Origin: a virus
Length of the DNA stretch: 64,000 nucleotides
Virus record (IMG/VR): IMGVR_UViG_3300032401_000001
Location: 32,001-96,000 of that record
Direction: 5' to 3' (one strand)
The notes under the pieces were generated by a model. It saw only the letters and a list, made by a program, of their open reading frames with translations, searched no databases and was not told the origin of the DNA. Below, one piece after another: positions 1 through 64,000 of the stretch. The translations under genes and the position numbers were made by a program. Within the stretch, counting starts at the first letter, position 1, and every line of letters begins with the position of its first letter.

Positions 1-2201
1 AGAGTGCCACTGCCGGCGTCAAGCAGATCGATGGCAGTACCACCGACGGTTTCAGCAACGCGGAACATGTTGAGCGCCGCATCGCGCACGTATTTCGTTC
101 CTGCGGTGAGCCCCTGCGGCAGGACACGCGGCGTCCAGAAGACGACATCGTTGGTGTCACTGAAGCCGTGCCCCGCGGCCGTCAGGAGATCAGTGGTGGG
201 GTCCGCTGTGCAGATCTTGTCTGTGGCATCGAGACCCCAGAGACCCGCGAGACGCCCCAGCTGCAGCAAGACTCCTGCTTCGTAGTCGACGGTGTAGTCT
301 TCACCAAGACGCGGTTCGTGAACTCCGCCCGTGTCGGCATCGCCGACGCTGCCGGCCAACCGTACACTGCTACGCACCACCCGGGTGTGCACCAGTGCGG
401 TCTGATAGCCGTCGTGAACCCGCCAGGAGAGCGTGCCGTTGTTGGCGTCGGGGTACCCGAACAGTTGATCCAGTACCAAGTGCCTATTCGAACCACCCAC
501 CTTGCGGATGCGATACGTGCCGCTGTTCGTGACAACGTTGACTTGCACGGTTACGCCCGTTTCGGGCGTGAAGGGACTGTCATCGAGTACGACGCTGTTG
601 CCGTCGGCGGCGATGGATTGAATGAAGTAGGTGCCCATCTGGGTCCCGGTGGTGATGGTCACTTGACCACCAGCTGATGCGCGTGCAAACGGTTGCTGCA
701 TCCCGGCCGTGCGCGTCAGCGTATTGCCATACCCCAGATCCGCAGTACAGGTGATCGTGGCCCCGCCGGAGATCGTCACGAAGCGTTGTCGGTCACTGCT
801 GGGATCGAACGCGGCGCCGGCATCGAAGAGACATGGACCCAACAGTACGTCGTTGATCAGCTGACCGGTGGCTCCGATCTTGGGCGTACCGGTTTCGGTG
901 AAGAGGACCGGTTCTTCAACGACGTCGGCTTCGGCCGGCTGCCGCAAGATGACGTAGTCCCGCACCAACCGGGGCGTGATGCCGTCCTGGGTACCGTATA
1001 CGGTGAGCGTGCCGGTGCCGGCGCTGGTGATGTCGAGTGCGACGCCACCTGCATTGGCCGCCAACTTGAAATCGCTGCCGGTCAGTTCGCGCACGTAGTA
1101 GTAGCGACCGGCGATCAACCCACCCGGCATCGTTCCCGTCGTGGTCAACAACACGCGTGTGTCGACAGAGAAACCGTGCGTGGCGAGTGTAACGCGATCG
1201 GTGAGAGGGTCTGCGGTGGCTGTTCGGCCGGCGTCGCTCAGCTGCGGCCCGGTGCCACTGGAAAGCGGGGTCTGCGCAGACAGGTAGCAGCGTTCGTGTC
1301 GTACCAGGGCGATGTTGTAGTCGACAGGCGTCGTGGGCACCGCACTCTGGTCGAGCACCCGCAGAATGTCGCCTTTGCGTATACCCAGGCCGATGGGCCA
1401 ATCTGCGATCCAAGAACCCTGCTCTGAATCGCGCAATCGGCGGGCGGCATCATCGAAGCTGCCACCCATCGCGACCGTCAGAACGCGCTTGGCGAAGCCC
1501 GGCACAGTGGTGAATTCCGAGTCGAGCAGCGTCGCCTGCAGAAACCCGGTGTTGGGGTCTGGCAACGTGATGTTGCCGGCCAACAGCACGGCTTGCGCGT
1601 CGATGACTTCAGCAACCCGGTACGTCTGGTTGTTGCCAACGGCACTGTTGAGGAGGCGTACCCAGTGACCGGGCTTGGCGTCGGTGAACGGGGTACCTTC
1701 GGTCACGTAGCAGCGTGTCAGCGCACCCGTGCCGTAGGTCAACAACGAAGCTGCGGTGCTAGTCCCAAGTACGCGGCTGACGCTGCCAGTGGGATCCACG
1801 GCTAGCTGCAGCTCGTAGTTCCCAGCGTCAAGATCGTAGTCAGTACTGGGCACCAACGCGGCCGTGGGCTCAAAGACCTTGTTCTGCAGCACCGCAATTG
1901 CCGTGATGGCTTCTGGCAGTACGTAGACGTAGCGAGAAGCACCGGGATTGGTGGCTTCTCGAAACGTCACACGGTCTTCGCGAATGGTCAGGAGCTTGAA
2001 CAGCTCCTTGCGAAAGAGGGGTACGTCTTGTACCGAGATGCCGAGGAACGATTGCAGGATGTCGAAGTACGCCTGTGCCAGCTGAATCTCAGAGGCGTTG
2101 AACAACCCTTCCAGCGTCGGCGTATCAGCGAAGAAACGGGTCCAGAAGTCGCTGAGTCCGCGCAGCAGCGAGGTCGAACGATCGTCGAGCGACGTGGGCA
2201 T
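1..2201 (-). CDS. Large baseplate/tail-associated structural protein, partial (runs off left edge)
   Basis: Not in the ORF track. ATG at 2201 overlaps the TGA of the baseplate J-like gene; the parts I translated are open (MPTSLDDRSTSLLRGLSDFWTRFF...) and the frame reaches base 3. Contains two copies of a ~65-aa HG-F...LPxGLxAG..YYVR module. Confidence 0.7.
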   Translation of the reverse strand, partial: MPTSLDDRSTSLLRGLSDFWTRFFADTPTLEGLFNASEIQLAQAYFDILQSFLGISVQDVPLFRKELFKLLTIREDRVTFREATNPGASRYVYVLPEAITAIAVLQNKVFEPTAALVPSTDYDLDAGNYELQLAVDPTGSVSRVLGTSTAASLLTYGTGALTRCYVTEGTPFTDAKPGHWVRLLNSAVGNNQTYRVAEVIDAQAVLLAGNITLPDPNTGFLQATLLDSEFTTVPGFAKRVLTVAMGGSFDDAARRLRDSEQGSWIADWPIGLGIRKGDILRVLDQSAVPTTPVDYNIALVRHERCYLSAQTPLSSGTGPQLSDAGRTATADPLTDRVTLATHGFSVDTRVLLTTTGTMPGGLIAGRYYYVRELTGSDFKLAANAGGVALDITSAGTGTLTVYGTQDGITPRLVRDYVILRQPAEADVVEEPVLFTETGTPKIGATGQLINDVLLGPCLFDAGAAFDPSSDRQRFVTISGGATITCTADLGYGNTLTRTAGMQQPFARASAGGQVTITTGTQMGTYFIQSIAADGNSVVLDDSPFTPETGVTVQVNVVTNSGTYRIRKVGGSNRHLVLDQLFGYPDANNGTLSWRVHDGYQTALVHTRVVRSSVRLAGSVGDADTGGVHEPRLGEDYTVDYEAGVLLQLGRLAGLWGLDATDKICTADPTTDLLTAAGHGFSDTNDVVFWTPRVLPQGLTAGTKYVRDAALNMFRVAETVGGTAIDLLDAGSGT

Positions 2202-4234
2202 CAGGTGCGCTCCTGCACAACGATGTCATCCTCGACAGCGCAGTAGCAGGCCACGGTGTCACTGAGTCCATACTCGAGTGGATTCAACAACCCCTCGATC
2301 AGGTCGTCCGGGGCAGCTTGCAGTGCCCGCAGCTTGGTGACGTCGCTGGGAAGCTCGACCTTCTCTGCCGTCGTGAACACGATCACGCGACCGTCGGGAA
2401 CGTAGACTTCGTAGTCGATGGTGAAGGGGTAGACCTGTCCGATGACGGTGGGATACAGCGCGCGCAGTTGCGTCGAGATGACCGAGACGTCGATGACTTC
2501 GGTGGGCGGGAATCGATTGATGAACTCCGTCAGTGCGCGACTGGCCTCGACGACATCGACGGTGACGTTCGGATCTGCGTTCCGGAGACGGGAGAACTCG
2601 ACGATGAACTTCAAGTACAGCGGGTGGTAGCCCTTCACCAACGGCGACGCCGCGGCGATCTTCTCCCGTCGATTCACCACGCGGTAGTCGAGCGTGTCGA
2701 AGATGGCGAGCGTGTCGTAGGTGACCTTGATGCTCTTGCCATCGTACTTGCCGAGGTCTTCGACTGGCCCCGCCAGGATTTCCATGAAGCTCCGGGCCGA
2801 CTGGTGATTGGCGGGCTCGTGAACGATCAGCTTGTACTGATTGTCCGGCGCCACTTGTTCCGTCGGGGTATCGTTGAGACGCACGTTCAGGTGCACTAGA
2901 CCATCGGTGGGGTCTGCATCGGGGTCAGTCGAATCCAGGACGGCGACATCCTTGATGCGGTAGACTGGCCCGCCCGGCAGCGTGACCCGCCCCGAGGCCT
3001 GCCAACGCCGGGACGTCTCGCCAGTCAATTGTTGGCCGACGACATCCTGGTAGTCGGGCATCATCTGTCCCACTGACCAGGTCACGTAGTTCAGTTGCTC
3101 ATCGGTGGGCACCGGGAACGGGGTCCGTTCACTGATGAGCATCTGTGCGTTTTGCACTTCGCGGATGATGAAGTCGCGAGCACTGATGGGCAGCCCAGCC
3201 CAGACCCGCAGCACCATGCCCGCGGTCATGGTTTTGCCAGTCACCGGGTCAGGGTCGGTGAACTTGTGCCCCGTCGGGTCGTTGACGGGGTCGTAGGGCG
3301 CGTAGGTGAGGTCGCGGAAGATGTTGGCGACGTTGTCGGGACGCTGAAACTTGCCACCGACGGTGCCGGTGAAGGACGTCTCCATCAAGCTGGTGGCAAC
3401 GAAGATGTCCTGGCAACCACCGGTGTGGACATCGATGCCGTTCGTGGCCTCGCGTTCACGGTCACGGATCATCTCGACGTCGCCCATGCCGATGAGCGAC
3501 AACGCGGTGATCTCGACGTACTCGTCCTTGAGGACGACGTCACAGGACCGCGCGTTGATCAGGTTGCGCGTTGCGATGACCGTGCCACTACGGTCGATGA
3601 GATCCGCCGTAGTCTCGATGTCCTTGCCCCCGGTGGCGCGGGTGAGCGTCTCGATTTGCGTGACGTAGGGGCTGAAGTTGTCGAAAGACGAGAAGCGGCC
3701 CGGTTCGATGTTGAACCCGGTGCCGGTGGTCTGTGCGACGAGTGGCACTTTGAACTGGTAACCGATGACGATGCCGCTGGAATCGAAGAGTGCCGTCAGC
3801 TGCTCGGCGGGGATGTTCAAGTCCCCGCCCCCATTGTCGAGGAGAAACGGCAGGTCTGAGCTCTTGTAGAACCGGGTGGTCCGCTTGATGGTGAGATCAG
3901 CGCGCTGGGTGGCAAGGCCGTAGCTCATGATGCGCGCATAGCCACCGCCCCGGCGCCCGATGAACCAGTTCGCGGCCCACGCATCGACGGCGTCGTCGGT
4001 AGCCGTCGGGTCGTCGCTAGTGTCGACCTCGAGGATCGTCTTGATGCTCTGGCGAATGTCGATCTGCCGCCCCGTCTCGCGCATCAACGCTACGGTGCCG
4101 GCCACCGCCTTCACCGCCAGATCGCGCAATGCCGCGCCATCGGAGTAGTCGCCTTCGGGAACGGCGTCGTCCAAGTACTCCTTGATGAACGTTTCCGCGT
4201 CCCGTACATCCTGTGCATTCACCGTCGTCGACAT
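2201..4234 (-). CDS. Baseplate J-like wedge protein
   Basis: 677 aa; N-terminal 'EYLDDAVPEGDYSDGAALRDL', 'ANWFIGRRGG', downstream of a gp25-like gene; typical contractile-tail order. Confidence 0.7.
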   Translation of the reverse strand: MSTTVNAQDVRDAETFIKEYLDDAVPEGDYSDGAALRDLAVKAVAGTVALMRETGRQIDIRQSIKTILEVDTSDDPTATDDAVDAWAANWFIGRRGGGYARIMSYGLATQRADLTIKRTTRFYKSSDLPFLLDNGGGDLNIPAEQLTALFDSSGIVIGYQFKVPLVAQTTGTGFNIEPGRFSSFDNFSPYVTQIETLTRATGGKDIETTADLIDRSGTVIATRNLINARSCDVVLKDEYVEITALSLIGMGDVEMIRDREREATNGIDVHTGGCQDIFVATSLMETSFTGTVGGKFQRPDNVANIFRDLTYAPYDPVNDPTGHKFTDPDPVTGKTMTAGMVLRVWAGLPISARDFIIREVQNAQMLISERTPFPVPTDEQLNYVTWSVGQMMPDYQDVVGQQLTGETSRRWQASGRVTLPGGPVYRIKDVAVLDSTDPDADPTDGLVHLNVRLNDTPTEQVAPDNQYKLIVHEPANHQSARSFMEILAGPVEDLGKYDGKSIKVTYDTLAIFDTLDYRVVNRREKIAAASPLVKGYHPLYLKFIVEFSRLRNADPNVTVDVVEASRALTEFINRFPPTEVIDVSVISTQLRALYPTVIGQVYPFTIDYEVYVPDGRVIVFTTAEKVELPSDVTKLRALQAAPDDLIEGLLNPLEYGLSDTVACYCAVEDDIVVQERT

Positions 4235-4243
4235 GGAAGTCCT

Positions 4244-4696
4244 CTAGGCGGCGTCGGCCAGGTCCGGCAACCGGATCACCATCTCTTGGCCGGCGGCGTT
4301 GCTGATGCGCACCCACGCATCAAAGCCGTCAGCACCATTCGCTTCGAACCGCTCCAGCGTTGCCGTGAGCAGTTGCTCATCGAGATCTGGCGGCGCCAGT
4401 TGTTGAACGGCGAAGATCTGTTCGTTGCAGTCCTGAATCGAGAGCATGACGATGTCGCGTACGTCGGTCATCGAAGTGACGTTGGCCCCGATGAGGCTAG
4501 GAAAATTGGTGCCGTCATCGAGACGCAGTGGGTCGCTGCCCTTCGTCGTGAGGAAGCGCTTCAGCCACTGGATCACCAGCTTGTAGGGACCGCGCACCGC
4601 GATCGTGCGGCTGAAGCCGAAGACCAATGACGAGAAGCCCGTCATGTGTTCTTCGACCTTCCCCTGTAGATAGATGTCGTAGGTCGCCATTGTCAC
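4244..4696 (-). CDS. Baseplate wedge protein, gp25-like
   Basis: 150 aa; 'GPYKLVIQWLKRFLTTKGSDP..GTNFPSLIG' resembles gp25/GPW fold proteins; position just upstream of J-like gene. Confidence 0.55.
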   Translation of the reverse strand: MTMATYDIYLQGKVEEHMTGFSSLVFGFSRTIAVRGPYKLVIQWLKRFLTTKGSDPLRLDDGTNFPSLIGANVTSMTDVRDIVMLSIQDCNEQIFAVQQLAPPDLDEQLLTATLERFEANGADGFDAWVRISNAAGQEMVIRLPDLADAA

Positions 4697-5832
4697 GGCT
4701 CCCAGAGACCAGTCTTCTCGTTGAAGACCATGATAGTCCCCCCGGGGGCGAGGAGACCAGTGAGTTCCGCGGCGTTGGCTAACCGAATGGTGTTGGCGTT
4801 CTGTTGCATCTGCTGATTCTTGACGTCGACACCGGCTTGTGCGGCGCCCTTGAACTTGTCCTGCCGCGTCTCTTGAACTGCGTTACCGGCCCGTGACCAA
4901 CCCGCACCGTGAGCCTTGAAAGCTTCGAGGATCGCGCCTTGGCCACTGTTGTTCACCTGTGCGATGGCCTGCGCGATCATCGCTTGGGTTTCAGAGACGA
5001 GTACTTTGCCCGCCAACACGGCGTCACGACGACGTTCCCAGACACAAGCATCGAGGCCACGTACTGCTAATGACCAGACACCTTGCTCATTGGTTCGGAT
5101 CTGCTTCTTGGTGGTAGTCTTGCCTTCGGCGTTTACGTACGGGGCCACTGTTACGTAGGCCGCCATGCGTGCGACGCCTGGCGCCATGAGGTTGGGCAAG
5201 GTCATCTTGCCCTGGAATTTCTTCAAGCAGCGAATGATCGTCCCTGCGAGACCGTTCTTCTGAGATTCGCCGCGATCATCTCCAGTCTCAATGAACCGTT
5301 GTACGTTCTTCATCGTGCCCGGCCCCATCGCATGGGCGCCGTATTGCAGCCACGTGTAGAGGACCAAGTCCTTCAACACGTTCTTGTCGGCCATCACCAG
5401 GTACTTATGGACGTCGCGGAACTCCGACATGACGACCGGAGTCGCTTGTACCGGGTCAAGGGCTTGGCTCTTGTTCAACCCGTGCCACTTGCCACCCTTG
5501 TCCCACTTGGCCTTCATCTGCCACATGCCGATGTCGTACTCATCTCCCGCAGGTCCGGTGCGGCGGGTGGCTTGGCGGTCCGCTTGGAAACCTGACTCAC
5601 GACGACAAATCGCCATGCAACAGCCGAACGGAACATAGTCGCGGTACTGATCGATGAGCTTGGCCGCGTACTGTGCACGCTTCCACAACGACGAATCGCT
5701 AGTCGTCAGCGCGATGTTGCGGTAAACGACTTGGTTCTGCAGAAAGGAATTCTGGTATTCCTTCGCATATTGCTGCACGGCCGTCGTCGCTGACGGTGGG
5801 GAGTTCGTGATGGGTACCGGCGGTGCCGACAT
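4693..5832 (-). CDS. Virion-associated lytic transglycosylase (SLT/lysozyme-like)
   Basis: 'AICRRESGF' catalytic Glu motif, 'IGMWQM' motif II, 'ALDPVQA'; located in baseplate operon. Confidence 0.65.
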   Translation of the reverse strand: MSAPPVPITNSPPSATTAVQQYAKEYQNSFLQNQVVYRNIALTTSDSSLWKRAQYAAKLIDQYRDYVPFGCCMAICRRESGFQADRQATRRTGPAGDEYDIGMWQMKAKWDKGGKWHGLNKSQALDPVQATPVVMSEFRDVHKYLVMADKNVLKDLVLYTWLQYGAHAMGPGTMKNVQRFIETGDDRGESQKNGLAGTIIRCLKKFQGKMTLPNLMAPGVARMAAYVTVAPYVNAEGKTTTKKQIRTNEQGVWSLAVRGLDACVWERRRDAVLAGKVLVSETQAMIAQAIAQVNNSGQGAILEAFKAHGAGWSRAGNAVQETRQDKFKGAAQAGVDVKNQQMQQNANTIRLANAAELTGLLAPGGTIMVFNEKTGLWEP

Positions 5833-5833
5833 C

Positions 5834-6547
5834 TCAGTGTTGTGCCTGCTGGAAGAGCGTCAGCAACTTGCGCTTCTGGTACGACAGCTGCCCCTGCGTG
5901 AGATCGAACTTCTGCATGATCTCCTGGTTCGAGAGGACGTCCTTGCCGCCGTAGCCGGTGATGTGTTCGAAGAGCCGCTGCTGATGCGGTGACATGTCGT
6001 GGTACACGAAGCCGACCAGCGGGTTCTGTGTGTCAGCGACCGGGAAGGTAGCGGGATTGAATTCGCCGGAGGCCAGCAGCTCACGGCGACCGTAGGCCCG
6101 CTGGAACTCCGTGATGCGCTGCTCAGGCCAGCCCAGGTGATCGGAGAGCTCCGACGCGGTCGGGTCGCGCCCGAGCTCGTCCTTCAAGCGCCCCTGCGCG
6201 GCGTGGAAACTCACCATGCCGATGGCCTTGTGCTCGGGTAGGCGTGCTGCCTGGGCATGGCTGTAGGTCAAGCGGGACAGCTTCTGCAAACGGTTGGTGA
6301 CGTGGGTCGCTAGCGCCGTGCCCATGCGCGGGTTGTAGTCCTGGAGCGCCTCGACGGCGAGTACTTTGGCGTGGGTCTCCAGTAGATCACGGGAAAGCAT
6401 CCCCGACCAGCGCCCTACCTGCTGACCGATGAGTGGCTGCAGCTGGTTCAACACCGCTTGCAGGTCGGCGCCAGACCGGCTCTTCTGCCACTGCTGCCAC
6501 AGGCGCAGGTCTTCGGCCTTGCGGCCGCTCACTTCGCCAAGGTCCAT
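5834..6547 (-). CDS. RNA polymerase sigma-70 family factor (FliA/WhiG/SigF-like)
   Basis: Region 2 ('EALQDYNPRMGTALATHVTNRL'), region 3 ('ELGRDPTASELSDHLGW') and region 4-like C-terminus ('LSNQEIMQKFDLTQGQLSYQKRK'). Confidence 0.8.
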   Translation of the reverse strand: MDLGEVSGRKAEDLRLWQQWQKSRSGADLQAVLNQLQPLIGQQVGRWSGMLSRDLLETHAKVLAVEALQDYNPRMGTALATHVTNRLQKLSRLTYSHAQAARLPEHKAIGMVSFHAAQGRLKDELGRDPTASELSDHLGWPEQRITEFQRAYGRRELLASGEFNPATFPVADTQNPLVGFVYHDMSPHQQRLFEHITGYGGKDVLSNQEIMQKFDLTQGQLSYQKRKLLTLFQQAQH

Positions 6548-6573
6548 GCTCCGAGTTTACTGCAACTGAAGGG

Positions 6574-9516
6574 TCAGCGGGAGAGCTTGTACGTGGAGTA
6601 GATCTTCGCCCGGTGCGCCAGGAGGATGCCGTCCCATTGGGCGCGGAGCACCGGGAACGTGAGGGGTACGCCTTCGCCGGCAGTCTCGTTCTTGACCACA
6701 GCCCCCGCCGGCGGGACCTTCTCACCGGTCTGTGAGGACGTTCCGGCGCCACCCATGGGCGTGGTCGGGCTATCCGGAGGCAGGTTCTGCTGAGCGGCAG
6801 TGGCTACGTCGGCCGGCGTTGCTCCTTTGAGGTAGCGGATGCGAGTGTAGTAGCGCGCGGAGGGGATTCCACCGCCGTTCTGATACGCGAACTCGTCATT
6901 GGCACCTTCACGCACGCCGCCGATGAAAGAGACGTACTCGTCTAGCGTACAAATGGGACGCGAACCGTAGTTCATCCCCGCGTCGAAGCTGTCGAAGAGC
7001 GGTTCGAGGCCGGGTGTAGGGGTGAGCTCACGTTGCGCGGCCCCTGCCAGATTGTGGAACGTCAGCGGTGGCGCTACGATGGCCGCATCGACTTCGGCCA
7101 TCAGTGTCTTCACAGCTTCTTTGAGAGTCAAGAAGCCTTGCGACGACGCTTCGTAGAAGTCCGTGACCGCTTGACCCAGTGCGGGACGGTACAGCGACGC
7201 CGCTATCTTCTCGATCTGATCCAGGGCGTTCAGTGGACCGCGCAGCTCGGAGAACGCCTTCTTGATGCTCTCTGGGTCGAGCTGCAGACTGCCGGTGCGC
7301 GCCTTGGCCATCACCTCGAGCGTCACATCATTGTTCAACGGCGCCAGCGCCGCTTTCTGCGTGGTCAGTGCTGCGCGCTGTTCACGCAACGTCTCTTCAT
7401 TCGTGCCTTCGATCTTGATGGGCTCGATGGTGCCGTCCGGCTTGACGAATGCCAGCAGGTCACGAATACGGCACACCGAAGGGTAGGCGCGTGGCGCCGG
7501 CTGGGCGCGTGAACCTTCGGCGCTGCTCTCGGTACGTCGCCACAGCAAGCGCTGGTAGAACTGATCGGCGCGCCACTCGTGCTGCAGGATGTCGCGGATT
7601 TCGGGAATAGGCTCGGGTGGCGCAGCCGCCGTGGCGAGATTTTTGCGGTCCGGGTTCTGCGGTTGGTCCATCTCGTTGGCAACGTCCGTCAGGAACTCGT
7701 AGATCGTGCGTCCGTAGCTGAAGCTCAGCGAGGTCGCTGCGGACCCGGCCGAAATGGCGTGGGTGACCGCCATGAGATAGCCCACGAGATGCAGCCGCGA
7801 TTGGAAATCGTCGAACGCCACCAACGGGAATCCGGGAACGGGGTAGGGATCAAAGCCGCTGATCTCGATGACGCCGTTCCGCTTCTCGTAGCGCTGCCGG
7901 AAGTACTCGTGCTGAGCGTACAACCGGTAGAGGTCCTTCTCGGTGAGTGACGTCTCGCCTTTAGGCGGCGTGACAGTCTTGGAATCAGGGGTGCCTAGAC
8001 CCTCGGGGCCAAGCGGCTCATTCTGGATCTGCGCTTGGAAATAGAAGAGCCACGGGGGCGCCGCGGCCACTGCAGTGACTGGTCCTTTGAAGAACTCCTC
8101 GGGGTAGAGCAGGATGTTCTTCCCCGTCAGGAACGGATCCTTGACGATGCGCGCCTGCAACCGCTTGTCGATCGCTGGCGGGTAACCGACGGTCACCGCA
8201 TTGACCAACAGACTCTCCGGCTTATCGGTTCCGCCAGCGACCCCCGCCAGCTCGTGGTCTTCGACGTAGAGGCGCGTCGGCTGAGTCGCGTAGCTCTCCT
8301 GGTAGGAGAGCTGATGCACCATCGACGGAAAGATGACGTTGCACACCGGAGCCAGCGAGAAGAGACACTGCGGCTTGACGAAGTAGTTGGTCAAGCGCCC
8401 GGGCTCCATGGGGGTCATGAAGTACGGTGCGGAGAATGCGTTGGGCAGTCCCTGTGCCTTCGAGTTGGCGGCTTGTGCAGCGGCGGCGCCAGTGAGTGGT
8501 TGTCCCAAGAAGTTCTTCGGGGTCGGTCCAGGACCTAGAATCTCTCCGTTCAGGCCAGTCTTGACGTACGCCGGCGTCGGCAGCATGGCCAACTCCAGCT
8601 GCATGATGTCGAGGATCTGCTTGATCATCCCAAAGATGGCCACCTTGGACGCCTCGGCCGCCATCTGATCGCGGAGTGCCTTGACCGCGAAGTTCGAACG
8701 CACTGCGCGCAGGATGGGTGCCAAGCCCACCGGTTGGACTGACTTGGGGGTCGGCGTCTGATTGCCGACGGTGTCACAGACTTCTTCGAGGAAGGGCAGC
8801 GCCACGAACTTGTTGTGGAACTGGTTGCGGCGAATCCAGCGCACGAAGAAGTTGATCGCCGGCAGTGACCGCAGCTTGTCAGGGATCTTCGGTGACGTCA
8901 GTGCCCGGATGAAGTTGTAGATCAGGTCGTAGGGTCGCGTGATGATCTGTTCCTGCGCGGTCTTGTCGTTGCCGACTTCCGGGAGCAGCCCGCGGCAGAA
9001 GAGTGCGTAGGGGAAGGTCGCCACGGCTTGGGTGATCAGCGAACCGTCTTTGCCGGTCTCCTGCACCCCTTCAACGATGCCGGCCACCGTACTCATGTAG
9101 TAGAGGAAGAGCTGCGTGTAGAGTGCGATGTCAGCCACACAATCAATGACGATGCTCCGGCCGAGCGCGGTGTTACTGTAGCCCCAGCCGACGATCTCCC
9201 CTTCGAAGAGCATGCGCCAGGTGGGCTTCTCCGGTTCGAGGTACTCGTCCAGGTAGAAGAGCACCACCGGAACGCGGTCTTCGGCGCCTAGGCGCTGCAG
9301 GAGAGGATCCGGGAAGAGAGTGACGCGGCACTCGGGGATCTTCCAGACGCCGTAGCTCACCGTGGCTGAGGTGATGGGGATCTCGATGCCCGCGATGTAG
9401 AAGAGCAACGGTGCACGGTGCGGCATGTTGCTGGAGAAGACCGCGCGGATGCCCGCCGACTTACCGCTGCGATAGGTGAGCGGGTCGTACTTCTCTTGAC
9501 CGGGGAAGGCCGCCAT
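6574..9516 (-). CDS. Putative baseplate hub / tail protein
   Basis: 980 aa; N-terminal beta-rich 'IAGIEIPITSATVSYG...LFEGEIVGWGY' typical of hub proteins; position between tape measure and wedge genes. Confidence 0.5.
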   Translation of the reverse strand: MAAFPGQEKYDPLTYRSGKSAGIRAVFSSNMPHRAPLLFYIAGIEIPITSATVSYGVWKIPECRVTLFPDPLLQRLGAEDRVPVVLFYLDEYLEPEKPTWRMLFEGEIVGWGYSNTALGRSIVIDCVADIALYTQLFLYYMSTVAGIVEGVQETGKDGSLITQAVATFPYALFCRGLLPEVGNDKTAQEQIITRPYDLIYNFIRALTSPKIPDKLRSLPAINFFVRWIRRNQFHNKFVALPFLEEVCDTVGNQTPTPKSVQPVGLAPILRAVRSNFAVKALRDQMAAEASKVAIFGMIKQILDIMQLELAMLPTPAYVKTGLNGEILGPGPTPKNFLGQPLTGAAAAQAANSKAQGLPNAFSAPYFMTPMEPGRLTNYFVKPQCLFSLAPVCNVIFPSMVHQLSYQESYATQPTRLYVEDHELAGVAGGTDKPESLLVNAVTVGYPPAIDKRLQARIVKDPFLTGKNILLYPEEFFKGPVTAVAAAPPWLFYFQAQIQNEPLGPEGLGTPDSKTVTPPKGETSLTEKDLYRLYAQHEYFRQRYEKRNGVIEISGFDPYPVPGFPLVAFDDFQSRLHLVGYLMAVTHAISAGSAATSLSFSYGRTIYEFLTDVANEMDQPQNPDRKNLATAAAPPEPIPEIRDILQHEWRADQFYQRLLWRRTESSAEGSRAQPAPRAYPSVCRIRDLLAFVKPDGTIEPIKIEGTNEETLREQRAALTTQKAALAPLNNDVTLEVMAKARTGSLQLDPESIKKAFSELRGPLNALDQIEKIAASLYRPALGQAVTDFYEASSQGFLTLKEAVKTLMAEVDAAIVAPPLTFHNLAGAAQRELTPTPGLEPLFDSFDAGMNYGSRPICTLDEYVSFIGGVREGANDEFAYQNGGGIPSARYYTRIRYLKGATPADVATAAQQNLPPDSPTTPMGGAGTSSQTGEKVPPAGAVVKNETAGEGVPLTFPVLRAQWDGILLAHRAKIYSTYKLSR

Positions 9517-9525
9517 GGTCCTAGC

Positions 9526-10293
9526 CTACCCCGCAAGCACGCCGGTCTCGAGCACTTTCGCAAGACAGACGGCCAGGCAGCTCATCGGTACTCGCAGGTT
9601 GGGGTCATCGATGTCGTAGCGGCGGAGCAAATCGGCGTGCATCGCGGGCAGCCCCAGCGTTTGCAGCTCTCCGATGACCGCCGTCAACAAACCGGGTTTA
9701 CCGCGTAAAGCAGTGTCGATGACGAGGTTCGAACGCTGCCGGCACAGGTGGACAGCTGCCTCGATGGACGTGGGTGTTGGCACCAACGTGCGCAGTACTG
9801 GTGCCAAGTCGTTGCTGTGTGCGCGCAGGAACAACCAGCGTACGGCGCGGTTCACCTGGGGTCGATCGATGGCTAGATCGAGCAGCAGGGTACGGAGCTG
9901 ATCGGTGCTGCGCAGCGTTGAATCCCAGTGATCGTAGGGCAGCAGCAGCGACTGTTCGAAGCTGTTGGGAGGACCGACGAAACAAGTCGGGTCTTCGTCA
10001 ACCCACAAGGTCCAGCGCGCGGCGCTGTCACTGAAGACGCCGAAGGTCAACTGCGCCGCATAAGGCCACGCTATCGGCGGCGAAACCTCGTACCGGTAGC
10101 TGCTACCGCCCAAGCTCGTCCGCATGACCGTATAGCCACCGCGAGCTGTTTCGTCGAAGTAGATGACGACGTCATTGATGCTGATGAGCACAGCCGACAG
10201 GAGCGGTGCGCCGGTCAGTGTGAACTTGACGGCCTGCGTCGGTGCTGTCAGGTGGTCAGGTACCGGATCGTAATCGGAAACCACGGCAGGCAC
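9526..10293 (-). CDS. Hypothetical protein in tail/baseplate operon
   Basis: 255-aa ORF tightly packed and co-oriented with structural genes. Confidence 0.6.
   Translation of the reverse strand: MPAVVSDYDPVPDHLTAPTQAVKFTLTGAPLLSAVLISINDVVIYFDETARGGYTVMRTSLGGSSYRYEVSPPIAWPYAAQLTFGVFSDSAARWTLWVDEDPTCFVGPPNSFEQSLLLPYDHWDSTLRSTDQLRTLLLDLAIDRPQVNRAVRWLFLRAHSNDLAPVLRTLVPTPTSIEAAVHLCRQRSNLVIDTALRGKPGLLTAVIGELQTLGLPAMHADLLRRYDIDDPNLRVPMSCLAVCLAKVLETGVLAG
9696..9710. promoter_or_regulatory. TTTAC-N3-GTAAA palindrome (intragenic copy)
   Basis: GTTTACCGCGTAAAG inside ORF 9526-10293, ~180 bp upstream of the 980-aa gene start. Confidence 0.45.
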
Positions 10294-10296
10294 GTA

Positions 10297-11262
10297 TCAT
10301 CCCCTGTCCATTGGTCTAGTTCCACCACGTACCGACGGTGGTGCCATCGTCGTGCTGGGATTCAAAGGTGGCTGAGTGCGCTCCTGCAGCGTTTTCTGCG
10401 GCGTTGTGGGTGGTGGCGCGGCTGATGTCGTCGGCGTCGGTGCCGTTGATGTTGCTGCGGGTTGAGCGGCGGGCTTCTCGGGCGCCGGCGCCGCCACCTG
10501 CAACTTCTTGGTGTCCGGCGTCGCAGCTGATGCCAACCCGTAGGGGCCACCGTCAGTGAACGGCGTCTTCAGCTTGCAGGGCGTACCCGCCGCCGGCGTG
10601 TAGATGACGTACTGCATCGGAATGAACTGGAACTGGAACGTCGCCATCATCTGCGTCTGGGCACTCAGTCCCTGGTTGTGCATGATGAACACACCCGAGA
10701 CGATGACGCTGTCGTAGCGCAGTCGTGCCAGCTTGCGCCGGCGCGCCAACTGCGTGCTGCGCAGGATGTCACGGTACATCCGCAGCATCCAGACGCGCTG
10801 GTCATCTTGGTAGGTGTTGAGGAGGACGCCACTGTAGGAGAACGTCGGAGCCCTTTGCCCGAAGGTGTAGACGACGAAGTTGTCACTGAGGGACTCGACG
10901 ACTTGGACCTTCTCTTGAAAGGATTCCTGAACGTCCGTCAGCAGAAAGTCGATGAAACCGGTGCCACCGGCGGCGCCTTTGGCCGCGCCACACAGCACCT
11001 GCGCCAGCTGCCGCGATTCTGGTGGGCAAGACTTGACGAAGTTGAGGCGTTCTTGAGCTGTACCGATGTCGATGTAGAGCCGCGCCATCGTCTCGCGGTA
11101 CTCAGCGTCGCGCGGCCCCTTGTTGATGGCGTACTTCGGGGTAGCTCCCGGATAGTCGGAGAAGACTCCGAGGACGGTCTGTGGGCCGTTCTCATCGATG
11201 TAAGGCGGTGACCCGAAGGTTTCGAAATCCCAACCACCCGGGATGATGCCAGGAAGACCCAT
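10297..11262 (-). CDS. Putative tail-tube-like/baseplate protein with Pro/Thr/Ala-rich tail
   Basis: 321 aa; beta-rich core 'ESFQEKVQVVESLSDNFVVYTFGQRAPTFSYSGVLLN'; follows tape measure. Confidence 0.45.
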   Translation of the reverse strand: MGLPGIIPGGWDFETFGSPPYIDENGPQTVLGVFSDYPGATPKYAINKGPRDAEYRETMARLYIDIGTAQERLNFVKSCPPESRQLAQVLCGAAKGAAGGTGFIDFLLTDVQESFQEKVQVVESLSDNFVVYTFGQRAPTFSYSGVLLNTYQDDQRVWMLRMYRDILRSTQLARRRKLARLRYDSVIVSGVFIMHNQGLSAQTQMMATFQFQFIPMQYVIYTPAAGTPCKLKTPFTDGGPYGLASAATPDTKKLQVAAPAPEKPAAQPAATSTAPTPTTSAAPPPTTPQKTLQERTQPPLNPSTTMAPPSVRGGTRPMDRG

Positions 11263-11263
11263 C

Positions 11264-11473
11264 CTACTGCTCCTGCGGCGTGTCGCCGAGCTCGATCACT
11301 ATCTCGCCGGTGTTGTAGACCACGGCGAACGCTAGCTTGTAGAGCGACGGCAAAGCGAGATCAGCGTCTTGCCGTCGCCGCAGGTTGTTCATGATGTTGT
11401 CGTTGGCCAGGCGCAGCAAGCTCCGCGGCGTCGGCATCGTGAGCTGGCGAGTCGGTTGGTTGGCCATCATCAA
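11264..11473 (-). CDS. Small hypothetical protein
   Basis: 69 aa, start overlaps tape measure stop, fills the gap exactly. Confidence 0.5.
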   Translation of the reverse strand: MMMANQPTRQLTMPTPRSLLRLANDNIMNNLRRRQDADLALPSLYKLAFAVVYNTGEIVIELGDTPQEQ

Positions 11474-14400
11474 TCCTTCGTCGCTCGACCCACCGTGTGC
11501 GCTACGGCTGAAGAGCGCAAGTACTCCGAAGTCTTGCGGAGGTCTTCCGTCGCCGCGCGGAATTCCTTTACGTCACGGCCACTGAGACCAGCTGCGCGTC
11601 CCGCCTCATCGCCGAACTTCTCCAGCTTGTCGGCTTGTTTGCGCGCCGCACGTTCACCGGCTCCACCAACGCCCTTACCACCGACACCTTCGCCACCGGC
11701 CTCGAATCCGCGTCGAACCAACTCAGCGCGTTTTTTCGGATCCTTCTCCGCTTCTTCTACGATAGCGGCTCGATCGTTGCCGGTCTCTGCCGCGATGACA
11801 TCCGCACCCTTCTGCAACGCCATGGCAGTGCGCACGCCCTCACTATCGCCTCTCACCTTCTGGGTCGCAGCAACTTGCGCTTCGCTACTCAGTCCCGCCA
11901 TCGTCTGGCCGAACTGGCGCAGTGCTTGTTGGATCTCAGGATCACCGGGTCTATTCTCCGGTTTACGCGCGTCTTTCCGCAGTCGGTCGTACTCACCCGG
12001 TTTGCCGGCGAGACGCGCTTTCACGGCGTCGCGAAGCTTCGTCGCGTTTTCGCTGTCACCTTTAGCGTCGAGCGCCTCTGCGGACGCCAGTAGCATGAGG
12101 TTGTCATCCTCGGTGCGGATGGCGAATTCTTCGAAGCCCTTCACACCCTTCTCTGAGATCCGTGTCGCCCGTCCTATCACAGCACCGATGACGGCGCCTA
12201 CAGGTCCCGCAGCTAAGAGACCGGCAACGGCACCGGTACCGGTAGCCGTACCAGTTTCACCAAGGAATGTGCGCGTCTTTTCAGCCTGCTCTTCTGCTTG
12301 TTTCTGAGCTTCCTCGAGATTGCGGGCTCGCTTGCCGGTATACGCTTCTTGCGTCGTAGTCAGAGCCCCCTTGGCGGCAGCCCCGCCTTCGTGTCCCAGG
12401 CGCCCCATGACGACCTCACGAGCACCCTGATCCCATTGCTTCGCCGCGGCGTCAGCATCGACACCTTCGCGACTCGCTGCAGCGATGAAATGCTTCTTGG
12501 CTTCTTCGTCACTCAGGGTCTTCGCGCGGCCCGCGAATGGAATGACGGCGCCCAAGCCTTGAACTTGCGCCAACTCCTGTCGTTTCGCCAGCGTACCGCT
12601 CATGCGGTCCACGATGGATTGCATCGTATCGGCGTTCACTTCACCGCCACCACCACCACCACCCCGTTGTGCCGCGTTGAGAGCTTCGATCTGGGCTTGT
12701 TGCGCGCGGGCCATTTCACCTTCGCCCATGCCCATGCCCTTGGAGATGCCAGCACCGAGCTTGGTCACATCCTCAGCTTCACGCCGCAGCTGTTGGGCAA
12801 AGGTTTCACCGCCCTTGATCTTTTCAATAGCCCTGCCCGCTGTGCTGATGCCACCGCCCATCATGAAGCGATCGGCACCACCGGCACCAAACATGTTGGC
12901 GGCCCAGGGCGCGTATTCGGCAACTTGGCCCCACGTGCCACCACGGGCACGCGCCCACTGAGCAACGTTGGATTCGCGCGCTGCGGATGCTTCTGGAAGA
13001 ATGGCCGTACCGACGCCTACCATCGCAGCTTTACCTAAACCACCACCAAAGGCCATCGGCAGAATGTCTTTCGCGCCACCGTACATCGAAGACAGTTCTT
13101 CCCAAGCCGTAAGCGGCGTGTCACCGCGGGTCGGACGCAGCCCTCCCGCAGCACCGCGGGCACGTTCCCAACCCTTGTCGGTGAGCATGTTCCGTTCAAG
13201 GACGCGTTGAGTTTCGCGATTCTCGACAGACAAGCGCTCTGAGGGACGTACAATCTGCGCACCTGTGGTAGTGCGATCACTTCCCGTCCACCACGACGCG
13301 ACGTCGGTACGCAGACCGCGGTACATCTCCCCGAGGCCACCACCGACACGCCCGAGTTTCTCCCCAGCTTCATAGACGGGCCGGAACATCTCGCGCCGGG
13401 TCGCGGCGGCACCGGCGTCGATGACGTTCTGCCGCCGTTCCATCTCCTCTTGGCGCATGCGGGGGATGTCGGCACGAACTTGCTGGGCCGCCGCCCGCCA
13501 GACATCGCGGTTCCCCGCCATGAGCTCGAGGTCGCGCGCCTGCTGCGCTCCCATCCCCAGCTGTTGCAGTGCACTGCCGAGACCGATGTTGCCGCCAAAC
13601 TCGCGCTGTACGTTCATGCCTTGCCGGATGAGCATCATCTGCATGCCCATCGGCCCCAGGCGGCGTCCCATCTCGTCGGCCAGTTCCCGCTGCCGCGAGG
13701 TGAACTCTGAGATCACGCGCTCTTGTGAAACTCCGCCCATCTGGGCCAGCCGCGAGATGTTCGTCGCGGCTCCGGACGCTTGTTGCGACAGCGAAGCGCG
13801 GCCGGACTGCACGTCTTCCAGGCGTTCCTGATCGATCGTCAACTCACCCTTAGCCCCGCGGGTCAGCATCGACATGAGCGGGTAGCGCATGTTGAGCATC
13901 GCCGCCTGGCCTTCCATCATCGTCTGGGCCAGACCCTGGCGACCACCGGCGAGCGCGAGTTGCTGCGGGGTGTAGGTGCCGACGGCTTCAGCTTGCCGGG
14001 CCATGCCGTAGGCGCCCATGCCGGCCTGTGCTCCCAGCCCAGCGGTGAGCCCCGCTTGCTGGAACATCATGCCGCCGTGCCGGCCCGCCGTTTCCATCAG
14101 CGCCTGGGGGGTGGTGCCCGCCATGCGCGAGAAGAGCTGCGCGTTGCGCGCCGCGACCATGGTCTCAGGAACCGAAAGACCCATCGCCCGCATGCTGGCC
14201 ATCGATTGCATGGCCTGCTGTACGTCGGGACTCTCGACGATCATCATGAACTGGCGTACCGCCCGGGCGATGTTGCGCACCTGGCCGGAGATCTGCTCAC
14301 CCGACTGCGCCATGTCCATCATGCCGCGTTGACCAGCGATGTTCGTGATGCGCATCACGTCGCGCATGTTGAACTCGCTCATCTCGCCGCCTTCGACCAT

Positions 14401-15384
14401 CTTCTGCATCTGCCCCGCCGTTTGCACGGCGGCGCGCTGGGTCAGGCCCCGTCCCAGCGGGTGCAACTGTGGACCCGTGACCACGAACTGCCGGGTCATC
14501 TCTTCGAGTTGCTGGCCGTAGGCGCGTTGCCGAACCATCGGGTCAATCGCCGCTTCACCGATGCGCGTCAAACCCAGCGGCTCAGCCCCGAGTGCCCCGG
14601 CTACGCCACCGCCAAAGAATCCCAGTGCGGCCCCGCGCGCACCTCCCATACGAGCGCCCAGAGCTGCACCACCCAGCGCGCCGGGAACCGACCCCGCCAA
14701 CGTCGGGGTCACCGCCATCGCCTGGGCGAAGGCGCGGTTCCCCATGGTCTCCTGCTGCATCTGCTCACGGAACCATGGTTCACCGAAGCGACCACCTGGT
14801 GCCGGACCACCGAAGACCTGTGGCAGCATGCCACCCAGCTGGGGTCCGCCGGGGAAGAGCGGCATGTACGGCTGCGGGATGAACGGCGCCGGCATGGGCG
14901 CGTTGAAGCCCACGGGTGGCACCTGGGGCTGCATCAGCGCGCCCGGAGCAAAGAGCTGGTTCGCCGGTAAGCCGGGGCGGTACATCGCCATCGCCGCCGG
15001 GGTCTGGTAGATGGGGCTGGGAATACCACCGGGACCCGGTAGGCCCATGGTAGGTGTGCCTCCCGCTTGGGTCTGCGCCATGTACTGCGCGATCTGTGCG
15101 GGCAGGTAGTTCTGCTGGATCTGCTGTAGACGCTGGGAGAAGTCGACGGCGAACTGGTTCTGGACCTGGCTATGCTGGTGGGCGGCCTGTACCTGGGTCT
15201 GCATCTGCGCCGCCATCTCTGCGGCGACCTGCCCCGGGTGCTTGGTCTGCGGTTGCTGGAAAGCTTGTGCTACCGGTCCGCCGAATCCTTGAGCACCGCC
15301 GGACGTAGGCAGCAGCCCGACCTGGGCGGCCATGCTGTTGAACCCGGTGATGATCTCGCGCAGGTTCTGGGTCGCGTCGGCCAC
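11470..15384 (-). CDS. Tail tape measure protein
   Basis: 1304 aa, Ala/Gly/Gln/Met-rich helical low-complexity sequence, directly downstream of a chaperone-like ORF pair. Confidence 0.75.
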   Translation of the reverse strand: MADATQNLREIITGFNSMAAQVGLLPTSGGAQGFGGPVAQAFQQPQTKHPGQVAAEMAAQMQTQVQAAHQHSQVQNQFAVDFSQRLQQIQQNYLPAQIAQYMAQTQAGGTPTMGLPGPGGIPSPIYQTPAAMAMYRPGLPANQLFAPGALMQPQVPPVGFNAPMPAPFIPQPYMPLFPGGPQLGGMLPQVFGGPAPGGRFGEPWFREQMQQETMGNRAFAQAMAVTPTLAGSVPGALGGAALGARMGGARGAALGFFGGGVAGALGAEPLGLTRIGEAAIDPMVRQRAYGQQLEEMTRQFVVTGPQLHPLGRGLTQRAAVQTAGQMQKMVEGGEMSEFNMRDVMRITNIAGQRGMMDMAQSGEQISGQVRNIARAVRQFMMIVESPDVQQAMQSMASMRAMGLSVPETMVAARNAQLFSRMAGTTPQALMETAGRHGGMMFQQAGLTAGLGAQAGMGAYGMARQAEAVGTYTPQQLALAGGRQGLAQTMMEGQAAMLNMRYPLMSMLTRGAKGELTIDQERLEDVQSGRASLSQQASGAATNISRLAQMGGVSQERVISEFTSRQRELADEMGRRLGPMGMQMMLIRQGMNVQREFGGNIGLGSALQQLGMGAQQARDLELMAGNRDVWRAAAQQVRADIPRMRQEEMERRQNVIDAGAAATRREMFRPVYEAGEKLGRVGGGLGEMYRGLRTDVASWWTGSDRTTTGAQIVRPSERLSVENRETQRVLERNMLTDKGWERARGAAGGLRPTRGDTPLTAWEELSSMYGGAKDILPMAFGGGLGKAAMVGVGTAILPEASAARESNVAQWARARGGTWGQVAEYAPWAANMFGAGGADRFMMGGGISTAGRAIEKIKGGETFAQQLRREAEDVTKLGAGISKGMGMGEGEMARAQQAQIEALNAAQRGGGGGGGEVNADTMQSIVDRMSGTLAKRQELAQVQGLGAVIPFAGRAKTLSDEEAKKHFIAAASREGVDADAAAKQWDQGAREVVMGRLGHEGGAAAKGALTTTQEAYTGKRARNLEEAQKQAEEQAEKTRTFLGETGTATGTGAVAGLLAAGPVGAVIGAVIGRATRISEKGVKGFEEFAIRTEDDNLMLLASAEALDAKGDSENATKLRDAVKARLAGKPGEYDRLRKDARKPENRPGDPEIQQALRQFGQTMAGLSSEAQVAATQKVRGDSEGVRTAMALQKGADVIAAETGNDRAAIVEEAEKDPKKRAELVRRGFEAGGEGVGGKGVGGAGERAARKQADKLEKFGDEAGRAAGLSGRDVKEFRAATEDLRKTSEYLRSSAVAHTVGRATKD

Positions 15385-15387
15385 TGT

Positions 15388-15858
15388 CTATTCATCCTTG
15401 TGCCAGGGCTTGTCGATCCCCTTGCGGGCGGCGGTACGGCGTGCGGCAAGACGTTGTTCGAAGACTGCTGCACGTCGCTGCTGTTCCGTATTGTCCTCCT
15501 CCTCACTGAAGGAAGCAACCCGCTCGAGCAGGCGCGCATCCCGCATCGCTACTTCTCGTCGCAGCTTCGACTCGCGCTGTAGGTCTTGCAAGCGGCGTTC
15601 GATCTCCTCCGGGTTGAAGATGGTCCCGAAGATGGCCAGTGCGAGCTCCTCCTCCAACCGGCTAACAAAGGCGGCCCCGGCACCGCGCAGCAGCCCAGTG
15701 AGCATACGTCCGGTGTGCACCGTCGTGTAGTACGACGCGATGCGTTCACGCTCGAGCGTCTCCTGCAAGATGCGATCTTGGACCGAGCCACGAGGCGGCA
15801 GCGAGAGACCCCGAGCGCGGAGGGACGCCCGTGCATAGCCCCGCGGCTGGGCTAGAAA
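15388..15858 (-). CDS. Tail assembly chaperone C-terminal (GT-like) frame, probably reached by -1 frameshift
   Basis: Frame is open from 15873 but has no ATG/GTG upstream of the TTG at 15768, which lacks an obvious SD; lies in the -1 frame relative to the upstream chaperone ORF and just before tape measure. Confidence 0.5.
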   Translation of the reverse strand, partial: FLAQPRGYARASLRARGLSLPPRGSVQDRILQETLERERIASYYTTVHTGRMLTGLLRGAGAAFVSRLEEELALAIFGTIFNPEEIERRLQDLQRESKLRREVAMRDARLLERVASFSEEEDNTEQQRRAAVFEQRLAARRTAARKGIDKPWHKDE

Positions 15859-16541
15859 TGCTCGGCGACTCCTTCACGCATGATCGCCAAGACGAGCCGA
15901 TCGAACTCGGCCAGCTTGACACTGATCTTGGCGAAGAGCGCGCTGGGCATGCGTTCGACGTAGTGCAGCCGTTCGTCGAACAGCTTGTGCGAGGCCTTCT
16001 CTTCCGTGTCAGCGGTGCTGAACGAGAAGCGCCGACCGTTGGGACCGTTGATGGCGGCGAGCGAAGCCGCGACGTTGTAGCGGATGATGATCTCCTGCTG
16101 CACGTCCTGGTAGATCGGTTGCTGAGCCTGCAGAGCGGCGTGGAGGCGCAACGTATCGAGATGCGCGCGGGTGCGGAAGATCACGCTGGTCCGCTTCGTC
16201 AGCGGGTACTCCTCCTCGTGGTAACCCTTCATCAGCAGATCGTCGATGATCTCCGCCGCTTTCGACTGCTCAATCTTCTGCTCCTCGAGGAACTTGGCGT
16301 AGTCCCGCACCGGCAACAGCGCCTGGCTCATGTCCTCGTACAGCGACAGGCGGCCCTTCGCTTCTTGTTCCTGCTTCGCCGCCTCGGGCGGCAGCTGCGT
16401 CGTGTCGTCGGTGGTCTTCTCGGTGGTTGCAGTGGTGGTGGCGGCAGGTGGCGTTGGTGGCGTTGCCGCGGTGGTCTTGTCACCGGGACGCACGAAGTCG
16501 CCGAGCTTGGGACGTGCTGATGTGGGTTCTGACGTGGTCAT
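15852..16541 (-). CDS. Tail assembly chaperone (G-like)
   Basis: 229 aa, SD GGAGG upstream, classic position ahead of tape measure. Confidence 0.55.
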   Translation of the reverse strand: MTTSEPTSARPKLGDFVRPGDKTTAATPPTPPAATTTATTEKTTDDTTQLPPEAAKQEQEAKGRLSLYEDMSQALLPVRDYAKFLEEQKIEQSKAAEIIDDLLMKGYHEEEYPLTKRTSVIFRTRAHLDTLRLHAALQAQQPIYQDVQQEIIIRYNVAASLAAINGPNGRRFSFSTADTEEKASHKLFDERLHYVERMPSALFAKISVKLAEFDRLVLAIMREGVAEHF

Positions 16542-16597
16542 GTTTGTATGCGTCCTCCGTTTTGTGGTATGAGCTTAGGTGTCGCGGTCCTTCGTAT

Positions 16598-16612
16598 CTT
16601 TACGGCGTAAAG
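16598..16612. promoter_or_regulatory. TTTAC-N3-GTAAA palindrome in the divergent intergenic region
   Basis: CTTTACGGCGTAAAG between the minus-strand tail operon and the plus-strand genes. Confidence 0.7.
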
Positions 16613-16678
16613 TAGCCGTCTTCGATAGCAACAACAGACGACACTTACACCCCACAAGGTAAGGGGGACCGAGGACGA

Positions 16679-17257
16679 ATGCAACAGCTCATCGAACTGC
16701 TGTTTATCCTGCTGCGCCTATGGGCACCGTTGCCGACGGCAACTATCCCGGCTGAACCGCTCGAACAACGGGCCTTCCGCCTCACCCAGAACGATCGCTA
16801 CGACCCGCTCATCCTAGTCGCCGCGCAAGAATGGAAGATCGATCCCTTCCTCTTTAAGGGGTTGCTCTTCGCTGAGTCCGGCTTCAAGCCACAGAAGATC
16901 AACCGACTCGGTGCTGCGGGGATCGCTCAGCTGACGGGGGGTGGACGTACCGGTGTCCGCAATGTGCGCTGCATGCGTGGCTTGTGCCGATCTTTCACGT
17001 TGCAAGACGCGCTCAATCCAGAGACTGCGATCCCGGCGGCCGCAGAGTTGCTCGCGTATCTGCGTCGCACCTGTGGTGAAGACCGCATGCTCTCCGCCTA
17101 CAATACAGGCAACTGCAAAGCTCGAGTTCGCGTCTTCGTCAGGGTGGTGACGCAACACACGAACCGATTTCGTACCCTCGGTGGTTTGCCGCCGCTATCG
17201 CTACCACCGACGCGTCCTTCTCGTCTACTTGCCCAGCAGAACCCCCCGAACAGCTGA
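16679..17257 (+). CDS. Lytic transglycosylase (SLT domain) with hydrophobic N-terminus, candidate endolysin
   Basis: 'GLLFAESGF', 'GAAGIAQL', 'ALNPETAI', 'SAYNTG' SLT motifs. Confidence 0.85.
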   Translation: MQQLIELLFILLRLWAPLPTATIPAEPLEQRAFRLTQNDRYDPLILVAAQEWKIDPFLFKGLLFAESGFKPQKINRLGAAGIAQLTGGGRTGVRNVRCMRGLCRSFTLQDALNPETAIPAAAELLAYLRRTCGEDRMLSAYNTGNCKARVRVFVRVVTQHTNRFRTLGGLPPLSLPPTRPSRLLAQQNPPNS

Positions 17258-17268
17258 AGGAGCTCCTC

Positions 17269-17529
17269 ATGGCCAATGGTTCTCGCCCAGGTCCGCGCCT
17301 GGTAGCGCACGTCTCTGACGACTCTCTGTTGGTAGTCCAGCGCGGCGTCACCACCATCTGTGACAAGCGGCACACCGACGTGCCACGTTCCATCACGTTT
17401 CTGCCGGCCAACCAGAAAGGCCGACTCCGGCACGTCTGCGCTGGCTGCGCCTACAAGCAGGGCTACGCTGATGCGCTCGCCGCGGCCCGCGACAATCCCG
17501 ACCTGCTCAAAGAGGAGGACGGCGAATGA
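17269..17529 (+). CDS. Small putative Zn-binding protein
   Basis: 86 aa, SD AAGGAG; 'ICDKRH...LPANQKGRLRHVCAGCAY' Cys/His pattern. Confidence 0.6.
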   Translation: MANGSRPGPRLVAHVSDDSLLVVQRGVTTICDKRHTDVPRSITFLPANQKGRLRHVCAGCAYKQGYADALAAARDNPDLLKEEDGE

Positions 17530-17780
17530 AGCTCGAGGAGATCATCGACATCGCCGACGCGGCCTATCCCGATGACTTCGTGCGGCAGTACTTCAACGAA
17601 CCCGAGAAGAACCACGGCGACAGCCTGGCACGTTTCATCGCCTTTGAGATCATCGAGACCTTCGATGAAGATGGCACCGACGAAAACCAGCTCGCGCAGG
17701 CCATCCACGCCATCGCCAACGGCCGCGATGAGCTGGATCGCGTTCTCGACGCCCTCGGTGCGAAGGCGCGCGATCTGTGA
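17526..17780 (+). CDS. Hypothetical acidic protein
   Basis: 84 aa, ATGA overlap with both neighbours, high GC3. Confidence 0.7.
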   Translation: MKLEEIIDIADAAYPDDFVRQYFNEPEKNHGDSLARFIAFEIIETFDEDGTDENQLAQAIHAIANGRDELDRVLDALGAKARDL

Positions 17781-18352
17781 ACGAGCTGCGTTACTGCACC
17801 CTCTGCGCCTTGCACGAGCAGCGCAAACACGTCGCCCTCGGTCGGGGCAACGTCCAGAGCCAATTCATGGTCGTCGGCGAGACGCCCGGCAAAGATGAAG
17901 ATGAACAGGGCTTGGCACTTGTCGGGCGCCCGGGGCGCTTGCTGGATGCGCTGCTCATCGCGGCCCAGATTCCGCCGCCGGCGACATTCATCATGAACAC
18001 GGTGCAGTGCGTTCGTCGCGACCCGGACAACTCGCAGAAGATTCTCCCACCAGATGAGCTCGCGACGAAGACCTGTCCCTGGTTGGATCGGCGTCTTCGT
18101 GAACATCCCCCGCTCGTGGTCGTAGCTCTAGGTCGGTACAGCATCGGCTGGTTCAAGGGCTACACCTGGGACACCACCAAGAAACTGCGGGTGAAGAACG
18201 AAGTGAACCGCGTCTTTGTGCATACCCAGGGTTTCACCGTCGTTTCGGCCTACCATCCGACCTACGCCACGCAGCACGGCGCCTGGGCGGCGCGCAGCCT
18301 GCTGCATGGGCTCGAAGTGGCGCGGAAGTGCTATCTCACTCTTCGTAGTTGA
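17777..18352 (+). CDS. Uracil-DNA glycosylase family 4 (Fe-S type)
   Basis: 'CTLCAL', 'VGETPGKDED..G..LVG..GRLL', 'FIMNTVQC', 'VVALG', 'YHPT'. Confidence 0.9.
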   Translation: MNELRYCTLCALHEQRKHVALGRGNVQSQFMVVGETPGKDEDEQGLALVGRPGRLLDALLIAAQIPPPATFIMNTVQCVRRDPDNSQKILPPDELATKTCPWLDRRLREHPPLVVVALGRYSIGWFKGYTWDTTKKLRVKNEVNRVFVHTQGFTVVSAYHPTYATQHGAWAARSLLHGLEVARKCYLTLRS

Positions 18353-18396
18353 TTTCCTCCCGTTGCTCATGGCATAAACAACACCAGGAGCTTCTC

Positions 18397-20469
18397 GTGA
18401 AGTGTACTTGCGGCTATGAAACCCCCGCTGAGCTGGCAGCCCAGAACGAAGGGCGCTGCGCCAGTTGTGGTGGCCCTGTCGAACCTGATCCCATCGAACT
18501 TCTTAGCTGTCCAGCTCTCGGTCTCGTCGAAGAGATTCGTGCCGGGCAGGTCGAGTACGCCCGGGCGTTCGTCGAGATGTTGGATACCCCGGGCAACGCC
18601 TGCGGCGTGTTCCAGGCGGGCTGTGGCATCGGCAAGACGTTCGCCTACGGCGTGCCCGCCGTGCTGCGCCCCACGCGTGTCGTCATCGCTACGGGCAAGA
18701 AGAGCCTGCAGGACCAGCTGGCCAAGAAGGACCTGCCGTTCATGCAGCAGGTCTTCGGACGTCCCAAGCACTTCGTGACCATGAAGGGGAAGAGCAACTA
18801 CGTTTGTCGCTGGATGCTCGAGAAGAACGAAGGACTCTTCCGCGCACAGGGGCAGATGAAGTTGCACGCTGCCTTGACGACGTGGGCCGCGGATACGACA
18901 CACGCCGGTGACCTGGACACCTTTCCAGGCCAGCTGGAGTTCCCCGCGTCGACCTGCACCGCAGACGAGTGCGTGAAGTGCAGCTACGGGGACAAGGGGC
19001 TATGCGGCTATCGGCGCCGGCGCGCTGAACTGCCGGGTGCCGACGTGGTCATCATCAACCACGCCCTGCTCGGCTACGTGCTGCGCTACGGCGCCACCGT
19101 CATCGGTCCGTTCACCATCCTCATTGTCGATGAAGCGCACGTCGCGCCCGGCTTCATCCGCAACGCCTTCTCGCAGGATCTCAGCGAGACCTGGCTGCGC
19201 CACTACATCAACCGGCTGCAGCGCGACGCCATCCTGCACTTCACCGATGCAGCCCGTGACGCCATCGAAGACCGCTGGGCTGCGCTGTTCGCCCAGCTAC
19301 CGACGACGAAGATGCTGCCGGTCGGAGTCCTGGGCGCGGCTGGACACGCCGCCGTGACCGACCTGGAGACGGTGAAGGCCAAGGTTCATGACTACCTAGC
19401 TTCGCGCTGGGGTCACGAAACCGAGGATGGTGAAGTCGACCTCGAAACCATCCAACTCGAACTGCTCAACGAGCGTGACCGGGGCAATGCAGCGCCGCTG
19501 CGGGACTTCTACGCCGTTACCAAGCAGCTCGACAAGCTGCTCGAGAAGCGGCAGACCATCCTCGATACCTACGAAACTGACGACAACTACATCCTCTCGC
19601 AAGAAGACACGAACACCGGGCGCAAGCGCGTCCTGCGGCAACCGGTGAACCTGGCACCGATCACGGGTCCCAAGTTCGCCGGCATCAACAAGGTCCTGTT
19701 CACCAGTGCCACGCTCAGTGCCGAGACTCTAGCGGCGGAGCTGGGACTGCAACCCCGGCACGTGCTGAGCGTACCGTCACCGTTCCCCTACCAGCGCTCG
19801 CTGGTGTACCTGCCGAAGCATCTGCCTCGGCCCGATGACCCCAAGTGGCACAACGCCATCGCTGACGAAGTCGTACAGCTGGTACGCGCCTCGGGGGGCA
19901 ACGCCTTGGTGCTCTTCTCGTCCATGAACGATCTGCGGGAGATTCGCCGCATCGTCGACACCGAGTACGAGCTCGAGTACCCGCTGCTCGCGCAAGGTGA
20001 TGGGCGCCGTGCCCCGGAAGTCTTCGACGAATTCATGCACACTGAACGTGCGGTGCTCTTCGGTTCGAAGTCGTTCTTTGAGGGCATCGATGTCCAGGGC
20101 GAGAAGCTGTCCCTGGTCATCATCCCCAAGTTGCCGTTCCCCTCGCCGGATGACCCGCTGACCAAGGCCAAGAGTGAGCGACTGGGGAGCGGCTGGTTCG
20201 CCGGGTGGAGCTACCCGCAGATGCAGCAAGACGTCCAGCAAGCCGCGGGGCGGCTGATACGTACCCGGGATGACCGGGGCGTAGTGGCCATCCTCGACGT
20301 ACGCATCTGGGTCGGGGGCAACCGTGAGATCGATCCACAGGACATCGGCACGAAGAAGCTGTGGCGCGGCTACGGCTATCAGCTAGTGAAGTCGCTGCCC
20401 TTTCCCAACTGGTCGCCGCGACGCGAGTTGGTGTTCGAGTACTTCAAGATGCTGCGAGCAGCGGCATAG
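18397..20469 (+). CDS. dinG: DinG/YoaA-family ATP-dependent DNA helicase
   Basis: Walker A 'AGCGIGKT', 'DEAH', 'VLFSS', 'EGIDV.G..LSLVII.KLPF', 'QAAGRLIR..DDRGVV.ILD.R'; GTG start at 18397 has SD CAGGAG. Confidence 0.92.
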   Translation: MKCTCGYETPAELAAQNEGRCASCGGPVEPDPIELLSCPALGLVEEIRAGQVEYARAFVEMLDTPGNACGVFQAGCGIGKTFAYGVPAVLRPTRVVIATGKKSLQDQLAKKDLPFMQQVFGRPKHFVTMKGKSNYVCRWMLEKNEGLFRAQGQMKLHAALTTWAADTTHAGDLDTFPGQLEFPASTCTADECVKCSYGDKGLCGYRRRRAELPGADVVIINHALLGYVLRYGATVIGPFTILIVDEAHVAPGFIRNAFSQDLSETWLRHYINRLQRDAILHFTDAARDAIEDRWAALFAQLPTTKMLPVGVLGAAGHAAVTDLETVKAKVHDYLASRWGHETEDGEVDLETIQLELLNERDRGNAAPLRDFYAVTKQLDKLLEKRQTILDTYETDDNYILSQEDTNTGRKRVLRQPVNLAPITGPKFAGINKVLFTSATLSAETLAAELGLQPRHVLSVPSPFPYQRSLVYLPKHLPRPDDPKWHNAIADEVVQLVRASGGNALVLFSSMNDLREIRRIVDTEYELEYPLLAQGDGRRAPEVFDEFMHTERAVLFGSKSFFEGIDVQGEKLSLVIIPKLPFPSPDDPLTKAKSERLGSGWFAGWSYPQMQQDVQQAAGRLIRTRDDRGVVAILDVRIWVGGNREIDPQDIGTKKLWRGYGYQLVKSLPFPNWSPRRELVFEYFKMLRAAA

Positions 20470-20475
20470 GTACGC

Positions 20476-20946
20476 ATGGACTACAAGAAGCGCGCTTGGA
20501 ATGCCGCTTGGGCAGCCTATCGCCTCTGGGCGAAAGGTCTGCGCAAGCTCCGCCTGCAACGGGGCTGGAGTCAACGACAGGTGGCCGTACAGATGATCTG
20601 CTCACGGTCGCAGTACGCGGCGATCGAGTATGGCCACAGCCTGGCGACCTACGCTCAGCTCTACCAGTTGGCGCTGGCGTTCAAGCTGACGCTTCCTAAA
20701 CTACTTTCTATCGCACCTGTGCGCTTCCCGCCGGTGCTAGTCCGTCTGGCCAAGGAGAGAGCAATGCCACGTCCGAAGGGTTCCCGCGTCATCGTCTGCA
20801 ACTCCTGCCACGCACGCCTCGTGGGCATGCCTGGTGACCGCCGCAGCTGTTGTGGGCGGAGCTACAAGATCCCCGCGAAGCCGGCGGCGGCGGCGAAGAA
20901 GCCGCTGAAGAAGCCGGTGTCGAAGAAGCGGGGGAAGAGCGCGTAG
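20476..20946 (+). CDS. XRE-family HTH regulator with C-terminal Zn ribbon and basic tail
   Basis: 'LRKLRLQRGWSQRQVAVQM..SRSQYAAIEYG' Cro/C1 HTH; 'CNSC...SCCG'. Confidence 0.8.
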   Translation: MDYKKRAWNAAWAAYRLWAKGLRKLRLQRGWSQRQVAVQMICSRSQYAAIEYGHSLATYAQLYQLALAFKLTLPKLLSIAPVRFPPVLVRLAKERAMPRPKGSRVIVCNSCHARLVGMPGDRRSCCGRSYKIPAKPAAAAKKPLKKPVSKKRGKSA

Positions 20947-21617
20947 TGGATCTGCCGCGCTTCATCATCGGCGTCGACGAAGCGGGCTATGGTTGCATCG
21001 CTGGCCCGCTCGTCGCCGCCGCCGTAGCTTTCAGCGACGGTCAGGAACGACCGACGGTTACTACGCCCAAAGGGCGCCTGATACCCGTGAAAGATTCGAA
21101 GAAGCTGTCGGACGAGCTCCTCGCGCCCATGGCACAGGTGGTGGCCGGTGTCTGCTGCGGCTACGAAATCCAGCGCGTCGCAGCCCCGACCATCGATGAG
21201 CAGGGACCAGAACAGGCGAAGTTCCAGGCGTTGCAGATGGTGACCAAACGTTTACTGGAGCGCCTACGGTTCTTGTACAGCGCTACGGTCACCTACCGGG
21301 TCATCGTCGATGGCCACGTTCGGTTCGGCGGGTGCGGCTTCGAGTATGACGCAATCCCACGCGCTGACATCACCGTCTGGCAAGTCAGCGCCGCGTCGGT
21401 GTTGGCCAAGAGTGCTCAGCTCGAAGCTATTCGACAGGTGCATCAAGAGTTTCCCAACTACGGCTTCGATAAGCATCACGGCTACCCCACGGAGACGCAC
21501 CTGACGGCCTTGCGTCGCTTCGGCGTGACGCCATATCATCGGCGCAGCTACGGGCCGGTCTCCGCCATCTTGTCCTGTCGCCGCAAGACGGTGGGAGGAG
21601 GTTGGGAATGGGACTGA
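20946..21617 (+). CDS. rnhB: Ribonuclease HII
   Basis: 'GVDEAG.G..AGPLVAAAV', 'DSKKLS', 'IVDG', 'SAASVLAK', 'YGF..H.GY.T..H'. Confidence 0.92.
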   Translation: MDLPRFIIGVDEAGYGCIAGPLVAAAVAFSDGQERPTVTTPKGRLIPVKDSKKLSDELLAPMAQVVAGVCCGYEIQRVAAPTIDEQGPEQAKFQALQMVTKRLLERLRFLYSATVTYRVIVDGHVRFGGCGFEYDAIPRADITVWQVSAASVLAKSAQLEAIRQVHQEFPNYGFDKHHGYPTETHLTALRRFGVTPYHRRSYGPVSAILSCRRKTVGGGWEWD

Positions 21618-21865
21618 CGCCCGCCGAAGAGCAGCTAGTCCAGAAGCGCGTTCCGGATGACATCTGTGCCCGCTGTCGCCGCAAGTTCCGTATCGGTGAC
21701 CGGGTCATGGGAGCGTACATTCTGATCGACCCCCACGCTCACAATCCGCATCGCATCACCGAACGCGGAATCATGTTGGGAACGGACCTGGAGTTCGTTC
21801 ACGTCGATTGCGAAGACCCTCAGCTCACAGGTCGCCGAGCAGCGAAGCTCATCATCCCGGGGTAA
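21608..21865 (+). CDS. Small Zn-finger-like hypothetical protein
   Basis: CxxC...HxxC; coupled to rnhB stop. Confidence 0.6.
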   Translation: MGLTPAEEQLVQKRVPDDICARCRRKFRIGDRVMGAYILIDPHAHNPHRITERGIMLGTDLEFVHVDCEDPQLTGRRAAKLIIPG

Positions 21866-21867
21866 GC

Positions 21868-22356
21868 ATGGCGCGGAAAGCGAAATTGAAAATTCCGCCG
21901 GGACAACAGGACCCGTGGAAGCGACGTCCCGTTCAGGAAGAATCCGTCGATACTGACGAAAGCGTCATCGGCACGCCTTCCAGTGATCATCCCCTCGACC
22001 AAGACCTGAAGCAGGCGATGCCGTTTGTCCTGCGCGCGCCGGGGCAGGACTACACCTTGTTGGTGCTTGACGCCATCGACACTGAAGCCGCCGTGCACGT
22101 GTTGCTACGCGTGGCCCAGAATCCAGCGGTTGACCAGGTGCTCCGCGAAGCCGGCTTCACCCAGGCGACGCGGGCTGAAGCCAGGCCACTTGGCTTCGTG
22201 CTGTTGGATACGGAACGCGTCCTGTGGTGCGCTACGGCGCAGAGTTCAGCCGATGGTTTTCGCCGCTTGGTGCAAGCCCTACTCCAGGAATGTCGACGAG
22301 ACCGCCTCTTCAAAGACCGGCTCGCCGAACTAGGACTGCGACCGTTGCTTCCGTGA
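21868..22356 (+). CDS. Hypothetical protein
   Basis: ATG 2 nt after previous stop; coding-like codon use. Confidence 0.55.
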   Translation: MARKAKLKIPPGQQDPWKRRPVQEESVDTDESVIGTPSSDHPLDQDLKQAMPFVLRAPGQDYTLLVLDAIDTEAAVHVLLRVAQNPAVDQVLREAGFTQATRAEARPLGFVLLDTERVLWCATAQSSADGFRRLVQALLQECRRDRLFKDRLAELGLRPLLP

Positions 22357-22396
22357 CCTGAGCCGTCCATCATGCAACTGAACCAAGGAGTCTTCG

Positions 22397-22684
22397 ATGA
22401 ACAACACGCCGTGTGGCCGTTGTACCTTCTACGATCCGCTGCTGGGCTCCAATGGAAAGGACACCGAGATGGGCTGGTGTGCAAAACGCTCGGTCTATCC
22501 GTTCCAGGAGGGACCGGGGCAGGTCTTTCCGCTGGGAGTCGAACGCGTAGCGCCGAAGGCACTGGCGAAGCCGTTCATCGTCAAGAAGGGACAGGTTGTG
22601 AACGCATGCTCGTTCGTTCGCCCGACCAACGAAGACCTGGTGGCGCGGAAGCGCACCCAGCAGAAGCTGCCTACACCTGGGTAG
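22397..22684 (+). CDS. Cys-rich hypothetical protein
   Basis: SD AAGGAG; 'CGRCTFY...GWC...C'. Confidence 0.6.
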   Translation: MNNTPCGRCTFYDPLLGSNGKDTEMGWCAKRSVYPFQEGPGQVFPLGVERVAPKALAKPFIVKKGQVVNACSFVRPTNEDLVARKRTQQKLPTPG

Positions 22685-22707
22685 GGCTACGTTTCCCCGC
22701 GCGTCCC

Positions 22708-23130
22708 TTGACGGACTTCGAACTCGAAGTCCTGAGTCCGCACTGTGAGACTTGCGGGTTGCCGGCGGCAATGGTCGAGTATCAACGTCCGTTCAATGAC
22801 GCTAGCGAAGCGGCCGCGACGGACCAGCGTCTACATGAAGTTGAAACGGGACTGCTGAAGTTCTACTGCGCCTACCACGCACCGTTCGCAGTGTCCGTTG
22901 AAGTTCGACAACGCGCTGAAGATGCTCTGCTGCGCGCCTTGAGTACGTCCGTGAGCTGCGCTAAGCGTGGTGATCACCGCTACGCTTCCGTGTGTGTCCA
23001 TTACATGCGGCGGTGTGTGAAGCGCTGCCAACCCATCGTCAATCTCCTGCGCGGCATCAACTGGGATACTGCTCAACAGAGCGTACAAGACGCGTGGAAA
23101 CGGCGTGAAGCCGCAAAGAGGACTCCATGA
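22708..23130 (+). CDS. Zn-finger-like hypothetical protein (start uncertain)
   Basis: 'HCETCG...FYCAYH' and further Cys/His; stop overlaps next ATG. Confidence 0.45.
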   Translation: MTDFELEVLSPHCETCGLPAAMVEYQRPFNDASEAAATDQRLHEVETGLLKFYCAYHAPFAVSVEVRQRAEDALLRALSTSVSCAKRGDHRYASVCVHYMRRCVKRCQPIVNLLRGINWDTAQQSVQDAWKRREAAKRTP

Positions 23131-23726
23131 CCACGAAGCTGCCCACGATGGACGATCTGACCAAGAACTTCTTGGGGGTCAACAAGAACTCAGAAGCGAA
23201 GGTCATAGCGGGCCAGACGGCCAATCCAGAACGTCAGCAGGCGCTCTACGAACAAGAGCTGGCGCACGAGGCCTGCGAGTTCGGCGACATTCTCGTCAAC
23301 TACGTCGGCGCGCACGTCGACGTGCCGCTGGCGCATCGGGCCTTCGGCGTCGCTCTCGGCGTTCTCAACCTGCGCAGCGAGTACCCCAACGGCGGAGAGC
23401 AGTTCGACGAACTGGCGGACCTGGGTGGCGAAGACCTGCAGATCGAGACCAAGAAGAAGGTGCCGGTCGTGGCACCCGTGGTGGCAGCTACCGCCACCGT
23501 TCGGCTCGACGACGCCAGTATCCGCGCCGCCGCGCCCTTCGCTGAAGTCTTCGTGCGCTACGTGACCATGAAGAAGCACCAGCTCGGGCTCAGCAATCCG
23601 CAGACGTCCTACGCACTGGGACGGACCTTCCACAACCTGCGGGTCTGCTTCCCACCGGAGGATGGTGGTCCCGCCGCCTTCGATCAGTACGCGAAGCAGG
23701 CGGGGGAGTACTTCAACCGTGGCTGA
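23127..23726 (+). CDS. Hypothetical protein with internal tandem duplication
   Basis: Two similar halves: 'EFGDILVNYV..ALGVLNLRSEYPNGGEQFDELA' and 'PFAEVFVRYV..ALGRTFHNLRVCFPPEDGGPAAFDQYA'. Confidence 0.7.
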   Translation: MTTKLPTMDDLTKNFLGVNKNSEAKVIAGQTANPERQQALYEQELAHEACEFGDILVNYVGAHVDVPLAHRAFGVALGVLNLRSEYPNGGEQFDELADLGGEDLQIETKKKVPVVAPVVAATATVRLDDASIRAAAPFAEVFVRYVTMKKHQLGLSNPQTSYALGRTFHNLRVCFPPEDGGPAAFDQYAKQAGEYFNRG

Positions 23727-23952
23727 AGATCTCACGGGGAAGGTGCTACAAGCCCTGGCGAGTGGCGGTTCCGCCAGTACGGCCGGGGTCTACGCTCGCG
23801 TCTTTCCGCCACCGATCTACGCCACGTTCCAGCGAGAGACTCAGCGACTCGCTGAGGTTCATCGCACGCTCATGACGCTCAAGAGCCAGCACCGGGTCTG
23901 GAGCGACGACGGTCATCAATGGCGAATCACCGAACGCGGGAGGCGCGTATGA
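23719..23952 (+). CDS. Small winged-helix-like hypothetical protein
   Basis: GTG overlapping previous stop; 'VLQALASGG.ASTAGVY...VHRTLMTLKSQHRV...WRIT'. Confidence 0.45.
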   Translation: MAEDLTGKVLQALASGGSASTAGVYARVFPPPIYATFQRETQRLAEVHRTLMTLKSQHRVWSDDGHQWRITERGRRV

Positions 23953-24206
23953 CGAAGATCGTGAAGGTCGTGAAGGTCGTGAAGCATCGCATCGAGATCT
24001 ACGAAGTCGAGAGCAACAACGACGACTTCTCGAACGCTGGCGCACTGGCCATCGTCCAGGCGCGCATGAAGGCCGGTATGCCCCTCGGGCTCACCAAGGA
24101 TGAGGAGGTGATCGTCAACTTCGACGTCGAAGGCCAGCTCTACGACAAGGACGGTCAGCCCGTCGCCGAGAACCTCTCGACGAAGACGAAGACGGGGAAG
24201 AAGTAG
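23949..24206 (+). CDS. Hypothetical protein
   Basis: ATGA coupling, SD GGAGG, high GC3. Confidence 0.65.
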   Translation: MTKIVKVVKVVKHRIEIYEVESNNDDFSNAGALAIVQARMKAGMPLGLTKDEEVIVNFDVEGQLYDKDGQPVAENLSTKTKTGKK

Positions 24207-24208
24207 CC

Positions 24209-24985
24209 GTGCTGCTCGGCATCCTCGGCGAAGCGGGTACCGGTAAGGATGAGGTCGCCCGGATTCTGGTACAAGAGGGGCGTAGCTACATCGTCGCCTT
24301 CGCCGACCCGATGAAGATCTACGCTCGCTGGATGTTCGGCTGGGATCCTGAAGTCCTGTGGGGCGCCAGTGCCCGGCGCGCCGAGCTCGACGAGCGCTTC
24401 AAGTTCCCGAAGTGCCCTACGTGTGGTCGTACTGAAGGCATTCGTGATCCAGATGGCGTCGACGTCGGTGCCGCGACTTGGCGAGTCTGCGCTTTCTGCA
24501 AGACCGCGACGCCATTCGAGCAGGTCATGGTTCCAGTCTCGCCGCGCTACGTGCTGCAACACCTGGGCGACTGGGCGCGCCGCTTCCGCGCCGACGCCTA
24601 CGTGGCGTTTGCGCTGCAGCGCGCCGCAGCTGTGCAGGAGTACCGCACCACACTGGCCGACCCGCTGGCAGTCGTGTTGCCGCCGGTGATCATGGATCAA
24701 CGCTGGCGACGGCGATCACTTGACAACGCGCCCCTCCACGTCGTCATCAACGACGTGCGCATGAAGAACGAGATCGCCGGTATCCACGACGCGGGTGGGC
24801 GCGTCTACCGCGTGAAGCGAAAGCACGCCATGGCCGTGCTGGCCCCCGGCATCCCCAATCACCAGTCCGAGCTGGAGCAGCGCACCGTCCCGGATGACGC
24901 CGTCGACGGCATCATCGACAACAACGGCACCCTCGAAGACTTGCGCGGTGTCATTCACGACCTGCTGGATGGCCTCGAGCACTGA
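24209..24985 (+). CDS. Deoxynucleoside monophosphate kinase (phage dNMP kinase family)
   Basis: P-loop 'GEAGTGKD', 'FADPMK', 'RYVLQHLG', 'INDVR..NE', 'HQSE', 'IDNNGTLEDL'. Confidence 0.85.
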   Translation: MLLGILGEAGTGKDEVARILVQEGRSYIVAFADPMKIYARWMFGWDPEVLWGASARRAELDERFKFPKCPTCGRTEGIRDPDGVDVGAATWRVCAFCKTATPFEQVMVPVSPRYVLQHLGDWARRFRADAYVAFALQRAAAVQEYRTTLADPLAVVLPPVIMDQRWRRRSLDNAPLHVVINDVRMKNEIAGIHDAGGRVYRVKRKHAMAVLAPGIPNHQSELEQRTVPDDAVDGIIDNNGTLEDLRGVIHDLLDGLEH

Positions 24986-25003
24986 CACAGAAAGGACTCC
25001 TTC

Positions 25004-25675
25004 ATGACCCAGCGCTACTTGCTCGTCGACACGGAGACCACCGGGCTTGACCCCAACCGGCACGCCTGTCTCGAAATCGGAGCCGCAGTCCTCGACGACA
25101 AGTTCGAGCTGGTGCCCGAGGCCGTCTTTCACAGCTACATCCGCCCCGGGCCGAGCGCCATCATCGACGGCACCGCCATCCAGATCAACGGTCACGGCTG
25201 GGCCGTGGACGCAACTTCGGCGACCTACCTGGCCGCGCCGCAACCCCATGAAGCCTGGAAGCACTTCTTCGACTGGCTCGCCCAGCACTTCGCTGAAGAC
25301 GGGATTCCGAAGCAGATCATCCCGGTGGGCTGGAACGTCGGCTTCGACGTAGGCTTTCTTCGACGGCTGTGGTGCGAGTATCTGATGACGTTGTCGCTGA
25401 AGCTCAACGTCCAGAAATGGACGCAGTTGCGCGACCATCCGCTGAAGGGCCACGGCTGGCCCATGCACTACCACATCATCGATCTCATCGGCGTGTGCCG
25501 CTACCTCGACGTTCGCGCCGGGCGCAGCCGCAAAGGCTACAAGCTCAGCGCCATCGCCGACGAAGTCTTGACGTCGGCTACCCGCGATGAGCTGCACCTG
25601 AAGTTCGGTGCGGCGCACACGGCCCTCGCCGACGCCTACATGGCACTGCACGTCGTCCGCGCTCTCGAAGCCTAG
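25004..25675 (+). CDS. DEDDh 3'-5' exonuclease
   Basis: ExoI 'VDTETTGL', ExoII 'WNVGFD', ExoIII 'HTALAD'. Confidence 0.9.
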   Translation: MTQRYLLVDTETTGLDPNRHACLEIGAAVLDDKFELVPEAVFHSYIRPGPSAIIDGTAIQINGHGWAVDATSATYLAAPQPHEAWKHFFDWLAQHFAEDGIPKQIIPVGWNVGFDVGFLRRLWCEYLMTLSLKLNVQKWTQLRDHPLKGHGWPMHYHIIDLIGVCRYLDVRAGRSRKGYKLSAIADEVLTSATRDELHLKFGAAHTALADAYMALHVVRALEA

Positions 25676-25702
25676 TTCACCTCCCCTACAACAGGAGTCA
25701 CC

Positions 25703-26260
25703 ATGGTCACCAGCTACGGCTACGTGCCGGCAGCGGGGTACCGGGTACGTCGTGACGCGCCACGTACCCGTGACCTGCGCCAAGCCCTGCGTAGTCGCAA
25801 GGGCGAATGCAAGAACGGCAACCACCGTACGGAAATCGACGATCCCATCGTACCCGTGCCGGGCTATCCCGACCTGCAGAAGTGCGAGGGCTGTGAGCTG
25901 CTGTTGAAGTGCAACTCCAGCGGCGTGGCGGGACCCCCCTGGCAATCGAGCCGTGATCGTGAAGCACCCGACAACCAGCCACTCGAGTACTACCGCTGCT
26001 TGCGCGAGACCAAGCGCATCCGTTTCTATTTTCACGGCACCTGTTGTGTCGAGCTGGACATCAAGGCGCAGCTAGTGACCGACCACTCGACCTACGGCTG
26101 GTCCGTGTCGACAGGCCGCGCTATCCGGTGGTACCTCGAAGCTCTCGACGACGAGAACTACATCGGTTCGCGCGATCGCGTCTACGAGCTCATCAAGCTC
26201 TTCCGTAAGCACGGCCGCGGCAGCTACTTCGACGACGCGCCGTGGTACCCCACCTCCTGA
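25703..26260 (+). CDS. Hypothetical protein
   Basis: 185 aa, SD AGGAG. Confidence 0.65.
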   Translation: MVTSYGYVPAAGYRVRRDAPRTRDLRQALRSRKGECKNGNHRTEIDDPIVPVPGYPDLQKCEGCELLLKCNSSGVAGPPWQSSRDREAPDNQPLEYYRCLRETKRIRFYFHGTCCVELDIKAQLVTDHSTYGWSVSTGRAIRWYLEALDDENYIGSRDRVYELIKLFRKHGRGSYFDDAPWYPTS

Positions 26261-26270
26261 AGGAGTTGCT

Positions 26271-26675
26271 GTGCCCCTCACCAAAGAGAAGATCAACGAC
26301 ATCTGGCACGCCGGCTATTGCCGCCAGACCGTGGCGGTTGCGCAGAAGACCGATGATAACCCTGCCGGCGCCCGCCAGCGGCTTCACTACCTGCAGCTGC
26401 ACATCATCAACGAGCGTTGCGAAGATTGTGACTTCGCCAACCGGCTCAAGGCGCTCGAGGCAGTCGTGGCACAGCGCATGGGCGCCAAGGCATACGCTCT
26501 GTTCTTGCACGGCGGCGACATCACCAAGATGAACGAAGATGACCCGCACGCCAAGCGTCTCTACGAGAAGACGTTGGTGCAGGTTCTCGACGGGGCCATC
26601 ACCGCCGGCGTCATTCCGGAGCGCATGCGCGACTGGATGACCACCGTCGCAGAGCGGAAGGATTTCGAACCATGA
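26271..26675 (+). CDS. Hypothetical protein
   Basis: 134 aa, SD AAGGAG, coupled to next gene. Confidence 0.65.
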   Translation: MPLTKEKINDIWHAGYCRQTVAVAQKTDDNPAGARQRLHYLQLHIINERCEDCDFANRLKALEAVVAQRMGAKAYALFLHGGDITKMNEDDPHAKRLYEKTLVQVLDGAITAGVIPERMRDWMTTVAERKDFEP

Positions 26676-27619
26676 GCGAAGATCACCTCGGCAAGTTCGT
26701 CGGGTCCAAGGCTGGGCAAGCGCTGTTGCAGGACATCCACAAGATTGCTGACGCGGCGGCGCGCTGGGCCATCACTCAACCCCGTGTCGTCTCCAGCGAA
26801 GAGTTCGCCGCCTGGGCGGCCAAGCAAGCAACCACTGCGCCCGTGGCGCCTGAGTTGCCGTCCTACCTCGATGACGTCGCCAAGCAGCATGCGGCGCTCC
26901 TGCAGAAGGAAGGCGAGCCCCTGGTACAAGAGGGCGAGAAGCCCACCTGGTGGTTCCCTCGGGTCTACCGCCCCTACATCGAAGCCTATGCGTTCCGCCG
27001 GGCCGACGATGGGTTCTATCGCTTCGAGGCCATCCTCCTGGGTGAGAGTCCGGAGGCCCTCCGTTCCGTCACCATCGTCGGTGATTGCGACAACGACACC
27101 TACTACTTCGGGGGCAAGAATTCACGCCTGGCGATGGCTCACCTGCTCGGTCACAGCGATACCAACTACCTGCTGTCGAAGGGCAGTGTGAAGCAGGTCT
27201 TCACGGCAGCGCGTGCGTCTGACGACTTCACGGCTTTCTGCGAGTCCAACGCGTGCGATCTCGAGAAGTCCGTCGCTCAACTCAAGCAGGACCACGCAGC
27301 TCATGAGGGCGAGGATCGTGCCGCTGAGCTCGCCGATGAACTGAAGCCCCTCGAGCAGGATGTTGAATCCTGGCGCGCCCTCGGTGACGAAGTCGGTTCT
27401 GCCATTCGGAACTGCGCCGAAGGTCTCAGTACGATGTACGACATCCTCGACAGCGCTCTCGAAGCAGAAGAGTGCTACGCACGTCTCCGCGAGTTCATCC
27501 CTGATCGGTGCGACTGCACCTGGGGCGACGACTACGACGACATGACCTACAGCCGCGTGAAGCAGTTGCGCTGGTTCGGGCTGTGGTTGGAGAAGCACCT
27601 CACCGAAGGAGGCGCGTGA
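26672..27619 (+). CDS. Hypothetical phage protein
   Basis: 315 aa, ATGA coupling, high GC3. Confidence 0.7.
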   Translation: MSEDHLGKFVGSKAGQALLQDIHKIADAAARWAITQPRVVSSEEFAAWAAKQATTAPVAPELPSYLDDVAKQHAALLQKEGEPLVQEGEKPTWWFPRVYRPYIEAYAFRRADDGFYRFEAILLGESPEALRSVTIVGDCDNDTYYFGGKNSRLAMAHLLGHSDTNYLLSKGSVKQVFTAARASDDFTAFCESNACDLEKSVAQLKQDHAAHEGEDRAAELADELKPLEQDVESWRALGDEVGSAIRNCAEGLSTMYDILDSALEAEECYARLREFIPDRCDCTWGDDYDDMTYSRVKQLRWFGLWLEKHLTEGGA

Positions 27620-27924
27620 TGGCTCTGCTCATCACCAGCACTGGCGAAGAACGCGAAGTGAAAGGCTCCAGCAAAGGTGGCAAGTTCGAGCTGCCTCAGC
27701 TCTACCAGCTCATCGAAACCGACATGGTGCAGATGGTGCCCGTGAAGGTCACGCACAACGGCGTCAACTACAACGAGGTCTGGTGCGACGAAGAGGGCAA
27801 GCTGAAGGCCAAGCCCATCAACGCCAAGGCCACACGGCTGGCAAAGACCAGCCTCTTCGAAGGCGACATGCTCGTCGGCACCGTACTGTTCATGCGCACC
27901 CGCAAAGAGGGGGGTTCCCGGTGA
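27619..27924 (+). CDS. DUF3846-like protein
   Basis: 'LYQLIETDMVQMV...VWCDEEGKLK..PINAKAT...LVGTVLF'. Confidence 0.75.
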   Translation: MALLITSTGEEREVKGSSKGGKFELPQLYQLIETDMVQMVPVKVTHNGVNYNEVWCDEEGKLKAKPINAKATRLAKTSLFEGDMLVGTVLFMRTRKEGGSR

Positions 27925-28151
27925 AGACCAGGATCATCATCAGAGGCATGTCCATCAACGGGGTTCAGTTGCTGCTGCTGGACGACAAGGGTCAGGAGTT
28001 GAAGCGGCTCTGTCCGCATTGCGGCGCCAAGAAGGCCATCTCAGAGTTCGGTCTGCGCAGCATGACTGCCCGGCCGGGCAATGCTCCGGTCGTGCGCCTG
28101 CAGCCGTGGTGCACCCCTTGCCGCAGCGACGAACGTCGCACGGCACGATGA
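27921..28151 (+). CDS. Small Zn-ribbon protein
   Basis: 'CPHCGAKKAISEF...QPWCTPC'. Confidence 0.6.
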   Translation: MKTRIIIRGMSINGVQLLLLDDKGQELKRLCPHCGAKKAISEFGLRSMTARPGNAPVVRLQPWCTPCRSDERRTAR

Positions 28152-28429
28152 GCATGTCTGCCCGGGACGTGCTGCGCGTACTGCAGCTGCGCTTCGGTGA
28201 GTACGATGCCAAGCTGCGTGCCCGCGCCATCTTCGAACAGCTCTCGGGTGCCCTGCTGCACATCGCTACGCTCGAGAGCGTCGCGGTGCTGTTGGCACTC
28301 CACGAGCTCATCCGCGAAGCTATCCATCGCAACCCGATGCTGCGGCCCTACGCGCTGTATCTCGAGAAGCTGGTCACGTACGTCGAGAAGCGACTCGAGG
28401 AACGCCTGGCTGCAACGAGGACACCGTGA
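28148..28429 (+). CDS. Hypothetical protein
   Basis: Coupled on both sides. Confidence 0.6.
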   Translation: MSMSARDVLRVLQLRFGEYDAKLRARAIFEQLSGALLHIATLESVAVLLALHELIREAIHRNPMLRPYALYLEKLVTYVEKRLEERLAATRTP

Positions 28430-29055
28430 CCCAGGTCATGACCAGCAACGACGGTGAGTCGCAGATCCGGGGCGACCCCGGTCACTCGTCGTACTTCCAG
28501 GGCGGCTATCGGTCCTATGGTCGCTACCAGTGGAACTGCAAGTACCACGATTGGGGTTTCGCGGGCGAAGAGGGCAGCTTCGAGGATGAGGTCGAAGGCG
28601 CCCGCCGGTTCTTCTTCGGGGAGTACATCCGCGACAAGCATGGCCGCAAGGGCGGCTACGAGGCGCTGCCCGCCATCATCGGTCGCAAGCCCTTCGACGA
28701 AGGCGGTGCGCTGATCGACTCCGGCTTCTCCGGTCGGTCCGGAGGTTGGTTCGTCGTCGACGAAGACCTCACCGATGAAGAGCTTGAGAAGCTCGACACG
28801 TACATCAAAGAGATGATGGACGACGGACTCAAGCTGTACCTCAAAGATGAGCGCGCCTTCCGGCAGCAAGAAAAGGCCGACGCTGAAGCTGAAGCACGTG
28901 AACGTCGGTGGAAAGTCCTCAGTGACAAGCGCCTACAGCGCATCGCGGCACAGCTGCGCAAGATCGCCGGCGCGGACTTCTCGCTCATCGTCCATGGCGT
29001 CGATGTCGTCAAGACACTCGAAGAGACGCTGACGGAACCAGAGAAGAGCTTATGA
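28426..29055 (+). CDS. Hypothetical protein
   Basis: 209 aa, GTGA coupling, high GC3. Confidence 0.7.
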   Translation: MTQVMTSNDGESQIRGDPGHSSYFQGGYRSYGRYQWNCKYHDWGFAGEEGSFEDEVEGARRFFFGEYIRDKHGRKGGYEALPAIIGRKPFDEGGALIDSGFSGRSGGWFVVDEDLTDEELEKLDTYIKEMMDDGLKLYLKDERAFRQQEKADAEAEARERRWKVLSDKRLQRIAAQLRKIAGADFSLIVHGVDVVKTLEETLTEPEKSL

Positions 29056-29062
29056 TAAGCCC

Positions 29063-29344
29063 ATGGGTTGCCTGCACGACGGAAGCGAATCTCACGTGAG
29101 GTTACACCTCATCCGGGAAGAGTCGTCACTGCTGGAAGCCTCTGAAACGCTCTCACCACCGGAGCCGCGGCGGGTTCGCTGCGTCTTGTGGATTCTCATC
29201 GGCGTCGCTGTGCTGCTACTCGGCGGCAGCGTTCTCTCAACGCTGTGCACCGCTCGGCAGCACGTGCTGGGCGTCGTGGCTACGGTAGTGATCTGGCTGC
29301 AGGCGTTCTCCTGCTTCGTACGTGCCTACCGCAATACGCACTGA
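29063..29344 (+). CDS. Small membrane protein (2 TM)
   Basis: Two hydrophobic stretches; start uncertain. Confidence 0.45.
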   Translation: MGCLHDGSESHVRLHLIREESSLLEASETLSPPEPRRVRCVLWILIGVAVLLLGGSVLSTLCTARQHVLGVVATVVIWLQAFSCFVRAYRNTH

Positions 29345-29367
29345 TTCCCCGTTGCACGAGGAGTCCC

Positions 29368-29859
29368 ATGCCCAAGTCGAAGGAAGTCCTTCGCCTGGCG
29401 ATCCCGAAGACTGTCCAGCTCCCGATGAAGGGCCGGAAGTTGACGGAGGAGGACCAGGCGATCATCGCCAATCGCTACCAGCTCAACGATACCTACATGA
29501 CCATCAAGAAGGAGCTGGGCTGCAACGTGGCGCGCATCGCTGAAGTCGCGCAGCTCTACAAGCTGCCCCCGCGTAACCCGGGCAAGATGGGCAAGCGGCG
29601 CCGCAAAAACGACTGTGCCCAGCCGCCGAATGCCAAGGCTACCGCGGCACGGGCCAACGCCGCGCTGCAAGCGACGGCCGCCGCGCCACCGATGCTGCAC
29701 CCCTACACCTCCATCCAGCGGCTCACCGCCGAGTACCTCGGGCAGATGCAGGGGCTTCTGCACAACGAGCTCGTACGCGTCACCATCACCAAAGATGCGG
29801 CGGGCCAGGTCGAGCTGACCTACGACCTGGTGGAGCGGCATCGCCAGAAGTGGCCCTAG
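29368..29859 (+). CDS. Putative HTH DNA-binding protein
   Basis: SD GAGGAG; 'TYMTIKKELGCNVARIAEVA'. Confidence 0.55.
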   Translation: MPKSKEVLRLAIPKTVQLPMKGRKLTEEDQAIIANRYQLNDTYMTIKKELGCNVARIAEVAQLYKLPPRNPGKMGKRRRKNDCAQPPNAKATAARANAALQATAAAPPMLHPYTSIQRLTAEYLGQMQGLLHNELVRVTITKDAAGQVELTYDLVERHRQKWP

Positions 29860-29868
29860 GAGGGCACC

Positions 29869-30303
29869 ATGATCGACGTTCGGCTGAAGCAAGTCGTCTC
29901 CGCGTCGTTCAACAAGAGCTGTCACACGCAGCTCGAAGAGTTCCGTCGCGCCAACAAGGGCAACAACGATCTCGTCGATGGCTTCAAGCAAGGCGAAGCT
30001 GTCATGTTCCTCTCGCTCGGCGAGAACCAGCTGCGCTTCTGCTACAAGCCCATCGAGGCCGAGCGCGGCGAGCTGCTCGGCTCAGCCGAGTGCTGGATGC
30101 CGGATCACGTCCACACCAGCTACTTCTGGCTGCAGATCCGCCTGAGCGGCCGCTGGAACCCGCTCATGCTGGCCAACATCGCCAAGCGCGCCGGCATCCA
30201 CCTCGTCGGTCTCAAGCACTTCGAGGAGTACTACGAACACCTCCTCACCGAAGACCGCATCACCAAGCGGGAGGTGAAGGAGAAACGGCGCAAGTCCGGC
30301 TAG
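29869..30303 (+). CDS. Hypothetical protein, weak resemblance to IS66 accessory TnpB fold
   Basis: SD GGAGG; 'GEAVMFLSLGENQLRF...LQIRLSGRWNP'. Confidence 0.6.
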   Translation: MIDVRLKQVVSASFNKSCHTQLEEFRRANKGNNDLVDGFKQGEAVMFLSLGENQLRFCYKPIEAERGELLGSAECWMPDHVHTSYFWLQIRLSGRWNPLMLANIAKRAGIHLVGLKHFEEYYEHLLTEDRITKREVKEKRRKSG

Positions 30304-30304
30304 G

Positions 30305-30319
30305 CTTTACCGCGTAAAG
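30305..30319. promoter_or_regulatory. TTTAC-N3-GTAAA palindrome
   Basis: CTTTACCGCGTAAAG between a stop codon (30303) and the SD of the next gene. Confidence 0.7.
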
Positions 30320-30333
30320 AAAGGAAGACGACG

Positions 30334-31152
30334 ATGCCGATGAGCCGCGCCGAGGCCATCTGTGCCTGCCGCAACACCATCGAGGTCATCGAGGCGCTCG
30401 ACGAGATTCTGCCCGCGGAATACGGCACTTCGGTGCACGACCGCACCAAGTCGACCCTCGAGTACATCATGAAGACGCCGCAGTACCCCACCGTCACCGA
30501 GAAGATGGACACCGCCATCCGCAATATCTGGACGGGGCTGCAGAAGTGGAACCGCAAGGGGCAGGCCAACGCGGATCTCTTCTACGGACTGGCGGATGTC
30601 ATCGGTGAACTGTCGCACCCGGCTCCGACTGCGGAACCCGACGAAGAGGCGGCCGGCATGGCCGCCGAGGCGAACCCCGAGTCCACGGCGGACTTCGAAG
30701 CGACAGCACGAGAGATGCTCGGTGAGCTGAGCGAGGCTGACAAACAGCGCCTGGCGGCCATGCGCGCAGGAGTGCAGCGACATACCACTGCTGCGCCAGT
30801 GCCGCCGCCAACTGCATCGAAGTTCATGGATCCGCCGGCGGGTTACATGGACGCGCAGGCGCGTCGCTCCGCCCCGCCGAGCGACTTCGGACTGATTGCG
30901 AAGTTCCTCCAGCTTGCCGCCAAGGCGCGCGAGAACGTCATCGCGATCATCCGCAGTCGTTACCGCGAGCGGGGCGTCAACGTGCTGGACCTCGACAAGA
31001 TCAAGCACGGGGACCTCACGCCCGTGCTGCGCTTGACCACGTCCGAGCGCACCCGCCAGTGCTTGGAGGCCGCCTACACTGCGGGCTACATCGCCGGCGC
31101 CAAGTCCACCATCGAAGAGCTCGAAGAACAGGTACGGAAGAACGGGTCATGA
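30334..31152 (+). CDS. Hypothetical protein
   Basis: 272 aa, SD GAAAGGA directly after palindrome. Confidence 0.7.
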   Translation: MPMSRAEAICACRNTIEVIEALDEILPAEYGTSVHDRTKSTLEYIMKTPQYPTVTEKMDTAIRNIWTGLQKWNRKGQANADLFYGLADVIGELSHPAPTAEPDEEAAGMAAEANPESTADFEATAREMLGELSEADKQRLAAMRAGVQRHTTAAPVPPPTASKFMDPPAGYMDAQARRSAPPSDFGLIAKFLQLAAKARENVIAIIRSRYRERGVNVLDLDKIKHGDLTPVLRLTTSERTRQCLEAAYTAGYIAGAKSTIEELEEQVRKNGS

Positions 31153-33110
31153 ACCGAATCACGCCGAACGTGATGGGCGTCACTTGGCTCACAGCTACGA
31201 CCAAAGATCGTGGTGACATCCCACTTGAACCGCTGCTCTACGTCGGCCTCGAGCATAAGGAGCCCACCCTGGCCGAGGCAATCGCGTATCTGCCGCGCTA
31301 CCTGCGCCTCATCTGGCCGGGCGGGGTCTATCAGGTACTCGATGCGCATACGCAGCAGCAGGTCTTCGTGCGCGACTCTCCGGTCGACCCGGCGTCGCAT
31401 GAGACCTTTCGGCGCCTGACTCACCACTGGGGCTGGTGGTTCATGCGGCTGGTCTGGTCCGATCGCCAGAAGCAGATGTTCTTCTCGGACTTCCAGATCA
31501 TGCAGGTCGGCGGCAAGGTGTTTCCGCTCCAATCATCCATCGAAACTGCGCTCAACGACCTGAACCTGTCGCGGCAAGCGTTGCACCAGCACCTGACAGC
31601 GGCGTTGCAGTATCCACCTGACGAGGCGCGCGACGAAGTTGCGACGGAACAGATCGAGAAGTACGAAGCTCTCGTCGGACCGCTTCCGGCGCATCTCTCA
31701 ACGTTGTCAGCGCCACCAGGTACGCAGGTAGTAGTCGATCGCCGGAAGTTTCTCGATGGTGAGCTGCGTCAAGCCGACATCACTGACGCGATGTGGGCTA
31801 CGCAGGGCAAGCCGCGGTTCGACCGGGTCATTGCCAAGCCCGACAAGGTCATCAAGGAAAAGCGCGACAAACAGCCCTGCGAGCGCTGTGGCAAAGATGG
31901 GCCGCGCTACCACTACTCGGTGAAGATCGGTGGTAACACGCGCAACGTGTGCATGGACTGCGCCGATGAGCTTGGAGCATCGGAGGTGTTCAAGGAGAAG
32001 CCCGCGGCGCCGAAGAAGAGCGATCACGACGCAGTCGTCGAGGGTTATCTCGATACGTTGAATGCGATGTACTACGCGACCACGCTGCCGGCGGCACCGG
32101 ATCGTCTCGTGTCGCAGCAGGACTACCGCCACATCTATGCCGCTTTGAAAGAGGCACGCATCTACGAGCTCACGTCGACCGATCTTTCACCGGGCCTCAT
32201 GCAGCCGGCTTGGCAGTACTTGGCGCAAATAGCCGGTATCGACGGACCACCTGCGGAACATATAAACGAAATTCGGCGAGCAGCAGCCTTGTTGATTCCG
32301 CAGATGCCGATGCCTAGTCCTCTACCCTTTCCGTCTATCTACGTCGGTTGGGGACAGGGCTACAGCTATGTCGACGAGACGAATCCCACCGAACGCGTCA
32401 TCGGTTGGTTGCTGACCGAAACTGGTGACCTCATCGCATTCAGTTGGCGCCTCGTCGGAGATGCACGGCACTACGAAGTAGCTGCACTTCCATTCCGGCG
32501 CCCCGCTGGCTGGAACGTTCGCCCCGAGGATAACCCAGCGGTACCGGAGTACGATTACTGCGACATTCCCTGGATCGCTACCTTGCTCGTCGCTGCGCTC
32601 AACGACAAGCAAACCATCGTCCTGCGCCAGGAGAAGACGCCGCTGCGCGAGCGGCTGCAGTTCGAGAAGGCCTCGAAAAAGGCGCGCCAGCGGTTCCTGC
32701 CCCGGCCGTACTACACGGTGACCATCCAGGAGCAGGTGGTACAAGACCACGCCCGGAAGCTGCCTCGTCTGGTCATTCCGCGCGAGTGGTCGCATCGCTT
32801 CGATCGTGACGCTCACTACCGCCACTTTGTACGACGTGGCCCCCTACCTCTAGGAGACCGCAAACGCCAGGCGTTACAGCAGGTCGGCTTCGCGATCTTC
32901 ACCGATCCAGCTGAGGTCACCGGTGAGGCCATGGCCATCCTTATGCGCCGGGGCGTTCCGCAGATGAAGGCCGGCGAGTGGTTGGCCACCAAGAAGACGC
33001 ACGTCGATGCTCAGCTGCAGATCCCGCACGGACGGACAGACCTGCCGTACGTTCCCGCGGTGCGTAAACCCGAAGGACCGTTGATCCCAGATCCGTCGAA
33101 GTCTAAGTGA
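31149..33110 (+). CDS. Large hypothetical protein with central CxxC-CxxC Zn finger
   Basis: 653 aa from ATG coupled to previous stop; 'CERCG...CMDC'; C-terminal 'SHRFDRDAHYRH'. Confidence 0.7.
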   Translation: MNRITPNVMGVTWLTATTKDRGDIPLEPLLYVGLEHKEPTLAEAIAYLPRYLRLIWPGGVYQVLDAHTQQQVFVRDSPVDPASHETFRRLTHHWGWWFMRLVWSDRQKQMFFSDFQIMQVGGKVFPLQSSIETALNDLNLSRQALHQHLTAALQYPPDEARDEVATEQIEKYEALVGPLPAHLSTLSAPPGTQVVVDRRKFLDGELRQADITDAMWATQGKPRFDRVIAKPDKVIKEKRDKQPCERCGKDGPRYHYSVKIGGNTRNVCMDCADELGASEVFKEKPAAPKKSDHDAVVEGYLDTLNAMYYATTLPAAPDRLVSQQDYRHIYAALKEARIYELTSTDLSPGLMQPAWQYLAQIAGIDGPPAEHINEIRRAAALLIPQMPMPSPLPFPSIYVGWGQGYSYVDETNPTERVIGWLLTETGDLIAFSWRLVGDARHYEVAALPFRRPAGWNVRPEDNPAVPEYDYCDIPWIATLLVAALNDKQTIVLRQEKTPLRERLQFEKASKKARQRFLPRPYYTVTIQEQVVQDHARKLPRLVIPREWSHRFDRDAHYRHFVRRGPLPLGDRKRQALQQVGFAIFTDPAEVTGEAMAILMRRGVPQMKAGEWLATKKTHVDAQLQIPHGRTDLPYVPAVRKPEGPLIPDPSKSK

Positions 33111-33337
33111 ATAGGCGGTGGTCAGGGGTAGATCGCTGACTGCCACCTCTCTCGAGTGCCGCTACGCGCGCACGCTGGTGCCACACCAGCACAGCAGGAC
33201 GACCTTGCGGGCACCGGGATCTCGAGACGCTCCGGGCCACCCAGCTCGGCACAAGCGCCGCTGGGCCGCCCGGACGTCTCTGGATCACAGTGCAGAGTTG
33301 CGTGTTCATCGAACACGCCATCGAGGAGAGAGGTACA

Positions 33338-33667
33338 ATGCGGAAGAAGCGCAGCAAGCTGTGCACCACGACGTTCATGCTCGACGTTCACTACGACTCG
33401 AAGCGGATCAACCTAGCGAAGATTGGTGCCGCACTCAATCGGCTAGTCAGCACGTTGGAGTTCGGCGCTGCTGATGTCGATGGGCTCGGGGTCATTGCGG
33501 GTGAAACCAAGACCATCTCGTTGGCACGCTGCCAGGACTGCACGCGGGTCTTCGCCGAGGAGAACCTGGAAGAAATCCGGCACCTCGACACGCGCGTCCA
33601 CCCCGGTGAACCGATGCCCGCTGGACAATGCCCCGCATGCGGAGCGCTGTGCCAGCTGATCACGTGA
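33338..33667 (+). CDS. Zn-ribbon hypothetical protein
   Basis: 'CQDC...RVHPGEPMPAGQCPACGAL'. Confidence 0.65.
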   Translation: MRKKRSKLCTTTFMLDVHYDSKRINLAKIGAALNRLVSTLEFGAADVDGLGVIAGETKTISLARCQDCTRVFAEENLEEIRHLDTRVHPGEPMPAGQCPACGALCQLIT

Positions 33668-33668
33668 C

Positions 33669-34088
33669 ATGCGCTGCGCCGAGTGTCCGCTGAGCCTGGC
33701 GTGCTGGAGTGGCCACCTCGGCGTCACTCGAGCCCGCCCAGAACTGTGTCCGCGTTGTAAACGCTTCGTCGTAGCAGTAGTCCCCGATGCCGGAGAGATT
33801 GATGAAGGCGTTGGTGGGTTGTGGTACGCCCTGAAGTGCGAACAGCGTCCGTTCGACCGGGCTATGAATCGGCGCTGGCAGCAGCTGATGAAGAAGCAAC
33901 GCGAAGAGATGGCACGAACCCGTCAACAAGCGCACATAATTCCTCGAACGACGGAGGACCCCGTCAACCGGTTGCCCATGGGCTTGGTCCTCGGTGAATG
34001 CGTCATCTGCAGCGGCTGGGTGGCGCGCTGGAACGGCAAGTATATCGACCTCGACGAAGTCGCCCAGGCGGCCTTGGAGGACGCATGA
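33669..34088 (+). CDS. C8 (CxxCPxSLxC) family paralogue 1
   Basis: MRCAECPLSLAC...CPRC...LKC...CVIC. Confidence 0.75.
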   Translation: MRCAECPLSLACWSGHLGVTRARPELCPRCKRFVVAVVPDAGEIDEGVGGLWYALKCEQRPFDRAMNRRWQQLMKKQREEMARTRQQAHIIPRTTEDPVNRLPMGLVLGECVICSGWVARWNGKYIDLDEVAQAALEDA

Positions 34089-34273
34089 AGAAGGACATCT
34101 CGGTGAAAGGTGAGACATACCAACGCCTGCAACGTGAAGCCAAGCAGCGGGGGGTCAGCGTCACCGCGCTCGTGGCGGACATCGTGCATCGCTTCTTCCA
34201 CGGCGGCGCGGCCCCGAAGGTATCGAAGAAGGCACCGGCGTCCTCGCCGCCGGCGATGCCGACGACGTTCTGA
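34085..34273 (+). CDS. Ribbon-helix-helix DNA-binding protein
   Basis: 'KDISVKGETYQRLQREAKQRGVSVTALVADIV'; coupled both sides. Confidence 0.7.
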   Translation: MKKDISVKGETYQRLQREAKQRGVSVTALVADIVHRFFHGGAAPKVSKKAPASSPPAMPTTF

Positions 34274-34578
34274 TGATCGCGCTCCGCACCGCGGCTGACT
34301 GCCAGTACTGCCCCTACTCGCTGATCTGCCTCGGTGAAGCGTGGACGCCATCGATGCGCCGTGAAGCGCGACTGCGCCAGTGCATGAGCTGCCACGCCAT
34401 GTTCTTCAACGTCGGCCACCGGACGTACATCTGCGGAGTTTTTCGGCAGCGCAACACTGAGGTGCAGCACGTGTACATCACTACGCAGCGGTGTCATGGT
34501 CGTCGTAGTGACGGTCGGATATACGCCGAGAACTGCTTCGAGCTCTATCAGAACCACCTAGAGAAACCCCACTCCTAG
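34273..34578 (+). CDS. C8 family paralogue 2 (degenerate last CxxC)
   Basis: DCQYCPYSLIC...CMSC...YIC. Confidence 0.7.
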   Translation: MIALRTAADCQYCPYSLICLGEAWTPSMRREARLRQCMSCHAMFFNVGHRTYICGVFRQRNTEVQHVYITTQRCHGRRSDGRIYAENCFELYQNHLEKPHS

Positions 34579-34593
34579 AGAAGGAAACCCCCG

Positions 34594-34896
34594 ATGATCG
34601 CATTCAACATTGACCTCGGCAAACTGCGTGGCTTCTCGCACGACCCGTTGGCCTTCATGACGGGCTTCGTGCACGGCTACCGAGAAGGCACGGAGAAGCC
34701 GGGCAACACGGTCGATCAGACCCTCGACAAGGACGAACCCCCGGTAACGCTCGACAGCCAAGGACAGATCTTGGCCAAGGAGTACCTCCGCGGCCGCCGA
34801 CTGGGTGTCGCGGTCCTGGAGAAGCGGCGCCCGATGCCGAAGTGGGCGCACCCCAGCAACGGCACCGGTGGAAAGGGCAAGACCCGATGCCTGTGA
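34594..34896 (+). CDS. Hypothetical protein
   Basis: SD GAAGGA. Confidence 0.6.
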   Translation: MIAFNIDLGKLRGFSHDPLAFMTGFVHGYREGTEKPGNTVDQTLDKDEPPVTLDSQGQILAKEYLRGRRLGVAVLEKRRPMPKWAHPSNGTGGKGKTRCL

Positions 34897-35081
34897 GCTA
34901 CGTTGGGATTCGTGCCGGCCGAACCTTCGAAACATGGCTCGAAGAAGTTCACCGTCATCTCAGTGAAAAGCTTACTGAAGCAGACGTGACGAAGCTCCTT
35001 GCTCGTCAACCTCTGTGGGACTACTGGAGTAGCCAGTATTCTCCTAGTGATGCTGCTGACGACATGACGCCGGAGGAGTGA
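34887..35081 (+). CDS. Small hypothetical protein
   Basis: Overlaps previous stop; lower GC. Confidence 0.5.
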   Translation: MPVSYVGIRAGRTFETWLEEVHRHLSEKLTEADVTKLLARQPLWDYWSSQYSPSDAADDMTPEE

Positions 35082-35082
35082 C

Positions 35083-35502
35083 ATGCCGAAGCCGAAGAAA
35101 GCGACGCCGTTTCGTCTCACCCTCGATGTCGACGTGGAACTGAATGGCCTGAAGCCGGCCGACATGCTCGCCGAACTGGAAGCGGCCGCGAAACACCTCT
35201 TCGACGAAGGCCTCATCACCAACGAAACACCGGCGGAGGTCACGCGCTGGACCACCGCAGTCGTTGCTGATCCGCCCCACGAGTTGGCGCCATTGCTGGA
35301 GTACGCACGGGCACTCGAAGCTCTCGAAGAATTCGTCGACACTGTCAACGCCACGGGCGGTGTCTTCATTGACCGTAAGGGACTGACCTGTCCCCGTGGC
35401 GACGAAGAGTGGTGTGATTTGGGCACCGCGTACCTCAAGGCTTGCACCATGCTGAAACGCAGACCCAAGCTCGATCGGAGCTACCATGGCGAGACTCCGT
35501 AG
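35083..35502 (+). CDS. Hypothetical protein
   Basis: SD GGAGGAG. Confidence 0.65.
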   Translation: MPKPKKATPFRLTLDVDVELNGLKPADMLAELEAAAKHLFDEGLITNETPAEVTRWTTAVVADPPHELAPLLEYARALEALEEFVDTVNATGGVFIDRKGLTCPRGDEEWCDLGTAYLKACTMLKRRPKLDRSYHGETP

Positions 35503-35755
35503 CGACTACGAACTCATCGAGCTCATGCAGACCAAGATGTTCTTCGTCGAAGATGAGACGCTGAGCACCGCTGAGAAGAAGCTCGAGCGCATCCACTACT
35601 TCATCGACGCCTACAACGACACCAACCAGGACACCGTCGAGTTCGCCCCAGAGCTGAAGATCGTCGTCGAGCGCATCCTCGACGGTAAGCGCCCGGTGAA
35701 GCTGCACTACCTCACGGACTTCGAAGGAGAAGCTGAGCCCGCCACTCCGCCATGA
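35486..35755 (+). CDS. Hypothetical protein
   Basis: High GC3, coupled. Confidence 0.65.
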   Translation: MARLRSDYELIELMQTKMFFVEDETLSTAEKKLERIHYFIDAYNDTNQDTVEFAPELKIVVERILDGKRPVKLHYLTDFEGEAEPATPP

Positions 35756-36093
35756 CCTGCGAGACCTGCCCCGACACCATTCTGTGCTGGCAGAATCAAC
35801 TTCGTCGACGGCAGTGCTGGTACTGCAAGCGCTGGGAAGTGGCGTCCTACGATCAGCCGTGGGCTAAGATCGCCGACCGACTCAGTAGCACCACGGCGAG
35901 CGTAATCGCAGCTCACCGGCACATCCACGTCCGCGCTTGCCCTGACGCGGTCGGTGCTTCACGTAGTCTAGTAGAAGGTGACCCGTCGAGGTTCTATAAG
36001 ATGGGTACCATCTGTAGCGCGTGTCGCCGGAAGTACCGCTACACCTCGCGCGGTGAGATAGCGCACGCAGCCACGTACGTCTACGACGACTGA
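35752..36093 (+). CDS. C8 family paralogue 3
   Basis: MTCETCPDTILC...CWYC...RAC...CSAC. Confidence 0.75.
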   Translation: MTCETCPDTILCWQNQLRRRQCWYCKRWEVASYDQPWAKIADRLSSTTASVIAAHRHIHVRACPDAVGASRSLVEGDPSRFYKMGTICSACRRKYRYTSRGEIAHAATYVYDD

Positions 36094-36102
36094 GGAGGTC
36101 TC

Positions 36103-36291
36103 ATGAAGCTCAGGCGCACCCTCCCTCCCACCGTGATGGCGCAGATGCGCCGGGACGGAGCGACGCTGGCGGAGATTGCCGCAGTCGCACACATAGGTAG
36201 AGAACGAGTTCGCCAGCTGGTGAATCTCGTAAGGAGGCGCGGTTCACGCGCCTCCCATCGTTTCGATCCCAGAGCCAAGGTGTCGCGATGA
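36103..36291 (+). CDS. Small sigma-70 region-4-like HTH protein
   Basis: SD GAGGAGG; 'TLAEIAAVAHIGRERVRQL'. Confidence 0.65.
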   Translation: MKLRRTLPPTVMAQMRRDGATLAEIAAVAHIGRERVRQLVNLVRRRGSRASHRFDPRAKVSR

Positions 36292-36560
36292 AGATGAAGC
36301 TCGCCGTCCTACTCTTCAACCACAGCGCCGGAACCGACGTGCTAGTGCACCCGGTACCTGACGCTTGGACCTCTGACCAAGCGATTGCCTACGCCCGCTG
36401 CGAGCTCGAAGAGCAGTACGGCAAGGACGACATCGCTTACACGCTGCAACACCACGGCGACATCGAACACCGGCTCTTCCTCGACGAGAAGGGCTACTGT
36501 GCCTTCAACCATGCCGACGGATTGAGCGAGAAGTTCAGCGTTCAACTGGTGCCACGATGA
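36288..36560 (+). CDS. Hypothetical protein
   Basis: Coupled both sides. Confidence 0.6.
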   Translation: MKMKLAVLLFNHSAGTDVLVHPVPDAWTSDQAIAYARCELEEQYGKDDIAYTLQHHGDIEHRLFLDEKGYCAFNHADGLSEKFSVQLVPR

Positions 36561-36889
36561 AGACCAAGCGGCGCAAACGACGCAAGCCACTGACGTTTCT
36601 TCAAATCGACGATCTGCGTCACGACATCCTCAAGTGCGTGCACGCGGCGCTCGATCCCGACGACGCTGAGGAGTGGCTGACGGAGTACCTCGAGCCCCTG
36701 GTGCAGGAACGAGCCGAAGTGGAGATCGAGAATGTCAACATCGCGGGTCCCGAAGCGCAGCTCGAGTACCTCCTCAAAGGGTACAACGGGCCGCAGTTCG
36801 AGAAGATCTTCAAAGACCTCCGGCGGGAGCTCCATACCAACCCTGCGCAGAAGCCCGACCCGGCGCGACCCGTACGAGGTCATGGCTGA
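36557..36889 (+). CDS. Hypothetical protein
   Basis: Coupled both sides. Confidence 0.6.
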   Translation: MKTKRRKRRKPLTFLQIDDLRHDILKCVHAALDPDDAEEWLTEYLEPLVQERAEVEIENVNIAGPEAQLEYLLKGYNGPQFEKIFKDLRRELHTNPAQKPDPARPVRGHG

Positions 36890-37037
36890 GCTGTCGCGGC
36901 CCCAGCTGCACGATCTCGTGCGTGAGATCTACGACCTGCTGTGGATTCCTCCCGCCAACGACTGGAACCCTGACACCGTCGACGAAATCGGCCAAGCGCT
37001 GATCAAGCGGGGCATCCATCCGCGCGAGGACCACTGA
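36882..37037 (+). CDS. Small hypothetical protein
   Basis: SD GAGG; 'DLLW...WNPDTVDEIGQAL'. Confidence 0.55.
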   Translation: MAELSRPQLHDLVREIYDLLWIPPANDWNPDTVDEIGQALIKRGIHPREDH

Positions 37038-37038
37038 C

Positions 37039-37389
37039 ATGGCGCGGGTAGTGCGCTGCCAGGGCTGCCCGGGGCTGTGCTGCAAGGCTTTCGACGCCAT
37101 CGTGCTCGCACCTGGAGATGCGTCGCGCCTGGCCAAGTTCCTGAAGTTGTCGATGCGGGTCTTCGACCACCGCTACCTCGAGCATGAAACCCCGTTCAGT
37201 TTGCTCACCCGAATCATCGATGGTTGGGGACAAGATGGACCGCGCACGTTCATCCAGATCAGCCGCATCGCGTGTCCGTTCTTGCTGCCAACAGGGCGTT
37301 GCCGCGTCTACGCGGCGCGGCCGCGGGCCTGCCGCGTCTTCAAGCCTGGCAACCACTATTGCCGCCAACTGCGAAGGGAGCGTACGTAA
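37039..37389 (+). CDS. YkgJ-family Zn/Fe-chelating Cys-cluster protein
   Basis: 'CQGCPGLCC' and 'CPFL..GRC.VY..RP..CR.F'. Confidence 0.85.
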   Translation: MARVVRCQGCPGLCCKAFDAIVLAPGDASRLAKFLKLSMRVFDHRYLEHETPFSLLTRIIDGWGQDGPRTFIQISRIACPFLLPTGRCRVYAARPRACRVFKPGNHYCRQLRRERT

Positions 37390-37814
37390 TGGGACGCGAT
37401 ATGCTGATCTCGTTCGTCGAGATCGAACACGACAAGAAGCCGAACTTCAAGAAGGCCGCCGCGGTCCTGAAGAAGCTCGACGCTGAAACGTTGCAACACG
37501 CCATCGAGATAGCTACGGGCAACGAACACTGTGAAGCCCAAGATGCGCGCAACCGCATCGAGAAAGCGCTCGAAAACACCGTGGCGGGTTGGAACGACAA
37601 CTTGCGCATGATGGTCAAGTGCCGCGGCCTCGCCACGACATTGCTCATCGCTGCTGACGGCAGCTGGGGCGATTCTGTCGAGGAGTGCGACGACCTCAAT
37701 CTCTTCGCCGAGAGCGGGTTGGCCGAGGCCGCGGGGTTCCTGACCAAGCCCGTCAAGATCATCGTGCCCAAGCCCAAACCCTGGAAGAAGAAGGCGAAGG
37801 TGAAGCGTGGGTAG
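37389..37814 (+). CDS. Hypothetical protein
   Basis: TAATG coupling. Confidence 0.65.
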   Translation: MGRDMLISFVEIEHDKKPNFKKAAAVLKKLDAETLQHAIEIATGNEHCEAQDARNRIEKALENTVAGWNDNLRMMVKCRGLATTLLIAADGSWGDSVEECDDLNLFAESGLAEAAGFLTKPVKIIVPKPKPWKKKAKVKRG

Positions 37815-38166
37815 CATCAGCCGTGGCAACCGCTGCGAGCGGTTCATCAAGGAGTTCAACGATGACGTCGTCAAGTTCTACGACGTCCCGGTCGCCGATG
37901 GCGGTCCCTTCGTTTCGGTGGGGCTGGGCGTCCACGATGTCTTCGAGCAGGTGTTCCTCTACGTGACCGTGAAATTGCCCAGCGGCGAGTACGAGCTCAT
38001 GTTCGACGACATCCTCTTCGACCCGGAAGGCCCGTGTGTGCGGGACCTCGTCGAGAGTGTCAAGCCGTACTGCCATGACGACGCCAGTGAGGCGCGCCAG
38101 CGCCTCGTGAAAGCGGAGCTGATCGATGCCGAAGAAGCCGAAGACGACGCCAAAGAAGACCCCTAG
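37807..38166 (+). CDS. Hypothetical acidic protein
   Basis: High GC3, overlapping starts/stops. Confidence 0.6.
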   Translation: MGSISRGNRCERFIKEFNDDVVKFYDVPVADGGPFVSVGLGVHDVFEQVFLYVTVKLPSGEYELMFDDILFDPEGPCVRDLVESVKPYCHDDASEARQRLVKAELIDAEEAEDDAKEDP

Positions 38167-38449
38167 CGTGACGAAGCCCAAGAAGAAACGTCGACCACGC
38201 GCCCAAGACACGCTGCAGCTACCGGTCTGGAAGACGGTCTACAAGTTCACCGTCTACAGCAACGTGCAGATCTCGGGACAAGCCAACCTCAGCCGTGTCA
38301 TCGAAGAGACACAGAGTGGCGACCTCATCGGTGAGGAGGAGCTGATCGAGTCGAAGACCATCGACCCGCGCTGCGTGCGGCGGGCACTCATCAAGATCGG
38401 CAACGACGGCACGTTCTTCGATCGCGAGCCCGACGAAGAGGACCGCTGA
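38126..38449 (+). CDS. Hypothetical protein
   Basis: Basic N-terminus, coupled to next gene. Confidence 0.6.
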   Translation: MPKKPKTTPKKTPSVTKPKKKRRPRAQDTLQLPVWKTVYKFTVYSNVQISGQANLSRVIEETQSGDLIGEEELIESKTIDPRCVRRALIKIGNDGTFFDREPDEEDR

Positions 38450-38643
38450 TGCCCTGCGAAGCGGTCATCGACCTGCGACGACCCGTCCGCTCCGAGAAGC
38501 GGCGGGGCTTCCAGCCGCCTTGGTACACCGTGTACGTCTACCAGTGCCCCACCTGCCAGCGTGAAGTCACGGTGCGCGCCGGCAGCTTCCGGGGCCGCCG
38601 GCCGGAGCCCGGCGTCGGCGGCATTCGCTGCGGCGGACCATGA
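38449..38643 (+). CDS. Small Zn-ribbon protein
   Basis: 'YQCPTC...IRC'; TGATG coupling. Confidence 0.6.
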   Translation: MPCEAVIDLRRPVRSEKRRGFQPPWYTVYVYQCPTCQREVTVRAGSFRGRRPEPGVGGIRCGGP

Positions 38644-39065
38644 TCTGCGAGAAGTGCCCAGTCGCCCTGCTGTGCTTCGCCGACACGCTCGACGTGCGCT
38701 ACTGCACCCGCTGCAAAGGCCTGGTCTGCGGCGTCCCCAGCGACGATGAACGTGGCGTCAATCTATACTTGCGCATCATCGTGACGGTGCGCTGCACGCA
38801 GTACCATCTCGTACACCCCGACAAAGTTCGCCGGACGGCGCCAGCGATGACCAACTTCGACGGCTGTATCCGCTGCGATCCCATTGGTCACGCAAACACC
38901 GCGGAATTCTCACGCAGCGTCGATCACTACCACCACGGGCGTGACGGCAGCGTCTTGGGCTTCTCGCACGCCAAGTGGTGCAAGCGCGAGCGCTGGTGGT
39001 TGTACCGTGACAGCGATGAAGCGTCGCTGGGCTTCTACCTGCCCCGGCCGGTAGAGGCGCCATGA
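38640..39065 (+). CDS. C8 family paralogue 4
   Basis: MICEKCPVALLC...CTRC...VRC...CIRC. Confidence 0.75.
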   Translation: MICEKCPVALLCFADTLDVRYCTRCKGLVCGVPSDDERGVNLYLRIIVTVRCTQYHLVHPDKVRRTAPAMTNFDGCIRCDPIGHANTAEFSRSVDHYHHGRDGSVLGFSHAKWCKRERWWLYRDSDEASLGFYLPRPVEAP

Positions 39066-39292
39066 ACGACTGTGGCACCTGTCCGGCGGCGTTGTTGTGC
39101 CTGGCAAGCGACTACATCCACACCAGCTGTCAACAGTGTGGTTGCGGGGTGCATATTGACCCCTACTGCGACACGGTACTGCTTGTGCGAGAAGCGTGCT
39201 GCCAAACGCTGATAGGACGCTGGGTCTGGGGTCCTTGCTGCAGCACGAATCCCGCGTGGCAGCGCTGGAAGGTCATCGATGCCCGCACCTGA
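39062..39292 (+). CDS. C8 family paralogue 5 (short, degenerate)
   Basis: MNDCGTCPAALLC...CQQC. Confidence 0.7.
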   Translation: MNDCGTCPAALLCLASDYIHTSCQQCGCGVHIDPYCDTVLLVREACCQTLIGRWVWGPCCSTNPAWQRWKVIDART

Positions 39293-39722
39293 GCCGAAGA
39301 ACGACTGCGGCACCTGTCCCTGGTCGCTGCTCTGTCTCGGCGACGGGTTGCTCTTCAATCGCTGCCATAACTGCCTGCGCGTCTTCCTGATGGATGGCAC
39401 CGCCCGTGCAGTATACTATCCCCCTTACGACGATCGGAACCTACTCCACAATGAAGACACGATCGAAGGTCTCGCGTACAGCTGTCCGGCGTGCCTCCCG
39501 GAGAAGTGGCTCGGCTGGCAAGTCGGCTGTGACTTCCAAGAAACGCCCGGCCTCGCGCAGCGCCGTGAAGCAGCCAGTTTCTGGGCGGGGTACCGCAAAG
39601 GTGAAGACCTCCTACGACTTTGCCGGCCTGGCGGAGAAGCTCGAAGCGCTGTCGCTGTGCTGGCATCTCCCGGCGCCGGATGCTCCAGCGCAGCTGGTGG
39701 CGCCCAGCGGACTCGAAGCTGA
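39279..39722 (+). CDS. C8 family paralogue 6 (C-terminus overlaps next gene)
   Basis: NDCGTCPWSLLC...CHNC...CPAC. Confidence 0.65.
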   Translation: MPAPEPKNDCGTCPWSLLCLGDGLLFNRCHNCLRVFLMDGTARAVYYPPYDDRNLLHNEDTIEGLAYSCPACLPEKWLGWQVGCDFQETPGLAQRREAASFWAGYRKGEDLLRLCRPGGEARSAVAVLASPGAGCSSAAGGAQRTRS

Positions 39723-39996
39723 AATCGTCAATAGCGGCGGCAACGCCTTACTGGCGCTCCTGGCCGATGGCGTCACGAATCGGCTGCGGCGCGCCGGGGT
39801 AAAGCGCAGCCACTGGATGGGCTACCTCGTGGCCAAGGCGTTGATCAACCTGGCGCTGGGCATCGCCCAGAGCGATCACATCCCCCGTGAAGTGGTGACC
39901 GGCATCTTCGCCCACGCCCTCGACGAGATCGAGTTGCCGTACCTGCGGCAGGTCATGCAGCCGCTGGGCAGCCCCCGCCAGCGCGACCGCAACTAG
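39601..39996 (+). CDS. Hypothetical protein
   Basis: Likely GTG start VKTSYDF; helical content. Confidence 0.5.
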   Translation: MKTSYDFAGLAEKLEALSLCWHLPAPDAPAQLVAPSGLEAEIVNSGGNALLALLADGVTNRLRRAGVKRSHWMGYLVAKALINLALGIAQSDHIPREVVTGIFAHALDEIELPYLRQVMQPLGSPRQRDRN

Positions 39997-40069
39997 CTCC
40001 TCCTTTCCGGTATCAGGAAGTGTGACGCGGCCCTCTCTCCCAACCCGCGCCACCGGAAAGGAGTGGTCT

Positions 40070-40429
40070 ATGGACGCAGCACTCAGCAACATGTTGGCGG
40101 CGCTCGCCGTTATGTTTCCCCAACTGCGCGTCGTTCATCTCTGCAACATTCTCGAGGCGTGTGGGGTCACGCTGGAGAAGGTGGCAACGCGGCTCGACTT
40201 CGTTTGTAAGACCGATCAGGGTGACGAACCGCAGTTGACGGTGCGTAACGCGTCCGGTTACACCGCTACCATCAAACTGGACCACTGGTCTGAGGCCAAT
40301 GATGGTGGCGGCATTCGGGCCAAATACTACAACATCATGGAGTTTCCTCGGCACCACGGTTGGTCAGCGCCAGATGGATTGGTGTTGATGAGAGCCATCG
40401 ACACGCTACTGCACCCGGACGGGCAGTGA
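40070..40429 (+). CDS. Hypothetical protein
   Basis: SD GAAAGGAG. Confidence 0.6.
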   Translation: MDAALSNMLAALAVMFPQLRVVHLCNILEACGVTLEKVATRLDFVCKTDQGDEPQLTVRNASGYTATIKLDHWSEANDGGGIRAKYYNIMEFPRHHGWSAPDGLVLMRAIDTLLHPDGQ

Positions 40430-40566
40430 TGCGCCTCTCCTACCTGATGCTGCTGTGGGTGCTGGTCGTGGCCGCCGTGTTCTGCGCGGCTGAGCCCATC
40501 CCCACCAAGAACGTCTCCCCGCCGACCACCGTGGCGTCATGCCACGGTCTCACCTGCACTGGTTGA
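40429..40566 (+). CDS. Small membrane peptide
   Basis: Hydrophobic N-terminus, TGATG coupling. Confidence 0.4.
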
Positions 40567-40580
40567 AAGGAGAATCGTAC

Positions 40581-41387
40581 ATGCGCAACAACTACGTCCT
40601 GCTGCTCATGGTCATCCTCTTCGCCAACTGCGGTGGCGAAACCGCAGGTGGCTCTCCCGACACCGACGCGGGCACCTCTACCCGCGATGGTGGCAGCGTC
40701 GTCACCTGCAACGACACCGACTGCATCTGCGTCGGTGACCCCGGTCCGACGGGACCGGCAGGACCGGCGGGACCGACGGGACCGACGGGTCCCCAAGGAC
40801 CCGTCGGTCTCAACGGCGCCACCGGCGCTACCGGCGCCCAAGGGTTGCAAGGACCCGCAGGGGCTACGGGCGCCACCGGTGCTCAGGGACCGCAAGGCCC
40901 CATCGGCCTCACCGGTGCCCAGGGCGCCCAGGGTGCCCAGGGGGTGCAAGGCCCCAAGGGTGACACCGGCGCTGCCGGGGCCACCGGCGCCACCGGCGTC
41001 ACCGGCGCCCAGGGATCACAGGGACCGACGGGACCGCTGGGACCGACGGGTCCCCAAGGACCCGTCGGTCTCACTGGCCCGGGGTTCTCGCGCGATGACA
41101 TCTACCACGCGCCGCTGACCGGGGGCTGCGTCGACATCCCGGCCAGTGGCACTGGTCCGGGCACCATCACCCTGCAGTGCCTCAACGCCGCTGACCTGAT
41201 GGTCGGTTGCAGCTGCGTGGTCTTCCCGCCCAGCGGTTCCGACTACCGCAACGTCATGCTGACCAAGAGCGGGTTCGAGAACCCGCCCAACACCGCGCAG
41301 AAAGCGTGGTGCCAGTGCCAAGCCTACAACTACTGGTCGCAGCCCGGTCGGGTGTGCGCCAGCGCACAGTGCGCTGTGCTCCCGTGA
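40581..41387 (+). CDS. Collagen-like secreted/lipoprotein with Cys-rich C-terminal domain
   Basis: SD GAAAGGAG; hydrophobic signal ending 'LFANC'; 39 uninterrupted Gly-X-Y triplets (40734-41084); C-terminal domain with 8 Cys. Confidence 0.85.
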
Positions 41388-41468
41388 AGTGACGGACGAC
41401 GGCGTAGTCCATGCTCACCGCGGAGGAGGAAGGGGCGGTGGGCATGGGCTACGGGCGTCGCGGCTCTG

Positions 41469-41483
41469 CTTTACCCCGTAAAG
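41469..41483. promoter_or_regulatory. TTTAC-N3-GTAAA palindrome
   Basis: CTTTACCCCGTAAAG in the gap after the collagen-like gene, at the start of a hairpin cluster. Confidence 0.7.
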
Positions 41484-41730
41484 AACTCGCTCGAGCGTGC
41501 CCACAGCGTGCGCACGCAGGCGACGTCACGTCGCTATGGCGGGCTCACGCTCGCAGATGAGGAATCGACGGTGCTTGAGCTTGCCCCCGTGGGACAAGCT
41601 CACCCGATGAGGCTGCCACCTCATTCTGAGGTGGCTGCCTCATCTGGGCCGCACCTCGTCGGCTCACTGGCGACCTCCGGCCAACCTCGAGATGTGGGCT
41701 GCCTCATCTCGAGGTCAGGCCGGAGGCGCC
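41469..41730. ncRNA. Intergenic multi-hairpin cluster (candidate structured RNA or DNA element)
   Basis: Inverted repeats at 41506-41517, 41520-41534, 41577-41601, 41603-41648 and 41669-41730. Confidence 0.4.
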
Positions 41731-41799
41731 TGCTCGTAACGAACTCAGGAGCGAGAAGAGAATCACGCAGATCAACGAAGCACCACGAAAGGACTCCGC

Positions 41800-42474
41800 A
41801 TGAACCCCGTGATCCGCATCACCTTTCAGAGCCTCACCGACTTCATCGAGGAGCTGCAGAAGCTTGGTCTCAAGCGCGTCTTCCGGTACGACAACGCGTC
41901 GTACGCCGGCGGGGCGTACACCGCGCTCGAGCCGACCAGCATGACCTACCTGGTCGCCGACGTGCACTACCCCGAGGGCGTCGAACTCCAGCGTGCCCTC
42001 AACCCGCAGTACGAGATCTGCGGGGATCACTACGGTCGCCACGGCGGCAACTGGTCCAGCAACGGTGACTGGTGCACCGCCAGCACCGGCGGCAAGAAGG
42101 AGTTCGTCGACTGGCTCAAGCGCCTGAAGGTCGATCAGGGCGCCATCAAGGGGCTGCGCAGCACCAAGATCTCCGACCTGACCACGTTGATCGACGATTC
42201 GAATGTCGACGATGACACCGACTTCTCGATCACGCTGCAGGAGAAGCGCGGCCGCGGCGAGACCGACCTCACGGTGAACCTGTGCGGCGGTCTCATCACC
42301 AAGCTACTCATGCGCATCCAGAAGGAGCGGCACGGCACTTCACTGACCTACCAGCTCATCATCGAGAACTGGCCGGCGCTGCTGCAGGCGATGCGCGAGA
42401 AGAACGAAGCCGCGTTCGTGACGGCGGGCGTCGAGATCCTCGTCGGCAAGATCGAGGTGCTCTGCAAGGAGTGA
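41800..42474 (+). CDS. Hypothetical protein
   Basis: 224 aa, SD GAAAGGA, very high GC3. Confidence 0.8.
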   Translation: MNPVIRITFQSLTDFIEELQKLGLKRVFRYDNASYAGGAYTALEPTSMTYLVADVHYPEGVELQRALNPQYEICGDHYGRHGGNWSSNGDWCTASTGGKKEFVDWLKRLKVDQGAIKGLRSTKISDLTTLIDDSNVDDDTDFSITLQEKRGRGETDLTVNLCGGLITKLLMRIQKERHGTSLTYQLIIENWPALLQAMREKNEAAFVTAGVEILVGKIEVLCKE

Positions 42475-42476
42475 TG

Positions 42477-42764
42477 ATGGCGTGTGAGACCTGCCCCGTT
42501 GCGCTCATCTGCTTCGGGGCGGGTACTTTTCACGCCTACGAGTGCGCCTGTGGCCGCCTGAGCTTCATAGAGTATTTTCCGGCGTATGAGAAGTACGAAG
42601 CGGAAGAGGACTTCGATCTGCGCCCGCTGATTCACGTCGTCTGGTGTCCGACGCCCCAGCAATGCGGACGTCGGCGCCACACGGCGGGCTGTCCTCACTG
42701 CAAACCCGAGGAGTGGCGCAACTCGAACAACCGCCGTGTGAAGTTCACGGACCACACGAAATGA
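42477..42764 (+). CDS. C8 family paralogue 7
   Basis: MACETCPVALIC...CAC...VWC...CPHC. Confidence 0.75.
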   Translation: MACETCPVALICFGAGTFHAYECACGRLSFIEYFPAYEKYEAEEDFDLRPLIHVVWCPTPQQCGRRRHTAGCPHCKPEEWRNSNNRRVKFTDHTK

Positions 42765-43198
42765 CCTGTGACCGCTGCCCGCTCTCGTTGATCTGCTTCG
42801 CCGGAGAGCTCGACAATCGGATCTACGCTTGCCACAAGTGCCAGACCGGCGTCATGCTGCCAGACTTCTGGCGCTGGTACTTCTGGCGCTGTCCGGAGCA
42901 GCATCGACCGGACGGGATCGCCGGACTCTGTGTCGAATGCGACCCACTGCATTGGGACGACCGACCCGGCCGCTTGGCAGTCGTCCGTAACCGGGACTGT
43001 ACCGACAGCCGGCGACACAAGAAGTGGCGCAGTCGGTTGGCGCGCCAGGCGACCCATCAGCGCCGCGAGCGAGAAGCAGATAAAGTCGAAAAGCAGCGCT
43101 TGAAAGAACTGGCGTGGGGAACCCAAGCACAACGTTCAGCACCACGTCGTGTAGCCAAGAAGCAAGATCGTCCGGGACGGAGGTACAAGCACCTATGA
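42761..43198 (+). CDS. C8 family paralogue 8
   Basis: MTCDRCPLSLIC...CHKC...WRC...CVEC. Confidence 0.75.
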   Translation: MTCDRCPLSLICFAGELDNRIYACHKCQTGVMLPDFWRWYFWRCPEQHRPDGIAGLCVECDPLHWDDRPGRLAVVRNRDCTDSRRHKKWRSRLARQATHQRREREADKVEKQRLKELAWGTQAQRSAPRRVAKKQDRPGRRYKHL

Positions 43199-43491
43199 CC
43201 TGCGACCACTGTGAACTGTCGCTGATGTGCCTCAGTGGCAACGTCGACGAGTCGGTGCGATTGAAATTGTGCCTCATCTGTGGCCGCGTCTGGCTTCCGG
43301 GGATGAACGTCTTCCGTTGTGCGGCACCGATGCAGCTGTCTACAGCCCTTGCACATCGCCTGACGCAGCTCTTCAGTCCGCGCGGCTGTGACATCTGTGG
43401 GCCGCATGCGCAGCAGCACCTACGCAGCGGCGTACCCATCATCAAGACAGTGTACTTCGACCTGGATGACCACGATCTGCACAGCGCCTAG
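43195..43491 (+). CDS. C8 family paralogue 9
   Basis: MTCDHCELSLMC...CLIC...FRC...CDIC. Confidence 0.75.
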   Translation: MTCDHCELSLMCLSGNVDESVRLKLCLICGRVWLPGMNVFRCAAPMQLSTALAHRLTQLFSPRGCDICGPHAQQHLRSGVPIIKTVYFDLDDHDLHSA

Positions 43492-43501
43492 GAGGCCTCC
43501 C

Positions 43502-43735
43502 ATGCCGCTGCAGCACCTGCAGGATTCCCCGTTCCCCATGACGCTCAAGGCACGCGTCGGGGGCCATGAAGAAGTATCGATCGACGAGAAGTGCACCTGT
43601 GGCCACCTGCGTTCGGAGCACTACGATACCCTGGCCTACGGCCACGGCTCGTGCGCCATGGCCATCGCCGCAGACGCCACCACGATGTGCGACTGCCCCC
43701 AGTTCACCTGGACCGGGCACGTCTTCGCGTCGTAG
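43502..43735 (+). CDS. Small Cys/His-rich protein
   Basis: SD GGAGG; 'CTCGH.RSEH...CDCPQF'. Confidence 0.6.
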   Translation: MPLQHLQDSPFPMTLKARVGGHEEVSIDEKCTCGHLRSEHYDTLAYGHGSCAMAIAADATTMCDCPQFTWTGHVFAS

Positions 43736-43746
43736 AGGAGCACACG

Positions 43747-43986
43747 ATGGCCCATCAGAAGTTCGACCCCGGCACGTTCCGTGCGGAGATGGAGGATCTC
43801 ATAGTCGTTGCTCGACGCGGGGTCCGGGCACGGACCCGTGAAGTCGCACTGAAGACGTTCTTCCAGCTCCTCCGGGAGCTGCAGATCAGCGCCGAGTACC
43901 TGGGCGGAGCGTCGGCCTGTGCGGCCATGGGCGCAGTGCGGGAGCCCCTGGCCGTCATGATGACCAAGGACGGCGTGGAGCCATGA
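43747..43986 (+). CDS. Hypothetical protein
   Basis: SD GAGGAG. Confidence 0.55.
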   Translation: MAHQKFDPGTFRAEMEDLIVVARRGVRARTREVALKTFFQLLRELQISAEYLGGASACAAMGAVREPLAVMMTKDGVEP

Positions 43987-44303
43987 TCGTCGACGCACGG
44001 ACTCGCGAGCTCTTCCAGCGCATCGGTGAAGCCCGCATCCGCCAGCTGCCTATCCTGCTCAGCCCCGATGATCTCGAGACCCTCATCAACGTCGTGCAGC
44101 AGCAGATGGCGGATTTCAACCAAGCCAAGGATCTCGCTGAGGCGTCGAATCAGATCATCGAAAGCTACAAGCAGCTGCTCGAGGAGAGCAAAGCTCGCGA
44201 AGCTACGCTGCGCACCATCGCTGAAGAGACCGTCGAGATCGCCAAGCGGCTCGGCAACACCCCTACATTCGAGATGCTGTACAAGCCGGTGGGCAAGGCG
44301 TGA
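43983..44303 (+). CDS. Coiled-coil hypothetical protein
   Basis: Heptad-rich, coupled both sides. Confidence 0.65.
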   Translation: MIVDARTRELFQRIGEARIRQLPILLSPDDLETLINVVQQQMADFNQAKDLAEASNQIIESYKQLLEESKAREATLRTIAEETVEIAKRLGNTPTFEMLYKPVGKA

Positions 44304-44596
44304 CCTGCGCGGAGTGTCCCTACTCGCTGCGTTGCCTCATGGACGATCTGCAGCGACAACAGTGTCGCTACTGCAGTCGAGTGGTAGTGATGATCGAACC
44401 GCCTCAGATGTTCGACGTGATGCGTGGTGAGTACGTTGACCAAGAAGAGTGGCCGGGGCACTTCGCGCTGATCCGCTGTCCTTCACCTGCGTACGAACAC
44501 GCTGGGGTCGTCACCATGGGCTGCGCCGTGTGCTGCCCCACCGACCCATTGTGGACGGACGTCGGCATCACCATCGAGGACCTCAGTGACCTGTGA
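44300..44596 (+). CDS. C8 family paralogue 10
   Basis: MTCAECPYSLRC...CRYC...IRC...CAVC. Confidence 0.75.
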   Translation: MTCAECPYSLRCLMDDLQRQQCRYCSRVVVMIEPPQMFDVMRGEYVDQEEWPGHFALIRCPSPAYEHAGVVTMGCAVCCPTDPLWTDVGITIEDLSDL

Positions 44597-44936
44597 CCGT
44601 TGCCCCTACTCGTTGCTCTGCCTCCGCGGCCAGCCGCGCCGGCGCTGCAAAGGGCGCTGCGGCCGCACCATGCTGATCCTCAGCATCTCCACGTTCCACT
44701 TCAACGAATGGCGGGTGCGCGACCTGAGCGGCGAGACGCTCACGGCCATTGGCCAGATGGTGCCCGAGACGATCCAGGGACACGCAGTGTTGCTTCGCTG
44801 CCCCCACGAACGGCGGGCGCCGGTAGCCGAGTACCGCTGGTGTCCTCACTGCATCGTTTCGTTGGGGAACCGCATCAACGAAGACGACCGACACGTCTGG
44901 GACGATACCGACGTCGAGGATCTCGGTGATCTGTAG
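44586..44936 (+). CDS. C8 family paralogue 11
   Basis: MTCDRCPYSLLC...CKGRC...LRC...CPHC. Confidence 0.75.
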   Translation: MTCDRCPYSLLCLRGQPRRRCKGRCGRTMLILSISTFHFNEWRVRDLSGETLTAIGQMVPETIQGHAVLLRCPHERRAPVAEYRWCPHCIVSLGNRINEDDRHVWDDTDVEDLGDL

Positions 44937-45273
44937 CGAGTGCCCGTTCTCGCTGGTCTGCCTCAGCGGCGCGCAATACCAGCAGTACTGTGTGGCCTGT
45001 CGTTGCCTCATCGTGCAGATCCCGCGCGAGCACGGACGTATCGAACTGGCGACGCTGATGTGTGAACCATTGCTCGACGGTACTCGTCCCTTCAACGTGC
45101 GCGAGCACTCACAGATGCGCTTTTCCCCAGCCAGCTTCTGTTGTCGCTGCTATCCGCAGAACTACAACTTCGATCCCTCGCCCGCCTGTCGTCGCGAAGT
45201 CGTCCACTACGTCGCGACGCAGGCGTTCACGCACAAGCAGTGGCGGTACTTCCGCCGAGGGAAGAAGGCATGA
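44926..45273 (+). CDS. C8 family paralogue 12
   Basis: MICSECPFSLVC...CVAC...LMC...CCRC. Confidence 0.75.
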   Translation: MICSECPFSLVCLSGAQYQQYCVACRCLIVQIPREHGRIELATLMCEPLLDGTRPFNVREHSQMRFSPASFCCRCYPQNYNFDPSPACRREVVHYVATQAFTHKQWRYFRRGKKA

Positions 45274-45656
45274 AGTGCGCTACGTGTCCGCTGTCGCTAC
45301 TGTGCCTGAGCGACCACCTCACCGAGTACTCCGAAGCGTGGATCGGCATGGTGGGGTCCGTGTGCACGCGCTGCGGGCGTTTCTCGACGCGTCCTGACGA
45401 GTCCAGCGGCATCTACATCTTCCACTGCGAACGCCGCTCGCCGGCGGTGATCACCGACGCCTACATCATCGGAGCCACGATTCGCGTGGGCGTGCCTTCA
45501 GTCGCGTCTGACCCCCAGGCCAAAGACGTCAAGCTGCCCGACTGGTTTCGTGATCCGGTGACTGGGCGGCGTTTGATGCGCACCATGCCAACGGGTTGTC
45601 TCCACTGTCGCGGTGAAACCCAACATGGCCCGACGCGGATCGAGGTGCTCGATTGA
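45270..45656 (+). CDS. C8 family paralogue 13
   Basis: MKCATCPLSLLC...CTRC...FHC...CLHC. Confidence 0.75.
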   Translation: MKCATCPLSLLCLSDHLTEYSEAWIGMVGSVCTRCGRFSTRPDESSGIYIFHCERRSPAVITDAYIIGATIRVGVPSVASDPQAKDVKLPDWFRDPVTGRRLMRTMPTGCLHCRGETQHGPTRIEVLD

Positions 45657-45904
45657 CCTGTGGCGAGTGTCCCCTGTCGCTGTTGTGCTTCAGCGAACTG
45701 GTCACCGAGAACGACGTAGCTATCTGCGACGACTGCAAACGGGTCATCATGTACGACGCCCGTGACAGCACCAACGCAATCTTCGCGTGTGCTAACCCCG
45801 CGCAGCTGGAATGCGCCATCGCCGCCGGCCGGGTGCACCGCCGTAGCGATTGTGAGTACGTCGCGTGCCACGACTGCTTGCGAAAGGCCATGAACCATGG
45901 CTGA
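45653..45904 (+). CDS. C8 family paralogue 14
   Basis: (TTG)TCGECPLSLLC...CDDC...FAC...CHDC. Confidence 0.75.
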   Translation: MTCGECPLSLLCFSELVTENDVAICDDCKRVIMYDARDSTNAIFACANPAQLECAIAAGRVHRRSDCEYVACHDCLRKAMNHG

Positions 45905-46208
45905 GTTCGAAATCACCTGTGCGCGTTGCAACGCGAAGATCGAGCACGTCTGCCACGAAGAGCTGCGGCAGTGGTTGGTGCGCATGCTGCGCATCCAGAT
46001 CGCGGCGCCCCGCGGCTTCAAGTCCTCACCGTTCTACTCGAAGGGGGACGAGAAAGCCCCGTTCTACACCGAAGCCTTCTTGTACTCCCTCCTGGGGAAA
46101 GAAGATGGCCGCACCATCTGCTACTCCTTCGAGCGGCTCATCCAGCTGTGCGGGTACGACCCAGTGCAGCTAATGCACGAAGCCGAAGCGGCGACCAACA
46201 AGAAGTGA
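45897..46208 (+). CDS. Hypothetical protein
   Basis: 'EAFLYSLLGKEDGRT'; coupled both sides. Confidence 0.7.
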   Translation: MAEFEITCARCNAKIEHVCHEELRQWLVRMLRIQIAAPRGFKSSPFYSKGDEKAPFYTEAFLYSLLGKEDGRTICYSFERLIQLCGYDPVQLMHEAEAATNKK

Positions 46209-46549
46209 CCTGCGATCGTTGCCCCATCTCGCTGCTGTGCTTCGGCGGGTCGATTCCGCCCGACATCATCTACCGCTGCGCTGCTTGCCGCGGCATCAAC
46301 TTCGAGCTGGGAAGCAATCGGCGCAGCTACTTCCGGTGCGATCGACTGCAGCTGCGCGAAGCGTACAAGCACACGCGGCAGCGTCGGCAGAGCTGCCTGC
46401 ATTGCAGCATGTCGATGGTCGTCTTCTATGACCACGAACACGGCAAACGCGTGCTCTACGAACGCCGCAAGCCTGGCGCCCGGTTGAAGCTGCACGCGTT
46501 CGAGACCGGAGCCCACTTGCCCCGGATACCGCCCTCCCCGGAGCCGTGA
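46205..46549 (+). CDS. C8 family paralogue 15
   Basis: (GTG)TCDRCPISLLC...CAAC...FRC...CLHC. Confidence 0.75.
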   Translation: MTCDRCPISLLCFGGSIPPDIIYRCAACRGINFELGSNRRSYFRCDRLQLREAYKHTRQRRQSCLHCSMSMVVFYDHEHGKRVLYERRKPGARLKLHAFETGAHLPRIPPSPEP

Positions 46550-46836
46550 TGAAGTGCGAACAGTGCCCCATCTCACTGCTCTGTCTCGGGGGTCCGATCT
46601 CCCGCCACGCTGCGACCTACTGTAACGTCTGCAAGTGCGTCGTGGTGCGCCGCTTCAACTACGCCCACAGACATAACGAACCCCTGAGCATCGTCGACCG
46701 ACGCTTCCCTTGTCGCGAGGAGGCGGCGCAGTTGCACCTGACGCACGTCCCGTGTCACATCTGTCGAGGACAACGTCGCCATCAACGACACCAGGCGCAG
46801 CGCCAGCGACGGTTGCAGCCCAAGAAACATCGATAA
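46549..46836 (+). CDS. C8 family paralogue 16
   Basis: MKCEQCPISLLC...CNVC...FPC...CHIC. Confidence 0.75.
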   Translation: MKCEQCPISLLCLGGPISRHAATYCNVCKCVVVRRFNYAHRHNEPLSIVDRRFPCREEAAQLHLTHVPCHICRGQRRHQRHQAQRQRRLQPKKHR

Positions 46837-46938
46837 GCGACGCGCGACGAGCGTAATCGAAGTCCCCTCTCTTTCACGGTACAAGAAAGTGGACGCAGCA
46901 CTCGACGACCGAGCGATGTCTCGGCCAAGGAGACAAGC

Positions 46939-47457
46939 ATGCCCGATCTTTGTCAGAAAGCTCAGCTGAGCCAGCAGATCGTACTGCGCATGATCGCACT
47001 CGAGAAAGAAGTGATCGAGTGGACGAAAGTGATCGAAACGCGCCACAAGGAAGTCGAGCTCAAAGCGACGGCTTTCGAGCTTGAACGCGTGCAGCTCGTC
47101 CAGGAGCTGAACGCGCTGCACGGCAGCAAGACCAAGACCCGGAAGACCAGCGCGAAGCCGATCACCATCCGCACGGCGACCCGCGGCGGCAAGCACTGGA
47201 CGCCCGAAGAGAAGCAGAACCTCGAGAACCACATCGAGCAGCTCATCAACGGTTCGCCTGGGTTCGTGGCGGGCACCGTCGCGCGTCTGCTTCACATTGA
47301 CCCCGCAACCTGTCGTACCGTGATGCAGAGCATGGCGGAGAGAGGCCTGCTGCGCCGAGTCAAGATCGCGGTCACCTTCGGCCACGGCATGACGCGCAAG
47401 ATGCCGGGCTACGCCCGGTCGCTGCGGGTGGTAGCGAACGTGGAGAAAGCCGCGTGA
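46939..47457 (+). CDS. Coiled-coil plus winged-helix putative DNA-binding protein
   Basis: SD AAGGAG; N-terminal heptads, basic linker, 'HWTPEE', 'VARLLHIDPATCRTVMQSMAERGLL'. Confidence 0.6.
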   Translation: MPDLCQKAQLSQQIVLRMIALEKEVIEWTKVIETRHKEVELKATAFELERVQLVQELNALHGSKTKTRKTSAKPITIRTATRGGKHWTPEEKQNLENHIEQLINGSPGFVAGTVARLLHIDPATCRTVMQSMAERGLLRRVKIAVTFGHGMTRKMPGYARSLRVVANVEKAA

Positions 47458-48257
47458 GCGCGGGTGGTGGCCAGTCGATTGCCTTCGACGGGGCCATCGA
47501 CTTCTTCAATGGTTGCCGTCCAAAGCGCATCGGCTGCGCCGGTTGTCCAGCGTGTCGACTACTGACGCAACACGGCATACCATTGGGCGTCGTCTACCGC
47601 AATACGGTGTGGGAGTGGCAGAAGATCCACAACCGGGACCGCGTCAAGCCCCACGGCCTCTACCTCCTGTGCTCGACCAGCGACTTCTTCATCGAAGACG
47701 GGGAACTGTGGTGGTCGGAGATCGTCGAGCTGCTCGGGTCGCGCCTCGACGTGACGTTCGTAGCGCTGACCAAGCGCCTCGAAGTTGCTCAGCGCTTCGT
47801 TACCCGGTTCGGTGCCTTGCCGAACCTGTGGCTTGGAGCGTCAGCGGAGAACCAAGAGATTCTCGAAGAACAAGTCGCGCAGTTGTACACCCTTCCCGCC
47901 GCGGGATACGTCCTCTCGCTACAGCCACTGCTGGCGCCGCTGGACCTCGCCACGAGTCTCGACAATCCGCGTCTGAATTACGTCATCACGGGCTGCGAAT
48001 TCGGTGACCACGCTCGTCCCTGCGAGAAAGCGTGGATCGATAGCATCGAATTCCAGTGCCAGCGCCAGCAAATCGACTACTTCGTTACTCGCTGGCGAGA
48101 TGAACAAGGCCACATTCAGACGAATCACTGCCGCAACAACCGGGGTGGCAACCACTGGGAATACCCTGGATTCAACTCCAACGCGAAGAACGAGCCGACC
48201 GTCGGCAGCATGGTGGCTGCAGTACAGTCGCGCCGGAGCGCAAGGCAACGTGGATGA
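47454..48257 (+). CDS. DUF5131 (phage Gp37/Gp68-like) protein
   Basis: 'GC-x6-C-x2-C', 'STSDFF', 'LTKR', 'PNLWLGASAENQ', 'SLQPLL', 'VITGCEFG'. Confidence 0.8.
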   Translation: MSAGGGQSIAFDGAIDFFNGCRPKRIGCAGCPACRLLTQHGIPLGVVYRNTVWEWQKIHNRDRVKPHGLYLLCSTSDFFIEDGELWWSEIVELLGSRLDVTFVALTKRLEVAQRFVTRFGALPNLWLGASAENQEILEEQVAQLYTLPAAGYVLSLQPLLAPLDLATSLDNPRLNYVITGCEFGDHARPCEKAWIDSIEFQCQRQQIDYFVTRWRDEQGHIQTNHCRNNRGGNHWEYPGFNSNAKNEPTVGSMVAAVQSRRSARQRG

Positions 48258-48463
48258 CAACTGCAGAAAGACGTGATCGGTTGACGCAGGCGCAGCAGCT
48301 AATCACTGAAGTGCGAGAGGACCTCGATACTCAGGGCTCGGCGTGCACGACGTGTGGGTTGAAGCGTTACGCCAACTGGTCCGAGTACCTGCTGCACACG
48401 CAGCTGGCCGGGATGAGCACTCGTCTGCAGAGCTTGATCACGAAGTTCCTGCCCCCCGCATAA
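48254..48463 (+). CDS. Small hypothetical protein
   Basis: CxxC; coupled. Confidence 0.55.
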   Translation: MTTAERRDRLTQAQQLITEVREDLDTQGSACTTCGLKRYANWSEYLLHTQLAGMSTRLQSLITKFLPPA

Positions 48464-48520
48464 CCAGCGTCGGGCGCCTACTACGGGCGCCCGACGTTTC
48501 CCTTTAGCGAAAGTGAAGCG

Positions 48521-48796
48521 ATGACCAAAATCAAGAAGGCCAAGCTGACGCCGCCTGACCCCAAGCGCTGCCAGGCCGAATGGCGCGGCGGGTCTTTCAT
48601 GACTCTCGGACCTCGACAGATGGAGCGCTGCGAAGACCCACCGGTCGTCATCGTCAAGGAGCTGAAATCCAGCGAGAAAGATGGGCAGTGCGGCGCGATG
48701 AGCCTGTGCCCCGCCTGCCTCACCAAGTTCCTGGCGATGGCCCAGAAGGAAGGCCGCGGCGCGAACTACGAGTTCACGGCCGTCCCCGCGTCGTGA
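48521..48796 (+). CDS. Small Zn-finger-like protein
   Basis: 'RCQA...RC...MSLCPAC'. Confidence 0.65.
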   Translation: MTKIKKAKLTPPDPKRCQAEWRGGSFMTLGPRQMERCEDPPVVIVKELKSSEKDGQCGAMSLCPACLTKFLAMAQKEGRGANYEFTAVPAS

Positions 48797-49065
48797 CCTG
48801 CGACCGCTGCCCCGTCGCGCTGCTCTGCTTGGGCGACCAGCTGCCTACCTCACGGGGGAAGTGCCGCGTCTGCGGTTGCACGGTGGTGGTGCTGGAGAAC
48901 AATCACGAGACTGGTCGTGGTCGCGTCACGCTGCTGCGTTGCCCACCGGAACGCGATGCTGAGCTGGGACAACCGTGGGAAAGCTGCCACCGTTGCATGG
49001 ACGTACGGCAGAGGTGGCTGCTCCACGTCGATCGAACCGACATCGAGGATCTCCGTGACCTGTGA
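48793..49065 (+). CDS. C8 family paralogue 17
   Basis: (GTG)TCDRCPVALLC...CRVC...LRC...CHRC. Confidence 0.75.
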   Translation: MTCDRCPVALLCLGDQLPTSRGKCRVCGCTVVVLENNHETGRGRVTLLRCPPERDAELGQPWESCHRCMDVRQRWLLHVDRTDIEDLRDL

Positions 49066-49315
49066 CCACTGTCCGGTGAGCCTGTGCTGCCTCGGTGACC
49101 GGCTGCACCTCTACAGCATCTGCCCTCGCTGTGAACGCGTAGTCATTCAACTCCACGAGCAGGTGCGCGCTCAGCCACCCTACGGTGACTACCTGGTGCT
49201 GCGCTGCGAAACTCTACGGCAGCACGGCAGTGTCAATCAACTGGGGGCCGGTTGTCCCCTGTGTCAGCCCGGCACCTTCGGCTGGGAGAAGAACCATATC
49301 GAAGTGCTGGAGTAA
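49055..49315 (+). CDS. C8 family paralogue 18
   Basis: (GTG)TCDHCPVSLCC...CPRC...LRC...CPLC. Confidence 0.75.
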   Translation: MTCDHCPVSLCCLGDRLHLYSICPRCERVVIQLHEQVRAQPPYGDYLVLRCETLRQHGSVNQLGAGCPLCQPGTFGWEKNHIEVLE

Positions 49316-49321
49316 CCGCGG

Positions 49322-49681
49322 ATGACCTGCGACCAGTGCCCGATTTCACTGCTCTGTCTCGGGAACCAGCTCGCGCTGCACGGTCAGACGGGCATGGTGT
49401 GCTTCCACTGCTGGCGCTTCTTCACCGCCTTCGGTGAATGTACCTACGCCCTGCATTGTGAACCCCGCACACAACGTCGTCACCAGCATCGGCACTACCA
49501 CTTCGCCGAAGACCCGCAGGATCACCACGCTCAGCTTCAATACAGCAGTTGTCACCTGTGTGGCCCAGCGCCAGGACGACCGATCTACGACATCTGGGGG
49601 TACGACGACCACGGCGTCGCCACACTGCTCTACCAGGTGCCACGACCCGGTGACTGGGGCTACCACTCGAGGTTCCTATGA
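49322..49681 (+). CDS. C8 family paralogue 19
   Basis: MTCDQCPISLLC...CFHC...LHC...CHLC. Confidence 0.75.
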   Translation: MTCDQCPISLLCLGNQLALHGQTGMVCFHCWRFFTAFGECTYALHCEPRTQRRHQHRHYHFAEDPQDHHAQLQYSSCHLCGPAPGRPIYDIWGYDDHGVATLLYQVPRPGDWGYHSRFL

Positions 49682-49992
49682 GCACTGCTGCGAAGACCAA
49701 GAAGCCACCCAAATTCTCCCCGCGGCTGAAGCAGGGCACCGTCGGTGCCATCGTGCGCTATTGCGGCCACGAAGGGACGTTCGTCGCGGACATTCTGTTG
49801 GTCGCCGGCGCTGCGGTGGTCCGCGCGCCCGGCCCGGTCAACGGCGAGAACTTGAATCGCGACCCGGTCTCCTACCGCTGGGCCACGCATTGGCTGCTCG
49901 ACTTCCCTTGCGCCGGCTACTGGCGTCCGGATCAGGGAACGTTCGTGGTGCCCCTCAAGCAGGTGCGGGTTCTCCCACCGGAGCCGTGCTGA
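49678..49992 (+). CDS. Hypothetical protein
   Basis: Coupled both sides. Confidence 0.65.
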   Translation: MSTAAKTKKPPKFSPRLKQGTVGAIVRYCGHEGTFVADILLVAGAAVVRAPGPVNGENLNRDPVSYRWATHWLLDFPCAGYWRPDQGTFVVPLKQVRVLPPEPC

Positions 49993-50306
49993 TGACGTAC
50001 TACCTCTACGCCCAACAGAAGGGCGAAGGCTGCGACTACACCATCGGCTGTGCCCAGGCCATCTACCGGCTCAAGGCTACGTGCCTGGAAGAGCTCGAGG
50101 CGGACGTCAAGCAGGTGTTCGACGAGTACGGCCTCGCCGGCGAGAAAGAGCTCGCCGAGCTGAAGGTCTTCGAGCTCATCGAGACGCCGGTCATGGGCTG
50201 GTATCGCGACTTTCTCGGTGAACGCGCCATCACCGCCGAACAACGGCGGAAAGACGCGCAGCGGGCGGAGCTGGCCCGGCTCAAAGCGGAGTTGGGCGAG
50301 GACTGA
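49992..50306 (+). CDS. Hypothetical phage protein
   Basis: TGATG coupling; 'QKGEGCDYTIGC'. Confidence 0.7.
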   Translation: MTYYLYAQQKGEGCDYTIGCAQAIYRLKATCLEELEADVKQVFDEYGLAGEKELAELKVFELIETPVMGWYRDFLGERAITAEQRRKDAQRAELARLKAELGED

Positions 50307-50310
50307 GGCT

Positions 50311-50622
50311 ATGGCTTGCGCCGAATGTCCCCTGTCGCTGCCGTGCTTCAGTGGTCACCTGGCACTCAAGGATCTCGGGATCTGCTACCACTGTCGCAGT
50401 GTCGTGCTCTACGACCAGAACTGGAATCAAGTGACGCGGCACGGCTGCGGCAATCTGGCGCAGCTGGAGCGCGCGTTGCAGCGTCCCTACGTGCCGACCA
50501 CGCTCATGAACATCGATCGGCACGAAATCTACGAGTACTCGGTGCTCTGTCAGGAGTGCCGCGCTCAAGGCCGACGCTCGACGCTGGATTTGATCTTCGA
50601 GGCTGAACAGAAAATACTATGA
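50311..50622 (+). CDS. C8 family paralogue 20
   Basis: MACAECPLSLPC...CYHC...HGC...CQEC. Confidence 0.75.
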   Translation: MACAECPLSLPCFSGHLALKDLGICYHCRSVVLYDQNWNQVTRHGCGNLAQLERALQRPYVPTTLMNIDRHEIYEYSVLCQECRAQGRRSTLDLIFEAEQKIL

Positions 50623-51074
50623 CCAGCACCTGCGCGACCTGTCCGCTATCGTTGCAGTGCTTCAGCGGTCACCTCGAAGCTCGCAGCGTCGGGTTGTGCT
50701 TCCACTGCGGCAGCGTGGTGATGTTCGTCGGGGCTGCTCTCAACGTCACCATGCTCACCGGGCAGACGATCACGCGGCGCCACGAGATCGACACGCACCG
50801 CTGCCATAACCCGCTGCAGTTCCTGGATGCCGTGCAATACCCGGTCAGCTACTTTAAGGACAGCAGTCTCTTCGGCGTCCCGCAGTTGATGCCGATCAGG
50901 TTTGATCCGCCGCTCATGTGGCCCGACGTCAGTGAGATCGCCGTGATCTGCACGGCGTGCCGGGAAGCTCACCAGCAGGAAGAGCGACGCCAACGACCAC
51001 GACTCATTCTGCCACGACGATTGTCACAGCCACTGCCATGGCCACTGGTGTTGACTCCCACTGGTGCCAAGTGA
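50619..51074 (+). CDS. C8 family paralogue 21
   Basis: MTSTCATCPLSLQC...CFHC...HRC...CTAC. Confidence 0.75.
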   Translation: MTSTCATCPLSLQCFSGHLEARSVGLCFHCGSVVMFVGAALNVTMLTGQTITRRHEIDTHRCHNPLQFLDAVQYPVSYFKDSSLFGVPQLMPIRFDPPLMWPDVSEIAVICTACREAHQQEERRQRPRLILPRRLSQPLPWPLVLTPTGAK

Positions 51075-51352
51075 CGTGTGACCAGTGCCCGCTGTCGCTC
51101 AGCTGCTTCAGTGGCTACGCCCTGGCGAGCGCGGAGCACTGTGCTCGTTGTAAGCACTGGCGCGTGATCCTCTGCCCCATCGGAGACCTGCGCGACGTGC
51201 GCCAGGCGAAGTTCTACTTCGTTGAGTGCCCTGAAGACGGACCGTGGCAGTCGCTGAGACCCACGACGCTGCGGGAATGGTGGTGCCTCGAATGTGATCC
51301 GGCGCACTATGATCGGCTACTGCCGGATCGTTATCCCGTGCTACTGAGGTGA
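51071..51352 (+). CDS. C8 family paralogue 22
   Basis: (GTG)TCDQCPLSLSC...CARC...VEC...CLEC. Confidence 0.75.
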   Translation: MTCDQCPLSLSCFSGYALASAEHCARCKHWRVILCPIGDLRDVRQAKFYFVECPEDGPWQSLRPTTLREWWCLECDPAHYDRLLPDRYPVLLR

Positions 51353-51655
51353 TGGCATCAGGCCACGCAGCGCGGAGCGGGCGTGGGCGATGGGCATCGC
51401 TGACAACGACAACGCTGCTCGAGCATCGCCAAGACGGTGTCGACGCCACGTCGACGCGGTGACGAAGACGTCGCCGTGATGCCTGGTCCAGACTCGATCT
51501 GGGGGGACCGCTACGCTACCCCCAAGATCCAGTCCGGCTGGTTGCCTGCGAGACCCAGTCGGCGAGGGTACTGCCTCTCGCCGACTCGGTCTCACGGGCG
51601 CCAACCAACGCAGGAGCAGCACGTTCTACATCCGGGTCACCCGTCGGAAACGTAG

Positions 51656-51988
51656 GAACGCACACCGTTCGTGAGTGCCTGAAGTGCGCACTCAGTCGCT
51701 GCTACAGCGACCAGGCGGCTGCACGCTTGCCTGACGACATGCCCGGGCTCGGACTTCAGCAGCTTCTGGCTTCGCCGCCAGCGCTGAAGTCCGCCGGCTC
51801 GAACCTACGGACCTCCTGTGGAGGTCCGCGGTTCGAGTCGGGCGCCCTATAGCGCTCCGCGCGGAGCTCCTTTTCGGCCTCCAGTGGGCTGCCGCTTCCG
51901 GCCGCAGGAGCTCCTGCTACGCGCTAACGCAGGAACGGTTGCAGGGCCGCCACCCCGCGGGCTTCTCCTTTCACCGCGGGGTGGCGGT
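51656..51988. ncRNA. Intergenic multi-hairpin cluster (candidate structured RNA or DNA element)
   Basis: Nine inverted repeats, several abutting, including a 10-bp perfect stem (51751-51792), ~21-bp imperfect stem (51794-51841) and 14-bp perfect stem (51947-51987). Confidence 0.45.
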
Positions 51989-52061
51989 GCCGCGCGCCGT
52001 CGGAACGAGAGGGCCGAAGACGCGCGGCTTTTTAGGTATCAGGAAGAGAAAGGAGAATGTC

Positions 52062-52454
52062 ATGAAGGTGCGACTGTTGCAGCACTTCTTCACCGCCGGG
52101 GGACACTCGATCCCGCTGGCGACGTCGGTTCCCGACGATCTCGAGAAGGCGTACCAGGCGTTCCAGACGCTCATGGGCGCCGCGTGGGTGCTGCGCGAGG
52201 TGCCGCTGCGGCCCAACTTCGCCAACTGGTTCGCGCACTCCGAGGTGGCAGAGTACTCCAACGACGCGCGGGAGTTCTACGCCGAGTACTGCAACGCGGC
52301 GGGCATCGACCCCAACGTGATGCCCGTCGAGCACTTCGACGAGGTGTGCGTCGCCTTCTTCGGCGAGAAGGGCTGTGGCTACTGTGGGGCCACCGACGGC
52401 TTCAATGAGGAGTACGACGGCTGGCCGCGGTGCAACTGCTGCCAGGGCTGCTGA
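52062..52454 (+). CDS. Hypothetical protein with C-terminal Zn ribbon
   Basis: SD GAAAGGAG, very high GC3; 'CGYCG...CNCCQGC'. Confidence 0.75.
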   Translation: MKVRLLQHFFTAGGHSIPLATSVPDDLEKAYQAFQTLMGAAWVLREVPLRPNFANWFAHSEVAEYSNDAREFYAEYCNAAGIDPNVMPVEHFDEVCVAFFGEKGCGYCGATDGFNEEYDGWPRCNCCQGC

Positions 52455-52462
52455 CGCTCCGG

Positions 52463-52493
52463 CGCTCACCACCCGGTGAGCGTCGTGTTCTTT
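52463..52493 (+). terminator. Possible intrinsic terminator
   Basis: 8-bp stem CGCTCACC/GGTGAGCG right after stop, followed by TCGTGTTCTTT (weak U tract). Confidence 0.35.
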
Positions 52494-52504
52494 ACGTCGT
52501 AAAG
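52490..52504. promoter_or_regulatory. TTTAC-N3-GTAAA palindrome
   Basis: CTTTACGTCGTAAAG after a terminator-like hairpin and 14 nt before GGTATAAG. Confidence 0.7.
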
Positions 52505-52565
52505 CGCGCCGCAGTCTCGGTATAAGAAGATGTTCCCGAACCCCACGCTCACGAAAGGAGCGGCG

Positions 52566-52808
52566 ATGCTGGTGAGACAGGGCGGCACCTATTGCATCAC
52601 AGAATGGGACGGCGACACCGCGGTCGTCGAGGTCATGACCGTCGACGGAGAGACCGTCGAAGTCGATGACCGCGGTGAGCCCGAGTTGTGCATTGGCGGG
52701 GATGTGCTGGTGCGCTACGCCAACGGCGAGGTGCTGCGCTCGAGCGCCCAGCACTTCGAGCAGCTGCGGCCGTTCCCGGTGCGGCCGCGCGACACGCCGT
52801 CGGCCTGA
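52566..52808 (+). CDS. Hypothetical protein
   Basis: SD GAAAGGAG. Confidence 0.65.
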   Translation: MLVRQGGTYCITEWDGDTAVVEVMTVDGETVEVDDRGEPELCIGGDVLVRYANGEVLRSSAQHFEQLRPFPVRPRDTPSA

Positions 52809-52815
52809 CGGGGCT

Positions 52816-55566
52816 TCAGTTGGTGGCGGCGTCGGCGTCGTCTTCACGAGACGCCGGCGTTTGTTTAGCTGGCAGCTTCGCCGCCGCCTTAGCGAGGGCG
52901 ATGACGATGGGCCGCCAGGAGCGGCGGGTGTAGTCGCGGGGCAGCTCGATCGCGAGCAAAGCGGCGTCGGGTAGTCGCCGCGCGAAGCGCAGCGGCGGGG
53001 GCGGCACCCGCGGATTGAAGCCGAACTGCTGGTGCAGCTTCAGCGCCCGGGCGAGGCCGTAGCTGAGAATCAAGCGGCGCGCCGTGGCATCGTCGAGTGG
53101 CAGCGAGTGGGCGACGTGCTGGACTTCACCGATGGTGGTGATGAGACAACGCTCCAGGCCGGCGATGAGCGCGTGGGACGGGGGGAACAACGGTGCCAGG
53201 TAGCGCCGCAAGGTCCGCAGCCGCGGGGTCCAGGTATCGTCATCGCGGCCCAGGTAGCGCGCCAGACTACTGCGGATCGTCGGGTCCAGCGCCGGGAACT
53301 GCTGGTAGCTGGTCAGCAGCGTGTGGTCTTGCCATGGTGTCCAACGCTGACGCTCGACTTCTTCATCGGGCATGGCCGGCAGGTCACCGAGAACGACGCA
53401 TTCTGGCTCCGGCGTCACTGTAGCTGCGGCCAACGGCCAGACTCCCAGCGGACCGACACCGCCTTCATCAGCGGTTTCGGGATAGCACAGCACGTGGCGA
53501 CAGAAGCGTGCCCAGGCCAGCACGTAGGCGGCCATGCCCTGATAGTTCTCGCGATAGGCGCGATCTTCATCGCGATGCACAGACTCGGTGCTGTTCACAG
53601 CAGCTTGGACGGCGTCACCCGCGCTGGGGAGTCCATCAGCTTCGGTGTCCTGCAACGCCCGCATGCTAGAACGGGCGTGCTGTTCGAAGCTGGCGATGGC
53701 CAGCTCGGTGAAGAAGTGGCGTTCTTCGATGGTCGGGTCTGAGGTCTGTTCTTTGCCGTCGGGGATGACCACGTGGACGATGCGCCGGTAGTCGTTGGGG
53801 TTGGGCATCTGCTGCTCCGGCGCTCGCACGACCCCGTGGTGGTACCACATGCGGCCGTCCATGCCGGTCTCACGGTTGTGCGCATCAGCGCGCTGCTTAC
53901 CCAGCAATCGACGCTGATACGTGCTGATCTTACCTGTGACCTCATAGGCGCTGCGCACGCCCGCCTTGGCGTAGGCCAGCAGCTGCTGGTCAGTGGCTTC
54001 TTGCAGTACTTCAGCGCGGTCCATCTGGCGCACGTAGGCGACGCGCTCCGCGTCACTGCCCAGCGCCGCCATGAGGTGCTCGCTCTCGAAGAGGTGGCGC
54101 TCGAGCAGCACCTTGCGCCAGACGAAGCGCTCACAGTCAGGGGCGTCAGCCAAGCTCGGGGGGCGGGTGAAGGTCCACTGCCCACGGCTGCGCACGGCGT
54201 AGATGTTCTCGACGTGGTCGTTGTCGAACCACCACGGACACGGCGCCCGGTCCGTGCCGGGTTGATTGCGTTGCAGCTTCAACTGCGTGCGCAACGGCTC
54301 TTCGACGAAGTCATCGAGCCAATCCGCGGGGCGAAAGCGCAGCACCCGCACGTGGACCTGCGAGGGCGTCGGGGGATGACCGAGCTGTTCGGTCTCGACC
54401 CGCCGGCGAATGCGCTGGCGCACGCGCTGCTGTTGTAGCTGGAGATGTTGGAGGTGCCAGGCGCCTTTGAAGAGACCTGGTTCTCGCAACAGCATCAGCG
54501 GATCGATAAGCGTGCAGTTCTGGGGCAGCCCATGCTCGTTGAAGTCGAGCAAGCGGCTTTCGAGAGCCAACTCGAGACCCGGAGACGGCAACTCGCGACC
54601 GAAGAGGCGCCGCACTTGCACTACATCGAGCGCCGGCAGCCCCGCAGCGATGCTGCAGTACTTCGGCAACTCGCGGAGCATGCGATCAACGTCCGACGGC
54701 GCCGGCACACAGTCGGTGAAGAACGACGTGGTGCGGCCCCGGTGCAGCGGGCTTTCCCGCAACCCCAGCCGTTGGTACAGCCGGCGCCGAGCGATCTCGA
54801 CGCTCTCATTGCGTTCGAGCGCATCGAGCTGCCGCAGGTGGCGGGGCCAGTACGGCGATGCGGCGAAACGCCGCCAGTTGACGATGAAGCAGCCGGTGCG
54901 CACGAAGTCGACGCCGATCTCGTGCGGGTCGAAGTTCAAGACGTGCCGCTCGCAGAGGGTGTGCCAGGCGTAGAAGAGCGCCACCAGGGGCGCCGGCAGC
55001 GCCGCGCTGTGTGGCAGGAACTCGCTGAGATCGAGCGGCGGCCGGACGATGACCCGCTGGAGGAATTTCTCCTGGTGATCGGAGATGCGGCGGAAGACGG
55101 TGTAGTTGTCCGGGTCGTGCAACGCCGGGTCGCCGTGCAACGCGGGGTCCAGGACGGAGTAGGTGTGGATGGCACTGATAGCCTCGGGCGCGTTCCCCGG
55201 CAGCTGCAGCGGCCCCAGGAGCGCCTCAGCCCGCTTGCGGAGGTGCTGGAGCCACCACGCCTGCGCTTCGTCGGCCAGCGCGGCAGTGGGCGCGAACAGG
55301 AAGCCTTGCTGAAGCAGGTCGCGCTCCATCTCGACCGGCGTGTAGAGCGCCGCGCTGAGCTTGCGCCAGCTGCGCGGGTTCTCGAGGAGGTGGGGCCAGT
55401 AGATGAGGCCCAGGTTGCGCTCGGCAGAGAGCCAGCGTCCAGACGGCCCGGCCTGCGGAATACCGTAGCTGGCGTTGCGCACGTGCTGAAGTAGTCCGTA
55501 CAATGCACGCGTGTGCGAGGAGACACTTGTGAGTGTATCGCTGGGAAAGCGAGAATAATCACGCAT
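52816..55566 (-). CDS. 916-aa protein of unknown function, lone antisense gene
   Basis: Long open frame; ATG at 55566 has SD AAGGAG at 6 nt; no recognisable catalytic motif. Confidence 0.75.
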   Translation of the reverse strand: MRDYSRFPSDTLTSVSSHTRALYGLLQHVRNASYGIPQAGPSGRWLSAERNLGLIYWPHLLENPRSWRKLSAALYTPVEMERDLLQQGFLFAPTAALADEAQAWWLQHLRKRAEALLGPLQLPGNAPEAISAIHTYSVLDPALHGDPALHDPDNYTVFRRISDHQEKFLQRVIVRPPLDLSEFLPHSAALPAPLVALFYAWHTLCERHVLNFDPHEIGVDFVRTGCFIVNWRRFAASPYWPRHLRQLDALERNESVEIARRRLYQRLGLRESPLHRGRTTSFFTDCVPAPSDVDRMLRELPKYCSIAAGLPALDVVQVRRLFGRELPSPGLELALESRLLDFNEHGLPQNCTLIDPLMLLREPGLFKGAWHLQHLQLQQQRVRQRIRRRVETEQLGHPPTPSQVHVRVLRFRPADWLDDFVEEPLRTQLKLQRNQPGTDRAPCPWWFDNDHVENIYAVRSRGQWTFTRPPSLADAPDCERFVWRKVLLERHLFESEHLMAALGSDAERVAYVRQMDRAEVLQEATDQQLLAYAKAGVRSAYEVTGKISTYQRRLLGKQRADAHNRETGMDGRMWYHHGVVRAPEQQMPNPNDYRRIVHVVIPDGKEQTSDPTIEERHFFTELAIASFEQHARSSMRALQDTEADGLPSAGDAVQAAVNSTESVHRDEDRAYRENYQGMAAYVLAWARFCRHVLCYPETADEGGVGPLGVWPLAAATVTPEPECVVLGDLPAMPDEEVERQRWTPWQDHTLLTSYQQFPALDPTIRSSLARYLGRDDDTWTPRLRTLRRYLAPLFPPSHALIAGLERCLITTIGEVQHVAHSLPLDDATARRLILSYGLARALKLHQQFGFNPRVPPPPLRFARRLPDAALLAIELPRDYTRRSWRPIVIALAKAAAKLPAKQTPASREDDADAATN

Positions 55567-55618
55567 CTGGACTCCTTGGACAACGAATCTGAGGACGTTG
55601 AGAATCGCGGTCACCAAC

Positions 55619-55647
55619 ATTAAAAGCGATTGGACACCGAAAGTAAA
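55619..55647 (-). promoter_or_regulatory. Predicted sigma-70-type promoter for the 916-aa gene
   Basis: Minus strand TTTACT-N17-TTTAAT, ~50 nt upstream of the ATG. Confidence 0.4.
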
Positions 55648-56110
55648 GTAGAATCAACGTCACAGGAGTAAAAAACGACGTTCGGGGGCGCTCAACGGTG
55701 GCGAGACTACATATAGAAGGACCTATAAACGAGAAATCGAAGACATAGCGGAGTAGGAGATAGAGGTAAATGTACGCAGTGTAGGTATCGTCCACTTTCA
55801 CCAACCGCGCCGCCCGAACACCGTACAGCAAAGGGATAGTAAGAGGTTGTATTGATAAGTGAATATAAGGAATCATAGCATCTGACCGATGGAACACAGT
55901 GAAGCAAAGGGTCGCGTGTGTGTGAGGTCTCCCCACCGCGCAGCTCAGCTATACAATAACTTCTAAGAGATAAGTATAAGAAATGAGATGAATATAGAAG
56001 AAGCAGTGCAATTAGGATTGAAGACTTCGTAGGAGACACCATACAGTAATAACGAAGAGAACGCTGATTCTCTGCAAACGTAGGTAAATTGCCTCAGTGT
56101 GAGTTAGTGT
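55620..56110. other. AT-rich, A/purine-skewed non-coding region (candidate origin or control region)
   Basis: Abrupt drop in GC versus flanks; lies between divergent genes; plus strand is conspicuously A-rich. Confidence 0.5.
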
Positions 56111-56319
56111 CGTTGTTCAGTGATTCTAGGCAGCTAAGCTCATCGCAGCGGAGCTCACCGCGGCAGGTCAGGGGCCAGTCAGTCTCCACTGTTCGCACAC
56201 CTGGGGGCCGGTGCAGGTGAGGGGGCGCGCGGCGGGTCTTGCCTACCTGTAGTTTTATGTCGTAGAGTTGTAGTGCATCGCTACGTAACGTCACGTGTTG
56301 TCGTGGTACAAGGCTGTCG

Positions 56320-56649
56320 ATGCCCTGCGAGACCTGCTGCTTCAGCCTGCGCTGCTTGGCAGGTGAGGTTCCTTTCGACGAGCGCCTCGATTGCTCCTCG
56401 TGTGACCGTAGCATCTTCGCAGTCTACGAGTCGTGCCACCCGGCGCGCTACTACGTGGCGCACTGCTCACCGAGCATGTACCAGCGCGAGCCGTTGACGG
56501 AAGGTGTGACCCAGTGCCCATTCTGCCGGCCGTGGGACTGGTCGATCGGTCGCGTCTTCGAAGACGTCAGCACTGGTGAGCGGGTTTCGGTTGAACAGCT
56601 GCGAGAACGTCAACCGCTGCCCGCCTACACCTATCGTTTCTTTCGCTGA
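56320..56649 (+). CDS. C8 family paralogue 23
   Basis: MPCETCCFSLRC...CSSC...AHC...CPFC. Confidence 0.7.
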   Translation: MPCETCCFSLRCLAGEVPFDERLDCSSCDRSIFAVYESCHPARYYVAHCSPSMYQREPLTEGVTQCPFCRPWDWSIGRVFEDVSTGERVSVEQLRERQPLPAYTYRFFR

Positions 56650-56672
56650 GTCGTCGGGCTATTCGTTAAGAC

Positions 56673-56702
56673 TTGACTCACGTCGTTAGCTCTGGCTACG
56701 CT
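56673..56702 (+). promoter_or_regulatory. Predicted sigma-70-type promoter
   Basis: TTGACT-N18-TACGCT upstream of SD GGAGG and gene at 56729. Confidence 0.35.
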
Positions 56703-56728
56703 TATCACTTGACGGAGGGATAAACACA

Positions 56729-56959
56729 TTGGGCAAGCCTGCTGACAAGGACAAGAAGAAGCGCCACGTCGTCATCGAGAAGCCGCACTGCTACTTCTGC
56801 AAGAAGCCGCTCGAGGGACCGGTCCTCTGCTACAAGATCGACACGCCCGACGGCATCGGCTTCAGCCATGTCGAGAGCGAGAGTCATCACGTGCCCGAAG
56901 AGATTCGCCACTTGAACGTCGTGGGCGAGCGCGCGCATCAGCCCTTGCATCTGTGGTAG
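56729..56959 (+). CDS. Small Zn-finger-like protein
   Basis: 'HCYFC...SHVES'; SD GGAGG, TTG start. Confidence 0.55.
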   Translation: MGKPADKDKKKRHVVIEKPHCYFCKKPLEGPVLCYKIDTPDGIGFSHVESESHHVPEEIRHLNVVGERAHQPLHLW

Positions 56960-57120
56960 CGCAGGTCGTCGCAGGTGTCTCAGCATGACCGTCGGCGTCA
57001 CGTCGACAGCGTTGTCTCAGTCAGACGACGTTTACTACAGCGCTAGCCCTACGGGGTGAGGTAGTCACGCGCGGATCTCTCCGATCTCCGTGCCAGCGTA
57101 GCTGCGACGAAGGAGCTCAC

Positions 57121-57441
57121 ATGATCAGCGTCGAAGGCGTCTTGCGCTGCGACATGCCCGGCTGCAAGCGGGTCACGCAGTGCCTCGTGGTGCTATCGCC
57201 GCCCGGCTTGGCGGGTATCTTCGGCATGACCTCATCGGCCATTCGCGTCGTGCACATCGTCGGTGAGGATGGCCAGCTGCAGCCGAAGTCGGGCTGGCGC
57301 TTCTCTGGCCTGCTCGGCGACGCTGCGGTCTGCGACCAGCACACCGACGAAGACGTCGAACGTCAGGCTGAAGTCGAGCGCGAAGCGAATCGGGCGTCGC
57401 ATCGACGAGAACGGGAGCGCGACGCGAATGGCCACAAGTGA
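57121..57441 (+). CDS. Zn-finger-like hypothetical protein
   Basis: SD AAGGAG; 'CDMPGC...VCDQH'. Confidence 0.65.
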   Translation: MISVEGVLRCDMPGCKRVTQCLVVLSPPGLAGIFGMTSSAIRVVHIVGEDGQLQPKSGWRFSGLLGDAAVCDQHTDEDVERQAEVEREANRASHRRERERDANGHK

Positions 57442-57748
57442 ATCGCCCAGCTTGTACGGTGTTCTCAGTTTTCTCCTCTTGGTCGTCATGGTGCTTGCCT
57501 GGGTGCTGAAGCCCGTGGCGTGTGCGCCGCTCGATGCTGATGTGATTCGTTCGGTTGAGCAGCTCGGCTGGTCGGAAGTGCGTCTCGGCGAGCGTCATCC
57601 GTACTTCGTCGGTTTCCATGGCTGTGCCGGTAGCGATTCATTCGCCTACGAGGCGTGGGCACGCAATCCGGCGGGGCAGATGGTGAAGGTCGTCGTCTGT
57701 AGTGGCAATACGGTGACGAACAAGGGCGTGACGGTGCGGGTGCGCTGA
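57428..57748 (+). CDS. Membrane-anchored hypothetical protein
   Basis: N-terminal TM; 'GCAGSD...ARNPAGQ...VVCSG...KGVTVR'. Confidence 0.65.
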   Translation: MATSESPSLYGVLSFLLLVVMVLAWVLKPVACAPLDADVIRSVEQLGWSEVRLGERHPYFVGFHGCAGSDSFAYEAWARNPAGQMVKVVVCSGNTVTNKGVTVRVR

Positions 57749-57765
57749 ATCGAAAGGGCTGGCTC

Positions 57766-57948
57766 ATGAAGCCGAAGTTGGAGTTCTGGACCATCTACGG
57801 CGACACGGTGTGCTCAAAGCATCGGACGTCGACGGCCGCCGTGCGTGCCGCGGTGAAGTGTGAGGGTCGCGGTGGCGTCGTGCACCGCATCCTCAAGGTG
57901 TACGACGTCACGTACCTGCGCGACGTCTTCTTGGAGAAGAAGCGGTGA
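57766..57948 (+). CDS. Small hypothetical protein
   Basis: Coupled to next gene. Confidence 0.5.
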   Translation: MKPKLEFWTIYGDTVCSKHRTSTAAVRAAVKCEGRGGVVHRILKVYDVTYLRDVFLEKKR

Positions 57949-58169
57949 AGTCTCTCCCAAATCTCGACCACCTGATGATGCGACTGAACTGGGGCGAGCC
58001 GGTGCGCTACGTGGAAGACCTGCCGCAGGCGGAGAACTTCGACGCACGTATGGTGCAAGGAGATGACCCGCCTTTCACCGCAACCTGCCACGTCTTCCTT
58101 GATGGGGAGTGGTGCATATTGGCAAGCGGGTTCGGTGATCCGCAACCGGCGCACCGACCCAAGAGGTGA
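57945..58169 (+). CDS. Small hypothetical protein
   Basis: GTGA coupling. Confidence 0.5.
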   Translation: MKSLPNLDHLMMRLNWGEPVRYVEDLPQAENFDARMVQGDDPPFTATCHVFLDGEWCILASGFGDPQPAHRPKR

Positions 58170-58173
58170 AACG

Positions 58174-58893
58174 ATGCCTTGCCGCAAGTGTGGCAGTTTC
58201 GCAGTTGAGACCAGCGACGCTCTCTGTCACCAGTGCTCCATCTTCGAACACTCGCGGGTCTATATGACGCCGGAAGCAATACCGTCGGCGCCACCACAGT
58301 GGTTCGAGACCGCTTGCCCGCGGTATTACCTCGATTGTATCGCCGAGCAGGCAACAGACGGTCTGCTGCGCATGCCGTGGGACGTCTACTTCCTGTCCAT
58401 CTGCGATGCGGTGAAGGCCCGCTCGATCGACCAGGATACGCAGAACGGCGCGGTCATCGTCAACGAGCACCGGCGCCTGGTCTCGACGGGCTACAATGCG
58501 TTCCCCGCCGGCGTGGACGACACGTTCTGGCCGAAGGACCGCACGACGAAAGTCGCGGTGCCCAAGGTCGGCTTCACTGGTCACCCCGGCAAGTCGGCGG
58601 CGTCGACCTACGACCCGAACAAGAGCTACGCGGTCGATGATGTCTACTCCGTCGACAAATACTTCGCGATGACTCACGCCGAGATGAATGCGGTCGTCGC
58701 GGCGGGGCAAGACCTGCACGGCTGCTGCATCTACACGCTGCTCTTCCCTTGCCACGAGTGCGCCAAGGCCATCATCACCAGCGGCATCAAGCGCGTGGTC
58801 TTCACCGTGACGCGTGAGGATCCCAGCTGGGCAGTGGCGAAGGAGCTGTTCTTGCAGAGCGGCGTGGAGCTGGTGGGACCGGAGAAGCCATGA
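58174..58893 (+). CDS. dCMP deaminase
   Basis: 'WDVYFL', 'GAVIV', 'TGYNAFP', 'HAEMNA', 'FPCHECAKAII.SGIKRV'; SD GAGG. Confidence 0.9.
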   Translation: MPCRKCGSFAVETSDALCHQCSIFEHSRVYMTPEAIPSAPPQWFETACPRYYLDCIAEQATDGLLRMPWDVYFLSICDAVKARSIDQDTQNGAVIVNEHRRLVSTGYNAFPAGVDDTFWPKDRTTKVAVPKVGFTGHPGKSAASTYDPNKSYAVDDVYSVDKYFAMTHAEMNAVVAAGQDLHGCCIYTLLFPCHECAKAIITSGIKRVVFTVTREDPSWAVAKELFLQSGVELVGPEKP

Positions 58894-60013
58894 CCGTACG
58901 TTGTAAGCACGGTATGCGGACGGAGTTCTGCAGTGTCTGTACACCGGCACCGCTTCCGGCCAGTGTGCCTCGCCACGTTACGGTGAAACAAGGTCGAGTG
59001 CTACGAGAACGTACGCCACCGTTGGAAGCGCCGTACTTGGGCGGTCGTTACGCTCTGGTCCATGTTGCTGGTCCCCACTTCTGTGGACACGTCCACGCCG
59101 TTGAACACCTCACGACGCAAACTGAAGTGGTTCACCTGCATGGTCACCCTTACGTGTGGGTCGTCGAGGCTGTGTTGGCGCAGGCGCCGAATCTGCGCAG
59201 GCTTCAAGTCATCCCGTCAATGGTACGCGCCTGCAAAGAGACCGTTCGGACTTTATGCGCCGCGCGTGGTGTGCAGATTGTAGCGGGACACCATCGTCCT
59301 GACCTGGCGTGGGCGGAAGACGAGATTCGACACACTCCGCTCTATGGTCACTACCAGCGCTTCTTGCGCGGTTTAGCTGGAATCCAGTACGAGCAATTCC
59401 AGGAACTGCTCGTCATGGGGTTCGAAGCGGCGCAGCTTGCAGCGCGCTATTATTGTCTTGCAAGCGAAGCGCCTATCACGCTACGGGTTCTCGCAGACGA
59501 CCACGGTCTCGAAAGCATCTCTGGCGCTTCGTCGCACATTCACGCTGTGTTCTACTATCTTGACTCTTCGATTCAAGCTGGAAAAGCTTCGGTTCGTCTA
59601 GCCCGGAATCTCTACCTGCGCGTGGTACGTTTGCGCCCGCTGTTAGCATCTGTTGCGGCGCTGGATGCGCAGTTGCGTGCGCACGGGGTCACGGCGTTGC
59701 CCGCTGGTTTTCCATTGTCCCGTTTGGACATCTATCTTGACCTCGTGGCGGCGTCACGCGATGGTCGATTGGCATCGTTGAAGGCGGATCGTCCGAAAGC
59801 GCATCAGGCGTTGATACTGCGCTTCGGTCTTGAAGGCGAGTTCGTGTACCGGACGCTTCGGGAAGTAGCGGTCCTGTTTGGTGGCGTGACGCGGGAGTGG
59901 ATCCGCTTGTTGGAAACGCAGGGTTTGACTCGGTTGAACATCGTCGATGAAGATACGATCGAAACAACGGCAATCGCCGCAACAGATGTGGAGACGACGG
60001 GACCGGAGAAGCC
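58875..60013 (+). repeat. 15-bp direct repeat GGGACCGGAGAAGCC flanking the sigma-4 gene
   Basis: Exact copies at 58875-58889 and 59999-60013. Confidence 0.8.
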
Positions 60014-60017
60014 GTAG
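58890..60017 (+). CDS. Protein with C-terminal sigma-70 region-4 HTH (no region 2)
   Basis: 'LILRFGL...TLREVAVLFGGVTREWIRLLE.QGL.RL'; degenerate internal copy 'ARYYCL..EAPITLRVLA'; lower GC3. Confidence 0.7.
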   Translation: MTVRCKHGMRTEFCSVCTPAPLPASVPRHVTVKQGRVLRERTPPLEAPYLGGRYALVHVAGPHFCGHVHAVEHLTTQTEVVHLHGHPYVWVVEAVLAQAPNLRRLQVIPSMVRACKETVRTLCAARGVQIVAGHHRPDLAWAEDEIRHTPLYGHYQRFLRGLAGIQYEQFQELLVMGFEAAQLAARYYCLASEAPITLRVLADDHGLESISGASSHIHAVFYYLDSSIQAGKASVRLARNLYLRVVRLRPLLASVAALDAQLRAHGVTALPAGFPLSRLDIYLDLVAASRDGRLASLKADRPKAHQALILRFGLEGEFVYRTLREVAVLFGGVTREWIRLLETQGLTRLNIVDEDTIETTAIAATDVETTGPEKP

Positions 60018-60034
60018 AAGGGAGAAAGACCGAC

Positions 60035-60403
60035 ATGTCGATACTCAACCATCCGTTTTGGTCGAAACTGCAGCCGTACGTCTACAAGAAATTGTCTCAT
60101 TACGCTCTCAAGACGAAGGAACCTATCTACCGTCTTGAGCTCAGCAACGATATACCGCAGGCGTTGCTCGATGGCATACGGGAGATCGAAATCGAGTGTG
60201 CCAACACTTTGTGTCGTCAACTTCACACGCCGGTGCGGCCTCGATCGGTGAAGGACAAGAAGACCGGCATTCGTCGGTGGACCAATCGCTTCTATCTGGC
60301 CACCAGTTGTAGGAACTTGAGCTGTACGCGTACCGATGACGTGACCGCCGCCAAGCAAGCCATCGAAGCTGCGGTGAGCGAAAGGATGGATGACGATGCC
60401 TGA
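60035..60403 (+). CDS. Hypothetical protein
   Basis: SD GGGAG; Cys pairs; lower GC3. Confidence 0.55.
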   Translation: MSILNHPFWSKLQPYVYKKLSHYALKTKEPIYRLELSNDIPQALLDGIREIEIECANTLCRQLHTPVRPRSVKDKKTGIRRWTNRFYLATSCRNLSCTRTDDVTAAKQAIEAAVSERMDDDA

Positions 60404-61103
60404 ACCCCTCATCCTCGTCCTCAAGACCGACCCCGACCGTGCCGTCGCCTACGCCTGTCCCGACTGCCACAACGTCATCCAGGCGGCGAACGACAACCCC
60501 GACATCGACGCCGCGGCGCGCAAGCACGCTGCGGAGCACTGCATCTTCCACTGCGAGAAGTGCGGTGTGCGCCTCATCAAGAAGCCCGGCCCGGAGCAGA
60601 ACTACCCGGGCTGGGGCACGCTGTGCTCAGCGTGCGACAAGCAGCGCAACCTCGACCGCTACCAGCAGCGCTTCGATGCGGCCGAGAAGCTCACTGAGCA
60701 GCAGTTCAACGAGCGCACTGACCTCGACCCGGTCGTCTACCTCGAAGGCGAAGATCACTTCTTCCCCGAGGGCATCGATGAGCTGCGCGAGTGGTGGTGC
60801 GAGTTCCACTACGACCCGAAGAAGCCCGACGAGATGCCGGACTTCCCGGAGTACGTCTTCACCTGCACCAGCATCACCGGCGTACGCCTGGACGCCGATA
60901 GCATCCTCGAGAGTGCCCTTGATGAGCACCACGAGGACGCCGTCGAGAGCGTCAACGTCGAGGCGCTGCAGAAGCACCTCGACGAGTGGTCGGCTGACCC
61001 CGCCAACCAGGTCACCTCGTGGGAGGCGAATCACAAGCTGCTGGTGCTCCTCGATGACGACGTGAACGAGGCGTTCTTGAAGAAGTGGCGCGAAGAGGCG
61101 TAG
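60390..61103 (+). CDS. Zn-finger-containing hypothetical phage protein
   Basis: 'CPDC', 'CEKC', 'CSAC' then acidic domain; very high GC3. Confidence 0.75.
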   Translation: MTMPEPLILVLKTDPDRAVAYACPDCHNVIQAANDNPDIDAAARKHAAEHCIFHCEKCGVRLIKKPGPEQNYPGWGTLCSACDKQRNLDRYQQRFDAAEKLTEQQFNERTDLDPVVYLEGEDHFFPEGIDELREWWCEFHYDPKKPDEMPDFPEYVFTCTSITGVRLDADSILESALDEHHEDAVESVNVEALQKHLDEWSADPANQVTSWEANHKLLVLLDDDVNEAFLKKWREEA

Positions 61104-61105
61104 CC

Positions 61106-61435
61106 GTGTGGAAGAAGCATCCATTGGCACTGCCGGCCGACGAGGCGTCGTTCCATGTCTGGCGTCTCCATGAGCTGGGACGCATCTCTATGCTACGGGC
61201 GTTTATCGCAATCGGTGCCGGCGCACTGTTGGGTTTGGTGCCCATGCTGTTGTTGTGGGCCTTCGCTGGTGTGCCGTTGCGGTGGTTCATGTTCGGTTGG
61301 ATGCTCGCAGCCGGCGTGCTCATGATGACCAGCCACAGCCTGCTCGTCTGGCGCTGTGCGCGTAATCAGCGGGTCATCGCGGCGCTCAAAGCGGAGGGGC
61401 GGCTGCGAGTCATCACGCATGAGGAGGAGCCGTAG
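61106..61435 (+). CDS. Membrane protein (2 TM)
   Basis: Two long hydrophobic segments. Confidence 0.6.
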   Translation: MWKKHPLALPADEASFHVWRLHELGRISMLRAFIAIGAGALLGLVPMLLLWAFAGVPLRWFMFGWMLAAGVLMMTSHSLLVWRCARNQRVIAALKAEGRLRVITHEEEP

Positions 61436-61436
61436 C

Positions 61437-61640
61437 ATGGTCAAGTCCAAGCCGATCTACATCATCGAGGAGCTGAGCGCGGAGTGGGGTTGGTCCCCCG
61501 TGGGCGACGACTACAACCAGAAAGCTGCGCTCAACTATGCTCGTGCCAATCAAGAGCGTGAGGGTACGCAGCACCGAGTGACCCGCTACCTGCCTGATCC
61601 CAAGTACAAAGTTCAACAGTTCGGGTCCAAGGAGAAGTAA
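61437..61640 (+). CDS. Small hypothetical protein
   Basis: SD GAGGAG. Confidence 0.6.
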   Translation: MVKSKPIYIIEELSAEWGWSPVGDDYNQKAALNYARANQEREGTQHRVTRYLPDPKYKVQQFGSKEK

Positions 61641-61823
61641 ATGGCAGCGAATCTCAGCACGCTGGCACGTGGCCCAGCGACGAAGCCCTACACCAAGAAG
61701 CAGCTGCAGCAGATCCGCCGGTGGGTCATGGATGACTGGGAGTCGCACGACATGGAGACCGATCTGGTGAAAGTCGTGCTGCGGCTGCTCAACACCATCG
61801 AGTCGAGAAAGAAACCGTCATGA
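61641..61823 (+). CDS. Small hypothetical protein
   Basis: SD AAGGAG; abuts previous stop. Confidence 0.6.
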   Translation: MAANLSTLARGPATKPYTKKQLQQIRRWVMDDWESHDMETDLVKVVLRLLNTIESRKKPS

Positions 61824-62173
61824 AGACCCACGTCGCCTACGAGAAGAAGTACCGTCGGGTGAAGGCCAAGCTGCTCGACAGCCATTACACGTTGAGCGCG
61901 TATCTCAGCACCATCGAAGCTGAGCGCGATGCGATTCGGCGCCGCAACGGCGTCACTCATCAACGGCTGCATCGCTGGATCAAGCGCTTGCTGGACGACG
62001 TGCGTCTGGGCACGCTGGTCGCGGGCAAGCCGACCATCGCGACCAACGTGCTCGATTCGCTCCTGGTGGAGCTCCAGGACGAAGCGCGCCACTACTACCT
62101 CAACTCGGATGAGCTGCTCGCCGATTGTGAACGGTGCCAGAATCGGCGGGCCAAGAAGGTGAACGCACGATGA
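61820..62173 (+). CDS. Hypothetical protein
   Basis: ATGA coupling. Confidence 0.6.
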   Translation: MKTHVAYEKKYRRVKAKLLDSHYTLSAYLSTIEAERDAIRRRNGVTHQRLHRWIKRLLDDVRLGTLVAGKPTIATNVLDSLLVELQDEARHYYLNSDELLADCERCQNRRAKKVNAR

Positions 62174-62251
62174 CTTTTCTCCCCGGGGAGAACGACAGCA
62201 GCCTGGCGCGGGTGCGCCTCGAAGCGTTGGCGCTGGTGGTAAGAAGCGCAC

Positions 62252-62761
62252 ATGAGCGACTCTGGCAACTACTTCAGCGATGGCACCAATCGTTGGAAGG
62301 CGGAAACGCTGTGGCAGGCCGCGAAAGACCTGCCAGTCGAAGAAGTGCCCATCGAGACCCTGCTGTCGACGACTGAGGTTCGGCGCATCCTGCGTGCGGG
62401 ACTGGAGCATCCCGTCATTCTTGGGCCGCAGGGTGGCGTGCTAGATGGTTTTCATCGCATCGCCAAGGCATGGCTCACTGGTCAGCAGTCGCTGTTGGTG
62501 CAGCGCTTGCCGGTAATGCCAGTACCCGACGACGACATCAACTATAATCGCAACGCTCTGCTCGATCTGCTCGAGTACTGCCTCAACTACCTCACACCCA
62601 CGACTTCGACGCACGAAGAGATCGTCGGTCTCTTGCATAAAGAACGCGGTTACGTCTGCATGTGCGGCTACTGCCCGCCGACGGCCCGGGAGCGCAACAA
62701 CGGGCCGTGTCCGGCGTGCGGGGCGACGATGTCGCACAACTGCCCAGGGGAGAAGCCGTAG
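62252..62761 (+). CDS. ParB/Sulfiredoxin-like N-terminal domain protein with C-terminal Zn ribbon
   Basis: 'PVIL..QGGVLDGFHRIAKA...G'; 'CMCGYC...CPAC'. Confidence 0.65.
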   Translation: MSDSGNYFSDGTNRWKAETLWQAAKDLPVEEVPIETLLSTTEVRRILRAGLEHPVILGPQGGVLDGFHRIAKAWLTGQQSLLVQRLPVMPVPDDDINYNRNALLDLLEYCLNYLTPTTSTHEEIVGLLHKERGYVCMCGYCPPTARERNNGPCPACGATMSHNCPGEKP

Positions 62762-63087
62762 TGCGCATCTCTCTCGTCATGTTGTACTTCGGCTACGCGG
62801 GCATCTTGCTGGCGCTGGGCGACTACTTCAGCAAGCGCTGGGCGAGTGGGACGTTGGGAGTCAGCGGTCTCTTGCTGGCTACGACGATGTACCTCTTGTC
62901 GCTGCCGGGTTGGTTCCTGGGCATGAAGCACCACCCGCAGCTGGTGAAGATGGCGCTGCTGTGGAACCTCGTGCTCACCTTGGCCAGCGTGCTGGTAGGT
63001 CTGCTGGTTTTCCATGAGCGTCTTTCGGCAGTGCACGTTGCCGGCGGGGTTCTAGCCCTGGCGAGTATCGTGTTACTCTCGCTGTGA
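62761..63087 (+). CDS. SMR/DMT-family small 4-TM transporter
   Basis: 108 aa, four hydrophobic helices, 'ALGDYFSK' in TM1, 'VGLLVFHERLS...AGGVL' terminal signature. Confidence 0.75.
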   Translation: MRISLVMLYFGYAGILLALGDYFSKRWASGTLGVSGLLLATTMYLLSLPGWFLGMKHHPQLVKMALLWNLVLTLASVLVGLLVFHERLSAVHVAGGVLALASIVLLSL

Positions 63088-63096
63088 GAGGTTTCG

Positions 63097-63306
63097 ATGC
63101 CCTACGAGTTCCACGTTCAGACGCCCGTTGTCGTGCAGAAAACAGGCGCCTGTGTGCACTGTGGGAAGTACACTGACGAAGGTGTCGTGTACCAGCACGG
63201 TCTCTTTCCCCTGCACCACCTCCATCTCGAAGAGCTGACACTGGAGCAACGTATGGCGCTGTTCCAGCGGCTCTTGGTCGAAGCTCAGGTCCAGAAGGCC
63301 GCATGA
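63097..63306 (+). CDS. Small hypothetical protein
   Basis: SD GAGG; CxxC. Confidence 0.55.
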   Translation: MPYEFHVQTPVVVQKTGACVHCGKYTDEGVVYQHGLFPLHHLHLEELTLEQRMALFQRLLVEAQVQKAA

Positions 63307-63821
63307 CGCTGCTCGAGCTCAGCCAGAAGGGGGTGCGGGTCATCCGGGCGATGCTGTTCGCCTTCGATGTGCCCGGCCGCCGCGTCATCATGCAGCGGCG
63401 CCTCTGGCCGTCCTGGGAACGGAGCACCTACGGTGGTGGTGACGAAGCCACCTATGTTCTCTCTGGCATCGAAGGCCGCATCCCGCTGGCCAGCCCGGCC
63501 GGGGTGGCGATGTGCGTCGAGCAGCTCTTTCGTGAGGTCACTGGGCTGACCATCCCCGCAGTTCGCTGGCAGCTGACCGGCATGAGCGAGATCGCCCCGC
63601 GGGTTCACTCGCCGATTCCCTTCGCCCCGGAACATCCGTCGCCGCTGTGTGTCTTCGCCGCGGCCTGTGATCCGCCGGCGCAGGTCGATAGCGCTCAGGC
63701 CCTGGTGGGCGATGTCCTGGCACCGGTGCGCATCGACGAAGTGCTGCTGGGCCAGTCGCAAGCACTGCTCGACCCGCTGCCGCCGTTGTTGGCGACGGCG
63801 TTCCAGGCCGTTGGTGGCTGA
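63303..63821 (+). CDS. Hypothetical protein
   Basis: 172 aa, ATGA coupling. Confidence 0.6.
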   Translation: MTLLELSQKGVRVIRAMLFAFDVPGRRVIMQRRLWPSWERSTYGGGDEATYVLSGIEGRIPLASPAGVAMCVEQLFREVTGLTIPAVRWQLTGMSEIAPRVHSPIPFAPEHPSPLCVFAAACDPPAQVDSAQALVGDVLAPVRIDEVLLGQSQALLDPLPPLLATAFQAVGG

Positions 63822-63822
63822 A

Positions 63823-63837
63823 CTTTACGGCGTAAAC
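63823..63837. promoter_or_regulatory. TTTAC-N3-GTAAA palindrome
   Basis: CTTTACGGCGTAAAC between stop (63821) and SD AAGGAG of next gene. Confidence 0.7.
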
Positions 63838-63857
63838 CATCAGCAAGGAGCAGACAC

Positions 63858-64000
63858 ATGGGCAGCAAGATTGTCACGCGACCGACGTTCCAGAAGGGTG
63901 ATCAGGTCAAGTGGGGCAGCCAGGCCGGCGGCTTCGTTCTCGAGAAGACCGGTACCGTCGTGGCGGTGTTGCCGCCCGGCATGCAGCCGCTGACGCACTG
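63858..64000 (+). CDS. Hypothetical protein, partial (runs off right edge)
   Basis: SD AAGGAG; MGSKIVTRPTFQKGDQVKWGSQAGG... Confidence 0.6.
   Translation, partial: MGSKIVTRPTFQKGDQVKWGSQAGGFVLEKTGTVVAVLPPGMQPLTH

Follow-up and report, generated by a model that had tools for sequence, protein, structure and literature searches.

Tandem arrays of small eight-cysteine proteins in large phages, a candidate for a new metal-binding fold

Bacillus phage G carries a Zn-ribbon expansion of about 35 copies, which has been read as a set of specific binders or transcription factors (2021, PMC7824862). In the archaeon Haloferax volcanii, 43-49 C(P)XCG zinc-finger micro-proteins have been described per genome, and the predicted zinc sites of these haloarchaeal proteins do not always bind zinc (PMC10716476, PMC11241148), a caution that applies to the proteins described here as well. 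A different metal chemistry is seen in the Wbl protein WhiB1, whose cluster ligands are C9, C37, C40 and C46 and whose structure is helical (helices h1-h4; PMC6282962).

The DNA analysed here, which we call the window, is a stretch of 64,000 nt (positions 32,001 to 96,000 of IMG/VR record IMGVR_UViG_3300032401_000001), and its source is the complete 197.8-kb genome of an uncultured phage, in agreement with the phage origin that had been proposed from the letters. A six-frame motif scan located 23 plus-strand genes of 76-151 aa at 33669-56649; all 23 copies of this family, which we refer to as C8, lie inside the window, and together they make up 3.9% of the phage genome. The pattern C..C.{5}C[LFWIMV] gave 26 six-frame matches in the window, 23 of them on the plus strand at 33675-56326 and the remaining three isolated and spurious, while 60 first-order Markov resamples gave a mean of 1.2 matches and a maximum of four. 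The 23 plus-strand matches are exactly the genes of the original prediction and stand far above chance, as do the 21 matches to a stricter pattern, C..CP..[LIMF].C, for which 0.13 were expected. Translation starts at ATG in 15 members, at GTG in seven and at TTG in one. The members are listed below.

33669-34088, plus strand: member 1, 139 aa, ATG start, canonical eight cysteines; AF2 model pLDDT 91.9
34273-34578, plus strand: member 2, 101 aa, with C-x13-C in place of the last CxxC
35752-36093, plus strand: member 3, 113 aa; dN/dS 0.13
38640-39065, plus strand: member 4, 141 aa; 4-nt overlap of its start with the small gene before it
39062-39292, plus strand: member 5, 76 aa, 11 cysteines, degenerate spacing; 4-nt overlap with member 4
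39279-39722, plus strand: member 6, 147 aa, lone cysteine moved after the last CxxC; 14-nt overlap with member 5
42477-42764, plus strand: member 7, 95 aa, CxC as first knuckle
42761-43198, plus strand: member 8, 145 aa, pI 10.0, long basic tail; 4-nt overlap
43195-43491, plus strand: member 9, 98 aa; 4-nt overlap
44300-44596, plus strand: member 10, 98 aa, GTG start, pI 4.3
44586-44936, plus strand: member 11, 116 aa, GTG start, CxxxC as first knuckle; 11-nt overlap
44926-45273, plus strand: member 12, 115 aa, GTG start; 11-nt overlap
45270-45656, plus strand: member 13, 128 aa; orthologue in none of the three relatives compared
45653-45904, plus strand: member 14, 83 aa, TTG start; 4-nt overlap
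46205-46549, plus strand: member 15, 114 aa, GTG start
46549-46836, plus strand: member 16, 95 aa, pI 10.3; 1-nt overlap
48793-49065, plus strand: member 17, 90 aa, GTG start, compact reference member; AF2 model pLDDT 80
49055-49315, plus strand: member 18, 86 aa, GTG start; 11-nt overlap
49322-49681, plus strand: member 19, 119 aa, 12 histidines; starts 6 nt past member 18
50311-50622, plus strand: member 20, 103 aa
50619-51074, plus strand: member 21, 151 aa; 4-nt overlap
51071-51352, plus strand: member 22, 93 aa, GTG start; 4-nt overlap
56320-56649, plus strand: member 23, 109 aa, cysteine instead of Pro7; isolated

The C8 genes form part of a non-structural plus-strand block, the tail and baseplate genes being on the opposite strand. 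The same block also holds a helicase gene, a DUF5131 gene, a gene for a CxxCxxCC-domain protein and many small ORFs, and a stand-alone Sigma70_r4 ORF (62 aa, 36103-36291) directly follows member 3. A scan for sigma-70 promoters found none above chance. Member 23 is separated from the other members by a reverse-strand gene of 934 aa, and its own cluster includes members on other contigs. For the 934-aa protein, the ESM Atlas yielded nothing of use.

At 13 of the 22 junctions between members the genes overlap or lie no more than 6 nt apart, with the Shine-Dalgarno sequence within the tail of the upstream gene. Three junctions share one cassette, with both the ribosome-binding site and the GTG start of the next gene encoded in the tail of the upstream one, and a hairpin closes the block.

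44567-44624, plus strand: junction cassette from member 10 to member 11, repeat family D7
44907-44964, plus strand: junction cassette from member 11 to member 12, DNA repeat
49036-49093, plus strand: junction cassette from member 17 to member 18, DNA repeat
52460-52485, plus strand: strong intrinsic-terminator-like hairpin (11 pairs, 8 of them GC), closing the plus-strand block with members 1-22

At the first of these cassettes GAGGA lies within the tail codons, 7 nt before the GTG start, and the final D-L-stop of member 10 is read in another frame as the M-T-C codons of member 11. Because stop and start codons overlap, translation is probably coupled within each run of overlapping genes, and the overlapping ribosome-binding-site/start cassette would then be a clear example of tandem paralogues kept translationally coupled.

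The proteins share one order of elements, M-x-C-x2-C-P-Φ-S-L-x-C followed by a CxxC, a lone cysteine and a second CxxC, from which members 2, 5, 6, 7 and 11 depart, the same five that had been singled out for odd spacing. Alignment of all 23 members shows C3, C6, C12 and C30 to be invariant and P7, L10, C27, C57, C111 and C114 to be at least 90% conserved. Moreover, the eight-cysteine scaffold proposed from this one array holds across the family: seven cysteines are invariant and the eighth at least 90% conserved in an alignment of 145 sequences, all eight are invariant in an alignment of 117, and the 3+2+1+2 cysteine architecture is present in 177 of 197 sequences. The motif C-x2-C-x5-C with proline after the second cysteine occurs in 231 of 263 family sequences, and in none of the 263 does histidine replace a cysteine of the N-terminal motif; all eight conserved candidate ligands are cysteines, with no conserved histidine in either the 145- or the 117-sequence alignment. 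An acidic terminal-strand motif fits only 76 of the 263 sequences, so it is no general feature of the family. Conservation acts on the protein, as the original prediction had it, since the conserved serine is encoded by mixed codons (TCG 13, AGC 3, TCA 2), the motif drifts at the third codon position (50% identity vs 66% at positions 1 and 2), and the only DNA repeats in the array are a motif of about 40-48 nt (60-83% identity) and the 58-nt junction cassette.

An exhaustive profile search returned 161 clusters, nearly all with the motif at residue 3; every cluster checked was of metagenomic origin, and among the matches listed there were only stand-alone proteins, of 79-190 aa. Related loci were sought with a seven-member sub-alignment as query. 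Four further large-phage lineages have arrays of their own, with 12-17 members, which brings C8 arrays of 12-23 members to at least five such lineages. At the same time, tblastn with member 17 as query had no match at E<=1 among 50,697 deposited phage records, and a scan of cellular genome contigs for MTCD[RQH]CPx[SA]L, a narrow pattern that could miss divergent members, was likewise negative.

Comparison of relatives showed purifying selection in core and loops alike, with dN/dS of 0.05-0.49 over 20 orthologue pairs (core 0.18, loops 0.24). Orthologues of member 1 are 42-97% identical, and that of member 2 in one relative, G001, is 94% identical with a dN/dS of 0.08. The loops, which had been called hypervariable, are so between paralogues but not among orthologues, as seen from their dN/dS and from the lack of a DGR-like repeat; we rejected the possibility that these are DGR target genes because there is no long near-identical direct repeat in 33000-57000 and orthologue loops are under purifying selection. 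The presence and absence of paralogues forms a mosaic among relatives, one of which carries an AcrVA2-like gene inside its array. In the family tree, members cluster by orthology, not by genome, and since orthologues are also conserved, the radiation must be old. C8 is an old, clade-restricted radiation whose membership differs between close relatives.

We did not find a known family to which these proteins belong, in line with the earlier failure to recognise one. A Pfam scan of all 23 members gave noise-level matches only (E 0.1-1, single members), among them PHD_Oberon (E 0.097) and zf-RING_4 (E 0.99), each in one of the 23, and Zn_ribbon_TFIIB (E 0.68) in one member, the two CxxC knuckles being invariant in the family. 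PHROG yielded no family match (best E-value 0.049, single member), NCBIfam had no matches at E<=0.1, a feature search of the ESM Atlas returned no more than small Zn-ribbon clusters, either generic or without a name, and the 22-aa N-terminal consensus had no phmmer match among PDB sequences. Profile searches of the PDB gave weak echoes (E 0.07-2) in Zn-ribbons of RNA polymerase, of eS27 and of an RNA-binding protein. C8 is a family with no name and no recognisable fold, with no homologue detected in the cultured phages or cellular genomes searched.

AF2 models of two divergent members, 1 and 17, are confident, show the same order of secondary-structure elements relative to the cysteines and share the same weak top structural neighbours. 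Because these two confident AlphaFold models find no solved relative, C8 makes a promising candidate for a small metal-binding fold of a new kind. The RING/PHD/FYVE-type fold suggested earlier finds no such backing: there is no conserved histidine, the Pfam matches are at noise level, and no RING, PHD or FYVE chain was among the Foldseek or VIA-align matches of either model, an absence that does not exclude the fold. The N-terminus, proposed as either a folding core or a docking tag, is modelled within the folded core (pLDDT 84-95), which favours the former role over that of a detachable tag. A complex prediction of members 17 and 18 with four Zn (score 0.01, mark 0.32) speaks neither for nor against binding.

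Our tentative explanation, to which we give a chance just short of even, is that C8 represents an old radiation of one single-domain family into a repertoire of metal-stabilised adaptors or binders, with a different target for each paralogue. The domain would be compact, with an alpha/beta fold held together by two metal sites of four cysteines each, of which site A would consist of the N-terminal loop C-x2-C-P-Φ-S-L-x-C and the lone cysteine at the end of the third strand, and site B of the two CxxC knuckles, on a beta-hairpin and at a helix start, in a zinc-ribbon or treble-clef-like arrangement. The data show the family itself, its conserved scaffold, its arrays and their turnover, the signals of coupling, purifying selection and the lack of a match to known families, and from these we infer metal binding, the assignment of cysteines to the two sites and the binder function. 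The genes are set in overlapping runs in the non-structural plus-strand block of phages of about 180-210 kb, and purifying selection maintains the loops and tail that distinguish each paralogue; each binder would recognise a different macromolecular target in infection, perhaps in host takeover, regulation or counter-defence. Against this explanation, a set of fast arms-race effectors would not typically show pairwise dN/dS values far below 1 or a radiation that is old and stable, and the long basic tails of several members (pI 10) fit nucleic-acid binding as well as protein binding. If the paralogues are indeed target-specific binders or regulators, they would constitute a natural library on one mini-scaffold and offer a handle on host takeover by large phages.

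The basic tails lead to the alternative that C8 proteins are sequence-specific or architectural nucleic-acid binders (transcription factors, or proteins coating DNA or RNA), for which the phage G expansion, interpreted in that way, is a precedent (PMC7824862). The pI of the members spans 4.3 to 10.3, with members 8, 12, 15 and 16 basic (pI 9.0-10.3) and Arg/Lys-rich tails on 8 and 16, and the Zn-ribbons mentioned above are the only PDB sequence echoes, all weak; but roughly half of the members have a pI of 4.3-6.9, from strongly acidic to neutral, Pfam, Foldseek and VIA-align turned up no known DNA-binding domain or fold, and C8 is unrelated to phage G gp32 (YP_009015343.1; hhalign probability 2%, 14 columns), and we consider such a role unlikely. 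Small cysteine-rich proteins might also owe their cysteines to disulfides, as virion, extracytoplasmic or secreted proteins, or be RiPP-type precursor peptides, a reading that could draw on the DUF5131 and CxxCxxCC-domain genes of the block and that nevertheless seems to us highly improbable. We rejected a lipobox or signal peptide because the motif begins at residue 3 with no hydrophobic leader; moreover, CxxC knuckles that come in pairs usually mark metal sites, and the block that holds the genes is non-structural, with the tail genes on the other strand. RiPP precursors were rejected on size (76-190 aa), on the confident folding of the models and on the lack of a conserved partner enzyme, the DUF5131 gene being absent at this position in one relative, L002, which retains the flanking members.

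It may also be that site A holds a [4Fe-4S] cluster and not Zn, so that the proteins would be Wbl-like iron-sulfur switches that adjust transcription by binding region 4 of a sigma factor or RNA polymerase, each paralogue being a different switch. The spacing of the invariant loop C-x2-C-P-Φ-x3-C is identical to that of the Wbl cluster loop, proline included, and the WhiB-TM4 loop aligns to it; the pattern of three cysteines plus a distal one that can relocate, the missing His-for-Cys swaps, a size close to that of Wbl proteins (81-139 aa) and the Sigma70_r4 ORF adjoining member 3, together with sigma-r4 genes near arrays in two other lineages, all point the same way. The Pfam Whib model, run on this genome, matched nothing but the N-termini of two members, 4 and 21; its best score (16.4 bits, member 4) falls short of the 23.6 required, half of the control genomes (7 of 14) match at this level too, and at E<=1 the Pfam scan of the 23 members does not list Whib. 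The G[V/I]WGG turn (as defined in PMC6282962) is found by regex in none of the 263 family sequences. For this reason and for the sub-threshold score we rejected membership of Wbl (PF02467), to which the hhalign probability is 0.6%. To our knowledge, Wbl proteins have been described from Actinobacteria and their phages only, which also counts against this reading. Taken with the distal cysteine, which lies downstream of the triad and not upstream as in the Wbl order C-Xn-C-X2-C-X5-C, and with a predicted alpha/beta fold as opposed to a helical one, this leaves a Wbl-like cluster at site A doubtful. A more far-reaching version, which we give a slim chance, is that the N-terminal loop and the lone cysteine hold a [4Fe-4S] cluster on an unseen alpha/beta fold with a Cys4 Zn site, and that the 23 members are a phage-borne radiation of Wbl-analogous iron-sulfur switches, each docking on sigma region 4 or RNA polymerase (host or phage-encoded) so as to reprogramme transcription; the Wbl principle would then have arisen a second time, independently, in large uncultured phages. 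If the N-terminal site does hold an Fe-S cluster, Wbl-type chemistry would extend beyond the Wbl family as now defined.

Whether C8 is a repertoire of metal-stabilised binders, as we prefer, or one of these alternatives, it resembles each of several known systems in part. It shares with Wbl proteins their small size, richness in paralogues, phage-borne examples and the three-cysteine loop spacing with one distal cysteine, and differs from them in the absent G[V/I]WGG, the downstream position of the distal cysteine, four additional invariant cysteines and the alpha/beta prediction. The haloarchaeal C(P)XCG proteins are likewise a large set of very small cysteine-motif proteins in one genome, with diverse and mostly unassigned roles, but they are cellular, shorter than 70 aa, usually with one site, dispersed and not one homologous family, whereas C8 is a single homologous eight-cysteine family in tandem phage arrays. 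The pair of CxxC knuckles in C8, of which one sits on a beta-hairpin and the other precedes a helix, resembles the classical Cys4 Zn site of zinc-ribbon and treble-clef modules, and it is Zn-ribbons that the PDB searches weakly echo. Phage G, finally, is also a large phage with tens of small, cysteine-rich and presumably metal-binding paralogues (PMC7824862); its gp32 carries just one ribbon, of four ligands, in the middle of the protein, whereas C8 has eight invariant cysteines, an N-terminal signature that begins at residue 3, tandem arrays with probable translational coupling and a distribution over several phage lineages.

A six-frame scan of the window for C..C.{5}C[LFWIMV] returned 26 matches, against a Markov background (first-order resamples of the window) with a mean of 1.2 and a maximum of 4; the stricter pattern C..CP..[LIMF].C was observed 21 times, with 0.13 expected. 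Twenty-three of the 26, all on the plus strand in the interval 33675 to 56326, match the genes listed in the original prediction one for one (the C8 family, members 1–23 in order). With starts assigned to the nearest in-frame start codon (ATG in 15, GTG in seven, TTG in one), they encode 76–151 aa and together span 7,734 nt, which amounts to 3.9% of the genome and covers 34% of the interval. The parent IMG/VR virus record is 197,792 bp long and judged 100% complete (the window being its bases 32001-96000), and a family profile search placed all C8 copies in the window and none in the rest of the genome, a 24th match being the C-terminal half of member 13.

Alignment of the 23 sequences showed invariant columns at C3, C6, C12 and C30 and at least 90% conservation at P7, L10, C27, C57, C111 and C114, with a mean column identity of 15%; members 2, 5, 6, 7 and 11 are non-canonical, just as predicted. 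The conserved Ser is encoded by TCG, TCA or AGC, and the motif is 66% identical at codon positions 1+2 versus 50% at position 3, which upholds the proposal that conservation acts on the protein rather than the DNA. DNA repeats are limited to a 40–48-nt motif (60–83% identity) and a 58-nt junction element.

Consecutive members overlap by 1–14 nt or are separated by a 6-nt gap at 13 of the 22 junctions, giving six runs (members 4-6, 7-9, 10-14, 15-16, 17-19 and 20-22). The 58-nt cassette is common to junctions 10->11, 11->12 and 17->18, where the upstream gene ends in (I/V)-E-D-L-x-D-L-stop. The Glu and Asp codons of this tail provide the GAGGA lying 7 nt 5' of the next GTG start, its D-L-stop is read in another frame as the downstream GTG-AYC-TGT (M-T/I-C), and the variable residue of the tail is encoded by NGT. 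Base-level checking of the sequence indicates that this cassette is a built-in translational-coupling junction. A strong terminator-like hairpin (52460-52485) ends the plus-strand block, and a promoter scan found no sigma-70-type promoters above chance. Minus-strand tail genes (a tail-fibre PHROG, a baseplate wedge and a weak Baseplate_J match) lie upstream of the array, and the block itself is also rich in small ORFs without assignment.

Neighbours of the C8 genes in the plus-strand block
DinG-type helicase
34085-34273 (+), between members 1 and 2: 62-aa ORF, weak ribbon-helix-helix (RHH_5) likeness, E 0.044
36103-36291 (+), directly 3' of member 3: 62-aa stand-alone Sigma70 region-4 HTH (Sigma70_r4), 25.0 bits vs cut-off 24.1
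37039-37389 (+): 116-aa CxxCxxCC-domain protein (PF03692, putative zinc- or iron-chelating domain), E 4e-9
39394-39996 (+): 200-aa ORF that, in another frame, overlaps member 6 (39279-39722) along its long C-terminal tail
40539-41387 (+), between members 6 and 7, inside the non-structural block: 282-aa collagen triple-helix repeat protein (PF01391, E 1e-17) with a hydrophobic N-terminal segment
47454-48257 (+), between members 16 and 17: DUF5131 (phage Gp37/Gp68)

The 62-aa Sigma70 region-4 ORF is conserved at 93% in two related contigs, L002 and G001, which also retain the CxxCxxCC protein, and Sigma70_r4 genes lie near the arrays of L003 and L010 too. A 375-aa ORF at 58890-60017 (+) has an internal sub-threshold sigma region-4 match (20.3 bits), and a full phage sigma factor (Sigma70_r4, 52.8 bits) is encoded outside the window at genome position 195113-195259 (-). 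DUF5131 is missing at the equivalent position in L002, where the member 6 orthologue is only ~86 aa long, so that either the end of member 6 or the start of the overlapping 200-aa ORF is uncertain.

The profile-HMM search proposed with the original prediction yielded further clusters and arrays in relatives but no named family, with no model in Pfam, PHROG or NCBIfam matching C8 members. A word-indexed search of 5.8 billion proteins returned 17, none named; when 1.84 billion cluster representatives were searched exhaustively with an HMM, 161 clusters reached E<=1e-3, the best of them 1.5e-16. The 150 of these 161 matches that were listed are all 79–190 aa long and nearly all of them align from residue 1, so the matches listed include no fused forms. 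C-x2-C-x5-C is present in 160 of the 161 clusters, with the first Cys at residue 3 in 120. A 145-sequence alignment has seven invariant Cys plus an eighth with at least 90% conservation, and an alignment of 117 sequences has all eight invariant; 177 of 197 sequences have a 3+2+1+2 Cys architecture (spacers of 6–21, 7–50 and 8–70 residues) and 193 have at least eight Cys. Metagenomes were the sole source of every cluster looked up; scanning 185,579 species genomes with a narrow motif turned up no relative, and a tblastn search of 50,697 deposited phages gave no match at E<=1. On this sequence evidence C8 is a real, undescribed, clade-restricted eight-Cys family.

C8 arrays in related phages
G001, 130-kb IMG/VR record: about 17 members
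L002, 40-kb contig: 11-12 members
L003/L004, 207-kb contig: at least 13 members
L009, 180-kb contig, 57% GC: 12 members in a run plus two outliers
L010, 191-kb contig, 56% GC: at least 12 members

Large reverse-strand gene following the array
Window, 52816-55620 (-): 934 aa
L003: 870 aa
L010: 734 aa

These three reverse-strand genes are homologous (22–30% identity between lineages), and L009 has a partial homologue some 7 kb past its array; the comparison indicates that the synteny of array and reverse gene is conserved across the clade. The 934-aa ORF, convergent with the end of the plus-strand block, has no match in Pfam, PHROG or Atlas. The distant relative L009 also carries an AcrVA2-like (PF26125) gene inside its array region (5675-6958) and a Cas12f1/TnpB-like gene after it (12773-14539). 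The C8 genes of these large, uncultured phages are thus organised as tandem arrays, probably with coupled translation.

Orthologues of single members are easily recognised (42–97% identity for member 1, for example). Across 20 orthologous pairs dN/dS ranged from 0.05 to 0.49, values low enough to support real coding genes, and the pooled estimates (0.18 for core codons, 0.24 for loop codons) show that inside an orthologue group the loops, too, are under constraint. The predicted hypervariability of the loops holds only between paralogues, and 33000-57000 contains no DGR-type repeat. In a quick maximum-likelihood tree of 64 members, taken from four genomes, orthologues cluster together and many branches have SH-aLRT >=95; built on 100 columns, the tree resolves shallow groupings rather than deep branches. 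The window's 23 rows require 22 label changes, which means that they include no recent in-genome duplicates. Among three relatives compared, members 13, 19, 21 and 23 have no clear orthologue and member 12 has one in L003 only; L002 is without members 12-14, 16, 19 and 21. These patterns indicate an old radiation with continuing gain, loss and replacement, and a mosaic membership.

AF2 models built with the family alignment for member 1 (pLDDT 91.9, pTM 0.84) and member 17 (pLDDT 80, pTM 0.67) have an identical order of elements relative to the Cys, in keeping with the predicted common fold, which is apparently new.

Elements of the C8 models
1, coil: holds the first CxxC
2, short helix: holds the third Cys
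3, beta-hairpin: holds the CxxC knuckle
4, strand: lone Cys at its end
5, helix: long in member 1
6, short helix: second CxxC
7, terminal strand

This topology and variant subfamilies such as the member-6 type, where the lone Cys is relocated past the last CxxC with both knuckles unmoved, suggest an allocation of the Cys to two sites: the N-terminal loop plus lone Cys (site A) and the two knuckles (site B). The knuckles resemble a normal Cys4 zinc site; the original RING/PHD/FYVE comparison lacks support, the Pfam scan giving it only noise-level matches in single members. At site A an Fe-S cluster is a serious possibility. The N-terminal C-x2-C-P-Φ-x3-C has the spacing of the Wbl [4Fe-4S] loop, and the WhiB-TM4 loop aligns with it; WhiB1 itself uses C9, C37, C40 and C46 as ligands (PMC6282962). 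Across the genome the Whib HMM matched in two places only, at the N-terminus of member 4 and that of member 21. Membership of the Wbl family is nevertheless rejected, because these matches are below threshold (at best 16.4 vs 23.6 bits) and at the level seen in control genomes, hhalign gave a probability of 0.6%, and G[V/I]WGG is missing from all 263 C8 sequences. That C8 proteins are Wbl-like Fe-S switches acting on sigma or RNA polymerase seems unlikely to us, and we hold it equally doubtful that they are nucleic-acid binders; disulfide, structural or RiPP products would be a very improbable reading of these Cys. We tentatively favour a putative function as a repertoire of binders or regulators active in infection, stabilised by metal and each specific for a target.

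Among known systems, the haloarchaeal C(P)XCG micro-proteins, not all of whose predicted sites bind zinc, offer a looser analogy. The closest parallel in kind comes from Bacillus phage G, whose Zn-ribbon expansion of ~35 copies, exemplified by gp32, a single ribbon unrelated to C8, has been interpreted as DNA-binding proteins or transcription factors (PMC7824862).
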